Part shown: positions 1 through 64,000 of the stretch, in pieces
How the letters are laid out: each line of letters starts with the position of its first letter
Numbering within the stretch: position 1 is the first letter of the stretch
Virus record (IMG/VR): IMGVR_UViG_3300047325_000150
Length of the DNA stretch: 64,000 bases
Origin: a virus
Direction: 5' to 3' (one strand)
The notes under the pieces: model-generated
Told to the model about the DNA's origin: nothing
Databases searched by the model: none
What the model saw: the letters and a program-made list of their open reading frames with translations, nothing else
Translations under genes and position numbers: made by a program

Positions 1-213
1 TTTTTCAAAATTTAAAAGTTTTGCCATTAGGTTCAGTCGAACCCTTACAGCAATCTGCTCAAATTCAGCTGCTAGACCAATTAAAAGATCGGGTTTCAGA
101 GCTTGATGCAGAAATAAGTTTTGAAAAAATGGCAGACCGTTGATTATGAAAGATAGCAAGAATAAATTCGTTCGATTGGTTGACAATTTATAAAGATTTT
201 TCATACTTAGTGT

Positions 214-2349
214 ATGACTGAATATGATGATAGCCCAGACGAAGAATATTATGATGACGATGTAGGCGGGAATTATGTCCCAGATACAGATATCTTTGTA
301 TTTAAGATATTTGCTAATATGCTCAAATATAATAACAATGGTTACGGGGATGGAGCTATTGCAGAGTGCATATTAGATTACCCCGGATTTTCCGGTAAAT
401 CTGTTTTAGATAAAATCTATAATACAAAAAAATCATACGAGTCTTCTCGTAAGGATAGCGGAGAAAGACGCACTCATTTATTTTTTAGTGATTACATTAA
501 AAGACAAAACATTGTTGAATTTAGAAAAGAAATATTAGAATTGCATGGTGGTCTTGACCAACCATGGCCAATTTCTCAAAATGCAAAGGTATTATCTGGG
601 TTACTCGATCTTAACGAAACCGAAGAACTGCTGTTATGCTTGGGTATGAAGCTAAGCGATAGAGATTCGTCATATCAATTACGCGAAGTATTTTCTGCAT
701 TTACTGCTACAAACGAAAACAAAGAATTGAATGTTTTATATTCAAAAATGTTCGATCTTGGTACAATCGATATAGAAAATGCACTCGAGGGCTTTTTAGT
801 AAAAAGCAAGATATTATCTCTAGATGGCAGAGTTAAAGGCCTTTATTGCATCAATCCGGAATTCACAAAGATTTTCGTAAATGCAAAACTTACAAACGAA
901 AATATAGCGGATGTATTATTTCCTAGTAATTTAAGATCAAATCTGACAATACAAAATTATTCTCATATTGAAAAAGAAATAAAAATAACCGAAAGTATTA
1001 TAAATCAAGGTTTAATTTCAAAAGATAGAGGTACGAATATCATGTTCTGGGGGTTACCCGGAACTGGTAAAACCGAACTCGCATTGGTTCTGGCAAAAAA
1101 GAATGGTTGGAATTTAAGAGTCATAGGTGATATCTCAGACGGCGACGATAACGAGAAATCCAGAACACAACGCCTTGCTAGTTTAAAAATAGCAATGAAG
1201 CTATATGCAACTGATCTAAATACCGTATTATTGTTTGACGAAATGGAAGATATTTTTAGAAGCGATAAAGGGGGAGCCAGCGACGAATCATATAGTAAGG
1301 CCTTCATTAATCGAATTATAGAAACATCTAAAATACCAATAATTTGGACAACAAACGATTTAGTTAAGCTCGGGTCAGCAACACTTCGTCGTATGGTATA
1401 TAATATAAGTTTTCAGATTCCTCCTGCTCGTGCAAGAAAGAAGATATGGGACAATTATCTAAATCAATATAATCTAGTAATTGATGAAGAGATTGTTGAG
1501 AATTTTGCACTTAATTACGATATGGTTCCGTCACTTATTAATAATGCAGTAAAGATTACTGCACTTACGAAATGTGACACTAATCATATACCCGAGCTAT
1601 TAACTAAACTAGATACATTGGTTAACTACGGCGAAGAAAGAACCTTTGGCGGACATAAACCATCTCTCACTCCATATGATGCATCGTGTGCAAATACTGA
1701 CTTAGATTTGAATGATCTTACCAGCAAACTAATTGATGCAAATCCAAATTTTAGTCTTTGCTTGTACGGTCCTCCTGGTACAGGTAAAAGCGAGTTTGGT
1801 CGACATTTAGCTAAGAAACTAGGTAAAAAAGTTTTGTTTAAGAGGGCTAGCGATCTTGTATCTATGTGGTTGGGTGAAACAGAAAAGAATATTGCTGCTG
1901 CATTTAAAGAGTCTAGCGAAGAAGAAATGGTATTCGTAATCGATGAAGGAGATAGTTTTCTTCGTAGCAGAGAAGGTGCCGAACGTAGCTGGGAAGTAAG
2001 CCAAGTTAATGAAATGCTCAGCCAAATGGAAAAACACGACCAGCCGTTCATTATTACTACTAATATGATTGCTAATTTAGATAGCGCGGCATTACGTAGA
2101 TTTACATTCAAACTTGAATTCAAATTTATGCGTCCTGATCAAGTAGCCAAATTATTTAAAAGTTATTTTGGAGGAGATGCGCCATCATGGTTAATGAAGA
2201 ATGATATTCTCGCACCCGGTGATTTCGCAAACGTAAAACGCAAAGCTACTATTTTAAAAATTACTGATTTAAATGAAATAGCTAAAATGGTCGATGAAGA
2301 ATGTCATCTTAAGCCACAGAAAACTAAATCAATTGGGTTCACGAAATGA
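214..2349 (+). CDS. tandem AAA+ ATPase (two P-loop modules) with an acidic N-terminal domain of unknown function
   Basis: Two Walker A boxes (GLPGTGKTE and GPPGTGKSE). Two Walker B boxes (LLFDEMED, VFVIDEGD). The second module has an SRH-like AALRRF. The stop overlaps the next start (ATGA). Confidence 0.7.
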   Translation: MTEYDDSPDEEYYDDDVGGNYVPDTDIFVFKIFANMLKYNNNGYGDGAIAECILDYPGFSGKSVLDKIYNTKKSYESSRKDSGERRTHLFFSDYIKRQNIVEFRKEILELHGGLDQPWPISQNAKVLSGLLDLNETEELLLCLGMKLSDRDSSYQLREVFSAFTATNENKELNVLYSKMFDLGTIDIENALEGFLVKSKILSLDGRVKGLYCINPEFTKIFVNAKLTNENIADVLFPSNLRSNLTIQNYSHIEKEIKITESIINQGLISKDRGTNIMFWGLPGTGKTELALVLAKKNGWNLRVIGDISDGDDNEKSRTQRLASLKIAMKLYATDLNTVLLFDEMEDIFRSDKGGASDESYSKAFINRIIETSKIPIIWTTNDLVKLGSATLRRMVYNISFQIPPARARKKIWDNYLNQYNLVIDEEIVENFALNYDMVPSLINNAVKITALTKCDTNHIPELLTKLDTLVNYGEERTFGGHKPSLTPYDASCANTDLDLNDLTSKLIDANPNFSLCLYGPPGTGKSEFGRHLAKKLGKKVLFKRASDLVSMWLGETEKNIAAAFKESSEEEMVFVIDEGDSFLRSREGAERSWEVSQVNEMLSQMEKHDQPFIITTNMIANLDSAALRRFTFKLEFKFMRPDQVAKLFKSYFGGDAPSWLMKNDILAPGDFANVKRKATILKITDLNEIAKMVDEECHLKPQKTKSIGFTK

Positions 2350-2912
2350 ATAAAAGGTACTATGTTGTATCGGACCTACACCTTCATCACGAACGTCTTT
2401 GCACCTTCACTTTTAAAGATTCTGATAGACTAATAAGACGTCATCCGTTTACGGATTCTGGATTTACTGACATAGAAGATCATGATCAATTTATCATTCA
2501 ACAATGGAATGATACAGTTTCTGCAGGAGATACCGTCTACGTCTTAGGGGATGTGGTTATAAATCGTAAAGGTTTGTACAAACTTGATTTGTTGAATGGT
2601 CGCAAAATTCTTGTACCAGGCAATCATGATATATTTCATATAGATGATTATAGAAATCATTTTGCAGATGTTCGCGGATATATCGTTAGAAACGAAGTTA
2701 TATTTTCGCATATTCCTGTTTATTCCGGGCAATTAGAACACAGATTTAAGCTAAATTGTCATGGTCATACCCACCAGAATTTAGTCATGATGAAGAAAAA
2801 CGGAGCAGATATATCTGATCCCAGATATATGAATGTGTGCTATGAACAACTGAAAGATTATAAACCAATAAGCATTGATGAAGTTTATGCGTATAGAGAT
2901 AGAGTAAGGTAG
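2346..2912 (+). CDS. calcineurin-like metallophosphoesterase
   Basis: Motifs VSDLHLH, LGDVV, GNHD and GHTH in canonical order. Translationally coupled to the upstream AAA gene. Confidence 0.8.
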   Translation: MNKRYYVVSDLHLHHERLCTFTFKDSDRLIRRHPFTDSGFTDIEDHDQFIIQQWNDTVSAGDTVYVLGDVVINRKGLYKLDLLNGRKILVPGNHDIFHIDDYRNHFADVRGYIVRNEVIFSHIPVYSGQLEHRFKLNCHGHTHQNLVMMKKNGADISDPRYMNVCYEQLKDYKPISIDEVYAYRDRVR

Positions 2913-2925
2913 AATAAATATATGC

Positions 2926-3531
2926 ATGAAATTAAATGAGCTAAATTCATCTCTGTTATCACCAATAAAAACTGCAACGAAAGATAAGTTGCCAAACAAT
3001 GTTGCTATAGATTCAATAAAAGGAACTTATAGTAGATTATTAACCGATAATGGATGGAAAAGAGTAAGCAGCGGTTTATATGCAAATATATATTCAATTG
3101 ACGGTTACCAATGGTATTTAAAGATATTTGAATCTCGGGATGTATGCTATAAATCATTCGTTGAATTCGTAAAAGAAAATCCTAATAAACACTTTCCTAA
3201 ATTTAGAGGTAGTATTGTTCAATTAAACAATAAATTTTCAGCTATTAGAGTAGAGCCTCTTCAATTATTAGATGGAAAAGAAGCTAACAATTATTACAAA
3301 TATGGATTACTGTTAAATAATTTCGAAGGAGATTTTACTGGTGTAAATCCAATTATTAATGGTATGCCAGTAAAGAAATTTGAAAAAGAACATGCATCGA
3401 TATGTGATGCAATTAAACTATTGCATTTTAACTTTGCTACAACTAAATGTCATTATGATATGCATATGGATAATATAATGAGTCGAAATGGTGTTCCGGT
3501 TATAATTGATCCATATAGTACAGGTACGTAA
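2926..3531 (+). CDS. small protein-kinase-like fold protein (APH/atypical kinase-like)
   Basis: Gly-rich start and WYLKIF (beta3 Lys). Catalytic-loop-like HYDMHMDNIM followed by IIDP. Confidence 0.4.
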   Translation: MKLNELNSSLLSPIKTATKDKLPNNVAIDSIKGTYSRLLTDNGWKRVSSGLYANIYSIDGYQWYLKIFESRDVCYKSFVEFVKENPNKHFPKFRGSIVQLNNKFSAIRVEPLQLLDGKEANNYYKYGLLLNNFEGDFTGVNPIINGMPVKKFEKEHASICDAIKLLHFNFATTKCHYDMHMDNIMSRNGVPVIIDPYSTGT

Positions 3532-3897
3532 ACTGTCGACCACTAACTGCATGGACAACCATTCTTGTATTATATTCAAAAAATATATTATAAGATTGAT
3601 ATGCTATTTTGGTTGCTAATTTTGTGAAAACGAGTGATAGATGGCTAGTGTTACGGTAGTTGTTACCAAAATTAAACATACAAGATTGGTTGAATTCTAA
3701 TTCAGAAAGTTGGTTTTATATCGATAATCTGGCTCCTCCTGCTAACGCACCTAGAAGCAGATTTGATTATGAAATTGCAATTTAGATTATCGTGGGTTTA
3801 ACGCCTGTGGAAATACCTCTAGCGGGGATGATGTCATGACGTCGTCTAGTTATGTATTGATGAAGCAGGAAGCCGCTTGAGCTTGCTCAGCGGTAGT

Positions 3898-4599
3898 TCA
3901 CTTGTAAAGTGATTTAATTTTATCTAAAATTAATATAATTTTTTCTTTAAAATCTTCATCTTTACGAAAATCAGTTCCATTAAATTCTATCGGAACTGGT
4001 TTTTCTGCAAAAGATCTTCCATCAGAATATATAAGATTTAATGTATTTGAGTTTTGTTCGATTGCAAATATGGCTCTGGTTTTATGTAATTTGCCGCCGT
4101 TGGTATTATATACCAGCATTGCTTGTGCCATTTCGCTATATATTTTTGGCGAACCATATACCTTAATTTCGCCCTGAAAAGTATTATCTCCAAACGCTTC
4201 TAATGTGTAAATAACATCAGATTTACCACTCAGTTCCCACATATATTTTTTAATATAATTTGGATCTCGATATGTATTAATTTGAATAATATTTTTAAAT
4301 GAATTTTTATCTGGCTGCCAGTCAGGCACAGTTGGGTTAGACCGTGTAACTGGTTCGGGTGTCAGTGGATCAATTTTATGATATTTAGATTTATCTGTTT
4401 TTAATATATCATATGAACGATTTAGTAATGCAAGGGCTTGATCTGTTGCTTTGCCATAATTATGCAAATCTACTATTTTCTTTTTCCATAATTTTTTTAA
4501 TTCTTCTGGCGTTAGTCGATTGAATTCGCCTGCACTGATTCCAAAATCTCTAAGTGCATCTAAAACACTATAATCGTCCGTTAATTCGTATAGTTTCAA
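3898..4599 (-). CDS. hypothetical protein
   Basis: Long ORF with coding-like composition and no recognisable motif. Confidence 0.4.
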   Translation of the reverse strand: MKLYELTDDYSVLDALRDFGISAGEFNRLTPEELKKLWKKKIVDLHNYGKATDQALALLNRSYDILKTDKSKYHKIDPLTPEPVTRSNPTVPDWQPDKNSFKNIIQINTYRDPNYIKKYMWELSGKSDVIYTLEAFGDNTFQGEIKVYGSPKIYSEMAQAMLVYNTNGGKLHKTRAIFAIEQNSNTLNLIYSDGRSFAEKPVPIEFNGTDFRKDEDFKEKIILILDKIKSLYK

Positions 4600-4654
4600 G
4601 TGATTACCCTATATCTATGTATATTATTTAGTAAAAATTTTTCATAAATAACGG

Positions 4655-4915
4655 ATGGATACATTCGATTCTTTTTTATATAATTTAGAATCAATGATTG
4701 ATAATTTGCACAACATGAGTAAAGATACCAGATATAAAGCAAGAATACAACAGGTAATTTACGATCTTGATGAAGTTTATGCAGATATTTCCGAAGATAT
4801 TGATTTTATTCGAGCGGGTGTATTAGATAAATTTACCGATGCTCATATACAGACCTACAATATATTTGAATCTAAAATAAAACTACTTTTGACTCAGTGG
4901 GAAAAAGATCACTGA
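4655..4915 (+). CDS. hypothetical small protein
   Basis: ORF with upstream AT-rich leader. Confidence 0.3.
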   Translation: MDTFDSFLYNLESMIDNLHNMSKDTRYKARIQQVIYDLDEVYADISEDIDFIRAGVLDKFTDAHIQTYNIFESKIKLLLTQWEKDH

Positions 4916-5931
4916 ACTCTATCAATAAATATTGGAGAGTTAATAACTTCTACTTCAACAATTTTTATTGTTTCACTTCCATCTGTATTAATACGGTCTA
5001 ATTTTATAGTAACAAATTGTCCTACAGTTAATGATTCTTCAAAATTTGTCCATTCTGCAATAGATGAAAACGTTCTACCATTTGCAGAAATTAATTCATC
5101 ATATGGGTTTATAGCTTTGGCAGGACCGGTTGGATCAGGTGACATAACAGCTTCGTTGTTTATAAAAGATAAGGCAATACCTATATAAGGATGTACAATT
5201 TTTTTACCAGATAGCAAATTATCAACAGTTTGTTTTACTATATCACTTTGAATGGCAAAATTTAATCCTATACTACCGTTGCCTCCGTTTGTATTAATAA
5301 AATCGCTCATGCCAACGATGCGACCATTTGCATTAATGACATCGCCTCCACTATTACCTTCATTTATACTTGCATCGGTTTGAATATATCTGGAAAACGG
5401 ATTAATGGTTTGAAAAATTCTCGAAGTATAACTCACAATCCCCTGTGTAATAGTATCAGTTATACCAACAGGATTACCTATAGCCCAGACGGTTTCGCCT
5501 ACTTGCTGTTCGTTACTATTTGCCCAATTTAAATATGTAGGTTTAAATAATGCAATATTTTGTTGATCTGCATTATTAACTTTAATTATTGCAATATCTA
5601 ATACAGGATCATATGCATAAACGCTACATTGAAGAGCTTTTGCAATACCATCTCTTGTAACAAATACTGCTTTTGAATTTTCTACTACATGATAAGCAGT
5701 AACAATATATCCATCTTTATACCAAATGCCAGTACCTAAACCTTCTTCGGTATCTGAAATACTTCGTACTGTTATCGTTGAATCTAATAATTTTGTATAA
5801 TTTTGAGTTAAGTAACTTTCAGTTACTGGTTTTATTGGGGGATTTAAATAATTATATAATCTGTAGCAGGCTACATTGTTTAAAACAAGTAATAAAAGAA
5901 AACCAAGGCTGAGTAATGCATATTTTCTCAT
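4909..5931 (-). CDS. secreted trypsin-like (S1/HtrA-type) serine protease
   Basis: N-terminal signal/TM segment. Catalytic triad contexts TAYHVV (His), DIAIIKV (Asp) and GNSGGDV (Ser). Confidence 0.8.
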   Translation of the reverse strand: MRKYALLSLGFLLLLVLNNVACYRLYNYLNPPIKPVTESYLTQNYTKLLDSTITVRSISDTEEGLGTGIWYKDGYIVTAYHVVENSKAVFVTRDGIAKALQCSVYAYDPVLDIAIIKVNNADQQNIALFKPTYLNWANSNEQQVGETVWAIGNPVGITDTITQGIVSYTSRIFQTINPFSRYIQTDASINEGNSGGDVINANGRIVGMSDFINTNGGNGSIGLNFAIQSDIVKQTVDNLLSGKKIVHPYIGIALSFINNEAVMSPDPTGPAKAINPYDELISANGRTFSSIAEWTNFEESLTVGQFVTIKLDRINTDGSETIKIVEVEVINSPIFIDRVQ

Positions 5932-6016
5932 TGAGATTCCTAAATTAAGTGCTTACTTTATTTATTGAATTATCTACCTATTTATATAATAAATAAATCA
6001 TCAAGGAATTTTATTA

Positions 6017-6805
6017 ATGAAGTTATTTCTAAATCAAGATTATAAAATAGATTTTAAGAACATTTTTTTCGTATATTTGGTATATTTATTGGGTGTTGTA
6101 TCTACTCTATTTTTTTCGTGGCAATTTGGATTTATAAACATTGCTTTTCATTATGATGAATCGTATTTTACATTGTTAATTTCTGCATTGTATGGTATTT
6201 TTGAAACTGTGTGCGGAATTAAAATATACCAATTAAGCAAAACTATTATTAAAGCAAAAAAACATCTGTGGTTGATGAGACAAATGAAAAACTTGACAGT
6301 ATTTCAACGAAACGATGTAGTATTTTACGGAGATGGTCATCAATTAGAATATGAAATTGAGGATGGTTATTTGCGTAAACATATTCTAGATTTACTTAAT
6401 AAAAAAGCCGCATCTGGTAAGAAAATTACTAACAAGACATTATTGTCAACCGTTTCATCTACAGTGGTAGAAAAGCATAATATTGCATATACATTTACCG
6501 AAGTTTTGATCTGGCTAGGATTGATTGGTACAATTTTAGGCATAATTCTTACTTTCTATCCGTTTATAACGGGTACAGTGATTATTGATGCAAATAATGC
6601 GCAGCATACTCTTGCAATAATATTTAAGGGTGTAGGAAGTGCGTTTTTTCCAAGCATAGTTGCTGCAATTTATAGTTTATTTTTGAAAGTAAGTGATTTT
6701 ATATTAATTAAAGGCAGTAATGAATTAGTTACTTTGATAAGCGATGGAAGTGATATCACAATATCACCAACAATAAACAATCCGGGTGTTCGTAAAAATT
6801 TATGA
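6017..6805 (+). CDS. MotA/TolQ/ExbB-like multi-pass membrane protein
   Basis: Several TM helices. LIWLGLIGTILGII resembles the conserved LGLLGTVxGI of TolQ/ExbB. Confidence 0.45.
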   Translation: MKLFLNQDYKIDFKNIFFVYLVYLLGVVSTLFFSWQFGFINIAFHYDESYFTLLISALYGIFETVCGIKIYQLSKTIIKAKKHLWLMRQMKNLTVFQRNDVVFYGDGHQLEYEIEDGYLRKHILDLLNKKAASGKKITNKTLLSTVSSTVVEKHNIAYTFTEVLIWLGLIGTILGIILTFYPFITGTVIIDANNAQHTLAIIFKGVGSAFFPSIVAAIYSLFLKVSDFILIKGSNELVTLISDGSDITISPTINNPGVRKNL

Positions 6806-7464
6806 GACAACGAGAGAAACATTCAACTTTAGCCTATTTAAATTTTGCTTTCATTTGGGGCAAAAGTTTATTGGCTATTTTAGTTGTAATGTTTGCGTTT
6901 ATTGCTGTAAAAAATATAAGTCCGATAAAACCTAATGCACAAATAGAAATTATACTAACTTGGGATGATAATAGTAAAAACGATATAGATCTTTGGGTAA
7001 ATCCTCCAGATAACAAACCAGTCTATTATGGCAATAGAGAATCAGAAGGCGGACTAGTATCATTAGATAGAGATGATTTGGGAATCAATGACCAAACAAT
7101 TTTAAATGGTAATATAATTGATGCTACAGCGCGGGACGAAATTGTAAGTATTCGCGGTCCAGTCACCGGACACTACTCAGTTGTAGCTAATTTATATACA
7201 TACCGACAAGAATCTGGTTTACAAGTTGGCGATACATTACCTATTCCAATACATGTTAAAATACAAATTGTTCAACTTACCCCTTGTAACGGAATTGTTT
7301 ATACTGCAACAAATATAATTACTTTAAATAATCAAGAATTATTTTTAGTAAATTTTGATTTAAATTCAGTTGGCACAATTACCAATATAGATAATCAGCA
7401 TCCATTTAGTGTAATGAGTTTAGCAGCAAGTACAAGTACTTTTGTATCGGATGAATTGCAATGA
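6802..7464 (+). CDS. single-pass membrane-anchored protein with a 190-aa extracytoplasmic domain
   Basis: N-terminal TM helix, then a soluble domain. Start overlaps the previous stop (ATGA). Confidence 0.4.
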   Translation: MRQREKHSTLAYLNFAFIWGKSLLAILVVMFAFIAVKNISPIKPNAQIEIILTWDDNSKNDIDLWVNPPDNKPVYYGNRESEGGLVSLDRDDLGINDQTILNGNIIDATARDEIVSIRGPVTGHYSVVANLYTYRQESGLQVGDTLPIPIHVKIQIVQLTPCNGIVYTATNIITLNNQELFLVNFDLNSVGTITNIDNQHPFSVMSLAASTSTFVSDELQ

Positions 7465-7994
7465 TAATATTAATGTTTGCGGTTTTTGTACTTATGGTTC
7501 TTATTATAAGTTGTGTAATATATAGTTCTCCAGTCAAAAATTACATCAAATATCTATCTCTTATTCTTATGTTTGCAGTATTGTTTTCAAATTGGTATTA
7601 CGATCAAAGTATTGCAGGATATGCAACACCGCAAATATTACCGACACAATTTCAATTAATTTGGGGTCAAGAAAATCAACATACTTCTATCGAGCTATGG
7701 CTTTATGCAAAACAAGGAAATTCATTTTCAACCCAATCTAGATTATACACCATGCCATGGAGTATGAAAATGGCACAAACATTATCTTCTGCAAAAAAAT
7801 CATTGGCTGATGGTATTCCGGTATTCATGGGTAAACCAAACCAAGGTAAATCCGGTAAAAAATCTTCCGGGGGCATGTTTGGAAAATTTAAAGGTAAAGT
7901 AGTTTCTGCAATTTCTCAAATATACAATGGTATGAATAGTTCTGGAGATGAACTGCAAATAATTAAGAATCCCATAGACGAACCAACAAAATAA
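7461..7994 (+). CDS. membrane protein with a Lys/Gly-rich C-terminal tail
   Basis: Two N-terminal TM helices. Overlapping start with the upstream gene. Confidence 0.4.
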   Translation: MIILMFAVFVLMVLIISCVIYSSPVKNYIKYLSLILMFAVLFSNWYYDQSIAGYATPQILPTQFQLIWGQENQHTSIELWLYAKQGNSFSTQSRLYTMPWSMKMAQTLSSAKKSLADGIPVFMGKPNQGKSGKKSSGGMFGKFKGKVVSAISQIYNGMNSSGDELQIIKNPIDEPTK

Positions 7995-8357
7995 TTTAGC
8001 TTATAGCATCTAAACCAATGAGGGGTTGGCCTAATGCGCCGTAATATTTCCCCTTAAATTGCCCAACGCCATCCGCCCGGCTCGTATACCTGTAAATGAA
8101 CCATACATATAGTCTCATTTGGATGAGATTGTCGCAAACAATTAACGGCTGCATATGTAGATGCAGACATTACCTCAATCCAACTATTTTGTAAACGGCT
8201 CCTGAATCTAAATTTTTTCATAATCTTAGTCCAAAGTGTTACAACTTGTGGTATTATAGCATCAATATTTTATGGTGCAAGTTGTATTTTGTATGATTTT
8301 TGGTTGACAAATCGTCTATATATGCTACATTTATGGTAAGATATAGGAGAAACCACG

Positions 8358-8636
8358 ATGCGTTTTGTGATTTATAATACAAACACAGGCAAGAGCAAAG
8401 AGCGATTTACAACCGAAAGAGGTGCCAAAATTGCCCTTGCTGCCCTGCGCCGCAAAGAGGCAAAACGTCCCGAAAAACAGCAAATTGTTTATGCTATTAT
8501 GCCTGAGGATCGTTATGAATCCGAAGTTAATATTATGGTTGAACGTATTAACTTTATGACTGGGAAGCCGTTCATGGAAAAGCTTGATACGTTATATACT
8601 GCAAGCCCGTGCTCAGAAACGTATTGGTCTTCATAA
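8358..8636 (+). CDS. hypothetical protein
   Basis: RBS AGGAGA 8 nt upstream of the ATG. Downstream of a TTGGTTGACA promoter box at 8300-8309. Confidence 0.45.
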   Translation: MRFVIYNTNTGKSKERFTTERGAKIALAALRRKEAKRPEKQQIVYAIMPEDRYESEVNIMVERINFMTGKPFMEKLDTLYTASPCSETYWSS

Positions 8637-8901
8637 AAAATGATAAAAATGCATTTGACATGCTGGTCAAGGGGGTTATATTTCATCACTAATTATGTTC
8701 CGAGGATGGCCTTGGAATCACCTACAAATGAGTATTCTTTCGATTTGAAAGGAGATTCAAACAGTGATTTCGTATGAGGCATTGAAGGAAGCTAGGGAAT
8801 CCACGATATGAGCGCTAAGAAAGAAACTTTTCGCATTAAATCACGAAATGGCATCACGCAAGCGCCGTATTCATCGCGCATAGCAGCACAGAAAGCTGCG
8901 G

Positions 8902-9291
8902 ATGCAGCTAATGCTCAGGCACCAGAACAAGGATGGCACGTGGTGCCTGAGTCTCACTTTGTCAGGGAATCAAACCCATGACCCTACGACGGTCCCGGCT
9001 GGCGCTTGTGGCAGCGTTATCTCTATTGGAGATTTGCAAAATGAGCACCATGCCTTGGGCCTTTTACGTGCAAAACAAAAAGGAAAACATTATATGACTA
9101 CCAAACAAGAAAAACGCGCCATGGCGCGCAAAGCTGAGCGTATGATTAGGCTTGCATATCAGTTAGAACATGAAGCATCCGGTATGCGACAAATAACAGA
9201 TAAATACGCGAGTTGGATCAACAGCATTGCTTCCGATTGCGGTAAATGCGGCCGCTCCATGCTTGATGCGGTAGAGAAAACAGCAGCATGA
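8902..9291 (+). CDS. hypothetical protein in a GC-elevated island
   Basis: ORF inside an approximately 50% GC patch (8640-9950). Cys-containing C-terminus. Alternative start at 9094. Confidence 0.35.
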   Translation: MQLMLRHQNKDGTWCLSLTLSGNQTHDPTTVPAGACGSVISIGDLQNEHHALGLLRAKQKGKHYMTTKQEKRAMARKAERMIRLAYQLEHEASGMRQITDKYASWINSIASDCGKCGRSMLDAVEKTAA

Positions 9292-9926
9292 ACTTTCGAA
9301 AAGTAGGTGCAGTTGCGTTTCCGCAAGCACAAGGCCGTAAAGTCAATATGATGCCTTTTATTATGGGCGATCGTTCCTCAATTCCTGGGGAGTATCATGA
9401 TTATCTCCCGATGATCGAAGCATGTGATGTGCGAGATGAAATTGGAAAGGTTGGTTACCTAACATTTGACGAACAGTTCGTAACCACCGGGACTCATCGT
9501 CGTGGCGGAATCCATACCGAAGGCTGGGGTAATATTGGTTGGGTCGGCGGTTCTTGGGGCGACGGAAGTTTGAATGCCGCAGGCTGGGGTGCGTGGGGAG
9601 GCAATGCTAACGGCGGGCTGTTCATTGCTAATAGTGTTCCGGACAGTTGTGAACTTTATGATGCGAAAATTACCGATACGGTGTTTGGTGGCGCAGTGAG
9701 CGACGAACAAGTGAAAGGTATTTCACCTGTTAGAATGCCGGCAAATACATTGTTTTGGCTGCACGATCGCACTCCCCATGCTTCCCTTCCCGTGAATAAT
9801 ACCGAGCGCCAATTTTTTCGATTGGTTACTAGCGAAGTAAGCGTTTGGTTTGCAAAACATTCGACACTGAATAGATTGGGTGTAGCCCCGTGCTGCAAGA
9901 TCATCGAGATAGATAAATTCCAATAA
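9288..9926 (+). CDS. hypothetical Gly/Trp-rich protein in a GC-elevated island
   Basis: GWGNIGWVGGSWGDG ... GWGAWGGNANGG repeats. ATGA overlap with the upstream ORF. Confidence 0.4.
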   Translation: MNFRKVGAVAFPQAQGRKVNMMPFIMGDRSSIPGEYHDYLPMIEACDVRDEIGKVGYLTFDEQFVTTGTHRRGGIHTEGWGNIGWVGGSWGDGSLNAAGWGAWGGNANGGLFIANSVPDSCELYDAKITDTVFGGAVSDEQVKGISPVRMPANTLFWLHDRTPHASLPVNNTERQFFRLVTSEVSVWFAKHSTLNRLGVAPCCKIIEIDKFQ

Positions 9927-9952
9927 GACAGTAAGATTAAACCGTAAATAGG

Positions 9953-9980
9953 TTTGACATATATCGATCACTGATTATAG
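9953..9980 (+). promoter_or_regulatory. sigma-70-type promoter (TTGACA-16-TATAGT) upstream of the rIIA-like gene
   Basis: -35 TTGACA at 9953-9958 and -10 TATAGT at 9975-9980. Confidence 0.5.
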
Positions 9981-10021
9981 TTAGATAAAGATAACTTTTA
10001 CCAACTATAATCAGGAATCAT

Positions 10022-20095: not shown

Positions 20096-20620
20096 TTATA
20101 GTATTCTCTCATGCAAATGTAATAAGTCGAAGATTTTGTCAGATGCATCGGGATTGCCATCTATTACATCATATGGAATAGATTTATCATCTAGAAAATT
20201 TTTAAGTCTTACATCTATCTTTTTAGCTTCGTCTTCGGTTTCTTTTCGTCCGTAGGTCTGATATTCTTTTGTACGATTTAGCAGAATAACGTGATTCTCA
20301 TTTTGATTCCACAAATCTATTACTAATTGTTCATATGATTTAGGATAATTAGGCGGTGCATACATACAGCCAAGAAAAATAGGACTATCGGTTACAACCC
20401 AATCTACTTGATTTCTTAGACGTTCTACTCGGTGATATTGTTTACCAAGTAAGTAAACTTGGTTCATAAGTGCAATATGCCGATTTTCAAAAGAAAGGTC
20501 TTTTGCGTACTCTGTAACCAATTCTACTTTATAATTTGCTATTTTCATCTTAGCAAATAATGCTGCGGCGCAAGTGGATTTTCCGCAACCAGGACCGCCT
20601 GTTAAACCTATTACTTTCAT
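20096..20620 (-). CDS. P-loop nucleoside/nucleotide kinase-like protein
   Basis: N-terminal IGLTGGPGCGKST Walker A. Small (174 aa), CoaE/NadR-kinase-like layout. Confidence 0.55.
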   Translation of the reverse strand: MKVIGLTGGPGCGKSTCAAALFAKMKIANYKVELVTEYAKDLSFENRHIALMNQVYLLGKQYHRVERLRNQVDWVVTDSPIFLGCMYAPPNYPKSYEQLVIDLWNQNENHVILLNRTKEYQTYGRKETEDEAKKIDVRLKNFLDDKSIPYDVIDGNPDASDKIFDLLHLHERIL

Positions 20621-20651
20621 AATCTAATTATGAAAGAATTCTAAGCATTCT

Positions 20652-20927
20652 TCAATCTAATTCTTTCTGTTCTATTGTATTTTTATCTGATAATATATAT
20701 TCAATCCAATGGTCATCTGTAAACCACGCAGGCGCTGGCATTACATCTGCCTCCGGAACCACTGATAAAGAGTCCGAACCTATTCTTTCAATATTGAGAT
20801 ATTTACCGCACATTCCGGCATATCCGGTATATTTTGATACTCTACCAACAAAACTCCGCCAAAAAATAACATAATCGCCAATTTTAAATTTCGCCAATTT
20901 TTTCATATTGGCATAGCCTTTATACAA
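20652..20927 (-). CDS. hypothetical protein
   Basis: ORF overlapping the next minus-strand gene (coupled). Confidence 0.35.
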   Translation of the reverse strand: MYKGYANMKKLAKFKIGDYVIFWRSFVGRVSKYTGYAGMCGKYLNIERIGSDSLSVVPEADVMPAPAWFTDDHWIEYILSDKNTIEQKELD

Positions 20928-21352
20928 TCAAATACAATTTTTAATCTTTTATCTATTTCTGGAGGTACGAAATCACCAACATTATAGCTTAGTGTAATAT
21001 GAGGTATAAAATCATTTTTTTTATCAACTTCATAATCTAAATGGTATTTTGAATTTAATTCATTTAGTCTATCTGATTTTAAAATCAAAACGAGATTATT
21101 GAATTTATTTATAGTCCAAATCTCTAATCTTTTTATGTCTGCATTAATATATTCTTGTTGAGATTCATTAACTATCATAGCATCTAATTTAGGAAATCTA
21201 CTAACCATTAATGTACAATGTAATCTATTAACATTTACAGGATTTGGTATTTTGAATTCTTCTTGTATTATTTGGAGTTTGTTTACATGAAATTCTGTAG
21301 GATATGCGGCTATCCAAGTTCCATACGGGTGTACAAGTAAATGCTGACTCAT
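20903..21352 (-). CDS. hypothetical protein
   Basis: ORF only. Confidence 0.35.
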   Translation of the reverse strand: MSQHLLVHPYGTWIAAYPTEFHVNKLQIIQEEFKIPNPVNVNRLHCTLMVSRFPKLDAMIVNESQQEYINADIKRLEIWTINKFNNLVLILKSDRLNELNSKYHLDYEVDKKNDFIPHITLSYNVGDFVPPEIDKRLKIVFDCIKAMPI

Positions 21353-21425
21353 AGCAACAGTATGTCTAAAGAAATAATCTTGTCAACATTGTTGACTTAG
21401 AATAAACAGTAAAATACATTGTATC

Positions 21426-21710
21426 ATGCAGATAACCAAATTGTTTCGTAATTTGTTCATTCCAAAACGAGAAGTAATAGTCGAGGTAAGTGATGATTCA
21501 GAAAGTCAAAAAATAATTGATAGATTAGAGCAGCAGTTGATACAATTTGCAAAAGATTATATTGAATTAGAGACAGAGTTATCAAAAGCGTGTAAACAAA
21601 TTTCTGAGTTAGAGGATATAGCAGAAGCAGCAGGTAATATATGGGCAGGAAGAGCAGCTAGAGAAAAGCTAGCATCTTTAATTGCAAATTATAATATCAA
21701 AAAAAGATAA
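21426..21710 (+). CDS. hypothetical coiled-coil protein
   Basis: Heptad-like Gln/Glu/Leu-rich sequence. Confidence 0.35.
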   Translation: MQITKLFRNLFIPKREVIVEVSDDSESQKIIDRLEQQLIQFAKDYIELETELSKACKQISELEDIAEAAGNIWAGRAAREKLASLIANYNIKKR

Positions 21711-21737
21711 GTAACAGTTTACGTTAAGGATTTATAT

Positions 21738-22244
21738 ATGATATACCAAGCCCCGGCTATCTTGCCAACAAAATTTACAAATCCTATGATTTTTATTGCG
21801 GGAGGTATTAGTAAGTGTCCACAATGGCAGAATGAATTGATACTACATATAGATACCTCGGTGTTTGATGTAGTTAATCCTCGTCGTGTTGGTGATCTTG
21901 CAAAAGAAGGTGATGATGCACGTAAACAAATTATATGGGAGCATAGTGCATTAGAATTATGTGATCATGTTGTATTTTGGTTTCCAAAAGAGACATTGGC
22001 TGTAATATCAATGTTTGAATTAGGCAAAATGTTGGAGAAAGCAATTAAAAAACCCATCAAATTAACAATAGGATATGATCCTGCATATGAAAGAAAATTT
22101 GATTTAGAAGTGCAAACAAAACTAGTAAAAGATATTATTAAAGCAAGAAAAGGCATTAACCATATTAATTCAGTTGTTCATATATTTGACGGATGGAAAA
22201 AATTTGTGGCATATATAGAAGATCAATACGGTACTAATGTCTGA
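21738..22244 (+). CDS. nucleoside 2-deoxyribosyltransferase-like protein
   Basis: IFIAGGIS near the N-terminus. WEHSALELCDHVVFWFP matches the catalytic Glu context of the Nuc_deoxyrib_tr family. Confidence 0.45.
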   Translation: MIYQAPAILPTKFTNPMIFIAGGISKCPQWQNELILHIDTSVFDVVNPRRVGDLAKEGDDARKQIIWEHSALELCDHVVFWFPKETLAVISMFELGKMLEKAIKKPIKLTIGYDPAYERKFDLEVQTKLVKDIIKARKGINHINSVVHIFDGWKKFVAYIEDQYGTNV

Positions 22245-22281
22245 TTGACAATAATACCTTTAAAAGGTATTTTATATAAAT

Positions 22282-22357
22282 GCCTTGTTGGTCTAGATGG
22301 ATGGGCCTTTGGATTCTAACCCAACTGAGATCGGATCGATACCGATACAAGGCACCA
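22282..22357 (+). tRNA. tRNA-Arg (anticodon TCT), CCA encoded
   Basis: Acceptor GCCTTGT/ACAAGGC (7 bp), D stem GTCT/GGGC (with G-U pairs) and A20 in the D loop. Anticodon arm TTTGG-ATTCTAA-CCCAA with one U-C mismatch. T arm ATCGG-ATCGATA-CCGAT, then A73 and CCA. Preceded by TATAAATG. The N-terminus of the called ORF 22280..22582 is spurious. Confidence 0.6.
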
Positions 22358-22374
22358 ATTTGTAAGGATTTTGA

Positions 22375-22582
22375 TATGTTACATTTTCTTATATGGACTG
22401 TTTTAGGCTTTGTGCCTGCGGCAGTACTTGTTACGATTAAACAGAAAAATACAAGTAAATATTGGTATATTCCAACGTTGATTATTTCGATGTTTTTTGG
22501 CCCATTTTATGGGTTGGTTTGTTTATGGTCGTTTATAACTGGTAAAACATTATTTACATCAAATCCAAAATCATTTTTTTAA
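22375..22582 (+). CDS. small two-TM membrane protein
   Basis: Internal ATG at 22375 with an AAGGA RBS. Hydrophobic helices. The upstream part of the ORF overlaps the tRNA. Confidence 0.45.
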
Positions 22583-23018
22583 AATATGATAGCACAAATA
22601 AAAGATTCTATGCTTTCTGCACTAGCGGAAGGGTTAGATTCGTCTGATTGCAAGAGTGTCGTTACCTATTGCTAGAAGAGTTATAGGTTGGCAAATGCCA
22701 ACTGATATAGATGATTTTGCTAAAAAGTTAGTAAAATTCTCTATATCTAAAATGCCGTTTGCGCCACCAGATAAATTGGCAGATATATAATGAAAAAAGT
22801 TCCTAAAATAAAAACTATAGAATTATCACGATAACGTTTGCAACAGAAGGCACTTGTCATAGAATTGAAAAGAAATTCATTACGAAATTTCTTTTCTTTA
22901 AAATAAAAAAATGGCGATTTTTAGATATAACTTATTCGTTAGAATTAGCAGAAAAAATTATTGACAAAGATAAAGATAAAGATAAATTTGTACCAATCGA
23001 AACAATAAGGTATTACTA

Positions 23019-23318
23019 ATGGTAAAAGGTTCTTATCAAATTCCATTTGACAAAGATGGTAATCAACTAGATTATATCTGGGGAATGAATGAATTATTAG
23101 ATAATTTTGTATTCAACGATACATTGTCATTTAAAAAGTATGGCCGCGGAAGATCATCAATTACTTTTGAATTTATACGAGAGTCAAATGGAAAAACAGT
23201 TTCTATGTTTGTCTCTGATTTTTCTGCAATTGTAAAAGAATTAGTAGATGGGAAAATTTCGGGCGAGTTTACTTTTGTCAAAAAAGGCGCAAATTTTGGA
23301 TGCAAGAAGGTTAAATAA
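23019..23318 (+). CDS. hypothetical protein
   Basis: ORF with an AAGG RBS. Confidence 0.4.
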   Translation: MVKGSYQIPFDKDGNQLDYIWGMNELLDNFVFNDTLSFKKYGRGRSSITFEFIRESNGKTVSMFVSDFSAIVKELVDGKISGEFTFVKKGANFGCKKVK

Positions 23319-23510
23319 TTATGGATTATAACTTATTATTATCGTGGGTTAAGGCTGATATAATACGTGCGACAAAATTTTTTTTCAATCCAATTAAACA
23401 TCTTCGAATATTATTTGGAAAAAAAGAATAAGTTCGGCGAATAACAACCGCAAAGTTTATGGATTTTGTAGAATCTAGACAAAATACGAACTTGGTAATA
23501 TAATAGCCAT

Positions 23511-23903
23511 ATGGAAGATATAATCTTTGCAATGATAGGTTGGATGAAAACCGATACCAACGATAAGATATGGGGTTGGTGTACCAATAAAACTCATGCA
23601 CACCCATTAAATGAAAATCGTTCTCCAAGATCAATGGCCTGGTCAGAAGGTTATATTCAATTCCGAATTAATCGTAACTTTTCATCTTGGAAACAAGACG
23701 CACCCGCATATACTTTTTGGGGTAAACGCGACGGTTCTATATCGTTTAAAACATTGCCAATTGGTCATGATTTAGAGAAATTAATGCAAGGTAAAATCGA
23801 AAAAGGTTACAATATCATTGATAAATCACAACTAGTCGAAATATCGCCCAAATTTGATGAAATTTTTAATTTAGCATTCGTTATGCATAAATTAAAACAA
23901 TGA
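23511..23903 (+). CDS. hypothetical protein
   Basis: ORF only. Confidence 0.4.
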   Translation: MEDIIFAMIGWMKTDTNDKIWGWCTNKTHAHPLNENRSPRSMAWSEGYIQFRINRNFSSWKQDAPAYTFWGKRDGSISFKTLPIGHDLEKLMQGKIEKGYNIIDKSQLVEISPKFDEIFNLAFVMHKLKQ

Positions 23904-24046
23904 TAAGTAAAACACACACTTTTTTAAAGGAGACTTGTACCCGCTACAATGGGTAAATTCGGCGCATAATAATGCCCCGTTTTAGAAATGAAGAATGAAG
24001 TGAGGATAGTCCTCACCGCTCAACAAATCTCGAAAGGAGAATAAAA

Positions 24047-24430
24047 ATGCGTAGAATGTTGGTAGCATTATCATTGCTATTCGTACCATTGAAAGCATAC
24101 GCGGCTGCAACTTCAACTCAAGTTGGTAATGCATCTTTTTACAGTCATTATGAAGACGGTAGAAAAACAGCTAGCGGAGAAAGATATAATCCATCTTTAC
24201 TTACTGCCGCAAGTAAGACTTTTCCAATTGGAACAGTACTAAAAATCATCAATATAAAAAATGGAAATTCAGTAATAGTTCGTGTAAATGATAAAGGACC
24301 GTATGTGCGGTCTAGAGTTATTGATTTAAGCGAATGCGCCGCAAGATGCTTGGGTATGTTGCATTCTGGTGTTGCAAGGGTTAAGATTGTTGTAGTTATT
24401 CCTAAAAGAATACATCATTATGCAGTTTAG
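24047..24430 (+). CDS. secreted RlpA-like double-psi beta-barrel (DPBB) protein, putative peptidoglycan-active
   Basis: Signal peptide. GNASFYSH..GRKTASGERYNP..TAAS..PIGT..NGNSVIVRVNDKGPY..RVIDLSECAA matches the RlpA/3D-domain consensus. RBS GGAGA. Confidence 0.7.
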   Translation: MRRMLVALSLLFVPLKAYAAATSTQVGNASFYSHYEDGRKTASGERYNPSLLTAASKTFPIGTVLKIINIKNGNSVIVRVNDKGPYVRSRVIDLSECAARCLGMLHSGVARVKIVVVIPKRIHHYAV

Positions 24431-24522
24431 CAGGGCGACTCTAAAGAAAGAATTTGCGGCATAGTTGAGTTAGATGGACAGGTTGATAATCAATTCTGTC
24501 CATCCTCTACAAAATCTTTTTT

Positions 24523-25246
24523 TTACCATGATGCATTACCTGCAAAGCCATTATCTATTAGTTCTTTCTGACAAAGAAGAATTTTCTTTTTGAATGAAAT
24601 ATCTTCCATCTTTTTATATTTACATAAAATATTTCTGCGTTTTATCGTTAAGATAACGTAAGACATGAACATATCCGTCGTTGTGACTTCCGATCTCTCC
24701 CAATCCATTGAATGAGGAGAGATTATAACAATCTCTACAGTTTAAATCTTTACCTATAACTTTTGGACTGCCAATTAAATCTGTGATATAAGTGTTGGAA
24801 CAGTGATATGATCCCATAACTTCGTGCGGGCCGCCAACTAAAGTATCAAGGTTATTTCCGGAACAATTAAAATCATTTTGAACATAACTTGGGGAACCTT
24901 TCAATGATGATAATTTAGAATATACGAAATTCCCATCAACTTCTCCCATTTCAAAGTCAAACGGCAACATGCCGTACTCATGAGAAGCATAAATTTCATC
25001 CAGCATATTGGGCGAAAATACTGTATCACCTTTTATTTTAACCATACCGCGTAATACAGTTACTTTATTGTCTGGAAAATAAAATTGTACAAGTCTAGTT
25101 TTTCTTTTGTCATATTCAGATTTAGATTCATTGTCTTTTCGGTATGGATAGAAAAAGTCTAGCATCTTTGTTATATGGTCGTAAGAATCATATACAAATT
25201 CAATGCTAGCGTCGTCTATCCATTTTTTATCAATATGCATGATCAT
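24523..25246 (-). pseudogene. frameshifted member of the LRR-like paralog family
   Basis: The N-terminal 208-aa ORF (24620..25246) and the family C-terminal tail ILLCQKELIDNGFAGNASW (24523..24708) lie in different frames. Confidence 0.5.
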
Positions 25247-25497
25247 GATACAAATTTATAGCATATGACCAACCAGAAATCAATTGCATATTGCAATTGT
25301 TATTGACAAAACATTTTTAAGAGCACATAAATAAAACATGATCAATACATAGGTTTCATTTAAATTCCTCAGCCAAAACATCCTATATTTGGATGTCTTT
25401 TGGCATATCAAGAAAGTCCGCAGTTATACAATCTCAATAGGATGTAACTGCGGACTTTCTTTTGATCTAAAATCCAAAATTATCAGGAGTAAAACAA

Positions 25498-26121
25498 ATG
25501 CTTGAACTAGCATGTAAAACCGCCGTCTTCTATTTTAATAAGAAACATTTAGAAGACCAAACTATTCCAATGTGGATAGTAAAAACACGAGGACGTTCTT
25601 ACTATGTAAACCATGTATCTAGTAATATGCCATGGTCAACTAAAGAATCACCTGACCACAGGTCTACAAAAGGGAGTATTAAATTTAAGAATGCATATTT
25701 AACGATAGATGATGACAACAATGCAGAATTCTCACCAATTACAGATTCATTGCTCGCTCGTGTACGAGCAATTACTAACAAATATACTCGCATATTAATA
25801 CCATCTTCTTACAAAAACACGATCTCTACATATATGAAAGACTGCAATATTAAACATACTCCATTTAAAATAATAAGAGGTAGTTGTGGTTCGTCATATA
25901 CATTATGTGATATTTTAAATGAAGATGAAGCAATGCAGATAAAACTCTGTAATCATCGCGATGCAGTTAGAATTTTAATGCCAAATGAACCGATGTATAA
26001 AGTATACGACGATCCGGAGTTAATGGCTAATTTTGATGCCGACGATTATTATAGTGACATAGATGACGAATATGTTGATGTTGATAGTGATGACGAAGTT
26101 ATTGGGAACGGCGGAAGATGA
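25498..26121 (+). CDS. hypothetical protein with acidic C-terminal tail
   Basis: ORF with a GGAG RBS. Confidence 0.4.
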   Translation: MLELACKTAVFYFNKKHLEDQTIPMWIVKTRGRSYYVNHVSSNMPWSTKESPDHRSTKGSIKFKNAYLTIDDDNNAEFSPITDSLLARVRAITNKYTRILIPSSYKNTISTYMKDCNIKHTPFKIIRGSCGSSYTLCDILNEDEAMQIKLCNHRDAVRILMPNEPMYKVYDDPELMANFDADDYYSDIDDEYVDVDSDDEVIGNGGR

Positions 26122-26430
26122 TCTTATCCGCACATGCCAAAGGAATTGCAGCAGCCGAGTTAGCATACTTTGCTGCTGAGCAAGCACTACAAGATGCTAA
26201 AGATGATGCTGCTTGGCGAGACGTACATCCAATTGATTTTATTTACAACGGTATATCCCCAATTGAAGCCGCCATTCAAACATATCTATCTGTGATAAAT
26301 TTCAATTCACATCGGAAAGGAGAATGACCGTGACTTAGGTTAAAATACGATATCCGCCATAAACGCTTTGCCATTATTAAACAACCGTAAACTAGTAAAT
26401 TAGTAAATTCAAATATAAAGGTAAAAGACA

Positions 26431-26880
26431 ATGTCAAAAGCATTTTTAAAGATCAAAATCAAGTCACTTGCAGCCGAGGCCGTAATTATCCGTAAGGAAG
26501 AAAACAAGTATCGAAACTATTCAAAATCAAAATTCAACATTGTTGGAGATTCATTGCAAGAGGTAATGGCGGAAGGCAATGAAAAAGCTTCTAATAGAAA
26601 TAAAGCCAGAGATATTTGGCTCAGTCTTAAGAGTCACCGTAAGTTTGATGTTCGCAACGAGTCTCGTTCTGCACTATTAGCTTACGGTTATATCAAAAGT
26701 ACACCATACGCAAAGATGGAATCGAAATGCTATAACCCACCTGATTTAAAGCGTATTGCTCAGCTGGTGTTAAAGTTTGATCCAGATAGCAGAAAGAGTC
26801 TTGGTAACATAACATGCGCGGCGGATCAAAATACTGCAATGGTTAAGAAGTTAGAAGAATGGTCTGCACCGTCTGAATAA
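26431..26880 (+). CDS. hypothetical basic protein
   Basis: ORF with an AAGG RBS. Confidence 0.4.
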   Translation: MSKAFLKIKIKSLAAEAVIIRKEENKYRNYSKSKFNIVGDSLQEVMAEGNEKASNRNKARDIWLSLKSHRKFDVRNESRSALLAYGYIKSTPYAKMESKCYNPPDLKRIAQLVLKFDPDSRKSLGNITCAADQNTAMVKKLEEWSAPSE

Positions 26881-26972
26881 TTTTAATGTAATTGGGTCCT
26901 GGGAAACTGGGACCCACCTAAAAAACTTATCAAAATTAACCACTCTGATAAATACTATTACAAATTTATCAG

Positions 26973-27440
26973 GTGGAAACGATGGGATCACTTATTAGCG
27001 GAATAACAGGATTCTTTGGTAACATCTTTAGCGGTGTTACTAGCTATATAATAGCTGGCTTAGTTGTATTACTAGTTGCGTTAGGGGTAGTTGGTTATTT
27101 GTATTTTGAACACTCTCAGTCGCAAATGCAAATTCTTGCGGCTAATGTTGCAAAATTAACCGTTGCTAATCAGGAAGATCAAACAACTATTACTGCACAA
27201 GCAAATTTTGCTAAATCGCAAGCAACCCAAATTACATCGTTGCAGCAATTAGAACAACAATCACAATCGGCATATAATGCGTTAGAAGCTAAATTACGAA
27301 GCGAAAATATAACACAAGCCGGACAATCAAATGCTCCTGCATTAGAAACTCAAATTAATTCTGATGCAGCAACATTATTAAATGGTATTACGGCGGCTAC
27401 GCAAATAGGTGTAACAACTACTACTGGAGCAAAACAATGA
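26973..27440 (+). CDS. i-spanin-like protein (N-terminal TM plus periplasmic coiled coil)
   Basis: TM helix IIAGLVVLLVALGVVGYLYF followed by a Gln/Ala-rich coiled coil. Overlaps the downstream lipoprotein gene (ATGA). Confidence 0.5.
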   Translation: METMGSLISGITGFFGNIFSGVTSYIIAGLVVLLVALGVVGYLYFEHSQSQMQILAANVAKLTVANQEDQTTITAQANFAKSQATQITSLQQLEQQSQSAYNALEAKLRSENITQAGQSNAPALETQINSDAATLLNGITAATQIGVTTTTGAKQ

Positions 27441-27817
27441 AATTTATAAAATCTCTTCCATTATTTTTGTTCTTAATCGGATGCGGAGCTCAGCCTATTA
27501 CAGTTAATTCAATACAGACTCAATTACAAGTAACTGATCCGGCACCTCCTGCACCGGTTAATATGGCTGTACCCCATTTTTATGTCATAACCAACAGCAA
27601 TATAACAAGTTTTATGGCAAACCAGGCAACAGTACAAGGTACATCTAATCCAGTAGTTATTGCAGTAACGCCAAGCGATTATGAAAATATAATGTTAAAT
27701 TATTCAGATTTAGAAAGATATTTTAAACAAGAACAGGCTATAAATTCGTATTACCAAACTGCTATAGCTTCTGCACAAAAAGCAGTAGACGATGCTAATT
27801 CCGAGGGGCAAAAATAA
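27437..27817 (+). CDS. o-spanin-like outer-membrane lipoprotein
   Basis: Lipobox LFLIGCG. Pro-rich DPAPPAPV segment. Small size. Confidence 0.5.
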   Translation: MKFIKSLPLFLFLIGCGAQPITVNSIQTQLQVTDPAPPAPVNMAVPHFYVITNSNITSFMANQATVQGTSNPVVIAVTPSDYENIMLNYSDLERYFKQEQAINSYYQTAIASAQKAVDDANSEGQK

Positions 27818-28137
27818 TGTGCGATAATACCATTGCGACAGATTCGAATGTATCTGTTACATCAACCTCACCAAATTTTATTCAACAATTAATTTCTGGA
27901 CCACAAGGCGATACAAGAGCTGATGAAATGGCTATTTTGGCACTATGTATAGGCGGATGTTTTGTTTTAACTTTAGTTGTTGTTTTGATTATGGAAGTGT
28001 ACCTGGTGCTGTTTAAAAATTTTGTATGGGATCCTGTAACATTTTCAGAAGCAATGGTAGGTTTATTTGGTACAACAGGTGCTGTACTTTCTGCACTTGC
28101 CTATTCCATGGGCAAAAAAGCACAATTTGGTGGATGA
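27817..28137 (+). CDS. small membrane protein (possible holin or membrane partner)
   Basis: Central TM helix LALCIGGCFVLTLVVVLIMEV and a second hydrophobic segment. ATG overlaps the upstream stop. Confidence 0.3.
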   Translation: MCDNTIATDSNVSVTSTSPNFIQQLISGPQGDTRADEMAILALCIGGCFVLTLVVVLIMEVYLVLFKNFVWDPVTFSEAMVGLFGTTGAVLSALAYSMGKKAQFGG

Positions 28138-28458
28138 TTGACTTATACTTAAAGTGATACTAACGTAGCTTTAGTGATTTCATAACTCGTTATCCTTCTT
28201 ACTTAATATGGTTTTTTGCGGCGGCGTTGGTTTGTCGGTGACTATTTTGATTGATTCCAATACGCTGCGTTTTGGCGCGTTTTCATTCGCGACCAGTATA
28301 TAGAAAACGGTTTTTAACTTAGAAAAATATATTCAAAATATATTAGAAAAATAATAGATTTGGTAGTTATTTAGAAAATATATTCAGAAAGAATTAACCA
28401 AAACATACAGTTGACTCACTTAACTATTAAGTCTAAAAGACTATAATTAGGAGATTAC

Positions 28459-29928
28459 ATGAAAGATAAAACTGCAACTAAAACGTCTAAGAAAGAATCA
28501 CGTCCATATCAAGGAAATGATGCCATTAAGCTTTATTTGCGTGAAATGAGTAAAGCTCCTCTATTAAATCATGCGGCGGAAATTGAAATTTCGCAGACTA
28601 TAGAGAATAGCAAAAAAATAATTGTCGATACTTTATTTGGCATTCCATTTACTGCCAAATTGATTGCATCCTGGATTGAAGATGTAAAAACAGGAAATAC
28701 AGCAGCAGATATTATTTTTGATGTTGATATCTCGGAAGAATCTGGCCCAAGTTTAGAATTTATTAAATCACTTGATTCTGTACATGCGGTTTGTCAAAAA
28801 TATTTTGAAGATACGACAAATGCTGAAGTAAAAGCAGATCTTATCAATCAGTTTAACGAACTGCCGCTTAATCCTAAAGCGTTAGACCAGCTAGTTGAAC
28901 AATTATCTAGTATCAATTATAAATTAATTTCGTGTGATTCGGCTATGATGAAGCTTGCAATGAAGAGCGGAATTAAACGAGAAGAATTTTTGCAACGTTA
29001 TATTGGTAACGAGGATATGGCCTGGCTTGCAAAATGGAATGATCCAAAGTGGCGTGATTTCTCTGATAAGTATAGCAACGAAATACAGAAAATAGTTGAT
29101 GACATTAAGTTACATGCCGATAGCGCAGGACTTAGTGTTACTGAATTACGAGTTGCTACTAAAACATTGAGAACTCAAACAAAAATTAAGGTAGCAGCTA
29201 TTGATAAAATGGTAATATCTAATTTACGATTGGTAGTCAGTGTTGCAAAAAAATATAGTAAAAACAATCAAACTCAATTATTGGATCTTATTCAAGAAGG
29301 CAATATTGGCTTAATTAAAGCTGTTGAAAAATTCAAATGGGAGATGGGTTTTAGATTTAGCACTTATGCAACCTGGTGGATTCGACAAGCAGTTATTAAA
29401 TCGTTGAACGAGGGTAGTAAGACTATTAAAGTGCCGTCGCATGTAATGGATGCGATTAAAAAAATCAATCAAGCAATTGCACATCATGTACATACACATG
29501 GTATAGAACCAACTGATAGCGAATTAGCTGCCTTAGTCGAAATGCCGACAGAAAAAGTAGCAAGAATGCTGCGAGTAGCAAGAGATCCTATTAGCCTTGA
29601 ATCTCCGGTTGGTGGCGATGGCGACCAAGACGAAGGGACCATTGGTCGCTATTTAGAAGATACAAATAGCGAAAATGCGTTTGAGGCTATTAGCGAAGCT
29701 GATAAAGTAAAAGTTGTAAGTGATGCATTACAGACTCTTTCAAGCCGCGAAGAACGTGTATTACGTATGCGATTTGGTATCGGTACTATGGAAGAAAAAA
29801 CTTTAGAAGAAATCGGTAATAAATTTAAAGTAACACGAGAGCGAGTTCGACAAATAGAAACAAAAGCATTAGAGCGGTTAAAACACCCAAATAGACTTAA
29901 AGATTTGGGAGCAGCTCTGAGAGAATAA
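28459..29928 (+). CDS. RpoD-like (group 1/2) sigma-70 family sigma factor
   Basis: Region 2 [37 protein letters not shown], region 3, and region 4.2 [36 protein letters not shown]. Confidence 0.85.
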
Positions 29929-30158
29929 TGGACTTAACTCATTCGGTTGCGGTTGATACATACTATGATACATTTTTAAATAAATCCTCTAACCTGGGAG
30001 ATTATATTTCTGGTGCATTAGATCTAGAATTTCTTATTCAAATTTGGCTTAATACTCGGTGTAGTGGTAAATTTGAATTTGTATTGAGTAAAGGCAAACA
30101 AATGCTTTGTTTTGAACAAGTAGAGGATTATACCGCATTTTGCCTAATTTGGTGCTAA
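29928..30158 (+). CDS. small Cys/Trp-rich protein, paralog A
   Basis: C-terminal FCLIWC resembles the tails of the next two ORFs. Confidence 0.35.
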   Translation: MDLTHSVAVDTYYDTFLNKSSNLGDYISGALDLEFLIQIWLNTRCSGKFEFVLSKGKQMLCFEQVEDYTAFCLIWC

Positions 30159-30168
30159 ATATGTCATC

Positions 30169-30516
30169 GTGGTCATTACCTATGCTAAAAAATTAAGGCT
30201 AGATATTACTAAATTTTCTTCGGCAGATTTAAATGACGAAGCGGTATTGATAAAAGATTGGTATAAGAATCACCAGTTTTTGTATCATTATATATTAGAT
30301 CGTTCTTTAGATTGGAAGGTATATGAATCTTATCATGTAATTCCGCGTGCTAATTGGTGCAAATTACGTTGCGAATCAAGTTGGCGGTATGATTGTATGA
30401 GGGCTAAGAAAGACTTAAATAATAATTGGAGACATTGTACATATGGCACTAATATATTATTTTGGGCATTTAGCTCTATAAATGATTTAGTGAGTTTTAC
30501 ATTGACATGGGAATAA
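30169..30516 (+). CDS. small Cys/Trp-rich protein, paralog B
   Basis: NWCKLRCESSW and a tail FTLTWE. Confidence 0.4.
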   Translation: MVITYAKKLRLDITKFSSADLNDEAVLIKDWYKNHQFLYHYILDRSLDWKVYESYHVIPRANWCKLRCESSWRYDCMRAKKDLNNNWRHCTYGTNILFWAFSSINDLVSFTLTWE

Positions 30517-30863
30517 ATCCAATTGAATGGATAAAAACTATTGCTAACCCAGCAGTTGACAATAGTTGTAATACATTAGATACCAGTGAATATCAGCATA
30601 TAATGGATGCTTATAGAAAATGCGGTAAGCATCCAGTTGTCTGGAATCCAAAACATTCTCTGGGTTATTATCTGACATTAATCAAATTAACAAATTGGTG
30701 CAGAGAGCATTGTCATAACGCCTGGATGGATGTTCATCATAATGCAATAAAAGACGACAATAACGAATATATATTTAAAGAGCTTGGCGGATCCAGAATA
30801 TGTTTTTTTATATTTGATTCGGCTTGCGATGCAGCGATTTTTGCGTTGACCTGGTGTACTTAA
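30507..30863 (+). CDS. small Cys/Trp-rich protein, paralog C
   Basis: NWCREHCHNAW and a tail FALTWCT. Overlaps paralog B. Confidence 0.4.
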   Translation: MGINPIEWIKTIANPAVDNSCNTLDTSEYQHIMDAYRKCGKHPVVWNPKHSLGYYLTLIKLTNWCREHCHNAWMDVHHNAIKDDNNEYIFKELGGSRICFFIFDSACDAAIFALTWCT

Positions 30864-31021
30864 CTCGACGAGTGATGTAATTCATCTTGATCCGAACATG
30901 AAATCCAAAACGATTCTTTAGCTGTAATTGCCTTTTTAACTAGAATACCTGTAGATTCGTTTGACGCAATTACATTTGGTAGTTATAGTATGTTGTAATA
31001 TCAACAAACGAAAGAAATGTT

Positions 31022-31465
31022 ATGTCTCTAATAAATGAATTGCGTGAAAAGTCCATTACTGCTCGTAAAGGCTCTGATACTGTAGCCAAAAATTTATTGG
31101 TTACATTGTATGCCGAGTGCGTTCGAGTTGGCAAAGACAAACGCAATGGCGAGACGACCGACGACGAATGTCTTAGCGTCATCAAAAAATTTCTTGAAAA
31201 TGCTAAAGCAACAGCAGAGCTTCTTGAATACAAGGTTCCGGCGGCGTCAAGCTTTATCCACGAAGTTTCAATCCTTAGCGATTTGCTACCAAAGCAACTT
31301 ACAATCGACGAATTGGAACAGGCTATTAGTCAGATAATTGCTGATAAAGCATTATCAGATCTTAAAGGTCTTGGGCAAGTTATGGCTTCACTTAAGGCTA
31401 CATATGGCAGCACGTATGATGGTAAAGCTGCGAGCGAAATCACAAAAAGGTTATTGTCTCAATAG
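31022..31465 (+). CDS. YqeY/GatB-like domain protein
   Basis: Size and pattern match (LREKSITARKGSD..., LSVIKKFLENAKA, LPKQLTIDELEQAISQIIAD, LGQVMASLKATYGSTYDGKAASEITKRLL). Lies directly upstream of AspRS. Confidence 0.55.
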   Translation: MSLINELREKSITARKGSDTVAKNLLVTLYAECVRVGKDKRNGETTDDECLSVIKKFLENAKATAELLEYKVPAASSFIHEVSILSDLLPKQLTIDELEQAISQIIADKALSDLKGLGQVMASLKATYGSTYDGKAASEITKRLLSQ

Positions 31466-31971
31466 TGGATTTCTAACATGTCAGATGCTAACACAGATTG
31501 GCCAGAGGACGGAGAAAATCCGCATACTTTTCATGATTTATCGTATGATAACGGAAAAGTTAAAAAGATGTGGTATTGGACTGGTGCAGGTTGGTGTACA
31601 AAACCGAATAGTTTATATATTATCAAAACACCACAAATGAAGGCAATTGGCTGGATTTATCTTAGAATGATTGAGAAAATATAATGGCAAAAAAGACAAA
31701 AATTAAGAAAGACGCATACGGACTTTATGTTAAAGGCGGAGGCTATCTATGGCGTCCAATTCATCCAGAATACACCGTTGATACTCTATTCACCGACGGT
31801 ATGGAGGTTTCTGTAAACCATACTATGGCTGGTCCGGTGGCTAATATTAACTGTAATGGTATTAAAGAATCTTGGTATAGTCACGGCGCATATATTGAAT
31901 TTAGCAATGGTAAATCTGTTACTATTCAGACTGAAAAACTATTTAAACCTTCTTATGAAAACTGGTATTAA

Positions 31972-33786
31972 ATGTTTCGTACCCATAACTGTGGTGAGCT
32001 AAACCTTACTCACATAAACAAAGATGTGACAATTTCTGGATGGTTGCATTCGGTTCGAAACCACGGCGGCCTTATGTTTTTCGATATTCGAGATCATTAC
32101 GGAATTACGCAATGTGTTTTCAATGCTGAAATTAATGCAGAACTGTATGCCGCTGCCAAACCAACACGAATAGAAAGTGTGGTAAAGATTACCGGCAAGA
32201 CGGTGCGTCGTGTTGAAGGCACACATAACGACAAACTGTTGACTGGTGAAGTCGAAATCGTAGTTGATAAATTTGAAGTTTTGTCAGCAGCTGAAGTTCT
32301 TCCTATGCAAGTAAACAGCTTGGAAAACTATTCAGATGAGATGCGTTTAAAAAATCGCTTTCTTGATCTCCGTCGTGAGAAATTGCACAAGAACATTGTT
32401 CTTCGGTCGCAAGTCATTGAAACCATGCGAGAAAAAATGCGTTCGAAAGGTTTTGTAGAGTACCAAACTCCTATCCTGACTGCGTCATCTCCGGAAGGAG
32501 CTCGTGACTTTCTTGTTCCTGCTCGTAACCATCCGGGTAAATTTTATGCTCTACCACAAGCTCCTCAACAATTCAAGCAATTGCTAATGGTCGCCGGGTT
32601 TGACAAATACTTTCAGATTGCGCCGTGCTTCCGTGACGAAGCTGCGCGGTCAGATCGTTCACCGGGCGAATTCTATCAAATGGACTTTGAAATGAGCTTC
32701 GTTACGCAAGAGGATGTGTTCAATACACTTGAACCAGTCCTTTATGAAGTATTCACTCAATGCCAAATTGGCGCCCCAAAAAAATCCATAACTCATCTAC
32801 CTTTTCCGCGTATTACTTACGCAGATGCAATGCTGCATTATGGTTGTGATAAACCTGACCTTCGTAACCCATTGAAAATTTGGGATGTAACAGAACGCTT
32901 TAAAGATTCTGGGTTTGTGGTATTCGAGGAAATTATTGCAGGCGGCGGCGTAATTCGCGCAATACCATGTAAAGGATTAGGGGGCTATTCAAACGCCTTC
33001 TTCAAAAAATTAAATGATTGGGCCTTAAGTGAAGGAATGAATGGGCTCGGATATGTAAAATATATTCAAAGTGTTTGCAACGATGATAATCCGCCTTGCC
33101 AGATGAATTTCGTTGGACCAATTGCTAAAAATATATCACATGAGCGCAATCTGTTAATTATGCAAGATTATGGTTTGGAATCAAATGACGGTGTTTTCTT
33201 TATTGCTGGCAAATTAAATGAAGCAAACAAATTTGCTTCATTGGTTCGTACCAAACTTGGCGAAGAACTTGGATTGATTAATAAAGACTCATTTGAGTTC
33301 TGTTGGGTTGTTGATTTTCCAATGTTTGAAATTGATGAAGAAAGCGGCAAACTTGGTTTTGCTCACAATCCATTTTCGATGCCGCAGGGTGAAATGACTG
33401 CACTTGAAACGCAAGACCCTCTTACGATCAAAGCCTTTCAATACGATATCGTCTGCAACGGCATTGAACTATCATCAGGTGCAATCCGTAACCATAAGCC
33501 AGAAATTATGTTGAAGGCTTTTGAAATTGCCGGATATTCTGCAGAAGAGGTTGAGTCTCGATTTAGTGGCATGCTATCAGCTTTCCGCTATGGTGCACCT
33601 CCGCACGGCGGTGCGGCGCCGGGCGTTGACCGTATTGTTATGATGCTTGCAGATGAACCAAACATTCGAGAAGTAATAGCCTTTCCTCTCAACCAACAAG
33701 GTGAAGATTTAATGATGGGTGCTCCGTCAATTGTTCCCCCAGAAAGGTTGAAAGAATTATCACTTGATGTGAAAATAAAGAAATAA
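31972..33786 (+). CDS. aspS: aspartyl-tRNA synthetase, bacterial type (class IIb with GAD insertion)
   Basis: N-terminal OB fold ([28 protein letters not shown]). Motif 2 [28 protein letters not shown]. Motif 3 [19 protein letters not shown]. Length 604 aa. Confidence 0.9.
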
Positions 33787-33790
33787 AATT

Positions 33791-34618
33791 ATGTTCATAA
33801 TAGACCAACTGCATAATGAAAATCTTATTTCTCCTCCAAAGTGGTTGGCCAAAAATACTGTATATCTTACAATAACCGGATCACATTCCTACGGAGTTTC
33901 GACTGATAAAAGTGATTTAGATTTTTATGGTATCTGTGTACCACCAAAAGAAATTATATTTCCGCACTTAAATGGTATTGTACCGGGTTTTGGTACACAA
34001 GGAGAAAAATTTGAAAGTTGGTGCGAACAACATATTAAGCATGAGAATTTAGAATATGATTTCACAGTATTCAACATAGTAAAAGCCTTTCAATTAATAA
34101 TGGACGGTAATCCAAATCAGATTGAACAATTATTCTCTTCAGATGGAGATGTAATTCGATCAACTCCTGTGGGAAATCTTATTAGAGAAAATCGAAAACT
34201 TTTTTTAAGTAAAAATTGTTTCTATAAATTTATTGGCTTTGCAAGCGGACAAATAAAACGCCTTAGATCTGGATCTAAAAGTGTTAATCCAAAAATAATT
34301 GATCTAATTAATAGATTTGGATACAATATTAAAGAGGCCTATCACATTCCTAGATTACTTAATCAAGTTGAACAGATACTACTTGATGGCGATTTAGATC
34401 TTTGTAAAAATAACGAAATGCTTATTTCTGTTCGTAACGGAGAATGGACGTTAGATCAAATCGAAAAATATTATAACCATAAAGTTAACGTCTTACAATC
34501 ACTATTATCTGATGCAGTTGTTCCAGATAAACCAAATGAGAAATCACTCAGAGAATTGCTGATCAATTGTTTAGAACTTCATTATGGTAACTTAGGTTTG
34601 TTTAAAACGGTTAAGTAA
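33791..34618 (+). CDS. Pol-beta superfamily nucleotidyltransferase
   Basis: Classic hG[GS]x(9-13)DhD signature GSHSYGVSTDKSDLDFYG. Confidence 0.5.
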   Translation: MFIIDQLHNENLISPPKWLAKNTVYLTITGSHSYGVSTDKSDLDFYGICVPPKEIIFPHLNGIVPGFGTQGEKFESWCEQHIKHENLEYDFTVFNIVKAFQLIMDGNPNQIEQLFSSDGDVIRSTPVGNLIRENRKLFLSKNCFYKFIGFASGQIKRLRSGSKSVNPKIIDLINRFGYNIKEAYHIPRLLNQVEQILLDGDLDLCKNNEMLISVRNGEWTLDQIEKYYNHKVNVLQSLLSDAVVPDKPNEKSLRELLINCLELHYGNLGLFKTVK

Positions 34619-34902
34619 AATGTCAGAAAAGAAATATTGAAAAATACCAATGTATTCATACAATATTATGATGAATACATTATTAGAATCTGCATTAGAA
34701 AAAATAGTAGTAATTACATACCTAAAGAAGGACGGTACAACTCGTTTACTTCGTTGCACTAGAAACAATTCCTTCTTTAATTATGAATTCAAAAAAACTT
34801 CAAACTCTCAACCAAAATCAACTCATATAAATGTTTGGGATTTAGAGAAGTCTGCTTGGAGAACACTTGCTTATGAAAACATCAAAGCGTGGAATGAAGA
34901 AA

Positions 34903-35529
34903 TTAAATAAATTCTTTCTTTAGTAACTCAACAGTTGAGTTACTAACTACTACTTCAAAATGACTAAGGTTTAATTCTAGCAAGTTCATATCTTGCCTAT
35001 GTTTTTGACTTGCAACAGTTACAACACCGTCATTTGGCTCATGCATCCAGGTATTATGCCCTTTAACTGTTACAACATTTGTCCAAGGACAATGTATTGC
35101 AATTCTATTGGCCGACATAATGGGAGGCGATGTAGGAGTTATATCTCTTAGAACTTGTTTGAAAGGTAAGAATAATTTAAGCATGGATGCATGACTGCTT
35201 CCTCCGTACGGAGTACTTAATGTAATTCCTTGAATAGTTCTTTTTGGAAATATATCCATCAAATGAATGGCATATATGCCACCCAGACTATGTGCTATAA
35301 AACGCAGTTTTCCTGTTGTTTTTTCTAATTTATCTTTCATATCTTGAAGATTATTAAAAAATCCATTATCACTATTATAGTCAATTAATATATCATTTCC
35401 TCCAATCATATGTCGAATGTAAGTAAATGATTCAGATGTTGCATTGTTGCCGTGAATATAAACAATAGTCATAGAGTAGTGTCCTAATTGACTACTCTTA
35501 TTTACTCCTTTAGGTAATCTTTGAGCCAA
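34903..35529 (-). CDS. alpha/beta hydrolase (lipase/esterase-like)
   Basis: GxSxG nucleophile elbow IAHSLGG. N-terminal VYIHGNN strand. Confidence 0.6.
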   Translation of the reverse strand: MAQRLPKGVNKSSQLGHYSMTIVYIHGNNATSESFTYIRHMIGGNDILIDYNSDNGFFNNLQDMKDKLEKTTGKLRFIAHSLGGIYAIHLMDIFPKRTIQGITLSTPYGGSSHASMLKLFLPFKQVLRDITPTSPPIMSANRIAIHCPWTNVVTVKGHNTWMHEPNDGVVTVASQKHRQDMNLLELNLSHFEVVVSNSTVELLKKEFI

Positions 35530-35621
35530 TCGAATATGGCACTATTATTGTATCGTCCATTGCATTATTATTAAAAGCTAGCAATTGTTGATTTAAGTCA
35601 ACCGTAATATCGTAATTTTGG

Positions 35622-35649
35622 TTGACACAACAGCTATCTATGCTAGTAT
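35622..35649 (+). promoter_or_regulatory. sigma-70-type promoter (TTGGTTGACA-16-TAGTAT)
   Basis: -35 at 35622-35627 and -10 at 35644-35649. Precedes the gene at 35695. Confidence 0.5.
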
Positions 35650-35694
35650 GAAATTATAAATTTTTTGTAAAATTCAATTTTGGACGAGTGAATA

Positions 35695-36093
35695 ATGAAC
35701 CAGCGGGATATTACCCAATTTAAACAATTTGTTAATTTTAACGAAATTCTGTCATCTATTCAACCCGGTCAAATTTATTGGGTAGCTTCATCTATTTTCA
35801 ATCTGCCTGCAGACTTATCCGGACCATTTACGATGTACTCGTCCGGTTACGATAATGGTTCGTACTATATTTCATGCAGCGAAGATAATAATGTATTTTC
35901 AAGACATTATATTACGGATATTTGCAGGAATAATTTTGACGCAATTTTTACTTCTCAAGATATGGCTATTGAATTTGTAAATATTTCAAAACGTATTTAC
36001 GAATCTAGTACTGAGTGGCAAGAACTTGCAAGGGCAGAACAAGATGCATTTTGCGCAAATTTAGATTCTGATTGGACAGAGCTTGATGATTAA
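35695..36093 (+). CDS. hypothetical protein
   Basis: ORF downstream of a promoter. Confidence 0.4.
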   Translation: MNQRDITQFKQFVNFNEILSSIQPGQIYWVASSIFNLPADLSGPFTMYSSGYDNGSYYISCSEDNNVFSRHYITDICRNNFDAIFTSQDMAIEFVNISKRIYESSTEWQELARAEQDAFCANLDSDWTELDD

Positions 36094-36418
36094 ACATATT
36101 AAACATATCAAAATATTTAATAATTGGGTTACCAATAAATTTATAGTCGAAGATACTAATCAGCCAGATCGAATTACTGTTAAAGAACTTATACAAATTT
36201 TTAACGGGAAACTACCTGAACAAGCATTTGAATTTTTAATTTCGCCTACAGACGGTAAAACCGTTACAGAAATAAGAAACATTTTGTGCTCAATTGCCAA
36301 TGGCACATATATTGCACCGATTCGCCCAGAAGCTATAATACTTCAATTTACAGAACTACCTGTGCAAGTTGTTTCCCAAGAAAATGTTAAAAAGAAAAGA
36401 GTTCGAAAAAAAGCGTAA
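36083..36418 (+). CDS. hypothetical protein
   Basis: Overlapping start with the upstream ORF. Confidence 0.35.
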   Translation: MMIKHIKHIKIFNNWVTNKFIVEDTNQPDRITVKELIQIFNGKLPEQAFEFLISPTDGKTVTEIRNILCSIANGTYIAPIRPEAIILQFTELPVQVVSQENVKKKRVRKKA

Positions 36419-36454
36419 GTTGTAAATTAGATTTGTTGATTATATATTTAAACT

Positions 36455-37090
36455 ATGCAAATAAATTTTAAAGAACTTAGAGCAAGCGAAATTGCTGCAT
36501 CAAATGATGTAAAAAACGTCCATAACGAATTACAGCATTTATCTGTTCCGGAATTACAAAATATTAGTCTGGCAGACCGTATGCCATGGCATGTATGTTG
36601 TTTAAATCTGTCGGGCGATTTAAACGTTGGTACAGTAATTCGTTCAGCGCACCTTTTGGGTGCTAAAAGCGTAATTATATTTGGACGAACTCGGATTGAT
36701 AATCGCAGTCTGGTTGGGGCCGCAAATTATATTACGGTACATCGAATCGCAGGATTGGATGAGAACCTATCGTATGATGTAGATATTTTCAAAAAAACTA
36801 TACAAGATTATAATCTTGTTCCCATCATATGTGAGTCGGGCGGAGAGAATTTATTCGAATTACCCTGGAAAAATCGAATAAATTCAATACTTAATTCTGA
36901 GAAAGAACCTTGCTTAGTACTTGGTAACGAGTCTAATGGAATACCTTTCGATATTATAGAATATGTAAAAAATGTAGAGAACAGTTTTACGGTTACTATA
37001 CCAATGAAGGGTGTGATTCGTAGTTTTAACGTCGCCTCGGCCTTCTCTATAATTGCAAGTCAATTACTTAGCAAAATGTGCTGGTTCTAA
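36455..37090 (+). CDS. SpoU/TrmH-family (SPOUT) RNA 2'-O-methyltransferase
   Basis: NVGTVIRSAHLLGAKSVIIFG, LVLGNESNGIP and IPMKGVIRSFNVASAFSII motifs. Confidence 0.8.
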   Translation: MQINFKELRASEIAASNDVKNVHNELQHLSVPELQNISLADRMPWHVCCLNLSGDLNVGTVIRSAHLLGAKSVIIFGRTRIDNRSLVGAANYITVHRIAGLDENLSYDVDIFKKTIQDYNLVPIICESGGENLFELPWKNRINSILNSEKEPCLVLGNESNGIPFDIIEYVKNVENSFTVTIPMKGVIRSFNVASAFSIIASQLLSKMCWF

Positions 37091-37293
37091 TGGATATAAT
37101 ATCTGCCATAGATGTAAGACATAGCGATACAAAAATAGATTACATACTCAATTCCCTAGAGAATGAATATCCCGGCTGTATAAAATGGTTCCATGATCAT
37201 GTAGGTGATGTGATATTCGATCTCGTCCTTGATGAGGATCATAATTGTACTGTGAATATCGTTATGACCCCAGAGCGAAAGATCGAATTTAAT

Positions 37294-37716
37294 TTAAAGT
37301 TCGGTTAAAGTTGTCGTGTCATAATGTATTATTGTGAATTGTACATGTAAGATGGCCGCTGCAACATCAAGATTAAACCATTCTCCGTGCGATCGCAAAT
37401 GACTAATATCTTTATGCAGTAGTCCTTCAAATTTTCTTGCTTTCTTTCGTTCATCTAATACTTCAAGATATTTGATTTCCAATTTTTCCGGAAAACCTGT
37501 TTGTAATGATTTAAGTCTATTTTCTGGATTATCAGAAATTCCTATCTTAACTGGACCAAGATTATGTTTAGCAGATGAAATAATATAGATGTTTGACATA
37601 AAATATTTATTGCCAAAATCATTATTGTTTATAAATTTGATATAGATTATATTTACAATGTGCGAGGAGAAATAGCACGAATGGCTGTCGACAGCTCGAA
37701 GGACAATAAGGGACAA
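37294..37716 (-). CDS. T5orf172 (GIY-YIG-like) domain protein
   Basis: VKIGISDNPENRLKSLQTGFPEKLEI ... GEWFNL pattern of the T5orf172/MUG113 domain. Confidence 0.55.
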   Translation of the reverse strand: MSLIVLRAVDSHSCYFSSHIVNIIYIKFINNNDFGNKYFMSNIYIISSAKHNLGPVKIGISDNPENRLKSLQTGFPEKLEIKYLEVLDERKKARKFEGLLHKDISHLRSHGEWFNLDVAAAILHVQFTIIHYDTTTLTEL

Positions 37717-38148
37717 TATGTATCACCTTATGACGCAACCGAAAGAAATTTAATTTCGAAAAATGAAGAACCATCCGGACACGGACTGCGGTTCAGACAC
37801 AATTAGCATGTCGGTGATTGCTAATTGTTGTTACAGTTGTTGGGTAGGACCCAGATCAACGCACATATTTCTTATATGGCATCATGTAATAATGATTTTC
37901 TTATATAAGATATCTGGAATCGGACAACCGCCAGAGAACACATGAACAATATGATTACCGAGCTATACGGCCCATAAAAATATGATCTCCCTGTAACGGG
38001 GATCATATGGCTACCACACCATACCAAAAAGAAAAAGAATTCATACGTTCATTAAAGATTAAATAATTAATGAACGTATGAGTTTGAGATTTATCGAAAA
38101 ACGAATAGTGAATTAGGTGTTTACACCTTTCATCATTAAGTCACATTT

Positions 38149-38364
38149 TCAAACAATTCGTAATTTGTTTAGTTCTTCTAAAGTTAGAGGTTCATGTGCC
38201 CAATCTTGGGTGTAATTACAATTATCACATATCCACCCATTTGTAGTTGCAATTAAATCACTTCTACAATGATCATTGCCGCAAGTATATGGATGAAAAA
38301 CACCTGCTACTTGATATGCGTTAAGTCTAACAATAATGTCATCAGACCAAGGAGCTTTAATCAT
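38149..38364 (-). CDS. small zinc-ribbon protein
   Basis: CGNDHC ... CDNC Cys pairs. Confidence 0.4.
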   Translation of the reverse strand: MIKAPWSDDIIVRLNAYQVAGVFHPYTCGNDHCRSDLIATTNGWICDNCNYTQDWAHEPLTLEELNKLRIV

Positions 38365-38567
38365 TAATCAAACACCCGACCATCATTACATAGAATTGCA
38401 ACACCTTTCCCACTAGACTCGGTTGCAATTTGTTTTACAACGCATCCAGATGGTAGATTGACTTCTGCCCAATCCCCAATACTATGGTTAATATAACCTC
38501 CCATACCGTATTTTCCACAACTAGATAGTAGAAGCAAGCTTGTAAACAAAACGATTTTAAATTTCAT
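38364..38567 (-). CDS. small lipoprotein
   Basis: Signal peptide with lipobox LLSSCG. Confidence 0.4.
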   Translation of the reverse strand: MKFKIVLFTSLLLLSSCGKYGMGGYINHSIGDWAEVNLPSGCVVKQIATESSGKGVAILCNDGRVFD

Positions 38568-38633
38568 TTAAATCTCCAATTTGAAATTACTAGCAATTAA
38601 ATAGATATTTGGCCAAGTTATTTTTTGGTAAAT

Positions 38634-39131
38634 TTAAAATCTACTGTAAACACCCATCTCCTTAGCAACGTCACCTGGTTTGTAGACAGGTGAAAAATCT
38701 TCTTCAGTTTTTTCAATATAAATTTCTACTGTTTGATCGTGTAACATGTAAAATTTACGAGGATCAATAAGAAAAATCTTACGCCCGTCGTTTGGGAGAA
38801 TTGAAATACTGCAATCTTTCATTCCAATCGGAATGCTTTCAAGAATAAATTCACCAACGCCGATTTCAATTAAATCACCTACGTTTGGCCTGGTAGGAAA
38901 AATCTTAAGGGCTAAATCGCCGATATGACCACTGTTACGCGACGCAATAACCTTGGCAATAAGCTTTACCTTTTTGCCGATATATTCTCGAGCAACGTTA
39001 AGCGATATATAGTTTTGACACGTTACATTACACTCGTAATTATTAGCTGACAGGCAGAACGACCCATATCGATTACTCCGGCGTTCAAAAGTTTCCCAAG
39101 AAAAAATACCCATACCTAAAAGCTTTAGCAT
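38634..39131 (-). CDS. hypothetical protein
   Basis: ORF only. Confidence 0.4.
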   Translation of the reverse strand: MLKLLGMGIFSWETFERRSNRYGSFCLSANNYECNVTCQNYISLNVAREYIGKKVKLIAKVIASRNSGHIGDLALKIFPTRPNVGDLIEIGVGEFILESIPIGMKDCSISILPNDGRKIFLIDPRKFYMLHDQTVEIYIEKTEEDFSPVYKPGDVAKEMGVYSRF

Positions 39132-39143
39132 TTTTAGATTCCT

Positions 39144-39662
39144 TTAAAATGATTCTACCAGTTGTTGAATTTCGTTGGACATCAGTTGTTTAATACCTGG
39201 ATCAATCTGTAAGATATATTTGATATTTCGTCCGTGGCCTGTATCAAATACTGACGTATTATTTTTTGATGTTTGTTTCTTATAATCAGTCTTAGACACT
39301 TCAACTCCGAGATACGAATAGTCTTTAATATCCCAATCTTTCATAATCGGTGCCAATGTAACTTCAATCACCTGATCATTTGCATCTACACACCATGCAT
39401 GATGAAACGGAAATTCTATTTTGCTTGACATGCAATAGCCTTCGAAATACCTTAGCTTAGCTGTTTTCATAAAAAATGCAGCATTAGCAAAACAGTATTT
39501 TGGATATCCTACATATTTTGAATTTATAATTGCATTAGAGAACGTTTTACCATTTCGTACACAGAAATATTCAAAAATCCAAGCTCCTACCATTCTCTGA
39601 TCGAGGTTATAAAATCCATCAGCCATTGAATGCACTGTCGTTCTAATTTGGGAGTCGTTCAT
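39144..39662 (-). CDS. hypothetical protein
   Basis: ORF only. Confidence 0.4.
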   Translation of the reverse strand: MNDSQIRTTVHSMADGFYNLDQRMVGAWIFEYFCVRNGKTFSNAIINSKYVGYPKYCFANAAFFMKTAKLRYFEGYCMSSKIEFPFHHAWCVDANDQVIEVTLAPIMKDWDIKDYSYLGVEVSKTDYKKQTSKNNTSVFDTGHGRNIKYILQIDPGIKQLMSNEIQQLVESF

Positions 39663-39913
39663 TTATAAACCCTACCTGAAGAAAAGCAATACCTTTGTGT
39701 ATAGTAGCTGACATAACCTCATTTCGTATTACAAACGAAATAATTATTTTATTATCAAACAAACAATCTTCTTCCTTAAAAAGTTTGATTTCTTTTCGGT
39801 CTATAAGAATGTTTGTGCCGCCAAGTTCTGCAATAATTTTTGTAAACTGTTTGACATATTTAAAGTATTCTGACTTTGTCAATGACTTTGTCATGTCCCC
39901 AACTTTTCAAACA

Positions 39914-40873
39914 TTATGCCATCTCTACTTCGCGTTCCATAACGTCTTCATCACTGTCTTCTTCATCTTCGTTGAACGTAACCAGGTAGTCTAATGCCTG
40001 CGAAGCTTTAGATGCTGCTGACATAATAGCACGACTATCACGTTTCATAACAGTTAGCCAATGTGAAATATAGGGTGCATGGTCCTCACGAATCTCGGGG
40101 ATCAACCCAACCTCGGCCATTAAAAATGCTGCGCCAAGTTCAGCAACAAGCTCTTCCATTGCATATGCTTCGGAACCCCAACGGTCCTGATTAAAATTTC
40201 GATTTAAGCGGGACTCATGACCAGTCCAATGAATGGTTTCATGACCGCGAGTAGAAAGGTATTTTTGCTCAGTAACAAATGAATCACGCTCAGGCAAATG
40301 CACGCAATCATTCTTAGTTGAGTAATATGCTTTGTTGCCGCCATGCTTAACAGACGCTGGAATAGCTTCAAACCATGCAAAACAGTTATTATATGCTGTC
40401 CAATTTTTTGTAACTTCGGATATAATAGTTACTTTTGGCAGTGCAAATTTCTCAGGAAGGCCGTCAATTTGTTCAACATTGAACACATTATAGGTTTTCA
40501 AAAAACTGAACTTGTGTTCGACATCTTGGCCGTTTGCATCTTGTTCGGTTTTTTTGACTAAATTAGTGTAAACGATCTGCGTAGCCTTCTCACCTTTGCG
40601 AACATTTGCACCGTACGAAGTAGCCTGCTTATAAGTCATCCAAAATGGTGACTCATATCCGCAAGCCTTAGCTTTTGACCAAAGAATAAGCACGTTGATA
40701 CCTTTATAGCGTGCTCCGTTGTGGCGCCGTGGGACAGACAGCCCGCTTTTACCAAGCCACGGTTTCGTCCATGGCAATACGCCATTTTCGAGTTCAGCAA
40801 TGATAGAATTTGTAATTTGCTCACAAACGTCACTTGTTTTCATTATCAAAATCCTATTTTTTGATAGTTGCAA
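39914..40873 (-). CDS. ArdC-like antirestriction protein (N-terminal ssDNA-binding domain plus zincin-like metallopeptidase)
   Basis: DUF1738-like N-terminus (ELENGVLPWTKPW, GINVLILW). HExxH-type HETIHWTGHE in the C-terminal half. Confidence 0.65.
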   Translation of the reverse strand: MQLSKNRILIMKTSDVCEQITNSIIAELENGVLPWTKPWLGKSGLSVPRRHNGARYKGINVLILWSKAKACGYESPFWMTYKQATSYGANVRKGEKATQIVYTNLVKKTEQDANGQDVEHKFSFLKTYNVFNVEQIDGLPEKFALPKVTIISEVTKNWTAYNNCFAWFEAIPASVKHGGNKAYYSTKNDCVHLPERDSFVTEQKYLSTRGHETIHWTGHESRLNRNFNQDRWGSEAYAMEELVAELGAAFLMAEVGLIPEIREDHAPYISHWLTVMKRDSRAIMSAASKASQALDYLVTFNEDEEDSDEDVMEREVEMA

Positions 40874-41240
40874 GCTTAGCAGTTTCTACCGAAACGCCAA
40901 AGATTTTTCCATTCTGATCTCGCACTTTTACTGCAAACTTAGGTTTGCGCGGATCAAAACCAATCAGTTCAAATGTCTTTGTCCGCATTTTAAAAGTGGC
41001 TTTATAATGCTCGGGAGTAAACCCGAACAAAGTAGACATTCTCTCAAACATCTCTCGCTCTGCATTAGCAGTATCGCCGGCATTTTTAGGCAAAGTAAAC
41101 GTAAATTTGATGGTAACTTCGGTATCGGAAAAACGACCTGAGCCGCGTGTTACAATTGCCCTACCATCAAATTTTGCTTTAAGAGCAGATTCTGCATCCT
41201 TAGCAATAACAGAAACACGTTCTTTTGTCATAGTGCTCAT
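40854..41240 (-). CDS. hypothetical protein
   Basis: ORF overlapping the ardC-like start. Followed upstream by divergent promoters. Confidence 0.4.
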   Translation of the reverse strand: MSTMTKERVSVIAKDAESALKAKFDGRAIVTRGSGRFSDTEVTIKFTFTLPKNAGDTANAEREMFERMSTLFGFTPEHYKATFKMRTKTFELIGFDPRKPKFAVKVRDQNGKIFGVSVETAKLATIKK

Positions 41241-41359
41241 TTATAAGCCCTTAATGTGAGTGTGTTACGTCCGTTAATGTAGCATCATAATATATATAGT
41301 CAACCAAAATTTGTCCAAAAATATATATCAAAATTGGATAAAATGTCTGGTAATTTTGG

Positions 41360-41387
41360 TTGACAGTGATATTTTTGGTGTTATATT
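41360..41387 (+). promoter_or_regulatory. sigma-70-type promoter (TTGGTTGACA-16-TATATT)
   Basis: -35 at 41360-41365 and -10 at 41382-41387. Confidence 0.5.
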
Positions 41388-41405
41388 AGCGGAGTAATAA
41401 CGCAA

Positions 41406-42095
41406 TTGGAGCAAAAGTTCATGGTTAGTTTTGCGAATGTAAAAACTGTTTCTAAACCATCTCCCAAAGGTAAGGCAACAAAAGCGTCTATTAAAATTGA
41501 CGGATTGCTACAGTTTGCAGCGCTCAACAATGCAATGGGTACCATCGAGACGTTGAAAAAGACGTACGAAGATGAAGTAAAAACACAAATGCTGGCCCAG
41601 TTTATTACCGCTGGTTCAGCAAGTGGATTGAAGCCAGAAAGCTTTGAAGGCACCGAAGATCAAGCAACTGCTAGCTGCGAAATTCGCAAGCGTAGCATCC
41701 GTAGTGTGCTTTCCTCCACTGATAGAGCAATTCTTGCAGATCATAAGATTCCCGTTGAGGAAACAACGTCGGAAACCGAAACGTTGATTTTTAATCCTGC
41801 ATACCTCAATGATGCTAAGCTGATGGCAAAAATTGAAGCAGCATTGAATAAGATTCCTGGGTTGCCAGATGATATCATTATGAAGCAGGAAGGTGTTACC
41901 ACCTTTACCGTTTCTGATGCTACTGTAAACGCAGTATTTGCCACGAAAGATAAAGCAAAACTAGAATTGCTGATTCCTATCGTTACAACGTTGGCAGTGA
42001 AGCCGAAGTTGGATGATGACACTGTAGTTGCCGACACGATTCGTACTCTTCTCCTCGGGGAAACAAAGAAAACCGCTAAAAAGGCTGCTAAGTAG
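41406..42095 (+). CDS. hypothetical protein (GC-elevated block)
   Basis: ORF with an RBS GGAG. Lys-rich C-terminus. Confidence 0.4.
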   Translation: MEQKFMVSFANVKTVSKPSPKGKATKASIKIDGLLQFAALNNAMGTIETLKKTYEDEVKTQMLAQFITAGSASGLKPESFEGTEDQATASCEIRKRSIRSVLSSTDRAILADHKIPVEETTSETETLIFNPAYLNDAKLMAKIEAALNKIPGLPDDIIMKQEGVTTFTVSDATVNAVFATKDKAKLELLIPIVTTLAVKPKLDDDTVVADTIRTLLLGETKKTAKKAAK

Positions 42096-42103
42096 TCCTT
42101 TAG

Positions 42104-42337
42104 ATGAGTAAGATGAGGGGTAAATCAATGAGAGAATTTAAGGCAGGCCAGGTCTGGCAGATGGGTGCAAGGCACGGAGGAGGAAAGACGAAGATCAAGG
42201 CCGTGTTTCCTAACTTCATCAGCTGGGAGCACCTGGCTAGTGAGGGCAGGGGTCCAATCTTGGGCCAGTGGAGCCACATCGGGTTCGACGAGTGGGTTAC
42301 TAAGTTTCAGTGCGTGCTAGTCGAAGACGACGGATAG
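42104..42337 (+). CDS. hypothetical small protein, GC-rich (about 55%)
   Basis: ORF. Likely real start at an internal ATG (MREFKAGQ). Confidence 0.35.
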   Translation: MSKMRGKSMREFKAGQVWQMGARHGGGKTKIKAVFPNFISWEHLASEGRGPILGQWSHIGFDEWVTKFQCVLVEDDG

Positions 42338-42409
42338 TTTGATGTGAACTTTTACTTGCCCTCTCAAAGGATTGCTAAAGATACTTCAACGAGGTCATAG
42401 GAGACAAAA

Positions 42410-42700
42410 ATGACCAAATGGAACGAAACTTATGAGGCTGCTGCTTTTATCTCTTCGGGCGATAGCCGCAAAACATGCAAGCATGTTATGGAAGCAATTG
42501 CGTTTTTTGCTGAAAACTTGACCGAAGCCGAAGCATTTTGGAATGGTGATTTTGGCGGCAAAGTTGATGAACTTGCGATCTGGGAACACGCTACCAATAA
42601 TGGCAAAATCGAATCCGAGGATATGTTATGGGGAATTGATGGCGCACGGTGGGCAATTAATTTGAACTTATGCGAGATTTCCCATATTGGTTCGAATTAA
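42410..42700 (+). CDS. hypothetical protein
   Basis: ORF with a GGAGA RBS. Confidence 0.4.
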   Translation: MTKWNETYEAAAFISSGDSRKTCKHVMEAIAFFAENLTEAEAFWNGDFGGKVDELAIWEHATNNGKIESEDMLWGIDGARWAINLNLCEISHIGSN

Positions 42701-42713
42701 AAGGTAATATGTT

Positions 42714-43343
42714 GTGAAATATACAGAATATGGGTTTTTATATCCACCGCGTCCAGAAAACGCGATTATGAAAATGGCCCTATCTGCTTATGATGCTCGA
42801 AAATGGCACGCGCAAATTAAAAAAAATGGGACAAATAATGTAATTGCAGTAAGTCCGGAGAAAGAATTAATTTGCATGACTCGTCATGGTGTACCACATA
42901 AACAATGGGCACCTACAACCGAATCAGCTGAACCATTTAAAGCTTTACCCGGAAAAGGCTGGTATGTTTTTGTTGCAGAACTTATGAACAACAAAACACC
43001 TGACATCAAAGACATTAATTATGTAAATGATGTATTAGTTGCTGATGGTGAGTACCTTGTCGGGGTCACATTTAGTGAACGTCAGTTACTGATTGAGTCG
43101 CTTTTTAACGTACACGCAGGCGAAAGTGCAGAATCTCATTGGATTGCTCATCCAAATCTTTGGGTTGCAAAAAGCTTTAAAGGCGTAAATTTTCGCACTC
43201 TTTTTGAAGAATTGCATAAACCTGAGGACGAAGGTTTAGTCATTAAAAATCCAAATGCGAAACTACTATTATGTAATACCCAATCTGCTAATTCAGGTTG
43301 GATGGTTAAAATTCGTAAAAAGACTAAGAATTATGGGTTTTAA
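42714..43343 (+). CDS. minimal Rnl2-like RNA ligase (nucleotidyltransferase domain only)
   Basis: Motif I KKNGTN (compare KxHGxN of Rnl2). Motif IV EGLVIKN. Motif V LLLCNTQ ... KIRKK. Confidence 0.5.
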   Translation: MKYTEYGFLYPPRPENAIMKMALSAYDARKWHAQIKKNGTNNVIAVSPEKELICMTRHGVPHKQWAPTTESAEPFKALPGKGWYVFVAELMNNKTPDIKDINYVNDVLVADGEYLVGVTFSERQLLIESLFNVHAGESAESHWIAHPNLWVAKSFKGVNFRTLFEELHKPEDEGLVIKNPNAKLLLCNTQSANSGWMVKIRKKTKNYGF

Positions 43344-43756
43344 AATTACAATTGGTTATGTTACTTTAAATCGCTAATTGATTTTTTACAGGAGAATATA
43401 ATGGGTACAAAAAAAGTGACTAAAAATTATCAACAAGCTCCGTATACAATCTTTTCCGACACTTGCGAAAAGCTTGGTTTGAATCCGAGCGGGCTTTGTA
43501 CAAAACTTGGATATGCTTCTAATAGTTCATCTTCCTGGAAAACGCTTGGAAAAATTCCAAAAGTTGTTGCCGTTAGCTGTCAGGCCTTGCTTCAGATTGA
43601 AAAAAATAAAGAAAAAACTGCAAATGCTAATGATGCAGTCGAAACTTGGGTAATTGTTACTCGTTCAACTGATCAGCGAAATGCAATCAAAGGACTTTTG
43701 AAGGGTTTTGATGTAGAGCATATGCTTATCAGCCAGGCTGCTTGAACTTATAAATG

Positions 43757-43780
43757 GAATGCGCGCTAATGCGCGCATTC
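43757..43780. terminator. bidirectional terminator hairpin
   Basis: GAATGCGCGC-taat-GCGCGCATTC perfect 10-bp stem between convergent genes. Confidence 0.6.
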
Positions 43781-44545
43781 TGTATCAATATATGGTTGGT
43801 CGTTTGGATTTTCTGGACTTAGTGAGTTACAAAACTTTTCCAATGATGAAGTTGAGTCTGACACAGGGGGAGGCTGAGTTTGTTTAACCTCCTGTGTCAC
43901 AATTACAGCGGTTTTAGATGACGCATTGTTATATGATGCCGCTGCAAGTTTTGGGCCAGGATCAGTATTTTCAGTTGGGCACGGTTTACCTAGCATTGCA
44001 CGAGCATTGCGATAATCAATGAATTGACACATCATTTGATCAGCGACATCTTCTTGGTTCATATTCCATGTCATTCTTATTCGTTCAAGTGTTTCGCATT
44101 CTTGCGAAGTATATGCACCTTGCGCTGCACCACCAAATCCGGCAATAGAAATTGTTCCGCCAACTGGTACCATGCATGGCGCAGTAGGTGTTTCAATTAA
44201 AGTTGCTTGGTCTGGAACATTATGGATAGTTTCGGACCCAGAATAGTGGACATTTGAATTATCTGTAGTTGTACCAGAATAATTTACGTTATTACTTGCA
44301 GGGTCTGCTGCTGACCCTATTCCGTTTGGATCAGCGGCGGCGACCGGATCATTAATAGTAATTTCGGCAGATCCTCCACCCGATCTACTCGAACTAGCAC
44401 CAACTTCGCTTCCGGACGATGCACTGGCTCCGGAACTACTGGTGGATGTTGAATTTGAAGTTAGTGCGGTTTGTGCCATAGCTTCTGGCATTATTGCAAC
44501 TGTCATCGCTAATAGTAATCCAAATTTAACCATAACACATCTCAT
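43766..44545 (-). CDS. secreted Ser/Gly/Thr/Ala-rich low-complexity protein
   Basis: Signal peptide MVKFGLLLAMTVAIMPEAMA. Long STSSSGASASSGSE tracts. Cys-containing C-terminal domain. Confidence 0.5.
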   Translation of the reverse strand: MRCVMVKFGLLLAMTVAIMPEAMAQTALTSNSTSTSSSGASASSGSEVGASSSRSGGGSAEITINDPVAAADPNGIGSAADPASNNVNYSGTTTDNSNVHYSGSETIHNVPDQATLIETPTAPCMVPVGGTISIAGFGGAAQGAYTSQECETLERIRMTWNMNQEDVADQMMCQFIDYRNARAMLGKPCPTENTDPGPKLAAASYNNASSKTAVIVTQEVKQTQPPPVSDSTSSLEKFCNSLSPENPNDQPYIDTECAH

Positions 44546-44835
44546 TTGTTAATTTTTTCAGAAGATATGGCTCCGCTGCCAGATTGACTTTCTGCAAAAG
44601 AAAAAGCACCGTCGGAAGTTTCTGAGTTGACATTTGCAGTGCCGCCGATTCCGGATATATTTTCAGAGAATGTAAATCCGTCTGGATTATCCGTTGACGT
44701 GGTAATTTTAGTACCGGAAAATGTGCCAGGACTAGCATTTATAACAACATTTGGAGGTACTAAATTAACGGTTGGCGGCGCTGCATATGCAAATGAGGAT
44801 ACTAACGCCGCCGGAGCTAACAGATATAATTTCAT
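44542..44835 (-). CDS. secreted Gly/Ser/Thr-rich small protein
   Basis: Signal peptide. Low-complexity body. Overlaps the downstream gene. Confidence 0.45.
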   Translation of the reverse strand: MKLYLLAPAALVSSFAYAAPPTVNLVPPNVVINASPGTFSGTKITTSTDNPDGFTFSENISGIGGTANVNSETSDGAFSFAESQSGSGAISSEKINK

Positions 44836-44906
44836 AGAACTGTTCCTAAAAAGGGTGAGAAATTAAGTATTCCTAATTCCTCACCAAGTTGTATTTTCGA
44901 GATTTT

Positions 44907-45245
44907 TTACCAGCTATGAGATTTCAATGCAGTACCAGATGCGCCTGCGGTTGAAACAGAAATACCGTTTTCGGTACCAAGCGCCTTACCAAAAGTAAAT
45001 GATCCGCCATCATTTTCGCTATTAGTACCCGTCAACGTAGTAACACCGCCATCTGACGACGCAACCGATGCTCCGCCTAACGCCGAACCTTCATTAAATG
45101 AGAAGGCCGATCCGGTACCCATTGTTGAAGCCCCTGATCCGGATGAGCTTCCGGATTCTGATATAGTAGTACCTGAGGCAAATACTGCCATTGGTAAGAC
45201 AGTGATAATAGCGGATACAAGTAACAATTTACGCATAAAACACAC
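44907..45245 (-). CDS. secreted Gly/Ser/Thr-rich small protein
   Basis: Signal peptide LLLVSAIITVLPMAVFA. GS-rich body. Confidence 0.45.
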   Translation of the reverse strand: MCFMRKLLLVSAIITVLPMAVFASGTTISESGSSSGSGASTMGTGSAFSFNEGSALGGASVASSDGGVTTLTGTNSENDGGSFTFGKALGTENGISVSTAGASGTALKSHSW

Positions 45246-45543
45246 TCCTGGTTTGTGGATATCCTAACAGGATAGGTGCTGCATGATGAAAACACCAAAC
45301 AAATACCGGTTCAGCATAAAATGTGTGTGATTTAGATTGATACCTGGCAGCCTCTCACCGTGTCTACTTTTAATACTGTATTATACTTTTTGTTACAACG
45401 TTTTTTAACATAAAAGTTATTTTTTGATAATGTCAAGATATTTTTTACAGTCTATATATGTAAAAATAGATATGATTTATACAAATTATGTTACAAAATA
45501 TGATATTAGCAGGTATTTGAGCACCAAATTGGACTAAATTTTG

Positions 45544-45571
45544 GTTGACAGCTCGGATATTGATGCTATTA
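45544..45571 (+). promoter_or_regulatory. sigma-70-type promoter (TTGGTTGACA-16-TATTAT)
   Basis: -35 at 45544-45549 and a -10 at about 45566-45571. Confidence 0.45.
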
Positions 45572-45597
45572 TAGCGTAGTATTAACAAGGAGTTGTT

Positions 45598-46242
45598 ATG
45601 TCAGATTTAAAGAGTGTTAAGACTTTTAATCTGCAGCGCGGTGAGAAATACATCATGCGAGACTGGAAGCGAGCTGAATTACTCTCGGTTAAATTCTTAG
45701 GTGCAGGGATCAAAGGCTCATTTTTAGAAACTACACCGTCGGTTAAAACTATGACCCCTGAGCAAAGTTTCTTTTTTGAAATGAATGGGGTAGAGTTCAA
45801 CGCATATAACGTAGACGGTTGTTTGTGCATTGACCGCGATATCAAGCATCGTATTACATTTTATGCTGCTGACAGCGCTAGCGGTGCTGTAAACGCTGTA
45901 AAAGCGCCAGTAAAAGAGGTTATAGTACCCAAAGCTCAGCAGACTAAAGTAAGGGCAACGCCTGTGGCGCGTGAACCCATTCAGTTCACTGGATCCCTGC
46001 GCATTCCTGAGAAACCAAATACTATCGCCTACTACGCTGCTCGTTTTAATGCGAATGTCAGGCAGGAAAATCTAGATATTTTGGTTAAACAATTTTCCGG
46101 GGTTGTTGTTAAAGCCTCACCGCTCACCGAGCTAGCTTTCCTTCCTATTGCGGATGACCAAGCACGTGAGTTTTTTCAAACCGTTTGCAAGTTGGGCGGG
46201 TTGGTTGAAGAACATCGAGTGCTTGAGGTCATTAAAGGTTAA
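45598..46242 (+). CDS. hypothetical protein
   Basis: ORF with an AAGGAG RBS. Followed by a CCCCGCGGG/CCCGCGGGG hairpin (46271-46297). Confidence 0.45.
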   Translation: MSDLKSVKTFNLQRGEKYIMRDWKRAELLSVKFLGAGIKGSFLETTPSVKTMTPEQSFFFEMNGVEFNAYNVDGCLCIDRDIKHRITFYAADSASGAVNAVKAPVKEVIVPKAQQTKVRATPVAREPIQFTGSLRIPEKPNTIAYYAARFNANVRQENLDILVKQFSGVVVKASPLTELAFLPIADDQAREFFQTVCKLGGLVEEHRVLEVIKG

Positions 46243-46550
46243 AACGTGCGCGGAAGTTGAAATACAAAACCCCGCGGGAGGGATTAGCCCGCGGGGCAGC
46301 AATTATTAAAATTGCTTAAAATTTTGTAAAATCATCGTCGTTTTTGTAGCTTATGCATCTATAAAGCACTCCGACTGAAGGTTACAATTTTAATAATTGC
46401 TGCTATTGAACTGTACTACTGCAAGGTGTACCTGTCCTTCCGTACGAGCTATATTGCTCGCATACATATAATTACACCTTATTAGAATGCGTCAAGCCTT
46501 TGTATGGTGTAATAACTGAAAGTAGGCCAATTAAATTTGGTTGACGCGAT

Positions 46551-46913
46551 ATGTTTATGGTATTAATCAATAAGCCTCAACGATATGAGGTTATAATGAA
46601 AACGCCGACATTACGCCTGGTTCCAACACAGTTGTCCCTTCCTCCAGATCCGATCTTTTTTTCAAAAGAAGACATTAAACTTCACACACGAATTATTTAT
46701 TACGGTGTCTCAGATCCTCTCAGTGAATGGAGAGTAGCAAAGATTATTAGTTACTTTACTACTGATGTTCGGGGACAATGGGAACAAAGAGAAGTGCCCG
46801 AAGTACGACATCTGGATGATGATGTGTATCTTGTTAATGTTAATAACCGTAATGCTAAAATGAAACTTACATTTGGGTATATGCGGTATAGCGCCATTTA
46901 TAGGCTTGCATAG
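46551..46913 (+). CDS. hypothetical protein
   Basis: ORF downstream of a TTGGTTGACG box. Confidence 0.4.
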   Translation: MFMVLINKPQRYEVIMKTPTLRLVPTQLSLPPDPIFFSKEDIKLHTRIIYYGVSDPLSEWRVAKIISYFTTDVRGQWEQREVPEVRHLDDDVYLVNVNNRNAKMKLTFGYMRYSAIYRLA

Positions 46914-46922
46914 GATACACAA

Positions 46923-47342
46923 ATGAAAATAAAAATAAATGGTACCGAAATTGAGCTAACAGGTGGGAGTGCATCGTTTGACGTAAAAAACGGTACATTA
47001 TCATTCTCTCCTAATCACAAAGATCAACACAAAGATCAACACAAATCAGATAAATTATTTTTAATTGAAGGTCCGGAAACTAAGGCGTTGCCGGCCCCAA
47101 AACGTAAAACGGATACAGCCATAACCAAAACATCGATTAAAAACAAATTATTAAAGATGTTTGAAGAAAGTCAGGATGGTATTGTAACCAGTCAATCAAT
47201 AACTTATACTGTATTAGGAAAATTTGCAAGTTCGGACGATAAGACATTCCTTAAAAGAGTAATATCAGATTTAGTTAGCGAAGGTGTTTTGGTAACTGAA
47301 AAAAAGAACGAACGGTCAATATTCAAACTAGCTAATGTGTAA
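46923..47342 (+). CDS. hypothetical protein with HKDQHKDQHK repeat
   Basis: ORF only. Confidence 0.4.
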   Translation: MKIKINGTEIELTGGSASFDVKNGTLSFSPNHKDQHKDQHKSDKLFLIEGPETKALPAPKRKTDTAITKTSIKNKLLKMFEESQDGIVTSQSITYTVLGKFASSDDKTFLKRVISDLVSEGVLVTEKKNERSIFKLANV

Positions 47343-47367
47343 TTTTAGCTCACTACCAAAATCTTAG

Positions 47368-47781
47368 TTGACAACAATATTACGAAGTTTAAGTTCAAAA
47401 CTACGCTCAAACATTAAAATTAAAGGAGTACAATATATGTCGGCCGAAACATTTACTATAGTCGGAGTATCAACTTACGGAAATATTACTAAATTTCGTG
47501 TAGGTAATGGTGTCGCCGCTGAACGTGCTAAGGTATTGGTACGCAATGGCCATACTAAAATCAACTTGGTGGATTTGGAAAATCCCATGACGAAACTCCA
47601 GGCTATTGATTGGTATAAAGAACAACACCCAGAATTTAAGACCTTGACAATCCCAAACCAGGCAAAAATTCTTAAGGCAGCAAAAGCAGCACACCCAGTT
47701 AACGAAACAGAAATTGAAGCAACCGAAGACGCCGAAGCTGAAGATATTTCTGCTAAAATTACGGAAGATACCGCCGCATAA
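47368..47781 (+). CDS. hypothetical protein
   Basis: ORF only. Confidence 0.35.
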   Translation: MTTILRSLSSKLRSNIKIKGVQYMSAETFTIVGVSTYGNITKFRVGNGVAAERAKVLVRNGHTKINLVDLENPMTKLQAIDWYKEQHPEFKTLTIPNQAKILKAAKAAHPVNETEIEATEDAEAEDISAKITEDTAA

Positions 47782-47792
47782 TTGTCTCTTGT

Positions 47793-48020
47793 ATGACACC
47801 CAAACAGAAACTGGTATTGGAAATCGTGTGCGATAGTCCTCATGGCCACTCCATGGTCGAGGATATCGCATTCGAGGCCCAAACAACTCCGCAGGCAGTC
47901 GGAAAGATTGTGGCAGCACTATCTTCGGCAGGCCTTGTTTCCAGACAACGGTTTGCTGCGGGGAAATGGGAAATCTGGCCTACTGACGAAGGGCGCAAAG
48001 AAGCCGCTAACGTCACTTAG
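47793..48020 (+). CDS. small winged-helix DNA-binding protein (MarR/PadR-like)
   Basis: LSSAGLVSRQRFAAGKWEIWPTDEGR wing-like segment. Confidence 0.35.
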   Translation: MTPKQKLVLEIVCDSPHGHSMVEDIAFEAQTTPQAVGKIVAALSSAGLVSRQRFAAGKWEIWPTDEGRKEAANVT

Positions 48021-48241
48021 TTTTCTTCGTAGACATGTTCTGTTGCTTGGGGTTTAAACACCCCATTATGTCTGACGGTTATTGGACATTCAAAAAGCTA
48101 AAAATTTAAAATCAATAATTGACAATAATACTTTTCTAGAACAAAAGTAAATATAAAGATTTATCAAGAAGCATACGATCTAATATGACATTAGACGAGA
48201 AAAACGATATAATAATGAATTCATACAAAAGGTAAAAAAGA

Positions 48242-48712
48242 ATGGAAGAATATTTCACATCGACTAAATCATATTATAATTATCCGTGCGCCCATCGACA
48301 GTATAGACATGATGGAAACTGTGCCAAAATTCATGGATATAGCAGATCATTTCATTTTGTATTTGGTGTAAAAACTTTTACAAAAGAAGGTTTTGCAGTT
48401 GATTATGGCGACTTAGATGAACTTAAACAACATTTGGATTATATGTATGATCATACTTTGGTTCTTGATGAGAACGACCCTCATATGGAAACATTTAGAA
48501 ATCTAGAAAAGGCAGGCGCATGTGATATACGTGTCCAACCATTGGGACCGGGTATGGAGGGAACAGCTCATTATTTGTGCGAATGGGCTGATAATTATCT
48601 ACGAAAAAAATCAAAGGGTAGAGCTTGGGTTATTAGTGTAGAAGCTAGAGAAAATGACAAAAATAGTTCTATATATATAAATCCTAATGCGGGTTTTCAA
48701 GGTTGGTTATGA
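48242..48712 (+). CDS. 6-pyruvoyl-tetrahydropterin synthase / QueD-like protein
   Basis: CAKIHGYS (degenerate CxxHGH zinc site). Acidic EN/DH motifs. Typical 150-aa PTPS size. Confidence 0.5.
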   Translation: MEEYFTSTKSYYNYPCAHRQYRHDGNCAKIHGYSRSFHFVFGVKTFTKEGFAVDYGDLDELKQHLDYMYDHTLVLDENDPHMETFRNLEKAGACDIRVQPLGPGMEGTAHYLCEWADNYLRKKSKGRAWVISVEARENDKNSSIYINPNAGFQGWL

Positions 48713-49157
48713 GTTTTGCATGAACCATAGATTCAAAAAGTTTTATATGGGAATAGCATACGAGACAGCTAAACTTAGCTATGCAGAAAAGATGAAAGTT
48801 GGGTGCGTTGCAGTAAAAGACGATAATATACTAGCTTTTGGGTATAATGGTACACCGCCGGGTTGGGATAATCAGTGCGAAGATATTATAGTTAATCCGG
48901 ATGGTCTATCTGAATTAAAAACTAAGCAGGAAGTTATTCACGCTGAAATGAATTGTTTAATGAAATTATCAAAAAACAATGAGTCTAGTGCAGATGCAAC
49001 AATATTTCTTACTCATTCTCCGTGCTTTGAATGTTCGAAAGGTATATTCTTAGCAGGTATAAAAGAAGTCTACTATTCGGAAGAATATAGAAAAACCGAT
49101 GGAATTGATTTCCTGAAAAAATGTAACATTAAGGTTGAAAAATTTGACTCACTCTAA
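48687..49157 (+). CDS. dCMP deaminase (CDA-fold zinc deaminase)
   Basis: HAEMNCL and SPCFECSK zinc-binding motifs. Confidence 0.8.
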   Translation: MRVFKVGYEFCMNHRFKKFYMGIAYETAKLSYAEKMKVGCVAVKDDNILAFGYNGTPPGWDNQCEDIIVNPDGLSELKTKQEVIHAEMNCLMKLSKNNESSADATIFLTHSPCFECSKGIFLAGIKEVYYSEEYRKTDGIDFLKKCNIKVEKFDSL

Positions 49158-49374
49158 ATTAGTGTTTTGTGTAAAATGGTCAGCAAGTATCTTGCTGATC
49201 ATTGGTTCTATTCTTACTTGTTATAAAATATATCCATATAATATATGGGCATTTGGTTTGGGTAGCTTTTTTTGGGTAGTAGTTGGTTTGTTATGGAAAG
49301 AATATAGCATTGTTATTTTAAATGCTATATCCGTTGGAATATACGTGTTTGGTATAATACATGGTATTAGATAA
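49135..49374 (+). CDS. small membrane protein
   Basis: Three hydrophobic helices. Confidence 0.35.
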   Translation: MKNLTHSKLVFCVKWSASILLIIGSILTCYKIYPYNIWAFGLGSFFWVVVGLLWKEYSIVILNAISVGIYVFGIIHGIR

Positions 49375-49677
49375 AAAAGTATTTGAAAATGCTGGGTTAA
49401 GTTATGAAATTTGGGATTTTTGTTTTGGTAAGGAAATTGCCAAAACAATTATGTCTAATAAATTTTACCTTCAATCATATAATAATAATTGGGAAATTAC
49501 CCTCTGTCAAGAATATGCAGTATTTAATGCATTGATAAATAGGGAAATTTTATTGCAATCTTATTCAAATAAAGAGGAAGCAGAGAATATCTATCTGCAA
49601 TTGGTATTAAGTTCGTCCAATTAAAGTTAATGGATTAATGGTTGATAGACGTTGGTTTTGATGCTAAAATTATTTAG

Positions 49678-50853
49678 ATGAACATACCTGATATTATTTC
49701 GGATGATCTAAAAAATCTTCGATTAATTTTCAATAAAAACGGATTTGATATTCGTTTGGTTGGGGGTGTAGTTCGAGATATGATTGCAGGCGGCAACCCA
49801 ACTGACATTGATCTTTGCACGGATGCTAATCCTTATCAGCAAATTGCTTTGTATGATGCTAATAACGTGCAATATATTGCAACCGGATTAAGTCACGGCA
49901 CCATTACCGTAGTATTAAATCATGTAGCATATGAGATCACTAGTTTAAGGACTGACTCTGATCAAGATGGTCGGCATGCTACGGTCAGTTATACAAAGGA
50001 TTGGCTTGGAGATCTTAGTCGTCGAGATTTTTGTTTTAACGCAATGTCAATGACGTTTGATGGTCAGCTGATTGATCCATTTAATGGCAAACACGATCTT
50101 GAAAATGGTATTGTGAGATTTGTCGGAAATCCGGATGACCGGATAAAAGAAGATTATCTACGAATTATGCGTTGGTTTAGGTTTCTAGGTAGATACGGCG
50201 ACATTGCTCATCCAAATAATTATGATACCATTGCTGCAATCGCCAGAAATGCTAAAGGTTTAAATATCATCAGTGCTGAAAGAATTTGGAAAGAATTTAA
50301 GCAAATTCTTGCACACAATTCGGTCAATGACATATTGCCCTTGTTCAGACCTGCAATGGTAATTGGTCCAATTTTTCAACAATTGCCATATACCAGACGA
50401 GCTTATGCGACTGAATATGTAAACAATGTTATCGCCAGAACTACAAATCCGATTACTCGGTTAATTGCTTTTTATTCAATCCATCGTAACATGGTACGTG
50501 AATACTCTAAAAGATTTAAATGGAGTAAAGATGAAACAAAACTGGCAGAGTTTTTAGCTAACAATCACAGTGCTAATTGGGATCATGGTAGAATGATGGC
50601 TGTTGAAGGATATCCTCGTGAGTTTGTAAAAGAGCTAGCTGTACTTGATAATCGCGATGTATTTCATACTGAGGTATGCAATACATGGGAGGTTCCTGTA
50701 TGTCCAGTAAATGGGGTTGACATTATGGATAAGTTTAATATTTTAGGTCAAGAAGTAGGCATTAAATTAGCGGAAGCTAAGAATTTTTGGGCAGATAATA
50801 ATTATAATGTCAATAAGGAAGAAATTTTTAAATTCTTACAAACAAAAGTTTGA
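49678..50853 (+). CDS. cca: CCA-adding tRNA nucleotidyltransferase (class II NTase / poly(A) polymerase family)
   Basis: Head-domain motif LVGGVVRDMIAGGNPTDIDLCT. RRDF..NAM motif. Typical 391-aa length. Confidence 0.85.
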   Translation: MNIPDIISDDLKNLRLIFNKNGFDIRLVGGVVRDMIAGGNPTDIDLCTDANPYQQIALYDANNVQYIATGLSHGTITVVLNHVAYEITSLRTDSDQDGRHATVSYTKDWLGDLSRRDFCFNAMSMTFDGQLIDPFNGKHDLENGIVRFVGNPDDRIKEDYLRIMRWFRFLGRYGDIAHPNNYDTIAAIARNAKGLNIISAERIWKEFKQILAHNSVNDILPLFRPAMVIGPIFQQLPYTRRAYATEYVNNVIARTTNPITRLIAFYSIHRNMVREYSKRFKWSKDETKLAEFLANNHSANWDHGRMMAVEGYPREFVKELAVLDNRDVFHTEVCNTWEVPVCPVNGVDIMDKFNILGQEVGIKLAEAKNFWADNNYNVNKEEIFKFLQTKV

Positions 50854-50910
50854 TAGATTTTTTTAACAACGTAATTATAGTAAAATCATTACTAACAAAA
50901 AGGTACATTT

Positions 50911-52815
50911 ATGCATTATGTTTTTTTAGGTTCGATTTTTTTGATCGGACTTGTAGTTCTAGCAGTTTTCGCCTGGCTAATTAAAAGTAGCTGCGTTTAC
51001 ATTGGCAATGGTACATATGGCGTAGTCGAAAAACTTTGGGCATTTTCTTCAAAGAAAAGAACTAGCTTTTTGGCGTTAAAAGGTGAGCCGGGCTATCAAC
51101 CAGAATTGCTGTACGGCGGATTTCATTTCTTCTTTCCTTTTCAATATCGCGTCCTTAAGCAACCTATGATTACTAATAAAGGTATCGCCTACTTATTTGC
51201 GCGTGATGGTAAACAGCTAACCGAAGGACAAGCGCTAGCACAATGGCCAGAAGGCGTTGCTGTTGAAGATGCAAGAGCATTTTTAGAGAGTGGCGGACAG
51301 TCTGGGCCGCAGCGTTTTATTTTACGTCAGGGTTTGCATGCCGTTAATACTGCATTGTTTGCAGTATTTACTGAAGAAGGCATATTTACAATTGATGTTG
51401 GCGAAAATGCTATCCTTGGAAAAATTAATGATTACCTTAAGTCTGTTGACGGATATAACCCAATTACCTTGTCATCAGATGGTGTTGGCGTGGTAACGGT
51501 TAACGATGGCGATTCACTTGAACACGGTGAAATTGTTGCTCCTACTGTTAAAACAACTGATCATAATTCTTTTCAATCAATTGAAAAGTTTTTGAGCGGT
51601 GGCGGCAAGCGAGGCCGACAAGAACAGGTATTGGTGGAAGGCGTTTATTATATCAATCGACTGTTTGCTACGGTTGAGATGTTTAAGAAGGTCGTTATCC
51701 CTGTTGGTAACGTCGGAGTTATCAACTCCTATGCCGGACCATCAGGTGTTGATATTTCTGGGCAAGATTACACGCATGGGCAACTTGTTAGGCGCGGCGA
51801 AAAAGGCATTTGGAGTGAGGCTCTTCCGCCTGGCAAATACGCAATCAACCCTTATGCGATGAGCGTTGCTACAATCCCGACAACAAATTTGGTTCTTCGT
51901 TGGGAAAAAGGTTCAGCAGAAGGACACGGATTTGATAGAAATCTAAGCGAAATTAAGTTGATTACTAAAGATGCATTTGAGCCAATTGTCGGACTGTCTT
52001 TAGTTATTCATATTGGTAAAGATGATGCTCCATATGTTATACAGCAATTTGCTGATATTCAGATGTTGGTTGATCAAACACTTGATACAATTGTGTCGTC
52101 TTGGTTTAAGGATGCTGTGCAAGATCTAACTTTGATAGAGTTCATTAATACAAGAGCTGAACTTCAATTACGAGCTAAGGAAGCAATCGCAAAACGATTC
52201 CTTGCCTATAAATTGAGCGTTCAGGAAATCATGCTCGGTACACCTCGTTCAGACAAAGGAGATGATGCAATTGAAGTTGTATTCACTCAGCTACGCGAAC
52301 GGCAATTGTCGGTAGAACAAACTGCTACCTTCAAAGCGCGTCAGCTTACAGTTCAAACCGAAAAAGAATTTAACGAAGCACAAGCAATTGCAAGTAATCA
52401 AACAGCTCTTACAACTTCTAAGATTGCTATTGAGATTGCGGAAAATAACGGTTCTGCAGAATTAGCTAAGCGAACCAAAGAAGCACAAGGTAAGGTTGTT
52501 ACAGCAGAAGCTGATGCTAAGCAAACAACATTGCTAGGTAATGCAGAGGCTGAGAAAATTAAAGCAATTGGTCAAGCTAATGCTGATGCAGCACAAGCTC
52601 AAGTTGAAGCATATGGCGGAGCAGAATTTGCATTACGTAAGTCTATAACTGAAATTATTGCCCAGGCCTATTCTAATAGCGGACAGCCAAATGTGCCACA
52701 AGTTATGATGGGCGGTGCAAATGGTAGCGATGCAGCAAGTGGCTTAGCTAATTTGTTGGCTACTGCTGCATTAGCTGGCGGCAAAATTGATGGTTTGCTA
52801 CCAGAACCCAATTAA
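50911..52815 (+). CDS. SPFH/band-7 (flotillin-like) membrane protein
   Basis: N-terminal TM. Central SPFH-like region. C-terminal Ala/Glu/Lys/Gln-rich flotillin-like repeats (AEAEKIKAIGQANADAAQAQVEA). Confidence 0.55.
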   Translation: MHYVFLGSIFLIGLVVLAVFAWLIKSSCVYIGNGTYGVVEKLWAFSSKKRTSFLALKGEPGYQPELLYGGFHFFFPFQYRVLKQPMITNKGIAYLFARDGKQLTEGQALAQWPEGVAVEDARAFLESGGQSGPQRFILRQGLHAVNTALFAVFTEEGIFTIDVGENAILGKINDYLKSVDGYNPITLSSDGVGVVTVNDGDSLEHGEIVAPTVKTTDHNSFQSIEKFLSGGGKRGRQEQVLVEGVYYINRLFATVEMFKKVVIPVGNVGVINSYAGPSGVDISGQDYTHGQLVRRGEKGIWSEALPPGKYAINPYAMSVATIPTTNLVLRWEKGSAEGHGFDRNLSEIKLITKDAFEPIVGLSLVIHIGKDDAPYVIQQFADIQMLVDQTLDTIVSSWFKDAVQDLTLIEFINTRAELQLRAKEAIAKRFLAYKLSVQEIMLGTPRSDKGDDAIEVVFTQLRERQLSVEQTATFKARQLTVQTEKEFNEAQAIASNQTALTTSKIAIEIAENNGSAELAKRTKEAQGKVVTAEADAKQTTLLGNAEAEKIKAIGQANADAAQAQVEAYGGAEFALRKSITEIIAQAYSNSGQPNVPQVMMGGANGSDAASGLANLLATAALAGGKIDGLLPEPN

Positions 52816-52822
52816 ATAGCTT

Positions 52823-52858
52823 TAGAATTAGAGGAACCGTAAGGTTCCTCTAATTCTA
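52823..52858 (+). terminator. long perfect hairpin after the flotillin-like gene
   Basis: TAGAATTAGAGGAACC-gtaa-GGTTCCTCTAATTCTA, 16-bp stem. Confidence 0.5.
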
Positions 52859-53646
52859 TGTAGACATTTTGGTAAAACTGCTATACGTTTATTAACGAAA
52901 GTGGGATCAAATGCGCGAATTATATTTTGTTCGAGGTACACTTGTTACAAAATCGTATAACTATGCCAATTACATATTTTCGGAATACGGTGATACTGTA
53001 TGGATACTTGATGACGGACGAAATGTAACAACCAGAAATTTAAAAGAGGACGATGTTCTTGTGATGAAGTTTACGCATAAATTTAAAATTCATCACATCG
53101 AAATAGACGGATTCATAATATAAACGAAAGGCTGTTTATCCGCAAAGAGTACAATCAAACTCTTTTGAAAAGACTAACTGATATGAAGACTAAAATGGCA
53201 GCAACGTTATGGTGGGGAAATAATGAATCTAGATCAGGATGGTGGTTAACATTACCAAATAATTCGCTGGTAGTAGTGTATGGCCCTTCTATGTGTGAAA
53301 CAAGCGGCGGCGGTCCTAAAGCAGCATTAAAAGAAGCTAAACATATATGGGGCGGTAATATTGTTGTATTGCCGGCCCCTAATCATACTAAAGTAGGTAC
53401 CAATGAAATATGCAATTGTAATAAAAGGTGATTTATGAAGGTAAGTCAATATAAGCAATGGCAGGAAAAAACAATTAAATTAAATAAAGACAAAATTATT
53501 AAGCTAGGCGATATTGTATCAGATGGAATATCAGGCGACACTACCGGAACGGTAGTAGATATACAACTTCCGGTAGATCCTATTATTGAAGGTTCTATAG
53601 AAGTTTTATTGAGCAACGGCGAGATAGAACATTATGCTTGGTTTAA

Positions 53647-54507
53647 TTGGAAAGATGTTTTACGTATATTAGATTAGGTACTCAAATGAACAATGATGAA
53701 TTTGGTAAACGTATGAAAAGATTTGAATCATACGAAACACAACGCACATTCCTGCCAGGACTTCCGATTTATGCAAGATTAGACGGGCGCGGATTCTCTG
53801 TATTCACTAAAGGTATGGAAAAACCGTATGATGAAAGACTGTCTAAATTAATGAGTGCGACAACAAAGCATCTTGTTGAAAAAACTCATGCCAAATTTGG
53901 GTATTCCCAAAGCGATGAAATCTCTCTCATATTTAATAATGACGATATTCTCGGAGATATATTCTTTGCTAGAAAAATATTCAAGCTTACTAGTGTGTTA
54001 GCGAGCATGGCGACTGCTTATTTCATGTTAAATATACGCAATTACTTTGACGAAGAAAGTGCAAACTATGAGTCAAGGTTACCGCATTTCGATGCAAGGG
54101 TAATTCAATTTCCATCTAAAATCGAAGCATCAAATATGGTACTTTGGCGTACAATAGATGCTAATAGAAATGCAATAAGTATGGCGGCTCAATCAAAATT
54201 TTCACATAAAAGCTTAAAGGGTGTGTCTAGTTTGCAAATGAAAGAAAAATTACTTAAATTTGCGGGAATTAACTTTGATGAATACCCTATGCATTTTAAG
54301 CAAGGCGTTTTCTTTCATCGAGTCCTAAAAGAAAAAACACTATCACCCGAAGTGTTGGCGTTAATTCCTGAACATGAACGAGCTGAGGCTGCGTTGAAAA
54401 CTTATACTAGATCAAAAGTTGAAGAAATTCAAATGCCAATGTTTCATACTGTGTCAAATAAAGATGGTGTAATATTTAATGCCGAACCCCCTACACTTTT
54501 TAATTGA
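53647..54507 (+). CDS. Thg1-like protein (tRNA-His guanylyltransferase / 3'-5' RNA polymerase family)
   Basis: Signature ARLDGRGFSVFTKG and YSQSDEISLIF motifs. Likely real start at the internal Met (MNNDEFGKRMKRF, 53689). Confidence 0.8.
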   Translation: MERCFTYIRLGTQMNNDEFGKRMKRFESYETQRTFLPGLPIYARLDGRGFSVFTKGMEKPYDERLSKLMSATTKHLVEKTHAKFGYSQSDEISLIFNNDDILGDIFFARKIFKLTSVLASMATAYFMLNIRNYFDEESANYESRLPHFDARVIQFPSKIEASNMVLWRTIDANRNAISMAAQSKFSHKSLKGVSSLQMKEKLLKFAGINFDEYPMHFKQGVFFHRVLKEKTLSPEVLALIPEHERAEAALKTYTRSKVEEIQMPMFHTVSNKDGVIFNAEPPTLFN

Positions 54508-54770
54508 CAATATATATCAAAATTGCTAATAAAAATATTTTAGTTTAAGGTCAAAAAGCCATGAGAAAGCATTTAAGGCGACTTGCGCGGTGGTATCTGC
54601 TTCGGTCATTTCGTGCCCAACTCCCCTATGGCGAGCGCCTTCGACTAGATTATTGGGCAGCGACCGGAAACCCAGCGCATCACGGTTTTGAATACGTTGA
54701 AAGCAAATACGATAGTCCTTAATAAAAGATAGTAAAATGTTGCAAAATACTCATATTAGGAATTGGTAAA

Positions 54771-55094
54771 TTGAATTATTCAGATGATAACATATTTCGA
54801 TTTTTTCAACATGTGCAAAATACGTTTCAACTAAGTGCATATCGGCAATTTCGAAATAAAGAAGATACCAGAGTTATCTTTAAACCAAAATTTAATTCAC
54901 CTGATATTAAAAGGTATTGTCCCGAAGTGACAATAAGTTACGAACCGCCATTTATTCATCTTAAGGCAAAAGGGTGCGAGTTTGAAAAAACTTACACCTC
55001 AAGTCCGGATATTCTTGATTTAAACAATATGTTTATTGCATTTAAAACTATTACTCCTGCATCTGAGATGTCTCAGGAGATGCTAGCAGCTTAA
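54771..55094 (+). CDS. hypothetical protein
   Basis: ORF only. Confidence 0.35.
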   Translation: MNYSDDNIFRFFQHVQNTFQLSAYRQFRNKEDTRVIFKPKFNSPDIKRYCPEVTISYEPPFIHLKAKGCEFEKTYTSSPDILDLNNMFIAFKTITPASEMSQEMLAA

Positions 55095-55453
55095 TAAAGC
55101 TAACTTCTAAATCATTTAATAAATTATATTTAGGTGAATAACCATACTCAATCAATTTTGTTTGAAGAAATTGATTGAGTACACAGTCTACATAAACGCC
55201 ATCAAATTGGTATTGGCAAGTTCATACGTAAGATTGTCTAATGCACGATACTTGCCAGTAGATTTAATTTTTGAATTAAATTCAAAATTTGAGCGTCTTT
55301 TTGGATTAGTTGTATTTGCTCGGCACAATACCCAATACATTTTTCCTTCAAAAGACGTAAATTGCTTTCGATAATACGAAAATAGTCCAAATTCTACAAT
55401 ATACTCGTTTCTGCTGTTTGGATCGGCTACAAACTCAGTGAGGGTGCGATTTT

Positions 55454-55690
55454 TCATTTGCAACGCTCTATTACCAGGTAGTCATCATAGTCACTTGGAT
55501 CATGCAAATCATATGTGATGCAACGAGTATGGATATGCTCAGGAGTAATGGTTAAAGCGCTTAAATCGATATCCTCCCCAAAATGATTTTTAATGCTATC
55601 GAGTAAATCCGAAAAAGATATATTTCCAAATCCAGAATAAATATACAGCTTATCGGGCGTATTTTCCGGACTAAAATTGACAATACTCAT
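55454..55690 (-). CDS. hypothetical protein
   Basis: ORF with a GGAG RBS upstream (minus strand). Confidence 0.35.
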   Translation of the reverse strand: MSIVNFSPENTPDKLYIYSGFGNISFSDLLDSIKNHFGEDIDLSALTITPEHIHTRCITYDLHDPSDYDDYLVIERCK

Positions 55691-56327
55691 TAAAATACTC
55701 CTAAATCTCCCGTCAAGATAACATCTATACTCAAAAAAGCAACCAAAAAATTGACTTACATTTTGGTTGCTTTTTTGGTAGTTATGTGTTTATATGCTGT
55801 ATGACCCAACGTAGAATGCTCATTTCTGGACTAATAACAAGTCCTTTTGTAATACGAAATTCGTCTATTTTAATGAGAATTTCTTCAGAAATTGAATTTG
55901 TTAACGATTGGATAACTTATAATAGATTTACAGGGATTTATAGGCTGAATAAATTTCATCCAGCGTTCGATAGGTCACTTATATCTACGTTTTGCACTAA
56001 AATTGTAGACAATTGAAAGTGCAACGTTTGGAAAACGGTTTAATAAGATAAGATGGATACACCTGAAAAGACAAAAGAGATATACACAATGGATGGGGTA
56101 ACGGCCGTAGTGCCGTACCTTTCATTGGACGTTTATACGCAGGTTGATTTGCGTACTATAGATGGCAGAAAATGGGACGATCCGCAGGTTGATTTAGATA
56201 ATCATTTCACAATATGCGGACGACTCTACTTTCTGGCCATTTCAAACTGAGATGGTTATGATGTATCTAAGCTAACTAACTGAAAAATTAGGAAAATAAA
56301 CAAAATAATTTATTTTTTTGGTATTTG

Positions 56328-56356
56328 TTGACAAAGATAAGACTATCTGGTATAAA
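56328..56356 (+). promoter_or_regulatory. sigma-70-type promoter (TTGACA-17-TATAAA; the -10 also matches a T4-late-like TATAAATA)
   Basis: -35 at 56328-56333 and -10 at 56351-56356. Confidence 0.5.
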
Positions 56357-56576
56357 TAGATTGTAGACGCAATGTATGCGCGTACAAAAACAGTTTTAAG
56401 GATTAGAAGTTCTACAATGTTACATCAACTAACCCATTTACCGCAACTCATTTGGACAGCACAGCCTGAACAGGCCATGTTGACTACGGGTTCTGGGTTT
56501 AATTTTACGATGTAATGTTTTTAAAACATCGAATTTTTAAAACCCGGAACAGAAATGTTACCGGGTTTTATTTTGA
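56341..56576 (+). ncRNA. candidate small RNA (promoter-to-terminator unit with at most a 32-codon ORF)
   Basis: Bounded by the promoter above and the terminator TAAAACCCGG-13 nt loop-CCGGGTTTTATTTTG at 56538-56576. Contains an internal hairpin. Confidence 0.35.
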
Positions 56577-56713
56577 TTATTGACTAAAAGGTTACCGTTC
56601 TTTTACAATTGAATAAGGTTATGATTTTGTGCAACCAACACAAAATCTCTATGGTAAATAAGGGTGCAATGCTGACCTAAAAATTAGCATTGCATCCTTG
56701 TTAACCAAAATTT

Positions 56714-56788
56714 TGCCCAGTAGATCAATGGTAGATCAAATGACTTTGAATCATTAGGTTCCTCGTTCGAGTCGAGGCTGGGCATCCA
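56714..56788 (+). tRNA. tRNA-Gln (TTG), CCA encoded
   Basis: U1:A72 acceptor TGCCCAG/CTGGGCA. D stem GATC/GATC. Anticodon arm AATGA-CTTTGAA-TCATT. T arm CCTCG-TTCGAGT-CGAGG. Confidence 0.8.
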
Positions 56789-57309
56789 ATATATTCAATG
56801 GGTTAAACCCATTCTTTAATTCTTTTTAATAGTTCTTGATATGTAATATCACTTTTGCCGCTTTTTTGTGCGTTTTCTGGCAATTTGCTGGATGTGATAT
56901 ATGATTTGAATCATATCCGTTATACCAAGCATCGGCTTTACTAATAATATGATCTTTAACTAGTGCATTTGAATTTGAATTCCAAGTTGGATGATATAAT
57001 CCAACTGTATGAAAGTTTTCATACCCAGGTACAAGTTAATATATTGAAGATATAAATAAGATGGGGTTGCACTGTTTGAATGCGGCATTGAATGCAGAGA
57101 ATAAGTTCTGCAGCCTAGGTAATTGATCTTCTCCGGGACTTGCTGAAATACGCCCCCGGAGAAGTAATTACGCCTCCAAAACATATATAGTGATGTACGG
57201 GTTTTGTAAACCTGAAAATCCGGCGCAAGTCCGGATGGAGGCTCCAGTTTTAAGCCGACGTAGGCCAATGGTAGAGTCACGATTCTTTTACCGGGTACCA
57301 AGTTAACAT

Positions 57310-57387
57310 GTCCTTGTAGCGCAATTGGTAGGAGGCAACTGACTTAAGATCAGAACAGTGCGAGTTCGAATCTCGCCAAGGACACCA
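57310..57387 (+). tRNA. tRNA with Leu-reading anticodon TAA, short variable arm, weak D stem; CCA encoded
   Basis: Acceptor GTCCTTG/CAAGGAC, A73. T arm GCGAG-TTCGAAT-CTCGC. Anticodon stem CTGA/TCAG with loop CTTAAGA. D stem only GC/GC plus two mismatches. Confidence 0.5.
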
Positions 57388-57396
57388 AATATATAT

Positions 57397-57473
57397 GCCA
57401 CTGTAGTGCAACGGTAGGAGACAGCAGTTTTAGAAACTGTACAGTGCTGGTTCGAATCCAGTCAGTGGCACCA
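57397..57473 (+). tRNA. tRNA with Leu-reading anticodon TAG, short variable arm; CCA encoded
   Basis: Acceptor GCCACTG/CAGTGGC, A73. T arm GCTGG-TTCGAAT-CCAGT. Anticodon arm GCAGT-TTTAGAA-ACTGT. Confidence 0.55.
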
Positions 57474-58190
57474 AATATATGCCCATATATATAGATTTTA
57501 CGATAATATTAATGTTAGAAAATTTTGTAGTAATTATAGCAAAGTTGTGCTGGGAGCTTAAAGATGAATTTTTGGTAATTTCTAGATAGAAATGCATCTG
57601 GTATTTTTATAACAATTATTATTAACGGTGAAAAAGAAAAAGAGTTTACTTTTGAAGACATTCGAACTGCACAAGATGCAGTTCAAAAAAGCTTTCCCAA
57701 TATTGATTATAATTGGGATGCAGACGAAGAAGGTTTAAATTATATACTTGATTTTCTTTATGCAGGTGATGAATACCATGCAGAAGTGCAAGCAACAAAC
57801 GTTGTTGAGTATAAATTAGATCATCGTAAAATCTAAATAGACTGCGGAGGGGTGACGAGTGTTCCTGTAAAGGAATGGGTCACAGTTTTGTATAAGACGT
57901 ATTTTTAACAAAACCTTGCTATTCTGTAGGGTAGAAGTTGGTTAGTTAAAGATTAAAGTAGGATTTGATCCTTCCATCTTATACATTAAAATTAATGGGC
58001 CATTAGTGCTAATAGTAAAACACTGGTTTTGCAATCCGGAGTCAGCGGGGCGGTACCGCTATGGTCCATAAAATTTTAGGTAAATTACGTTCACCAGCAT
58101 TCCAAAGTAAAATTCGAGTTTTTATGGGGCATGGGCAGGATTCAAACAGTGCAACGTCGGTGCAAATCCGTCCTGCGACGCCAATATAAA

Positions 58191-58266
58191 GCCTTGTTAG
58201 CCGAATGGTTAAGGCAACTCACTCGTAATGAGTAGATTGGGAGTTCGATTCTCTCACAAGGCACCA
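58191..58266 (+). tRNA. tRNA-Thr (CGT), CCA encoded
   Basis: G1-C72 and C2-G71 acceptor GCCTTGT/ACAAGGC. Anticodon arm ACTCA-CTCGTAA-TGAGT. T arm GGGAG-TTCGATT-CTCTC. Confidence 0.8.
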
Positions 58267-58277
58267 ATAAAAATTTT

Positions 58278-58358
58278 GCTCGTGTAGGCTATTTGGTATC
58301 GCCGGTGAACTTAAAATTCATGTCGTTTTTGCTGGTTCGACTCCAGTCACGAGCACCA
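58278..58358 (+). tRNA. tRNA with Leu-reading anticodon TAA and a 9-nt unpaired variable region; CCA encoded
   Basis: Acceptor GCTCGTG/CACGAGC, A73. Anticodon arm GTGAA-CTTAAAA-TTCAT. T arm GCTGG-TTCGACT-CCAGT. Confidence 0.55.
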
Positions 58359-58365
58359 CAGTAAT

Positions 58366-58444
58366 GCCCAAGTATGCAAATTGGTAAAGCAGCAATTCTC
58401 AAAAAGTTGTGATTTTGACGGTTCGAGTCCGTCGTTGGGCACCA
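58366..58444 (+). tRNA. tRNA with Leu-reading anticodon CAA, 7-nt variable region; CCA encoded
   Basis: Acceptor GCCCAAG/GTTGGGC (one G-G mismatch at 7:66), A73. Anticodon arm CAATT-CTCAAAA-AGTTG. T arm GACGG-TTCGAGT-CCGTC. Confidence 0.55.
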
Positions 58445-58449
58445 AGTTT

Positions 58450-58565
58450 AAAGGATCTTTACAGCATATAATTTGCCTTCCAAGCCGAGAGTGCGGGTTC
58501 GATTCCCGCTTTCCCTACAATGAGGGGAAATAGTTTAATGGTAGAACACGTAAAAAGTAGATCCT
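58450..58565 (+). other. permuted/split tRNA-like locus 1 (3' half followed by its complementary 5' half)
   Basis: Order: AAAGGATCT, 34 nt, T arm GCGGG-TTCGATT-CCCGC, acceptor-3' TTTCCCT, A, CAA, tga, acceptor-5' GGGGAAA, TA, D arm GTTT-AATGGTA-GAAC, then AGATCCT. Confidence 0.45.
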
Positions 58566-58689
58566 GTTTTTTGATATGGTATAGACGTAACTCAGAGAAA
58601 GAGTTGACGCTCAGAAGCAGTGTCGATGGTTAAAGTCCTTCCATCTATGGACATGTTATGAAAAGAAAAAGTTGAGTTGCTCTCAACAT

Positions 58690-58760
58690 TGGGGAATTCG
58701 TATAATGGTATTACGGTAGCTTTGCAAGCTACTCACAGCGGTCCGATTCCGCTATTCTCC
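58690..58760 (+). tRNA. tRNA-Ala (TGC), no encoded CCA
   Basis: Acceptor GGGGAAT/ATTCTCC with the G3-U70 Ala identity pair. Anticodon arm GTAGC-TTTGCAA-GCTAC. T arm AGCGG-TCCGATT-CCGCT. Confidence 0.8.
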
Positions 58761-58998
58761 CCTAATTTTATAAAATGATCAATTCAGCATTAAACAATGA
58801 TGGATAAATTTTATTGCTCAAACGAAAACGACATTCTTTCCTATATAGTTTTGATTCATGAAATAAATTCAATGAACGACATTGTATATCACATCTATTT
58901 TGATTTCTATATTTTACTAAACCCAGGAAATCCTTGCAAGATTTTAGCTTGATCGGTTTGAGTCCGATATGTTCCATTATCTATTTTGTAGGCTTTGT

Positions 58999-59077
58999 CA
59001 GCCATTGGGGAAGTCTGGTCGTTCCCGCCTGTTTTGGAAACAGGAGATTTACGTTGGTTCAAATCCAACATGGCTGA
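58999..59077 (+). tRNA. tRNA-Pro (TGG), no encoded CCA
   Basis: C1-G72 acceptor CAGCCAT/ATGGCTG. D stem GGGA/TCCC with an 11-nt D loop. Anticodon arm CCTGT-TTTGGAA-ACAGG. T arm GTTGG-TTCAAAT-CCAAC. Confidence 0.7.
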
Positions 59078-59099
59078 CAAAACCTACGAAATAAAGTTT

Positions 59100-59194
59100 A
59101 AGGATCTGTTACAGCAAAAATGAAACTTTATTGGTTCAAATCCAATTTTCTCCGCCATTTATGGGGAAAATGCTCGTGGTAGAGCATAGATCCT
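59100..59194 (+). other. permuted/split tRNA-like locus 2
   Basis: Order: AAGGATCT, 22 nt, T arm ATTGG-TTCAAAT-CCAAT, acceptor-3' TTTCTCC, G, CCA, tttat, acceptor-5' GGGGAAA, AT, D arm GCTC-GTGGTA-GAGC, then AGATCCT. Confidence 0.45.
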
Positions 59195-59197
59195 GTT

Positions 59198-64000: not shown

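Follow-up and report, generated by a model that had tools for sequence, protein, structure and literature searches.

A huge-phage locus encodes a tandem AAA+ ATPase, a small metallophosphoesterase and a T7 gp0.7-like minimal kinase homologue, read as independent genes in a probable transcription unit

The gp0.7 protein of bacteriophage T7 (T7K) is a phage kinase that disarms bacterial defences, and its high protein kinase activity is proven in spite of a minimal architecture (PMC13645617). Its off-switch is the autophosphorylation of Ser216, and activity is restored in vitro by lambda phosphatase, a metallophosphoesterase (PMC13645617). T7K homologues have been reported for 190 viral and 32 bacterial proteins. 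[quoted passage not shown] A different kind of kinase is encoded together with a calcineurin-type phosphoesterase in RNA repair systems, i.e., T4 Pnk with Rnl1, or bacterial Pnkp/Hen1, which combines a P-loop kinase, a metallophosphoesterase and a ligase. We analysed a stretch of viral DNA of 64,000 nucleotides (the window), whose first genes had been read in a preliminary description as a translationally coupled operon for an ATPase, a phosphoesterase and a kinase-like protein. The features considered are as follows.

180..207, plus strand: sigma-70-like promoter-like site, TTGACA-16 nt-CATACT, with 10 of 12 consensus matches, just 5′ of the AAA+ start codon
214..2349, plus strand: type II (tandem) classical AAA+ ATPase of 711 aa (PF00004 twice, phrog_10401)
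1015..1533, plus strand: AAA module D1, approximately aa 268-440, with Walker A GLPGTGKT (aa 280), Walker B VLLFDE (aa 338), sensor-1 N381 and Arg fingers R392/R393
1726..2184, plus strand: AAA module D2, approximately aa 505-657, with Walker A GPPGTGKS (aa 519), Walker B MVFVIDE (aa 572), sensor-1 N617 and Arg fingers R628/R629
2346..2912, plus strand: small calcineurin-like metallophosphoesterase (MPE) of 188 aa (PF00149, phrog_547)
2926..3531, plus strand: ORF3, standalone T7K-like minimal protein kinase homologue of 201 aa, assigned by profile, fold and residue evidence
3826..3847, plus strand: weak terminator-like hairpin; it lies in the 366 nt that separate ORF3 from the convergent minus-strand gene 3898-4599

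The ORF listing contained all three reading frames as previously described, and the two junctions were read directly from the sequence. The AAA+ and MPE genes share the 4 nt ATGA (...ACG AAA TGA, with the MPE ATG at 2346), and the MPE stop codon (TAG, 2910-2912) is followed by the 13-nt gap aataaatatatgc and the ORF3 ATG at 2926. Since short overlaps are the rule in the window, where at least nine other same-strand gene pairs overlap (e.g., at 6802-6805, 7461-7464, 9288-9291 and 16297-16303), the AAA+/MPE overlap alone is no evidence of a functional link. No plus-strand terminator-like site was predicted between 214 and 3531, and the three same-strand genes are probably co-transcribed. The site at 180..207 is only a possible operon promoter: 23 promoter-like sites were observed in positions 1-4700 versus 24.1 in shuffled sequences, and given this lack of excess it counts as a consensus match and not as functional evidence. 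The hairpin at 3826..3847, whose T-tail is poor, may form the end of the transcription unit.

The kinase-like catalytic loop noticed earlier in ORF3 is present (H176-Y-D-M-H-M-D-N183, i.e., HxDxHxxN, followed by I194-D-P196), and profile and structure searches upheld the assignment, indicating homology to the Ser/Thr(/Tyr) kinase of T7, gp0.7, and a protein-kinase-like fold. A family profile built from ORF3 and one close relative retrieved 2,383 cluster representatives at 50% identity, 1,027 of them at E<=1e-10 and most of them 175-230 aa long. In the PHROG comparison, 61 of the 62 family members matched phrog_15752, annotated as T7 gp0.7 protein kinase (best 3.8e-16; ORF3 alone, E 3e-5), and 16 of the 62 matched phrog_2828, which is the PHROG of T7K itself (PMC13645617). 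Alignment of the ORF3 family with authentic T7 gp0.7 (UniProt P00513) by hhalign gave a probability of 98.6% and an E value of 6.1e-16 over gp0.7 residues 65-218; the family HMM matched the same protein at 4.6e-16, and the identity between ORF3 and T7K was approximately 22% over 147 aligned columns. An AlphaFold2 model of ORF3 (pLDDT 89.2, pTM 0.84) matched Ser/Thr kinases and T7-like phage kinases. When this model was compared with BFVD by Foldseek, "protein kinase" entries of T7-like phages were recovered (TM 0.6-0.7, E down to 2e-10), among them A0A7L7SMK1, which is named in the T7K study (PMC13645617). In a tblastn search of 50,697 phage records, ORF3 matched only one record and a further family member (P0138) only three. 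Taken from profiles and the predicted structure, ORF3 is a protein kinase homologue with a bilobal protein-kinase-like fold and is not a polynucleotide kinase. The sequence has no P-loop (GxxxxGK[ST]) and no GK[ST] at all, while every known polynucleotide kinase has a P-loop. A polynucleotide 5′-kinase of the T4 Pnk, Clp1 or Pnkp kinase-domain type, with a P-loop NTPase fold and Walker A motif, was thus rejected as an identity for ORF3, and the earlier proposal that the triad resembles a nucleic acid end-processing module is unsupported for this protein.

At the residue level, ORF3 K66, D178, H180, N183, D195-P196 and S198 correspond to T7K K93, D195, H197, N200, D213-P214 and S216, respectively, and an alignment of 62 family sequences showed G43, K66, D72, Y75, P91, R108, L112, D178, N183, M185 and D195 to be invariant. 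ORF3 and T7K therefore share a homologous kinase domain with a minimal fold, the catalytic Lys/Asp/Asn/Asp set, Asp-Pro in place of DFG and a Ser following that motif, and both are genes of lytic phages. In ORF3, DFG is replaced by D195-P196-Y197 (D213-P-V in T7K), and Ser198, directly after the Asp-Pro motif, lies at the position of the T7K inhibitory autophosphorylation site. Asp-Pro was found in 161 of 170 clade domains, with a variable third residue, and Ser or Thr at +3 occurred in only 22% of the kinase clade. The two proteins also differ. T7K has 359 aa versus 201 in ORF3, its third motif residue is Val instead of Tyr, and the glycine loop of ORF3 around G50 is degenerate (S-S-G-L-Y-A versus G-x-G-x-F-G in the family member P0002). 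The ORF3 C-terminus lies 6 aa past D195, as does the clade median relative to the catalytic Asp, and the C-terminal SO/DNA-binding domain of T7K, a mark of the Autographiviridae orthologues, is missing. ORF3, which belongs to a huge phage and not to the Autographiviridae, is thus a homologue of the kinase domain only and not an orthologue of full-length gp0.7. The Munch and G17 proteins, as described, resemble it in having the kinase domain alone, a non-conserved DPV valine and large genomes; however, the ORF3 clade is largely metagenomic, and its 2,383 clusters at 50% identity compare with the 190 viral and 32 bacterial homologues reported.

By analogy with T7K, the glycine loop and K66 of ORF3 would hold ATP, D178 would act as the catalytic base, N183 and D195 would bind Mg2+, and Ser198 would be placed for inhibitory autophosphorylation, like T7K Ser216. 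Because the clade is far shorter than canonical kinases and T7K is only ~22% identical, such activity is extrapolated from T7K. After infection, ORF3 would phosphorylate host proteins, and probably also phage proteins, on Ser/Thr(/Tyr), by which host machinery would be redirected or defence proteins disabled. Lacking the DNA-binding shut-off domain, it should not share the bias of T7K towards nucleic acid-binding targets. The idea that the locus serves anti-defence or host takeover can thus be kept for ORF3, where it fits the homology to T7K (PMC13645617), and a role of ORF3 in one or the other is probable by this analogy.

The calcineurin-like phosphoesterase call was borne out by five complete metal-binding motifs (D10-L-H12, G68-D69, G92-N-H-D95, H122 and G140-H-T-H143). 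The MPE scored 21.8 bits against PF00149 (cut-off, 21.5) and matched phrog_547 at E 1e-43; its best PDB match was Aquifex aq_1665 (1XM7). The phrog_547 family occurs in 1,267 phage records, and its cultured-phage members, labelled "phosphoesterase" or "Ser/Thr phosphatase" in T5-like, phiCbK-like and cyanophage genomes, are 32-44% identical to the MPE and share its size (~170-200 aa) and its five motifs; only the window copy adjoins a T7K-like kinase. A PPP-type Ser/Thr protein phosphatase (lambda PPase or NinI) was rejected as an identity, since the GDxxDRG and GNHE signatures are replaced by GDVVINRKG and GNHD. In T5-like phages, the phrog_547 member has a NinI-like protein phosphatase as a separate neighbour, which argues that the former is not itself a classical protein phosphatase. 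No demonstrated substrate for any phrog_547 member was found in the literature, and the MPE would be a binuclear phosphomono- or diesterase acting on a nucleotide or nucleic acid-type substrate.

The two complete AAA modules attributed to the 711-aa protein were recovered as two stretches of PF00004 (E 3e-37), each with Walker A and B, and the protein matched phrog_10401 at E 2.3e-74. Its best PDB matches were Cdc48/p97/VAT, with which it shares two stacked modules and complete Walker A/B, sensor-1 and Arg finger elements; D2 alone was closest to IetA and to Cdc48 D1. Like Cdc48/p97/VAT and the anti-phage ATPase IetA, it belongs to the classical AAA clade, with an aromatic-hydrophobic-Gly pore loop in one ring. 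Unlike in Cdc48/p97/VAT, this loop is found in D2 only (pore loop 1, M551-W-L-G554), the aromatic pore-loop-1 motif being absent from D1. The D2 pore loop and, in both modules, the Walker A/B, sensor-1 and Arg finger residues did not vary among 32 homologues. The acidic N-terminus described earlier is real (14 D/E versus 2 K/R in the first 60 aa) and poorly kept among homologues, the N-domain at approximately aa 120-250 being conserved. No N-domain family, such as the double-psi barrel CDC48_N, appeared among the Pfam matches to aa 1-240, and the protein scored 48.5 bits against TIGR01243 CDC48, with a cut-off of 803. Assignment as IetA of the IetAS anti-phage system was also rejected. The PADLOC IetA match (E 8e-35) covers aa 508-654 only, and NF042959 IteA gave 103 bits versus a cut-off of 510, with D2 alone matching; IetA itself has one module only and a protease as its partner. 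The nearby protease gene at 4909-5931 was rejected as an IetS partner, being trypsin/PDZ HtrA-like, on the opposite (minus) strand and absent from relatives. Going by sequence matches (164 homologues, many on contigs of 450-570 kb), the family is conserved in huge-phage contigs, and in contrast to Cdc48 and IetA it is specific to them, more distant bacterial copies lying in defence-island-like contexts. With both nucleotide sites intact, the protein may be a hexameric protein unfoldase or remodeller, with the D2 pore loop threading the substrate.

The view of the three genes as a conserved module did not survive comparison: no examined relative of any of them has the other two nearby, and the AAA+/MPE/kinase arrangement was seen again in L004 and L005 alone, which are identical to the window. 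When the 6 kb around the AAA+ homologues of L009 (74% identical), L010 and L011 were searched by tblastn and HMM scans, neither an MPE nor a kinase came up. In L063, where the AAA+ neighbourhood was judged from called genes and Pfam labels outside these scans, a HAD hydrolase gene lies downstream, and both MPE and kinase are lacking. Similarly, kinases were absent up to 6 kb from each of the three closest MPE relatives, and there was no MPE-family gene or tandem AAA+ in the P0002 loci or in the 27 IMG/VR kinase loci, of which only 7 have flanks of at least 2 kb on both sides. According to tblastx, the window shares with its closest relative, L009, the AAA+ gene (250-2340), the genes at 8472-8630 and 10022-11914 and the gene at 12254-13083, whose L009 homologue carries Pfam Phage_T4_rIIB; roughly 6 kb of the window (~2350-8470), including the MPE and kinase genes, are missing from L009. 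The best reading of these observations is that the three genes are evolutionarily independent and occupy the margin of a variable, accessory part of the genome of a huge (jumbo or mega) phage, the kinase gene having come to lie beside a phage MPE and a huge-phage AAA+ by chance or in loose association. We hold the overall reading, that of a co-transcribed but independent AAA+, MPE and T7K-like mini-kinase, with moderate confidence. Genes so closely spaced (4-nt overlap, 13-nt gap), with no predicted terminators between them, would be compatible with a functional unit too, which counts against independence.

The MPE could instead be a dedicated partner of the mini-kinase, dephosphorylating Ser198 or phage proteins and thereby setting the length or targets of a promiscuous phosphorylation burst, with the AAA+ unrelated. 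This is unlikely, although several observations lean towards it: the two genes lie close together on the same strand, and ORF3 keeps a Ser where lambda phosphatase reverses the T7K shut-off. In an independent lineage (L021, L031, L050 and L055), an ORF for a CX5R DSP-like phosphatase is convergent on the kinase gene and overlaps it, and the P0002 lineage has two DSPc genes within 9 kb. Five phosphatase-motif ORFs were counted in ~129 kb of de-duplicated kinase loci versus three in 267 kb of background, and this ~3.4 times higher density means that the claimed independence of MPE and kinase could be wrong; the enrichment is, however, not significant (conditional binomial P ~0.08, or 0.13 without the discovery locus). 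The kinase-free neighbourhoods of the closest MPE relatives, the PPP signature lacking in the MPE and the rarity of a Ser216 equivalent in the clade speak against the pairing, as does the occurrence of the MPE family in its many phage records essentially always without an ORF3-type kinase. Kinase/phosphatase pairing is thus weakly hinted at. Its generalisation, by analogy, that T7K-like mini-kinases of huge phages, constitutively active and promiscuous, are matched by a phosphatase encoded alongside, whatever its fold (MPE here, DSP/CX5R elsewhere), is slightly less likely again; if true, it would amount to a self-contained kinase/phosphatase timer that shapes a global phosphorylation burst in infection or shields phage proteins.

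It is about as doubtful that ORF3 does not work as a protein kinase at all and is a small-molecule kinase (of the APH, choline kinase or Kdo kinase style) or a dead, scaffolding pseudokinase. ORF3 or its family members gave weak matches to APH, Choline_kinase and YrbL and to PDB entries of choline kinase and fructosamine-3-kinase, the DFG-like Asp of ORF3 is followed by neither an activation segment nor substrate-binding helices, and the glycine loop is degenerate. Nevertheless, the similarity to T7K (E 6e-16) is much stronger than that to small-molecule kinases (0.07), T7K is active with an equally minimal architecture, and the catalytic residues, all present in ORF3, are all invariant in the family.

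A translationally coupled AAA+/MPE pair, e.g., an unfoldase delivering substrates to the phosphoesterase, with ORF3 unrelated, is very improbable. The ATGA overlap would suit it, and on a 545-kb contig an AAA+ homologue is directly followed by a HAD-family hydrolase, from another phosphatase superfamily; yet no phosphohydrolase could be recognised downstream of the AAA+ gene in four other neighbourhoods (L009, L010, L011 and the P0004 contig), MPE relatives do not lie beside an AAA+ of the window type, and genes whose starts and stops overlap occur throughout this genome.

Hardly credible is an end-healing module, in which the MPE would strip 2′,3′-cyclic or 3′-phosphates and ORF3 would phosphorylate 5′-OH ends, e.g., in the repair of tRNAs cut by host anticodon nucleases, while the AAA+ would assist. 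In its favour, P0273, the closest MPE relative (55% identical), is enclosed by a P-loop kinase (Zeta_toxin/AAA_33), a single AAA ATPase and an RNA ligase of the T4 Rnl1 type, such a repair-like cluster with an embedded close MPE relative being present at L014; an RNA ligase and Thg1 lie on either side of the AAA+ homologue of L011; and the phage of the window has a Thg1-like gene (53647-54507) and 17 tRNA genes. Against it, the kinase here has the fold of T7K, the genes have no neighbouring ligase (Pfam matched no RNA or DNA ligase in 1-14 kb of the window), and neither the kinase/MPE pairing nor the AAA+, MPE and kinase set is conserved.

The kinase family itself has expanded into tandem gene arrays and into polykinases of three to five domains; were huge phages to pair such kinases with phosphatases, these arrays and polykinases would represent diversification against host defences.

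The start of the window contained three consecutive genes on the plus strand, and the ORF listing matched their coordinates in the preliminary description exactly. Together with two candidate regulatory sites, they were arranged as follows:

180-207: promoter-like site (sequence match)
214-2349, plus strand: tandem AAA+ ATPase (AAA+), 711 aa
2346-2912, plus strand: calcineurin-like metallophosphoesterase (MPE), 188 aa
2926-3531, plus strand: kinase-like gene (ORF3), 201 aa
3826-3847: weak hairpin (sequence scan)

The stop codon of the AAA+ gene and the start codon of the MPE gene shared the sequence ATGA, and 13 nt lay between the stop codon of MPE and the start codon of ORF3, as had been described. 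Overlaps of 4 to 7 nt between consecutive genes are routine in the window, so the AAA+/MPE overlap alone says little about function. The terminator scan revealed no terminator-like site on the plus strand between the three genes, and promoter-like matches were no commoner than in shuffled sequence; co-transcription of the three genes is plausible but unproven. A megablast search of window positions 1-6000 against 50,697 phage records returned no match.

The profile searches and the modelled fold indicate that ORF3 is a protein kinase of the superfamily of the phage T7 gp0.7 protein kinase (T7K), reduced to the kinase domain. ORF3 contains the motif HYDMHMDN...IIDP. When used as a single sequence, its best kinase match in Pfam was APH (E 0.14), it matched phrog_15752, a PHROG annotated as T7 gp0.7 kinase, at 3e-5, and it gave no matches in NCBIfam or PADLOC and only noise in a phmmer search of the PDB. 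The indexed protein search returned one relative, P0002 (27% identical), and the pairwise alignment displayed the kinase hallmarks: GDGTFGSV (in P0002), the V-L-K lysine, D-x-H-x-x-N and IIDP. Used as the query of an exhaustive profile search, this alignment retrieved 2,383 cluster representatives, 1,027 of them at E<=1e-10 and most 175-230 aa long. In a 62-sequence family alignment, G43, K66, D72, Y75, P91, R108, L112, D178, N183, M185 and D195 were invariant. All but one of the 62 members matched phrog_15752 (61/62), 16 matched phrog_2828, the PHROG of T7K itself, and scattered members matched Pfam Kinase-PolyVal, YrbL, Choline_kinase and APH. Comparison of the family with authentic T7 gp0.7 (NC_001604) by hhalign gave a probability of 98.6% and an E-value of 6e-16 over gp0.7 residues 65-218, and the family HMM recovered gp0.7 at 4.6e-16. 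The AlphaFold2 model of ORF3 reached a pLDDT of 89.2 and a pTM of 0.84 with the 62-sequence alignment, versus a pLDDT of 36.6 with the two-sequence alignment, and a Foldseek search of BFVD with this model returned protein kinases of T7-like phages (TM 0.6-0.7). The ORF3 residues corresponded to those of T7K as K66=K93, D178=D195, H180=H197, N183=N200, D195-P196=D213-P214, Y197=V215 and S198=S216. The kinase-like assignment thus held for a protein kinase and failed for a polynucleotide kinase, an identity excluded by the lack of a P-loop in ORF3. An RNA end-healing triad was ruled out on the same ground, as ORF3 does not have the P-loop kinase fold.

T7K disarms many bacterial defence systems through pervasive phosphorylation, and its homologues carry DPV instead of DFG (PMC13645617, 2026). 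In jumbophages, the homologues no longer have the shut-off domain, and their third motif residue is less well conserved (PMC13645617). ORF3 fits this description, likewise consisting of the kinase domain only; across its clade, 161 of 170 domains kept D-P, and proteins with a single domain ended a median of 6 residues past the Asp. In architecture, ORF3 is closest to the standalone variants previously reported from jumbophages, and the superfamily itself is known. The locus is a clean instance of a huge phage that encodes a T7K relative consisting of the kinase domain alone. Only ~220 homologues were counted in the T7K study, which did not characterise the standalone versions from jumbophages (PMC13645617); the 2,383 clusters at 50% identity suggest that metagenomes contain a T7K-like family of at least ten times that size. 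The family also included "polykinases", fusions of 3-5 complete kinase domains, most of which kept the catalytic D..N...DP, and tandem arrays of 2-3 adjacent paralogous kinase genes in IMG/VR viral contigs; the T7K paper apparently describes neither (PMC13645617). Examples of both were found among the homologous proteins P0123 (1021 aa), P0124 (813 aa), P0125 (1769 aa), P0128, P0129, P0143 and P0160 (1343 aa) and the loci L017, L018, L019, L023, L026, L029, L034, L035 and L051. The size of the mini-kinase clade, its tandem arrays and its multi-domain fusions are the more interesting by-products of this analysis. Should the mini-kinases prove active, many huge phages would phosphorylate their host globally, and this strategy would not be peculiar to T7. 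An adjacent gene pair in Rhizobium phage RHph_I1_18 (L008, 41-1866), annotated as a hypothetical protein followed by a putative protein kinase, also matched the mini-kinase HMM (5.8e-35 and 2.1e-33); a phosphohydrolase with an HD_4 domain lay 0.7 kb from the pair on the opposite strand.

The preliminary description had likened the three genes to modules for nucleic-acid end processing, signalling, anti-defence or host takeover. Judged by the test proposed there, co-conservation elsewhere, the module interpretation is refuted: co-occurrence was absent around the relatives of AAA+, MPE and the kinase alike. The arrangement recurred only in L004 and L005, contigs with the same sequence as the window. 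Genes other than MPE or kinase followed AAA+ in L010, L011, the P0004 contig and L063, and the closest AAA+ relative (L009, 74% identical) was followed by three small genes and an AAA with a single module. No MPE or kinase was detected in L009, L010 or L011 by tblastn and HMM scans; in L063, outside those scans, the called genes with their Pfam labels placed a HAD hydrolase and a PRTase_3 protein after AAA+ and included neither an MPE nor a kinase. The tblastx comparison showed that L009 shares with the window the AAA+ gene and the genes at 8472-8630, 10022-11914 and 12254-13083, the last corresponding to an L009 gene with a Pfam Phage_T4_rIIB match. Missing from L009 was an accessory segment of ~6 kb (window ~2350-8470), which holds the MPE and kinase genes and, in addition:

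4909-5931, minus strand: HtrA-like trypsin and PDZ protease, accompanied by a 233-aa gene
6017-7994: MotA/ExbB-like membrane protein, then two small genes with start/stop overlaps and no Pfam match

No kinase-family gene occurred within 6 kb of the three closest MPE relatives, and neither AAA+ nor MPE occurred within 10 kb of P0002. Kinase loci were also gathered from IMG/VR by a back-translated NPHFPKF DNA pattern; neither the window-type MPE family nor the tandem AAA+ was present in the 27 loci (37 kinase-family ORFs), only 7 of which have flanks of 2 kb or more in both directions. The proposal that AAA+ is always followed by a phosphohydrolase held in only one of five relatives and was rejected. 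The triad is not a system, and represents a chance or lineage-specific juxtaposition with no categorically new member; showing that it is non-modular prevents its over-interpretation.

The AAA+ protein had two full PF00004 modules (Walker A/B at aa 280/338 and at aa 519/572), and the acidic N-terminus noted previously was confirmed (14 D/E within the first 60 residues). This acidity was not conserved across 32 homologues (37-75% identity), in which both Walker A/B sets, the sensor-1 Asn, the Arg fingers and the D2 pore loop M-W-L/V-G were invariant. The search at E<=1e-20 gave more than 160 homologues, many of them from contigs 450-570 kb long; two paralogous copies occurred on each of several contigs (545-562 kb), and P0033 and P0080 (1035-1043 aa) contained inserted intein/homing-endonuclease domains (PF14528, PF05203/PF05204). 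The best PDB relatives were Cdc48, p97 and VAT. We infer a hexameric unfoldase or remodeller. The family clearly comprises classical, uncharacterised AAA proteins of huge phages, and we found no literature on the huge-phage tandem AAA+. Its D2 module resembled the defence ATPase IetA, but scored far below the family cut-offs. The idea that the AAA+ forms an IetAS-like pair with the nearby protease, for defence or anti-defence, was rejected, the protease being of the wrong type, on the wrong strand and not conserved. A homologue with 32% identity was encoded in a GC-rich "Bacteriophage sp." record (L006, MT835507.1 11884-25470), beside a PLD-like protein, a 404-aa protein with weak PADLOC matches (PDC-M27B/A, DrmC/ZacB), a WYL regulator, a GIY-YIG protein and a SIR2-like protein. 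This context is defence-island-like, and the DNA is probably bacterial.

All five metallophosphoesterase motifs were present in the translated MPE, which matched phrog_547 at 1e-43. The family is very common among phages and this MPE an ordinary representative: tblastn retrieved 1,267 phage records, including T5-like, phiCbK-like, cyanophage, Staphylococcus, Listeria and Bacillus phages. The best solved relative was the uncharacterised Aquifex aq_1665, no characterised function was found in the literature on the phrog_547 family, and the GDxxDRG signature of PPP protein phosphatases was absent. In T5-like phages, a phrog_547-type MPE adjoins a separate NinI-like phosphatase, and other contexts were heterogeneous (RNR with endonuclease VII, or replication genes). 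With low confidence, MPE may be considered a nucleotide or nucleic-acid phosphoesterase. Its closest metagenomic relative (55% identical) lay in L014 (3514-7682), in the order Metallophos (241 aa), Zeta_toxin/AAA_33 P-loop kinase, single AAA (358 aa), MPE and T4 Rnl1-type RNA ligase, a cluster resembling an RNA-repair cassette. In L009, a single AAA similar to this one (358 aa) followed the tandem AAA+.

A looser association, in which the kinases are paired with phosphatases of any fold, appears improbable. Scanning of the kinase loci for phosphatase signatures identified a CX5R DSP-like ORF (FHCFAGISRS) convergent with the kinase gene in L050, the two spanning 4450-5037 (plus strand) and 5015-5593 (minus strand) with a 3' overlap of 23 nt. 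The same arrangement was found in L021, L031 and L055, from an independent huge-phage lineage (contigs of 119-310 kb). The P0002 lineage had two DSPc genes within 9 kb, and a 283-aa Metallophos protein lay 7 kb from the kinase in L028. Five phosphatase-signature ORFs were counted in ~129 kb of de-duplicated kinase loci versus three in 267 kb of background, an enrichment that is suggestive and not significant (P ~0.08, or 0.13 without the discovery locus, by our own conditional binomial estimate). In T7K, Ser216 is an inhibitory autophosphorylation site, and the kinase inactivated by pSer216 is reactivated by lambda phosphatase in vitro (PMC13645617). Since ORF3 keeps this serine (Ser198), kinase/phosphatase pairing is worth a proper census.

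Further along the window, two features related to tRNA were present:

53647-54507: Thg1-like gene, just upstream of the tRNA array and homologous to the Thg1 gene of L011
56714-63360: array of 17 tRNA genes (ARAGORN), with multiple Leu, Thr and Gln

Such an array is typical of huge phages. The Rfam scan matched tRNAs only, counting 15 in the array, including one extra weak match at 57997-58068. An alternative genetic code was rejected, as table 11 left the large ORFs unbroken and the 17 tRNAs included no suppressor. Between 8001 and 10000, the GC content rose to 43%, compared with ~31% in the flanks. No ORF of at least 120 aa and no Rfam match was found in 7995-8900, and the short stretch at 8472-8630, inside the GC-raised region, is conserved with L009.

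Follow-up and report, generated by a model that had tools for sequence, protein, structure and literature searches.

The 5:2 motors covered by reviews serve flagella, Ton uptake, Tol-Pal maintenance, gliding and type 9 secretion, and Zorya defence, all of which are cellular systems. A three-gene locus in a viral stretch of 64,000 nucleotides (IMG/VR record IMGVR_UViG_3300047325_000150, the whole of which is hereafter referred to as the window) raises the question of whether some phages carry a motor of this kind themselves and, if so, on which part of the infected cell it would act. An initial annotation had proposed that the three genes are a membrane module with a MotA/TolQ/ExbB-like protein at its head, a proposal that is now backed by family profiles, fold comparison and conserved synteny. 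The reading favoured here, at a probability of roughly 0.6, is that the module is a phage-specific, Tol/Ton-like, ion-driven envelope motor with periplasmic output.

Gene organisation and genomic context

The three open reading frames (p1, p2 and p3; 262, 220 and 177 amino acids, respectively) are located at 6017-6805, 6802-7464 and 7461-7994, all on the plus strand, in exact agreement with the initial annotation, and the overlapping stops and starts that it had noticed are ATGA at both the p1/p2 and the p2/p3 junctions. Upstream of p1 there is an AAGGA sequence that resembles a Shine-Dalgarno site. The genes and their upstream surroundings are as follows.

4909..5931, minus strand: divergent HtrA/DegP-like serine protease (Trypsin_2 and PDZ) with a hydrophobic anchor at its N-terminus; its vicinity to the module is clade-specific, and it does not belong to the core
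5932..6016, no strand: AT-rich divergent intergenic region of 85 bp between the protease and p1, read from the sequence and containing the AAGGA ribosome-binding site of p1
6017..6805, plus strand: p1, A subunit of the MotA/TolQ/ExbB superfamily as judged by PF01618, the family profile, the AF2 model and Foldseek
6802..7464, plus strand: p2, putative B-subunit analogue in the ExbD/TolR/MotB position, with an N-in single-pass transmembrane (TM) helix followed by a predicted extracytoplasmic beta-sandwich
7461..7994, plus strand: p3, third subunit, conserved in 77 distinct syntenic homologs

The synteny search suggested at the outset showed that in 70 of 71 distinct loci p2 is immediately preceded on its own strand by a p1-like gene, with a p3-like gene directly downstream of p2 in roughly 60 of them, and the gene arrangement is therefore not a matter of chance. 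A scan for promoters and terminators gave sites no more numerous than the chance expectation.

The divergent protease gave matches to Trypsin_2 (E 2.6e-25), PDZ_2 and the NCBIfam model degP_htrA_DO (E 3e-49). It adjoins the module in loci L001 and L003 and is nearby or loosely linked in phage 16-3 and RHph_N3_19. It was considered as a core component and rejected, being adjacent only in the immediate clade of the window and missing in the NK-type soil loci as well as in most Asp-type ones (types named after the p2 motif described below).

In the window, rIIA/rIIB, labelled in PHROGs as lysis inhibitors, are located 2 kb downstream of the module. The neighbours of the triad in most large phages are nucleotide-metabolism and early-type genes (thymidylate synthase, FolE, PTPS, ClpX) and not the members of a lysis cassette. 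In one locus (L004), which also carries an integrase, the triad follows GH19 and lysozyme genes at a distance of about 1.4 kb.

Relatives of p2 were identified in 376 IMG/VR contigs, and an exhaustive profile search for p1 yielded 192 representatives; a pattern scan of IMG/VR with a single p1 sequence gave no confirmed match. Copies of the module are present in cultured Rhizobium and Sinorhizobium phages, where all are annotated as hypothetical, and a genetic study is therefore feasible. GenBank phages gave no match by megablast of the region or by tblastn of p1. NCBIfam and PADLOC returned nothing for p2 or p3, and the fold matches in BFVD were to uncharacterised proteins only. The literature search found no description of the p1-p2-p3 module, the name 'ExbB' being given in one paper to a phage gene regarded as putatively metabolic. 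The module was not found in GTDB genomes by two pattern scans with narrower alignments; it appears to be phage-restricted, being present in phages and undetected in the bacterial genomes scanned.

p1 belongs to the MotA/TolQ/ExbB superfamily

The protein p1 has four TM helices, with a cytoplasmic insert of about 85 residues between TM2 and TM3, and ends about 35 residues past TM4. The LGLIGTILGI motif on which the initial annotation had relied is located at residues 167-176. On its own, the window protein matches PF01618 with an E-value of 7e-4 and 19.7 bits, below the Pfam gathering score of 22.9, and its membership of the superfamily therefore rests on the family. There, PF01618 is matched by 72 of 80 members (best E 1.2e-11), and the family profile matches the solved TolQ structures (9kpz/8odt) with an E-value of 9e-7 over profile positions 44-229, TM1 through TM3, as well as ZorA, MotA and ExbB; the profile similarity anticipated by the initial annotation is thereby found at the family level. 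The AF2 model (pLDDT 91.7) retrieves with Foldseek, as its top matches, nearly exclusively ExbB, TolQ, ZorA, PomA and MotA chains, at a probability of about 1.0 and TM-scores of up to 0.56. As judged by these profile and model comparisons, p1 is a superfamily member by family-level homology. Four sites were examined in particular.

6155..6157, plus strand: Asp47, just before TM2 on the periplasmic side, invariant in the family alignment (80/80) and in the syntenic p1 proteins (70/70)
6203..6205, plus strand: Glu63 in TM2, signature residue of the NK sublineage, with Thr or Ser there in Asp-type modules
6530..6532, plus strand: Thr172 of the LGLIGT motif in TM3, invariant (80/80), equivalent to the Thr of TolQ GLFGT and to ExbB Thr148
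6650..6655, plus strand: Pro212-Ser213 in TM4, in place of the family 'TT', aligned to TolQ 'IATAIG'

The pore-lining Thr pair is thus present in p1, its first member being Thr172 and its second standing at position 213, the equivalent of TolQ Thr178 and ExbB Thr181, where the window has Ser and most relatives have Thr (T in 65 of 70 proteins, S in 4; at position 212, T in 62 and P in 5 of 70). Both ExbB residues, Thr148 and Thr181, are described as essential (PMC12905483). Read by eye from the alignment, the Pro kinks of the last two TM helices, conserved in TolQ (P138/P187), ExbB and MotA, are seemingly absent in p1, the family consensus being Leu/Ile at these offsets and the window residues I165 and F222.

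p2 carries a TerD-like domain in the B-subunit position

The expectation that p2 would be a single-pass protein with a large external domain is borne out by one strongly hydrophobic N-terminal segment after a basic N-terminus and by an AF2 model (pLDDT 85) with a helix at residues 3-37 and an all-beta domain at 48-197. Two features deserve attention.

6841..6864, plus strand: TM motif N14-F-A-F-I-W-G-K21 of p2, with Asn at the TM Asp position of the family and Lys at +7
6943..7392, plus strand: TerD-like beta-sandwich of p2 (residues 48-197), with invariant W54, D61, D63, L88, D91, G94, E113 and R118

The beta-sandwich has the TerD fold, although none of the 77 p2 members examined for it matches the TerD Pfam family, and none of 585 p2 homologs carries a Pfam domain. 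It stands in place of an ExbD/TolR-type or OmpA-like periplasmic domain, neither of which is present in p2, and no peptidoglycan-binding domain was found in the protein. No significant sequence match to the ExbD, TolR or MotB families was obtained; MotB_plug is weakly matched by 4 of 77 members (best E 0.0036), and the best PDB match of the N-terminus is the MotB-like TM segment of a ZorB-like chain (8vvi_A), non-significant at an E-value of 0.5, with the Asp aligned.

This Asp stands in an F-x-D-L-L-F-N motif near the cytoplasmic end of the p2 helix and is conserved in the family: position 14 is D in 114 of 121 members and N in 4, the latter confined to the clade of the window. A TM Asp is likewise conserved or essential in MotB, ExbD, TolR and AglQ/S (PMC9389320, PMC12905483). 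The initial annotation had held that absence of the conserved proton-conducting residues would speak against its proposal; in the window, the A-subunit residues are in place (T172, S213), whereas the B-subunit Asp is replaced by Asn14. Its position as the translationally coupled next gene, the single N-in TM helix, the TM Asp of the family and the non-significant ZorB-like match together suggest that p2 is the B subunit.

A sublineage with covarying TM residues

Co-occurrence of p1 and p2 residues was counted by motif anchoring. The combination of Asn14 and Lys21 in p2 is accompanied by Glu63 in p1 in 12 of 12 NK-type paired loci, whereas Glu is found there in none of 63 Asp-type loci; overall, 30 of 80 long p1 proteins have Glu at this position. 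A further 12 NK-type loci have a readable NF(A/S)LTFAK motif. The NK motif and Glu63 are kept strictly in sequences that are only about 25-35% identical to the window, which argues for a constrained, working charge network and not for loss of function.

In the family profile alignment, position 63 corresponds to the Ser of 'IASW' in TolQ TM1, adjoining which are the TolA-contact residues Ser28, Ile29 and Trp32 (PMC12215075). Glu63 falls within the patch of TM1 at which TolQ and ExbB contact TolA and TonB. In the NK variant, the putative proton-binding Asp of p2 is exchanged for Asn, with a Lys two helical turns away, while p1 gains a Glu in TM2. Such a change, with the new Glu at the docking site, suggests that the variant either couples to ions via a rewired Glu/Lys network or is a non-rotating scaffold. 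A direct salt bridge between Glu63 and Lys21, as in GldL-GldM, was set aside because Glu63 maps to a peripheral helix and not to one that lines the pore. The exchange of Asp for Asn, covarying with Lys and Glu, constitutes a natural experiment on the ion coupling of these motors.

p3 as a proposed tethered third component

From its N-terminus onwards, the third protein comprises a hydrophobic hairpin, a small domain that is conserved, a helix and a low-complexity tail rich in Lys and Gly, followed by a short C-terminal motif that is likewise conserved, and the description of it as a two-TM protein with a Lys/Gly-rich tail holds, the hydrophobic segments being very strong at residues 2-20 and weaker at about 31-47. 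Among the 77 homologs, G53 (77) and G118 (75) are nearly or fully invariant, and majority residues include I77 (65), W80 (50), P93 (57), R94 (65), P99 (53) and Y100 (50); the low-complexity tails vary in length. No match for the window p3 was found in Pfam or NCBIfam. Encoded third in the operon and equipped with a long flexible linker predicted to be periplasmic, p3 resembles the TolA/TonB type; it has no SHLS motif, the window hairpin being without His, and it gave no Pfam or NCBIfam match to TonB_C or TolA domain III, a short conserved terminal motif being all that occupies this place.

In 9 of the 77 homologs p3 is fused to a phage lysozyme domain (PF00959, GH24; E 1e-47). These fusions place the C-terminus of p3 at the cell wall and suggest a periplasmic location for the tail in general, thereby providing a concrete handle on the target. 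A spanin-like role for p3 was dropped because no open reading frame with a lipobox signal is listed within or beside it.

Proposed mechanism and alternative explanations

In the favoured reading, p1 would form the ring-shaped A subunit, taken to be a pentamer as in TolQ, ExbB and MotA. The N-terminal helix of p2, as the B subunit, would be held inside this ring, its TerD-like beta-sandwich, probably Ca2+-binding, projecting into the periplasm. The p3 protein would act as a TolA/TonB-like third component, anchored in the inner membrane beside the outer p1 helix, its flexible tail and short C-terminal docking motif reaching toward the cell wall or the outer membrane. Since most phage versions of p1 are nearly devoid of a cytoplasmic domain, the complex would have to do its work on the periplasmic side, most likely on the peptidoglycan or the outer membrane of the infected cell.

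A different use of the same parts would be in the timing of lysis, the motor sensing or using the proton-motive force to hold, position or release p3 as a membrane-tethered muramidase or envelope disruptor, which would make the module part of the lysis programme of the phage. The lysozyme fusions agree with this, as do the GH19 and lysozyme genes near the triad of locus L004 and the rIIA/rIIB genes near that of the window. However, most p3 proteins, including that of the window, have no enzymatic domain, no holin or spanin partner was identified, and the early-type surroundings of the triad in most large phages are not those of a lysis gene; such a role is considered unlikely.

Still less probable is a role in superinfection exclusion, in which the complex, as a Zorya-like sensor, would detect the envelope perturbation caused by a second phage, block its entry and protect the infected cell or lysogen. 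Membrane proteins encoded in early regions often turn out to be exclusion factors, there are temperate phages among the carriers (16-3, and L004 with its integrase), and p1 weakly matches ZorA models of PADLOC (E 1e-4) and NCBIfam. All these matches are far below the curated cutoffs, however, and p1 has no long ZorA-like cytoplasmic tail, stopping shortly after TM4 and being almost without a cytoplasmic part in its mini versions; p2 is without the peptidoglycan-binding domain of ZorB, and no ZorC/D/E-like effectors were found among the neighbouring genes of the examined loci.

That the set is no motor at all, functioning as a viroporin or ion leak, or as a decoy poisoning the host Tol/Ton machinery with the Asn variant as a deliberately dead stator, is improbable: the Asn of the window p2 is equivalent to MotB D22N, described as a protonation mimic (PMC9389320), but the Asp is kept in nearly all p2 proteins, the NK motif and Glu63 persist across considerable divergence, and co-assembly with host TolQR/ExbBD is unlikely at about 11-15% identity (structural alignments), the divergence being too great.

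The envelope-motor reading extends, tentatively and at somewhat less than even odds, to a broader proposal: the modules may constitute a hitherto unrecognised family of ion-driven envelope motors of the 5:2 type that is specific to phages and widespread among the large and jumbo ones, with a TerD-like B subunit of its own and, as a tether, a TolA-like protein to which lysozyme is fused in some cases, the sublineage of the window possibly having an alternative ion coupling in which the B-subunit Asp is replaced by an A-subunit Glu and a B-subunit Lys. If true, viruses in hundreds of contigs would bring their own transducer of the proton-motive force onto the host envelope, and this would represent a new class of phage-host interface.

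Comparison with known systems

In the Zorya ZorA-ZorB pair, as in the phage module, the A subunit is of the MotA/ExbB type and the B subunit crosses the membrane once. Zorya is, however, part of a bacterial defence island whereas the module is phage-borne, and the module is without the ZorA tail, the ZorB peptidoglycan-binding domain and the ZorC/D/E effectors. This anatomy favours an output directed to the periplasm or envelope over a Zorya-like one.

TerD proteins, Ca2+-binding beta-sandwiches of tellurite resistance, are soluble and cytoplasmic; the p2 domain, by contrast, is membrane-anchored and predicted to be periplasmic, sharing their fold with no sequence-level match to TerD families.

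GldL-GldM and PorL-PorM of type 9 secretion and gliding are 5:2-type motors with periplasmic output. The essential protonatable acid, Glu49 of GldL, is an A-subunit residue and not a B-subunit one; it is located on TMH2, and NMR data put it in contact with the GldM TM helix (PMC8986121). The NK variant of the window is similar in that its p1 has a TM Glu and its p2 is without the Asp; the helix of Glu63, however, is the equivalent of TolQ TM1, a peripheral one in TolAQR structures. No sequence relationship of p1/p2 to GldL/GldM is detectable, and the periplasmic domains of GldM and p2 are unrelated.

In layout, the module resembles TolQ-TolR-TolA and ExbB-ExbD-TonB, with which it shares the gene order of an A subunit, a single-pass B subunit and a membrane-anchored third protein. 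It differs from them in the additional N-terminal TM helix of p1, giving four TMs as in MotA, in the TerD-like beta-sandwich of p2 in place of the ExbD/TolR fold, and in the two-helix hairpin of p3, without SHLS and without the TonB/TolA C-terminal domain. Nevertheless, p1 aligns with TM1-TM3 of TolQ and keeps the Thr of GLxGT, the single N-in helix of most p2 proteins has, as in TolR and ExbD, its TM Asp close to the cytoplasmic end (Asn in the window), and p3 has the anchor-linker-terminal motif layout of TolA and TonB. The output of the Tol and Ton systems is on the periplasmic side, and the same would be expected for the phage module.

Organisation and genomic setting of the module

The three ORFs of the module (p1, p2 and p3) lie at exactly the coordinates given in the initial annotation, all on the plus strand, and are preceded by a divergently oriented protease gene:

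4909-5931, divergent from p1 and 85 bp upstream of it: HtrA/DegP-like protease with an N-terminal anchor
6017-6805, + strand: p1, 262 aa
6802-7464, + strand: p2, 220 aa
7461-7994, + strand: p3, 177 aa

The overlapping stop and start codons reported earlier are ATGA at the p1/p2 and p2/p3 junctions alike, an arrangement typically associated with translational coupling, and an AAGGA sequence can be read upstream of p1. The source is a large, uncultured phage carrying rIIA and rIIB shortly downstream of the trio, a sigma-factor-like gene, tRNA-maturation enzymes and 17 tRNA genes; its nearest cultured relatives, as judged by rIIA, are alphaproteobacterial phages (about 28-33% identity).

Between p3 and rIIA (8000-10000) lies a 43% G+C stretch in surroundings of about 31% G+C, where a phrog_8970 homolog (9288-9926) is found along with several small ORFs. 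It resembles a hot spot of variable insertions, since the equivalent slot of one related locus (L001) holds an HNH endonuclease. The tRNA cluster (56714-63360) includes 5 Leu, 3 Thr and 2 Gln genes, with a tRNA nucleotidyltransferase (49678-50853) and a Thg1-like tRNA-His guanylyltransferase (53647-54507) nearby. Elsewhere in the window are the large sigma-factor-like protein (28459-29928; phrog_351, E 3e-83), an anti-restriction protein homolog (39914-40873; phrog_7245, E 2e-96) and a 201-aa ORF (2926-3531) with a weak match to a T7 gp0.7-type protein kinase PHROG (phrog_15752, E 3e-5) and an even weaker one to the APH phosphotransferase family.

Relationship of p1 to the MotA/TolQ/ExbB family

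The window p1 alone scores 19.7 bits against PF01618, under the 22.9 cutoff, and gives weak ZorA matches in PADLOC and NCBIfam; a word-indexed search recovered three close homologs only. An exhaustive profile search identified 192 cluster representatives at E <= 1e-3, mostly of about 250 aa and matching end to end, and 72 of the 80 tested match PF01618 (best E 1.2e-11). The family profile (positions 44-229) also matches solved TolQ (21-207) with an E-value of 9e-7, as well as ZorA, MotA and ExbB. An AlphaFold model built on the family alignment is very confident (pLDDT 91.7, pTM 0.86), and its top 50 Foldseek matches are ExbB, TolQ, ZorA, PomA or MotA chains with one exception, a HAMP-Tsr fusion at rank 41 (probability 0.30). 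p1 is thus a member of the MotA/TolQ/ExbB family, as first proposed. Four TM helices are modelled, TM2 and TM3 being separated by a cytoplasmic insert, which gives the TolQ layout with one additional N-terminal helix. Two close homologs carry conflicting source names, 'membrane protein YecN with MAPEG domain' and 'biopolymer transport protein ExbB/TolQ' (P0002 and P0003), the former probably a misannotation.

Conservation and distribution

The three close relatives all retain the divergent protease and p1-p2-p3, and more distant p2 homologs likewise belong to such a trio, where p1 is a 'mini' version (113-200 aa) almost devoid of the cytoplasmic loop. Relatives of p2 are present in 376 IMG/VR contigs, many of them >100 kb and the largest 608 kb. 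On the same strand, p1 lies directly 5' of p2 in 70 of 71 distinct loci, and p3 directly 3' of p2 in roughly 60, so that both partners proposed for p1 are conserved in synteny. Cultured carriers are Rhizobium and Sinorhizobium phages only (RHph_N3_19, P10VF and relatives, and temperate 16-3), in which all trio genes are annotated 'hypothetical'; neither of two pattern scans of the 185,579 GTDB genomes turned up a relative. The trio is a conserved, phage-restricted module. No description of it was found in the literature, where one study calls a phage 'ExbB' a putative metabolic gene.

The large phages of one clade have the trio between a GTP cyclohydrolase I and a PTPS/QueD-like gene (L006 2559-3035; L007 3731-4414, 7156-7644; L009 4424-5029, 7567-8043), with thymidylate synthase, ClpX, ribosomal protein S21, HSP20 and ClpS nearby. 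In 16-3 (L013, 2667-4659) two extra small genes break up the trio, p039 between the p1-like p038 and p2-like p040, and p041 ahead of the p3-like p042; a trypsin-like protease (p036) lies three genes upstream.

p2 as the probable B subunit and the altered charges of the window sublineage

In the N-terminal helix of p2 lies S-x-V-A-F-x-D-L-L-F-N, whose Asp is kept by 114 of 121 members; by eye, this motif resembles the ExbD/TolR segment '(I/V)-x-P-(F/L)-(I/L)-D-V'. Four of 77 members match MotB_plug, and the closest PDB match, not significant (E 0.5), is a MotB-like ZorB chain with the Asp aligned. A B subunit is the best reading of p2, given its position and topology, the TM Asp conserved in its family and its obligate place next to p1.

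Conservation of the proton-conducting residues, questioned at the outset, is only partial at this locus. Thr172 of p1 (LGLIGT), invariant in the family, is aligned to the GLFGT Thr of TolQ, and position 213, aligned with the second channel Thr, is Ser in the window; in ExbB (Thr148, Thr181) and ExbD (Asp25) these are described as the essential channel residues (PMC12905483). The B-subunit Asp is absent, p2 having Asn14 at that position and Lys21 seven residues on (N-F-A-F-I-W-G-K; the NK type). Since MotB D22N is described as a protonation mimic (PMC9389320), the canonical Asp cycle cannot operate here.

Among the 121 aligned p2 sequences, Asn is otherwise found only in an identical database copy and two close relatives; the motif N-F-x-L-T-F-A-K is also carried by the 608-kb IMG/VR contig and by 12 metagenome loci from soil and moss, the latter found via p1 and not p2. 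Position 63 of p1 (TM2) is Thr/Ser in Asp-type modules and Glu in the NK sublineage (12/12 NK loci against 0/63 Asp-type loci); among long p1 proteins 30 of 80 have Glu63, usually alongside Pro212. Because the NK sequences make up one lineage, this co-occurrence may reflect a single event. That they strictly retain the three residues with as little as about 25-35% identity to the window indicates constraint and not decay.

By profile alignment, position 63 corresponds to the Ser of TolQ TM1 'IASW', within the Ser28, Ile29 and Trp32 patch that touches the essential TolA His22 at the complex periphery, near the cytoplasm (PMC12215075). We therefore infer from the alignment that Glu63 would face the p3 hairpin, not Lys21 in the pore. 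The cytoplasmic loop of that hairpin is basic, with K26 and K30 in the window copy and R/K-x-H-W-x-x-K in its soil-clade counterparts.

p3 as the third component

Taking the gene immediately 3' of p2 at all loci gave 77 distinct sequences, with G53 in 77, G118 in 75, and majority residues I77 (65), W80 (50), P93 (57), R94 (65), P99 (53) and Y100 (50); p3 is a genuine third component of the module. The tails are low-complexity and variable in length, many ending in a short hydrophobic-x-hydrophobic...P-x-K motif. Nine homologs of about 300 aa (L038, L042, L043, L047, L059, L060, L066, L068 and L069) carry, after this motif, a C-terminal Phage_lysozyme domain (PF00959, GH24; E 1e-47), which puts the C-terminus of p3 at the cell wall and speaks for a periplasmic orientation.

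Probable role and comparison with known motors

The trio is best read as a phage-encoded transducer of the Tol/Ton kind, in which p1 would form the ring and p2 the axle, with a periplasmic head of the Ca2+-binding type, and p3 would be a tether extending to the wall or outer membrane. The lysozyme fusions, the lysis genes near the trio in another locus (L004), the nearby rIIA/B in the window and the HtrA-like neighbour point to the envelope as the site of action, perhaps through remodelling of peptidoglycan or outer membrane, maintenance during long infection, or lysis control. Superinfection exclusion by the trio is a possible alternative. As most p1 versions are missing the cytoplasmic domain, output must be on the periplasmic side, and this argues against a cytoplasmic one of the Mot or Zorya kind. 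A dead stator or decoy is unlikely, the NK residues being too strongly conserved.

The putative Tol/Ton-like transducer differs from its counterparts in several respects. Read by eye in the profile-TolQ alignment, p1 appears to lack the two Pro kinks common to TolQ, ExbB and MotA (PMC12215075). A search of p3 for the SHLS motif and a TonB/TolA C-terminal domain found neither, its likeness to TolA/TonB being in layout and gene position only. An essential acid on the A subunit has a precedent in Glu49 of GldL, in the 5:2 motor GldLM (PMC8986121), whose geometry is unlike that of Glu63 and which serves as an analogy only. Large, unannotated and open to experiment, the family bears on ion coupling in 5:2 motors; the module, a putative assembly, is a phage-specific branch of that superfamily with novel partner domains and, in the window copy, a rewired charge network.

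Follow-up and report, generated by a model that had tools for sequence, protein, structure and literature searches.

A predicted RpoD-type sigma factor and a conserved class of putative GG-extended promoters in a clade of huge T4-related phages

Results

The sigma gene and its surroundings

The window, by which we mean the whole 64,000-nucleotide stretch of DNA analysed, comes from a contig of 64,809 bp and covers 64 kb of the genome of an uncultivated huge phage related to T4. It contains the T4-type genes rIIA, rIIB and, adjoining the sigma gene, an Rz-like/T4 spanin, together with 17-18 tRNAs, and these features bear out the original prediction that the sigma factor is encoded by a phage. 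Spanin genes are also syntenic with the sigma gene in its relatives. An Rfam scan of the window returned tRNAs only. Neither a phage multisubunit RNA polymerase nor a gp23-type capsid gene nor gp55/gp33 genes were found within the 64 kb, and a search of the window for a CRISPR array or an AsiA-like gene was likewise negative. Megablast comparison of 24 kb of the window with 50,697 phage records yielded zero matches.

The sigma open reading frame occupies positions 28459-29928 on the plus strand and encodes 489 amino acids, exactly as predicted. Its ATG, preceded at 5 nt by AGGAG, is the first start codon after a stop, so an in-frame N-terminal extension is impossible. Upstream, at 28411-28447 (plus strand), lie one or two candidate promoters, reading either TTGACT (28411)-17-TAAAAG or TTAACT (28420)-16-TATAAT (28442-28447), both devoid of GG and TG; the sigma gene's own candidate promoter is weak or ambiguous and stands outside the extended class described below. 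Just ahead of it, at 28320-28389 (plus strand), A/T-rich direct and inverted repeats, TAGAAAA(A)TATATTCA, occur in 2-3 copies and possibly represent an operator or UP-like region. Downstream, a 76-aa ORF (29928-30158, plus strand) has its start codon overlapping the sigma stop codon (TAATG); Pfam and PHROG gave no match for it, and a homologue search returned itself alone. This ORF is the first of three encoding small F-x-L-x-W-ending proteins, the others being at 30169-30516 and 30507-30863.

Five Pfam matches, all exceeding the curated cut-offs, were obtained along the protein: Sigma70_r1_2 (aa 21-50; 31.2 bits against a cut-off of 22), Sigma70_ner (117-216; 55.8 bits, last half of the profile only), and the sigma-70 family regions r2 (252-317; 68.8 bits), r3 (332-409; 62.8 bits) and r4 (423-476; 63.1 bits). 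The best NCBIfam match was RpoD PRK05658 (433 bits), and scores lay below the cut-offs of the RpoD equivalog models (NF004208, 433 bits versus 555; TIGR02393, 268 versus 354). The closest solved structure was the RpoD chain 7ye1_F (316 bits), which we take to be that of Caulobacter crescentus, while E. coli RpoD scored 263 bits. The protein had been described as a complete RpoD-like sigma factor; Pfam, NCBIfam and the structure match uphold the RpoD type, but not the completeness, the protein having a shortened non-conserved region and no region 1.1. By BLASTP, residues 21-51 correspond to E. coli RpoD 96-126, leaving E. coli residues 1-95 without a counterpart; only 20 residues precede region 1.2, and region 1.1 is missing clade-wide too. 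The insert between regions 1.2 and 2 spans about 80 aa in the phage protein versus about 129 aa in E. coli RpoD. A T4 gp55-type minimal late sigma factor, which the original prediction had already set aside, is ruled out by the length of 489 aa and the presence of regions 3 and 4. Such a factor is small, has a region-2-like part only and reads TATAAATA, a motif that shows no enrichment in the window. Overall, the domain make-up identifies the predicted product as a genuine RpoD-type sigma factor, and one predicted to be functional after the loss of region 1.1.

A conserved sigma clade with its own substitutions

Among the top 120 matches, the sigma clade comprises at least 120 database clusters, which are 50-69% identical and about 485 aa long. 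The phage contigs of the clade measure 325-493 kb, and IMG/VR contigs bearing relatives extend up to 453 kb; these relatives were recovered by an alignment-based IMG/VR search, a single-protein search having confirmed none. In an alignment of 24 sigma sequences the mean column identity was 66%, and the DNA-reading and core-binding motifs were invariant. The clade is thus old, well conserved and carried by phages of roughly 300-500 kb. No close relative was found in deposited phage genomes, among which Vibrio phage 2.275.O gave the best match of true phage origin (29% identity), with a diverged region 4.2. The top match, labelled 'Acinetobacter phage' MD-2021a, was rejected as bacterial chromosome because it is flanked by ybeD and lipB, and we assume that the Klebsiella prophage records among the top matches are probably bacterial DNA.

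The original prediction had staked itself on DNA-binding residues in regions 2.4 and 4.2, and the mapped DNA readers are kept bar two. On the BLASTP map (E. coli numbering), the phage protein retains Q437, H455, R584, E585, R586, R588, Q589 and K593, the changed DNA-reading positions being T440->I (a -12 reader) and E458->D (a TG reader). In E. coli the -35 element is read by R584, E585, R586, R588 and Q589, the TG by H455 and E458, and position -12 by Q437 and T440; T440I alters -12 specificity, and region 4 contacts 9 bp, that is, more than the hexamer (PMC2613000). Recognition of TTGACA is predicted from region 4.2, which is canonical and does not vary within the clade. With the -35, TG and -10 readers kept, T440I apart, the phage sigma should read the promoters of the window, as should the host sigma; because the -35 and TG readers match those of cellular RpoD, the two cannot be told apart by sequence alone.

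Across the clade, T440 is replaced by I, F, V, M or L and R441 by K, position 596 (R in E. coli) varies, and K597 has mostly become R (R473 in the phage protein). In all cellular-type RpoDs sampled, ITR(S/A)IADQART and KALRKL are retained. Both of the near-invariant primary-sigma motifs, WWIRQAITR(S/A)IADQART and KALRKL(R/K)HP, are altered in the phage protein, KALERLKHP replacing the latter, and nearly all of about 65 cellular-type RpoDs in IMG/VR loci keep both, with few single-residue variants. Such substitutions hint at an altered, not identical, recognition. None of the GGTTGACW sites has a C at -12, which T440I might allow, and co-variation between sigma position 597 and the use of GG gave no usable signal, the promoters per phage being too few.

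Putative extended promoters in the window

Five exact copies of TTGGTTGACA, all on the plus strand, lie at 176, 8300, 35618, 41356 and 45541. Allowing up to one mismatch, 15 sites were counted versus 5.8 +/- 2.3 in shuffled sequences, none of 100 shuffles reaching 15. The pattern TTGACW-N13-15-TGnTAnnnT was observed 5 times versus 0.44 expected over the whole window and 0.06 in intergenic DNA, and TTGACW-N15-18-TAnnnT occurred 15 times in intergenic DNA versus 1.7 expected. A generic sigma-70 consensus scan of this AT-rich window revealed no enrichment (81 versus 74 +/- 8), so that only the high-information promoter class stands out. A k-mer search of the window found no second enriched intergenic motif, and no separate host-like TGn promoter class was seen there. 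One k-mer enriched in intergenic DNA, TTGGTTGC, proved to represent the arms of terminator hairpins, and its reading as a promoter was dropped.

Five core sites share the arrangement ATTTTGG-TTGAC(A/T)-N13-TG(C/T)-TAnnnT, with -35 boxes at 8304, 35622, 41360 and 45545 on the plus strand and 41303 on the minus strand. Their parts are an A/T tract (ATTTT), GG, the -35 box, a uniform 16-bp spacer and an extended -10 with TG(C/T). All lie between genes and point the same way as the gene that follows (gene calls came from a greedy ORF heuristic), with the start codon 46-73 nt past the -35 box; about 27 nt beyond the -10 comes a Shine-Dalgarno sequence and then, mostly, a short ORF. The site at 8297-8331 (plus strand; TTGACA-N13-TGC-TACATT) has the start codon of a 92-aa ORF 54 nt past its -35 box; its upstream tract reads TTTTTGG, not ATTTTGG. 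Those at 35615-35649 (plus strand; ATTTTGG-TTGACA-N13-TGC-TAGTAT) and 41353-41387 (plus strand; ATTTTGG-TTGACA-N13-TGT-TATATT) precede, respectively, the 35695 ORF with a SpoU-methylase operon, and the 41406 ORF. The divergent partner of the latter, at 41276-41310 on the minus strand (ATTTTGG-TTGACT-N13-TGC-TACATT), lies ahead of an ORF at 40854-41240 and an ArdC-like gene at 39914-40873, which form an ArdC-like anti-restriction operon. The fifth, at 45538-45572 (plus strand; ATTTTGG-TTGACA-N13-TGC-TATTAT), is followed by an ORF at 45598-46242. A weaker member without TG (173-208, plus strand; ATTGG-TTGACA-17-ATACTT) heads an AAA-ATPase/phosphoesterase/kinase-like operon, and degenerate members lie at 46534-46568 (plus strand; AATTTGG-TTGACG) and 63368-63402 (plus strand; ATTTTGG-TTGAAA-16-TAGTTT). 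The TTGGTTGACA sites are, from this arrangement, the -35 halves of what should be very strong sigma-70-type promoters.

The original prediction had listed eight sites, its coordinates marking the TTGACA part or deviating by up to 4 nt. Those given as 8300, 35622, 41360 and 45544 hold. That at 46541 has the TTGG (TTGGTTGACG) but a poor -10. The site at 9953 (aggtTTGACA) is an ordinary sigma-70-type promoter ahead of rIIA (9954-9981, plus strand; TTGACA-16-TATAGT), without TG and without GG abutting the hexamer, and that at 56328 (TTTGTTGACA), which also lacks TTGG, is a sigma-70-type promoter leading into the tRNA cluster (56328-56356, plus strand; TTTG-TTGACA-17-TATAAA). The eighth, near 55770, is not a promoter but a bidirectional intrinsic terminator hairpin (55735-55780), GCAACCAAAA...TTTTGGTTGC-T6, of which the arm TTGGTTGC resembles the motif. 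Absent from the list were 176, 41303 (minus strand) and 63371. The TTGG-TTGACA family it described was found, while the extended -10 TG(C/T), the ATTTT tract and the uniform 16-bp spacer had been overlooked.

The promoter class across the phage clade and beyond

The exact 18-base extended motif was detected in at least 38 IMG/VR stretches, many of them from related huge phages, while control patterns gave 0 (base-permuted) and 16 (GG changed to CC; about 8 distinct sequences). The counts in the window, 5 versus 0.44 among them, make the predicted family non-random. Its absence from the sigma-proximal promoters of relatives had suggested that the TTGG extension was private to this phage, an idea overturned by the IMG/VR pattern scan. 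Among cellular genomes the motif is sparse (38 stretches in 596 Gb), and promoters of functional look bearing it occur in unrelated bacteria, e.g. ahead of a gammaproteobacterial tRNA gene; 31 of these 38 have T at -7. Motif-bearing loci have rIIA/rIIB, CCA-enzyme and RlaP genes in common with the window.

As loci L084-L121 were picked by the motif, selected instances were left out of the GG and TGnTA statistics. GG stands directly 5' of TTGACW in 51 of 86 unselected clade promoters (59%) versus a background of 4.2%, and a correctly spaced TGnTA follows in 42% of unselected GGTTGACW sites. In unselected clade sites, A/T makes up about 80-90% of positions 3-6 ahead of the hexamer, and the upstream part of the extension has decayed to a generic A/T tract, GG alone being fixed. 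A C at -13 is present in 80% of GG-class sites, and 74 of 83 are followed by a Shine-Dalgarno sequence and an ORF (median 97 aa). The 16-bp spacer is preferred in the GG class (38:13), versus 17:18 for non-GG promoters, often C-TTGACA (Fisher p = 0.02). At one locus (L085) the two kinds occupy separate blocks; ORFs behind GG promoters are no different in length from those behind non-GG ones (p = 0.26). Relatives display dense arrays of extended promoters ahead of small genes, and their sigma gene has a TTGACA-N14-TGCTA promoter. Among the relatives examined, a non-GG promoter serves the sigma gene in L001, L005/L006, L008 and L010, and L004/L016 has an aaGG promoter. Conservation of the motif extends over phages with a local GC of 28-62%, and the sigma clade and the GG class were found on one contig in two cases, of 452,799 bp (L016, L090) and 199,865 bp (P0010; L097, L106). 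Taken together, the putative extended promoters form a class that is conserved across the phage clade.

Discussion

Phage sigma factors and strong extended promoters are both already known from jumbo phages. RpoD-like sigmas occur in RNA-polymerase-less jumbo phages, and the group 2 T4-related members (Iyer et al. 2021, PMC7824862; PMC13282480) likewise carry a near-complete RpoD homologue amid T4-type genes. Their sigmas and that of the window are presumed to bind host core RNA polymerase; unlike them, the clade described here lacks region 1.1 and has T440(I/F)/R441K. A huge phage reported by Al-Shayeb et al. (2020, PMC7162821) shares with ours many tRNAs, a tRNA synthetase and its own sigma-70, and has CRISPR spacers against the host's sigma-70, leading to the idea that the phage sigma-70 substitutes for the host housekeeping sigma; unlike that phage, our window has no CRISPR array. 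In jumbo phage vB_PcaM_CBB, RpoD-like promoters with an UP-like element are clustered before short hypothetical ORFs, a sigma factor comprising regions 2-4 is encoded in the same early region, and a second, divergent RpoD-like class (-35 TGAAACG), presumably for the CBB sigma, lies ahead of replication genes (PMC5259590). Unlike in CBB, no second -35 class was seen in the window, and the -35 readers of the sigma are canonical.

The promoters most resemble the T4 'über' early promoters (UP/-35/TGn/-10), which are read by host sigma-70 (Hinton 2010, PMC2988021) and outcompete host promoters (PMC2988021). Both combine a near-consensus -35, TGn and -10 in one promoter (here in the five core sites), have extra conserved upstream positions and are dense ahead of small early genes; unlike the T4 promoters, those of the window have an upstream ATTTT-GG that is not a canonical A-rich UP element and a spacer of 16 bp, and unlike T4 the phage also encodes an RpoD-type sigma. 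The alphaproteobacterial sigma-70 consensus CTTGAC-N17-CTATAT (PMC2873474) fits the C at -13 and the non-GG subclass C-TTGACA-N14-TG-CTA, while the GG class differs from it in the G ahead of the hexamer and the 16-bp spacing.

From these comparisons we infer the timing of the GG class, the holoenzyme that reads it and its benefit to the phage. With moderate confidence, we regard its members as strong early promoters of T4 style, which the host holoenzyme would start and the phage sigma would later keep going. At the onset of infection, the host primary-sigma holoenzyme would fire both the extended promoters and the sigma-70-type promoter that belongs to the sigma gene. The phage sigma, having equal -35, TG and -10 readers, would next bind host core RNA polymerase and keep up or raise the output of the same phage promoters once host sigma-70 becomes limiting, sequestered or inactivated. 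The A/T-GG extension would boost promoter affinity by widening the footprint of region 4, through the alpha C-terminal domain, or both, and would set no separate specificity. Early-type genes, including the ArdC-like operon, lie behind these promoters, which would have to fire before phage proteins exist. Given this and the match in architecture to T4, the possibility raised in the original prediction that the phage sigma is what reads the TTGG extension is unsupported, the -35 and TG readers being those of cellular RpoD.

A dedicated pair, the idea behind the original prediction, is rather unlikely in our estimation. In such a scheme the host sigma would be limited to host-like C-TTGACA/17-bp promoters, including that of the sigma gene, and the phage sigma would then prefer GG-TTGACA/16-bp/TGC-TA sites, giving a two-step early cascade. 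This would agree with the co-occurrence of sigma clade and GG class on the same huge-phage contigs, with clade-only changes, two (T440, R441) adjoining the residues that read -12/-13 and two (R596, K597) in the upstream end of the region 4.2 helix, and with two promoter sub-classes of different spacing in separate blocks, which would fit two readers; the sigma-gene promoters of most relatives are moreover non-GG with N14, region 4 reaches beyond the hexamer, and in E. coli the T440I change is known to alter specificity (PMC2613000). However, the -35 base readers are unchanged, the GG class drives genes such as ArdC that are needed before phage proteins, functional-looking exact-motif promoters occur in unrelated bacteria too, GG and non-GG promoters precede ORFs alike in length, and the window has no separate host-like TGn class. 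We consider it unlikely, too, that the region-1.1-less RpoD derivative, with a hydrophobic residue at 440, R441K and K597R, forms an orthogonal pair with its promoters, favouring GG-extended -35/16-bp/TGC sites in a natural two-tier early cascade.

The sigma might instead be unrelated to the TTGACA promoters and serve a class outside the window or host genes, as a middle-class factor or by reprogramming like the phage sporulation-sigma homologues. The divergent class that accompanies the CBB sigma (PMC5259590) offers a precedent, the window is only part of a genome, and T440 and R441 are altered; yet the canonical, clade-invariant region 4.2 predicts TTGACA recognition, the search for enriched intergenic motifs in the window yielded no other, and the T4 late motif TATAAATA shows no enrichment there (7 observed versus 13 expected), which leaves this account distinctly improbable. 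Very improbable, in our view, is a role of the ATTTTGG extension as the site of a separate phage or host activator or repressor at about -40 that touches region 4, the extension being read by no sigma and the sigma gene being unrelated. It does sit at a class II activator position, the diverged part of the clade's region 4 is the activator-contact patch (R596, K597, R599), and the motif persists across the whole range of local GC; but it is short and without dyad symmetry, its upstream part decays to an A/T tract in unselected sites with GG alone fixed, and no DNA-binding regulator adjoins the sites among the scanned ORFs.

Housekeeping-type sigmas recur in the genomics of jumbo and huge phages, and we found no report linking one to a defined promoter set. 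The present clade is a clean test case, with an abundant and conserved sigma, a few discrete substitutions at known DNA-reading positions and a sharply defined GG-extended promoter class. Should sigma and promoters not be a specific pair, as in the T4-style account that we favour, this would be one more case in which strong early promoters are accompanied by a sigma 'spare part', unsurprising in itself and of help in annotating the early regions of huge phages. Should the pair be specific, it would show how a phage can turn a primary sigma to a new use, the partitioning of RNA polymerase, and would provide an orthogonal sigma/promoter part.

Gene content of the window

The window (GC ~35%) carries rIIA (10022-12250) and rIIB (12301-13440), an Rz-like spanin gene (27437-27817) that immediately precedes the sigma region, a minus-strand, ArdC-like anti-restriction gene (39914-40873), and genes for an aspartyl-tRNA synthetase (31972-33786), a CCA-adding enzyme (49678-50853) and a Thg1-like guanylyltransferase (53647-54507), as well as 17-18 tRNA genes (56.7-63.4 kb). 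Given this gene content, the lack of any nucleotide-level match to deposited phage genomes, and a source contig of 64,809 bp, the window is a piece of a large, T4-related, uncultivated phage. Translation-related genes occupy 31022-37090 and 49678-54507, with YqeY-like, RlaP-like nucleotidyltransferase and SpoU-type RNA methylase genes accompanying the three enzymes just named; the tRNA cluster, in which the Leu(taa), Leu(caa) and Thr(cgt) genes are duplicated, extends this set. Nine paralogous ORFs (149-246 aa, 26-77% identical) lie at 13476-19175 and 24620-25246. Six of these form a head-to-tail minus-strand array (15722-19175) whose junction sequences are repeated, and a related gene was seen in the IMG/VR locus L099.

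The phage sigma factor and its gene

The ORF at 28459-29928 (plus strand) encodes, as originally predicted, a genuine sigma-70 family member, its 489-aa product matching Pfam Sigma70_r1_2, the distal half of Sigma70_ner, r2, r3 and r4, each above the cut-off. The best NCBIfam model was proteobacterial RpoD (433 bits, the equivalog cut-off of 555 not being reached), and the best solved relative was the RpoD chain 7ye1_F (316 bits; E. coli RpoD, 263 bits). The protein had also been called complete, which holds for regions 1.2, 2, 3 and 4 but not for region 1.1: in a BLASTP alignment with the E. coli K-12 rpoD product, residues 21-51 correspond to E. coli 96-126 (region 1.2), nothing in the phage protein corresponds to E. 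coli residues 1-95 (region 1.1 and linker), and regions 1.2 and 2 are separated by an insert of ~80 aa, versus ~129 aa in E. coli.

The same alignment served as a map of the DNA-reading residues (phage = E. coli), giving Q310 = Q437, I313 = T440, K314 = R441, H328 = H455, D331 = E458, R460 = R584, E461 = E585, R462 = R586, R464 = R588, Q465 = Q589, K469 = K593, E472 = R596 and R473 = K597. In E. coli, -31 and -33 are read by R584 and E585, with -33 also affected by R588, the -14 G:C of the extended -10 is read by H455 and E458, and -12 is faced by Q437 and T440, T440I suppressing a T-to-C change at -12 (Hook-Barnard and Hinton, PMC2613000). Based on this map and these roles, the DNA-binding residues do not appear to be missing, the canonical -35 and TG readers being kept, with one natural change at a -12 reader (T440 to I).

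Upstream of the gene (28138-28458) only a moderate promoter was found, TTGACT-17-TAAAAG or TTAACT-16-TATAAT. This promoter is preceded by direct and inverted repeats rich in A/T (TAGAAAA(A)TATATTCA; 28320-28389), which may serve the sigma gene as an operator or UP-like region; further upstream, at 28263-28279, is a weak terminator-like hairpin. Directly 3' of the gene are three small ORFs (76, 115 and 118 aa; 29928-30863) with a common F-x-L-x-W tail, the first of which overlaps the sigma stop codon with its start (TAATG). No Pfam or PHROG match was found, and a database search with the first recovered only that protein; similar-tailed ORFs also follow the sigma gene in the relatives L122, L003 and L001. 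In L001, the 493-kb relative, a TnpB/Cas12f-like gene (OrfB_IS605 and Cas12f1-like TNB domain; 13264-14463) lies ~1.8 kb downstream of the sigma gene.

A clade of sigma factors on huge-phage contigs

The best 120 database clusters are all ~485 aa long, 50-69% identical, and located on contigs of up to 493 kb; more clade members were found in IMG/VR, on contigs of up to 453 kb. The 493-kb and 325-kb contigs show the gene content of a phage, the sigma gene being preceded by a T4-type spanin. By these comparisons, the phage sigma does not represent a host gene copied recently. An alignment of 24 clade sequences (mean column identity 66%) showed invariant core-binding motifs, -10 melting motifs (YATWWIRQ) and region 4.2 (VTRERxRQIE), and region 1.1 in none of the 24. 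The spread in GC among clade loci (31-56%) suggests that the hosts are varied.

Nearly all of ~65 cellular-type RpoDs from the same IMG/VR search had WWIRQAITR(S/A)IADQART and KALRKL(R/K)HP, with a few single-residue variants, while clade sigmas have I, F, V or M at 440 (E. coli numbering) and K at 441, vary at 596 and mostly carry R at 597. The nearest cultured-phage sigma, from Vibrio phage 2.275.O, is 29% identical and diverged in region 4.2. The rpoD of "Acinetobacter phage MD-2021a" was rejected as a phage sigma, since the records in the phage collection (CAKLQH020000002.1 and CAKLQF020000003.1) are mislabelled bacterial chromosome, with ybeD and lipB flanking the gene; Klebsiella "phage" records with full-length RpoD may be similar host carry-over.

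Extended promoters within the window

Exact TTGGTTGACA occurs five times in the window, always on the plus strand, and 15 times with at most one mismatch (5.8 expected). Reading of the contexts revealed a core architecture, ATTTTGG-TTGAC(A/T)-N13-TG(C/T)-TAnnnT, which combines a -35 box with a 16-bp spacer and an extended -10, at 8304, 35622, 41360 and 45545 (plus strand) and at 41303 (minus strand), the divergent partner of 41360. The predicted promoter family is thereby partly confirmed: five composite sites were found versus 0.44 expected in the whole window (Markov-2 simulations) and 0.06 in intergenic DNA, and the looser TTGACW-N15-18-TAnnnT occurs at 15 intergenic sites versus 1.7 expected. 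Each of the five core sites faces a start codon in its own orientation, 46-73 nt beyond the -35 box. The genes behind the window promoters are mainly small and have no assigned function; the 41303 promoter reads towards the ArdC-like gene. Degenerate members lie at 180 (TTGGTTGACA at 176), 46541 and 63375. Three sites originally assigned to the family fall away: 9953 and 56328, before rIIA and the tRNA cluster respectively, are ordinary sigma-70-like promoters with no TTGG extension, and that near 55770 is a terminator hairpin arm.

This arm belongs to one of two bidirectional terminators (55735-55780 and 15630-15670) with hairpin arms GCAACCAA / TTGGTTGC and flanking T-runs on both strands; TTGGTTGC has five intergenic occurrences in the window, both strands counted, and none in coding DNA. 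GC reaches 40-43% at 8000-10000, 32000-34000 and 40000-48000 versus ~31-35% in the rest of the window, and four of the five core promoters lie within or at the edge of these segments, which may be cassettes of different origin. Behind the TTGGTTGACA site at 176 is an operon (214-3531) encoding a 711-aa double AAA+ ATPase, a metallophosphoesterase (phrog_547), a homologue of which immediately precedes the sigma gene in the relatives L003, L004 and L007, and a 201-aa ORF weakly matching (E = 3e-5) a T7 gp0.7-type kinase / host-transcription-inhibitor PHROG.

The promoter class across the clade and beyond

Relatives have a TTGACA-N13/14-TGCTAnnnT promoter 60-170 nt upstream of the sigma gene, in most cases without GG directly before the -35 hexamer (L001, L005/L006, L008, L010; aaGG in L004/L016). 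A first view drawn from these promoters, that the extension is private to the phage of the window, was overturned by an IMG/VR scan with an exact pattern of 18 fixed bases, ATTTTGGTTGACA-N13-TGCTA. This gave at least 40 matches in at least 38 stretches, with ~25 distinct promoters among the matches listed, nearly all of which had T at -7 and then AGGAG and ATG. A base-permuted control pattern had no match in IMG/VR, and a GG-to-CC control matched 16 stretches (~8 distinct sequences, one coding). Motif-bearing contigs include two that carry clade sigmas (452,799 bp and 199,865 bp) and others of 519, 170, 156 and 137 kb. These loci have rIIA/rIIB, CCA-enzyme, RlaP-like and other genes in common with the window; the genes downstream of the motif differ at each locus, so this is a promoter class and not a single inherited regulatory region. 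Across bacterial and archaeal genomes totalling 596 Gb, the same pattern matched 38 stretches over many phyla, one before a gammaproteobacterial tRNA gene; as 31 of the 38 have T at -7, many are in all likelihood real promoters.

With the instances selected by the pattern itself left out, the clade loci (~500 kb) contain 86 more TTGACW-N13/14-TGnTAnnnT sites, 51 of them (59%) with GG directly before the hexamer versus a dinucleotide background of 4.2%, and with ~80-90% A/T at the four preceding positions. Conversely, 42% of 102 unselected GGTTGACW sites had a correctly spaced TGnTA. Among 83 GG-class sites, pattern-selected and window sites included, 74 are followed by a Shine-Dalgarno sequence and an ORF (median 97 aa; start codon at a median of 27 nt after the -10). 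In non-GG sites C often precedes the hexamer, and the N13:N14 split is 17:18 versus 38:13 in GG sites (Fisher p = 0.02). Both classes occur in adjacent blocks in L085 (IMGVR_UViG_3300006115_000085), where 15 TTGACA-N13/14-TGnTAnnnT promoters lie within 7 kb (1700-8400, minus strand), one per 200-400 nt, a GG-type block being followed by an (A)CAC-type block; early genes of this related phage apparently stand in a very dense array.

Which sigma factor reads the extended promoters

Comparison at the level of sequence establishes a real and conserved sigma factor, and extended promoters that are likewise genuine, suitably positioned and conserved as a class across the phage clade; the class had been suggested to be phage-specific, but matching promoters also occur in bacteria. 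We lean towards shared use, in which the host sigma would read the extended promoters and the phage sigma would be a second user; either should bind, because the -35 and TG readers of the phage sigma are canonical. The motif-matching bacterial promoters count in favour of this, as do the genes served, which are early-type. So do T4 early promoters, which are read by host sigma-70, have extra consensus beyond the host elements and share the architecture of the core promoters described here (PMC2988021), and jumbo phage CBB, whose RpoD-like promoters with a UP-like element cluster in an early region also encoding a sigma factor, a precedent for such promoters alongside a phage-encoded sigma (PMC5259590). 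That the phage sigma is instead the specific reader of GG-class promoters we consider rather improbable, even though the clade substitutions at 440/441 and 596/597, the unlike spacing of two promoter sub-classes and the non-GG promoter driving the sigma gene in most relatives all speak for it. The non-GG form, C-TTGACA-N14-TG-CTA, equals the alphaproteobacterial consensus CTTGAC-N17-CTATAT (PMC2873474).

With an additional housekeeping-type sigma, the phage might gain a supply of sigma while the host sigma is scarce or sequestered. Regions 1.1 and 4 of sigma have binders and, speculatively, loss of region 1.1 and an altered region-4 surface could free the phage sigma from inhibitors of the host sigma. 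Alternatively, it might act as a substitute once the phage disables the host sigma, as suggested for a huge phage that has its own sigma-70 and CRISPR spacers against the gene for the host sigma-70 (PMC7162821).

In the literature examined we found no description of a clade without region 1.1 and with T440(I/F)/R441K, nor of a clade-wide A/T-GG-TTGACA-16-TGC-TA promoter class; these are the two specifics added by this phage. RpoD-like sigmas have been described in jumbo phages lacking an RNA polymerase (PMC7824862; PMC13282480), as have strong RpoD-type early promoters, and the sigma factor and promoters of this uncultivated phage are a further case of that kind.

Follow-up and report, generated by a model that had tools for sequence, protein, structure and literature searches.

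The window analyzed in this work, a stretch of 64,000 nucleotides, is a piece of a large T4-like phage genome in which genes for tRNA charging, completion and repair adjoin an array of tRNA genes. We consider it reasonably probable that the region between 31 and 54.5 kb and the array following it represent the translation-support part of this phage's accessory genome, whose separately acting enzymes would sustain a usable tRNA pool during infection; what the enzymes act on, their working together and the gain for the phage are what we infer from the genes. The phage origin was confirmed by the presence of both rIIA (phrog_612, 4e-128) and rIIB (phrog_609, 2e-76). The contig is a 64.8-kb fragment, which limits our reading, and no DNA-level similarity of it to sequenced phages was found. 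The host is probably an alphaproteobacterium: AspRS shares 65% identity with enzymes of Acetobacteraceae, and the nearest homologs of the Thg1-like protein (TLP), RlaP and the CCA-adding enzyme belong to Caulobacter and Brevundimonas phages. Acetobacteraceae have a high GC content; the 35% of the window is low beside them and counts against the translation-support reading. A sequence-only reading had listed six ORFs in this region, and all six coordinate pairs are present. Its assignments of YqeY, AspRS, SpoU, CCA enzyme and Thg1-like protein scored above the Pfam gathering scores, and catalytic motifs were found intact in TLP, CCA enzyme, AspRS and SpoU, so that its central observation of several tRNA-acting enzymes in a phage, beside a tRNA array, holds.

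All features given here with coordinates lie on the + strand. The tRNA array (56714..63360; 17 ARAGORN calls; Rfam tRNA) starts 2 kb downstream of the TLP gene, comprises at least 17 genes that share this strand, and is likely to provide the main substrates of the tRNA enzymes. CCA is encoded in 14 of the 17 genes, the exceptions in the acceptor-stem and 3'-end table being Ala, Pro and Asn. The class-II CCA-adding tRNA nucleotidyltransferase (49678..50853), identified by its PolyA_pol head domain (98.6 bits, cutoff 23) and an RNA-binding domain, would complete these three tRNAs and rebuild trimmed 3' ends. It matches human mitochondrial TRNT1 over the full length (2e-67) and phrog_2244 (4e-57), and retains motifs A, B and D (GGVVRD..DID, RRD, EDYLR).

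The 5' ends would be served by a bacterial-type TLP, a 3'-5' nucleotidyltransferase (53686..54507; Pfam Thg1 118.4 bits, cutoff 29.2; phrog_4717 3e-74) that is 48% identical to the TLP of CcrColossus. The ORF had been placed at 53647-54507 and does open at TTG 53647, but ATG 53686 is the more likely start, in agreement with where the preceding ORF ends and with how the protein aligns to 4KGK. This structure, deposited as 'Thg1-like uncharacterized protein' and presumably the B. thuringiensis TLP, was the best PDB match (2e-34, residues 4-217); RLDGRGF and SQSDEIS align with its motifs, and the catalytic D and SDE are conserved. Compared to 4KGK, the phage protein is extended at its C-terminus by about 50 residues, and the match of its Thg1C domain is weak (18.3 vs 26.3 bits). 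Bacterial TLPs repair 5'-truncated tRNAs via templated 3'-5' addition, and the likeness to 4KGK predicts the same activity here, by which damaged or truncated 5' ends would be rebuilt.

At the upstream border of the region lies a tightly packed block, YqeY-orf-orf-AspRS-RlaP, on one strand and with operon-like spacing. Its first gene (31022..31465) encodes a YqeY-family protein, a GatB-tail-like tRNA-binding domain (Pfam YqeY 58.4 bits, cutoff 27; phrog_1460 1e-28; PDB YqeY 8XJE 9e-8). YqeY had been described as directly preceding AspRS; the ORF list shows two small intervening ORFs (31478..31971) of 68 and 95 aa (31478-31684 and 31684-31971), the latter with no match in Pfam, and the AspRS start codon follows one base after the end of the second. 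The synthetase (31972..33786) is of the bacterial type with a GAD insertion (NCBIfam aspartate--tRNA ligase NF001750, 781 bits, cutoff 443); its class-II motifs are intact and its Pfam scores for tRNA-synt_2 (368.9), OB anticodon domain (62.5) and GAD (33.4) exceed the gathering scores. A gap of 4 nt separates it from the gene of an RlaP-family Pol-beta-type nucleotidyltransferase (33791..34618; PF10127 70.2 bits; phrog_388 2e-48), which carries the G-S-x10-D-L-D motif, is 45% identical to giant Caulobacter phage proteins and would contribute an RNA-repair-associated activity co-transcribed with AspRS. On the phage-like contigs that carry the nearest relatives of this AspRS, no called gene neighboring AspRS had a YqeY or RlaP Pfam match, a point against the translation-support reading.

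The phage AspRS, whose Acidocella and Rhodopila counterparts are about 65% identical to it, is judging from its sequence probably an alphaproteobacterial-type, non-discriminating (Asp/Asn) enzyme. Like the Asp/Asn-labelled structures 4WJ3 and 4RMF, it has His31 and Gly83, at positions occupied in E. coli by Leu and Lys; among its relatives His31 is kept in 120 of 120 and Gly83 in 119 of 120. Residues at these two positions were reportedly identified as determinants of specificity (Bernard et al. 2006). With the non-discriminating enzymes of P. aeruginosa (4WJ3) and, as we assume for 4RMF, M. tuberculosis, it shares the architecture of OB domain, catalytic core and GAD, but is phage-encoded whereas those are bacterial. 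It would thus add capacity to aspartylate tRNA-Asp and probably also tRNA-Asn, which GatCAB would then amidate; none is encoded in the window, so the host would have to supply it. Two further observations weigh against the translation-support reading: neither tRNA-Asp nor tRNA-His is found within the window, and the phage tRNA-Asn is atypical (A33, A73, A1-U72), so that AspRS/GatCAB may accept it poorly. In addition, hosts normally own a CCA enzyme and an AspRS, and the need for phage copies is therefore something we infer.

YqeY had been taken as a hint at Asp/Asn-tRNA metabolism. It is not a specific sign of this, because YqeY recurs beside phage tRNA arrays even without an aaRS: in Vibrio phage Pontus it accompanies such an array with no aaRS, as it does in pf16, and it lies inside or beside phage tRNA arrays (PMC5587285). 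The hint itself survives independently in the AspRS signature. YqeY would act as a tRNA-binding accessory factor; in one biochemical study it boosted tRNA affinity in cis only (PMC1865053), a further reservation about the translation-support reading.

Two more genes fit the theme. The product of 36455..37090 is a predicted SpoU/SPOUT-family RNA 2'-O-methyltransferase (Pfam SpoU_methylase 63 bits, cutoff 29.7) with the three SPOUT motifs NVGTVIRSA, LVLGNESNGI and IPMKGVIRSFNVASA. Its earlier designation as SpoU/TrmH is retained at the family level, but TrmH specifically is not borne out: the NCBIfam TrmH, TrmL and RlmB models gave 22-37 bits against cutoffs of 160-227, and neither a specific NCBIfam equivalog nor a PHROG match was found. 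The enzyme would 2'-O-methylate an RNA, most plausibly tRNA, and is rare in phages, with only 4 phage records by tblastn. A QueD-like 6-carboxytetrahydropterin synthase of the 7-deazaguanine/queuosine precursor pathway (48242..48712; Pfam PTPS 64.9 bits; phrog_2389 5e-33) scored 35 bits with TIGR03367 QueD, below that model's cutoff; this gene and RlaP are two related genes absent from the earlier list. An anti-restriction ArdC gene is located in the same region as the tRNA enzymes.

The sixth listed ORF (42714..43343), called an Rnl2-like RNA ligase, did not keep that assignment. Its 209-aa product has no Pfam RNA_ligase match and a sub-threshold match to DNA_ligase_A_M (24.7 vs 26.2), and its AlphaFold model (pLDDT 95) is nearest to DNA-ligase adenylation domains. 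The fold comparison points to a stand-alone covalent nucleotidyltransferase (ligase) domain with a DNA-ligase-like fold and no OB domain, a predicted enzyme that is not demonstrably part of the tRNA set. Upstream lies the gene of a conserved 229-aa protein linked to it (41406..42095; no fold match). Together the two may form a DNA nick- or end-joining module for replication, recombination or repair in large phages, apart from tRNA, a possibility we hold tentatively and rate somewhat below even. Matches to DNA_ligase_A_M in 33 of 34 family members, and the existence of split (heterodimeric) phage DNA ligases in the PDB (9HU3 among the structural matches), argue for it. However, adenylylation by DNA ligases needs an OB domain and motif VI, both of which the protein lacks; its motif I, K-x-N-G-T-N (KKNGTN), resembles KIHGTN of T4 Rnl2 and differs from KxDGxR of DNA ligases; T4 Rnl2 gives the highest identity among the structural alignments (21%); RNA_ligase also matches 8 of the 34 members; and the 229-aa partner has no recognizable DNA-binding fold. 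Homologs in phage records were confined to five of the huge-phage genomes described by Al-Shayeb et al. 2020 (595-735 kb), in which the neighbors are not RNA-repair genes and one homolog sits near gp32 and a RecA/UvsX-type protein, in line with DNA joining.

These results bear on the proposal that the enzymes form a pathway reversing damage by host tRNA-targeting defenses, with the ligase resealing anticodon-loop cuts as T4 Pnkp and Rnl1 do against PrrC, and CCA enzyme and TLP restoring ends hit by acceptor-end-targeting toxins. The likeness to the T4 system is that of a phage-encoded answer to tRNA damage. Both tRNA termini could in principle be rebuilt by CCA enzyme and TLP, whose families are confirmed, RlaP is named by Pfam for RNA-repair pathways, and ArdC places a counter-defense gene nearby. 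The pathway as a whole, both parts together, nevertheless appears unlikely. The ligase-like protein is structurally of the DNA-ligase type, neither Rnl1 nor Rnl2, and its neighborhoods in the five genomes speak against RNA repair; a scan of ~70 window ORFs turned up no Pnkp, RtcB, RtcA, Hen1 or 2',3'-cyclic phosphodiesterase, and 5'-OH and 2',3'-cyclic-phosphate ends cannot be sealed by an ATP-dependent ligase unless healed. Restoration of 3' and 5' ends is supported as a possible capability, whereas sealing of anticodon-loop nicks is unsupported because the ligase has no demonstrable RNA link or end-healing partner. Nor would it be called upon for maturation of split tRNA loci, as had been suggested: ARAGORN and Rfam found no intron-containing tRNA gene needing ligation, and the one element that looks permuted resembles a tRNA only weakly.

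Alternatively, the genes may be independently acquired accessory genes in a hyperplastic tRNA-rich region, their proximity reflecting tolerated insertion sites and not cooperation, which we regard as improbable. Genes for ArdC, an SPFH protein, a dCMP deaminase and a T5orf172 protein are interspersed among the tRNA-related ones, homing-type HNH and resolvase genes within the array suggest mobility, relatives do not keep the gene order, and frequencies in phage records differ widely (RlaP 599, CCA enzyme 404, TLP 163, YqeY 92, AspRS 44, SpoU 4). On the other hand, tRNA-related ORFs are concentrated between 31.0 and 54.5 kb (7/43 vs 0/48 upstream; Fisher p = 0.004, post hoc), the AspRS block has operon-like spacing, and several jumbo-phage lineages unrelated to one another combine TLP and CCA/RlaP with a large tRNA set (PMC3601020). 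The interspersed genes also weaken the translation-support reading, as does the arrangement in giant Caulobacter phages, where the genes are scattered (RlaP near 52 kb, CCA enzyme and TLP near 218-225 kb) and co-location is therefore not conserved.

The concept of such a gene set is already known from other giant and jumbo phages. The closest sequenced homologs are in the cultured Caulobacter and Brevundimonas giants (CcrColossus, CcrBL9, CcrSC, CcrPW; vB_BpoS), which infect alphaproteobacteria (TLP 42-48%, RlaP 43-45%, CCA enzyme 38% identity); YqeY matches 12 Caulobacter phage records, and in CcrColossus CCA enzyme (gp289) and TLP (gp300) sit on one strand ~6 kb from each other, as in the present phage. 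Unlike these giants, the present contig has T4-type rIIA/rIIB, and they are absent from the 44 AspRS, 4 SpoU and 5 ligase-like records. In the GAP32-like group (Cronobacter GAP32, Yersinia fHe-Yen9-04, Erwinia pEa_SNUABM phages, Serratia BF), GAP32 has TLP, a PF10127/RlaP nucleotidyltransferase, RNA ligase and dCMP deaminase within ~30 kb, and among the matches listed the TLP is ~45% identical to the present one. The ligase of this group is a true RNA ligase (PF09414), whereas the present one is DNA-ligase-like without an OB domain, and no AspRS was seen near their TLP. Bc431v3, which has 20 tRNAs, and BM10 encode TLP and a nucleotidyltransferase (PMC3601020, PMC6292376). For huge phages, Al-Shayeb et al. 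2020 (PMC7162821) report as many as 15 aaRSs along with CCA-adding enzyme, QueC/D/F, numerous tRNAs and an own sigma-70; the earlier statement that a phage aaRS is rare is thus valid for cultured phages but not for huge ones, where aaRSs are well documented. The paper is an inventory with no enzyme-level analysis, and its sections consulted here describe neither the YqeY-AspRS-RlaP arrangement nor the non-discriminating AspRS signature. The newer points of the present phage are accordingly the alphaproteobacterial-type AspRS, probably non-discriminating, within its YqeY-AspRS-RlaP operon, the phage-rare SpoU enzyme and the orphan ligase-like family with its 229-aa partner.

All six open reading frames (ORFs) that the sequence-only reading had combined into a tRNA maturation and repair toolkit (31022-54507) were present at the positions assigned to them, and in profile searches five assignments lay above curated thresholds: YqeY, AspRS, the SpoU family, the CCA enzyme and the Thg1-like protein. 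Two relevant genes had been omitted: one encoding RlaP, which starts 4 nt downstream of AspRS, and a QueD-like gene (48242-48712). We regard it as rather probable that the region from 31 to 54.5 kb is a translation-support region, in which separately acting enzymes would see to the maturation and upkeep of the tRNAs of the phage itself and probably of host tRNAs too, while the phage AspRS would add charging capacity for Asp/Asn-tRNA. Judged from its sequence, the window is phage DNA of about 35% GC and contains T4-type rIIA (10022-12250, phrog_612 4e-128) and rIIB (12301-13440, phrog_609 2e-76) as strong matches. Megablast against 50,697 phage records returned no relatives at the DNA level, none of the window proteins scanned matched phage structural families, and IMG/VR scans with the Thg1-like protein and AspRS as queries found no close relatives. 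Promoter and terminator scans of the window gave signals at background level.

The AspRS (31972-33786, plus strand) is of the bacterial type, scoring 781 bits against NCBIfam NF001750 (cutoff 443), with its OB anticodon-binding (PF01336), class-II core (PF00152) and GAD insertion (PF02938) domains all exceeding their cutoffs and class-II motifs 1-3 intact in the alignment. Specificity residues were assessed by alignment to structures labeled by their depositors, with residues numbered as in P. aeruginosa. The phage enzyme has His31 and Gly83 in its anticodon-binding domain, as do the Asp/Asn-labeled structures 4WJ3 (P. aeruginosa) and 4RMF, at positions where the E. coli enzyme has Leu and Lys (contexts RNHGG/VEGT in the phage, DHGG/PEGA in 4WJ3, DHGG/PEGN in 4RMF and DLGS/DEKN in E. 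coli). Among the 120 top AspRS relatives, His31 is kept in all and Gly83 in 119. Since work by Bernard et al. in 2006 is said to have implicated both residues in tRNA-Asn recognition, this signature suggests that the phage AspRS is probably non-discriminating (Asp/Asn). No GatCAB was found in the window, nor any tRNA-Asp or tRNA-His gene. The nearest AspRS relatives (68-70% identical) come from phage-like contigs, on which TyrRS and a class-I aminoacyl-tRNA synthetase (aaRS) are encoded as well, followed at about 65% identity by a second tier of alphaproteobacterial enzymes (Acidocella, Rhodopila, Rhodospirillales).

Together with its neighbors, AspRS forms an operon-like YqeY-AspRS-RlaP block. 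YqeY (31022-31465, plus strand) matches PF09424 with 58.4 bits (threshold 27) over profile positions 3-143 of 143, i.e. as a full-length domain, and also matches the solved YqeY structures 8XJE and 1NG6. RlaP (33791-34618, plus strand) matches PF10127 with 70.2 bits (threshold 23) and carries the Pol-beta motif G-S-x10-D-L-D (TGSHSYGVSTDKSDLDF). YqeY is not specific evidence for the proposed role in Asp/Asn-tRNA metabolism, as in phages it is not tied to AspRS: in Vibrio phage Pontus it sits inside a tRNA array with no aaRS nearby, and in pf16 it adjoins tRNA genes (PMC5587285). In Deinococcus GlnRS, YqeY raised tRNA binding in cis only (PMC1865053). YqeY-AspRS adjacency was also rejected as a conserved feature, given the Pontus case and the two closest AspRS relatives, in which no called gene adjoining AspRS has a YqeY or RlaP Pfam match. 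As a phage device, the YqeY-AspRS-RlaP operon with its non-discriminating AspRS could boost or reroute Asp/Asn-tRNA supply via the host transamidation pathway. The tRNA-related block is preceded closely by a gene for a full-length RpoD-like sigma-70 (28459-29928, plus strand; regions 1.2, non-essential, 2, 3 and 4; phrog_351 3e-83).

The Thg1-like protein (TLP) stood up well: its catalytic domain scores 118.4 bits against PF04446 (gathering score 29.2), phrog_4717 is matched at 3e-74, and the carboxylates expected to bind metal are in place in RxDG (its Asp) and in SDE (its Asp-Glu), with the catalytic Asp and the Ser-Asp-Glu conserved. Its ORF opens at a TTG (53647, plus strand), and the likely start codon is the ATG at 53686, giving a gene at 53686-54507. 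The closest solved structure is 4KGK (2e-34), deposited as 'Thg1-like uncharacterized protein' and which we take to be the B. thuringiensis TLP; RLDGRGF and SQSDEIS of the phage protein align with RIDGAHF and QSDEIS of 4KGK. The Thg1 C-terminal domain PF14413 reached 18.3 bits (cutoff 26.3). The CCA nucleotidyltransferase (49678-50853, plus strand) was likewise recovered, with a PolyA_pol head domain at 98.6 bits and motifs A (GGVVRD..DID), B (RRD) and D (EDYLR) visible in the alignment with TRNT1. Its best NCBIfam equivalog, PRK13299, scores 175 bits, below the cutoff of 290, and by its sequence the enzyme is a divergent class-II member. Among solved structures it matches human mitochondrial TRNT1 over the full length at 2e-67, bacterial CCA enzymes at 1e-38 and poly(A) polymerase at 1e-18, a ranking that favors CCA addition over poly(A) polymerase activity. 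The TRNT1-like CCA enzyme and the alphaproteobacterial-like AspRS hint at the host, which is likely an alphaproteobacterium. Between the CCA enzyme and TLP genes lies a gene for a 634-aa SPFH/Band 7 protein (50911-52815, plus strand).

The possible substrates of these two enzymes lie immediately downstream, in an array of 17 tRNA genes at 56.7-63.4 kb. CCA is encoded in 14 of them, and the three that lack it (Ala, Pro, Asn) provide an obvious maturation role for the CCA enzyme. A general requirement of the phage tRNAs for 5' editing by TLP was considered and rejected: the array has no overlapping tRNA genes and a 1:72 mismatch solely in tRNA-Met(CAU), so that systematic editing is not called for. 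This tRNA-Met (61950-62025, plus strand), the sole candidate for 5'-end editing in the array, has a U1:U72 mismatch atop the acceptor stem, reminiscent of bacterial initiator tRNA with its mismatched 1:72 pair. Maturation of split tRNA loci, another role suggested for the toolkit, found no substrate, as ARAGORN in intron mode detected no intron-containing or split tRNA gene in the window.

Several elements of the array are atypical. Inside it, 58461-58570 (plus strand) gives a full-length, sub-threshold match to the Rfam family YrlA (Y RNA-like, RF02553; 30.8 bits, gathering score 69; E 4.5e-5 in a 261-nt search), with the T-arm, central stem and a D-arm-like element conserved, the 5' and 3' ends paired and the Ro-binding helix not conserved; this may be what was originally described as a split tRNA locus. 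The window showed no gene for Ro/Rsr (TROVE). Weak matches to Rfam tRNA at 57997-58068 (30.5 bits) and 58581-58649 (25.2 bits; both plus strand, gathering score 29), neither called by ARAGORN, could be degenerate or atypical tRNAs. Five tRNAs bear leucine anticodons (UAA twice, UAG, CAA twice; 57310-57473, 58278-58444 and 63195-63271, plus strand), measure 74-78 nt to the discriminator base and have a short or intermediate variable region, A73 and an encoded CCA; bacterial tRNA-Leu, in contrast, is typically class-II with a long arm. The tRNA-Asn(GUU) (60368-60440, plus strand) departs from the usual U33 by carrying A33; it also has G37, A1-U72 and A73, its acceptor stem contains three G-U pairs, and CCA is not encoded. 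AspRS, AsnRS or GatCAB may therefore accept it poorly. Two genes interrupt the array, an HNH-endonuclease-like gene (59198-60001, minus strand; phrog_23051, phrog_1271) and one with a serine-recombinase (Resolvase) N-terminal domain (62210-62800, plus strand), resembling the homing endonucleases of T4/T5-type tRNA regions.

Of the remaining two members of the proposed toolkit, the SpoU/TrmH methyltransferase (36455-37090, plus strand) belongs to the SpoU family (SpoU_methylase domain 63 bits, threshold 29.7; three SPOUT motifs readable in the protein) and not specifically to TrmH, as the equivalog NF008295 gave 22 bits against a cutoff of 227; RlmB (36.7 against 160) and TrmL (24 against 191) also fell short. 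The Rnl2-like ligase assignment did not hold for the 209-aa ligase-like protein (42714-43343, plus strand), in which RNA_ligase PF09414 found nothing at E <= 0.01 and an Rnl2 C-terminal domain is missing, although the motif I lysine K36 is present. K36, R57, E89, D106, E173/K178 and K199/R201 do not vary among 34 homologs, and the family conserves motifs I, Ia, III, IIIa, IV and V; on these motifs, the protein is predicted to be a genuine covalent nucleotidyltransferase of the ligase/capping superfamily. PF09414 matches eight of the 34 family members, and DNA_ligase_A_M PF01068 matches 33 of them at E <= 0.01, with 24.7 bits for the window protein (gathering score 26.2). The predicted fold agrees with a DNA-ligase adenylation domain, and the model consists of one 209-aa domain without an OB-fold carrying motif VI or any other second domain. 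Motif I reads KKNGTN, not the KxDGxR form of DNA ligases, and resembles motif I of Rnl2. Rnl2 gave the highest identity (21%) in structural alignments; it was not the nearest structural neighbor. Because of the motif I resemblance, the protein might act on RNA and would then be a new type of phage RNA-repair ligase.

At least 580 metagenomic matches belong to this ligase-like family. Homologs occur in only five of the 50,697 sequenced phage records, each of 595-735 kb, and no relatives were found in 185,579 cellular genomes; the gene contexts are of T4-like or huge phages, with terminase, gp23, gp32 and a RecA/UvsX-type protein. A neighboring small ORF as supplier of the OB domain was discarded after all-against-all BLAST of five loci, in which only the ligase and a 229-aa protein (41406-42095, plus strand) were conserved. 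The latter, for which we obtained no family or fold match, lies upstream of the ligase-like gene in three of the four other loci, with varying ORFs in between. The two could be an undescribed pair, confined to large and huge phages that are uncultured, that joins or nucleotidylates nucleic acids. We consider this two-protein system unlikely, and likewise the smaller novelty of an Asp/Asn-tRNA supply device made of YqeY, non-discriminating AspRS and RlaP.

Seen as one dedicated counter-defence pathway that includes ligation, the same genes would repair tRNAs damaged by host tRNA-targeting defenses. We consider this unlikely; it is possible for end repair by the CCA enzyme and TLP and unsupported for the ligase. 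Neither Pnkp nor RtcB nor any further end-healing enzyme turned up in the approximately 70 ORFs scanned in this phage fragment, so that repair of anticodon-nuclease cuts, and with it the suggested sealing of anticodon-loop nicks, lacks support. The scan showed only a distant small metallophosphoesterase (2346-2912, plus strand) and an AAA_28 P-loop kinase-like protein (20096-20620, minus strand). An ArdC anti-restriction protein with a metallopeptidase domain is encoded at 39914-40873 (minus strand).

Comparison with known phages bears on whether the genes were brought together purely by coincidence. In the 50,697 phage records, RlaP was counted in 599, the CCA enzyme in 404, TLP in 163 (by tblastn), YqeY in 92, AspRS in 44, at least some of them doubtful, and SpoU in 4. 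The AspRS count is inflated: many further matches are short unannotated contigs, and 'Microcystis phage MaAM05' (MW495066.1), was rejected as a precedent for a phage AspRS, since the surroundings of its aspS (1-17749) contain gatA, rnhC, coaE, a sensor kinase, hppA and pgcA and resemble a bacterial chromosome. Giant Caulobacter/Brevundimonas phages contain the closest homologs of the window's TLP, RlaP and CCA enzyme, and its YqeY also matches Caulobacter phages. In CcrColossus the CCA enzyme and TLP genes are about 6 kb apart, and in GAP32 TLP forms a cluster with an RNA ligase and a nucleotidyltransferase of the PF10127 family. TLPs have been annotated in phages since 2013 (Bc431v3 gp143; PMC3601020), and a 2020 description of huge phages includes aaRSs together with CCA-adding and Que genes (PMC7162821). 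This recurrence in other tRNA-rich large phages, the operon-like block and the local enrichment of tRNA-related ORFs (post-hoc p = 0.004) all weaken a coincidental gathering of accessory genes, which we hold to be improbable.

Read as a translation-support region, the stretch joins a growing number of cases in which large phages have tRNA maintenance genes beside their tRNA genes; it is well resolved and its active sites are intact. It also ties an uncultured T4-like phage to the genes carried by giant Caulobacter/Brevundimonas phages. Its most original components are the phage AspRS, rare and of predicted non-discriminating type, with YqeY and RlaP; the SpoU methyltransferase, seldom seen in phages; and the orphan ligase-like family that lacks an OB domain, with its conserved partner. 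The three CCA-less tRNAs are natural candidate substrates for TLP and the CCA enzyme; further test objects are the probably non-discriminating AspRS, putatively co-transcribed with YqeY and RlaP, and the orphan minimal ligase-like family. Current understanding is not overturned, and the advance is an incremental one, unless a new RNA-repair system should emerge from the ligase-like module.

Other features were noted along the window. The deaminase at 48687-49157 was ruled out as TadA and is ComEB/dCMP-deaminase-like instead. A non-specific DNA/RNA endonuclease is encoded at 19288-20085 (plus strand), as one is in an AspRS relative (L012), and a nucleoside 2-deoxyribosyltransferase-like protein is encoded at 21738-22244 (plus strand). 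GC peaks locally at 0.43 at 8001-10000, compared with 0.31-0.35 in the flanks, where small ORFs precede rIIA. At 15722-19175 (minus strand), six tandem co-oriented ORFs of 149-233 aa overlap by 7 nt, two of them with weak leucine-rich-repeat matches, and may form a paralogous array.
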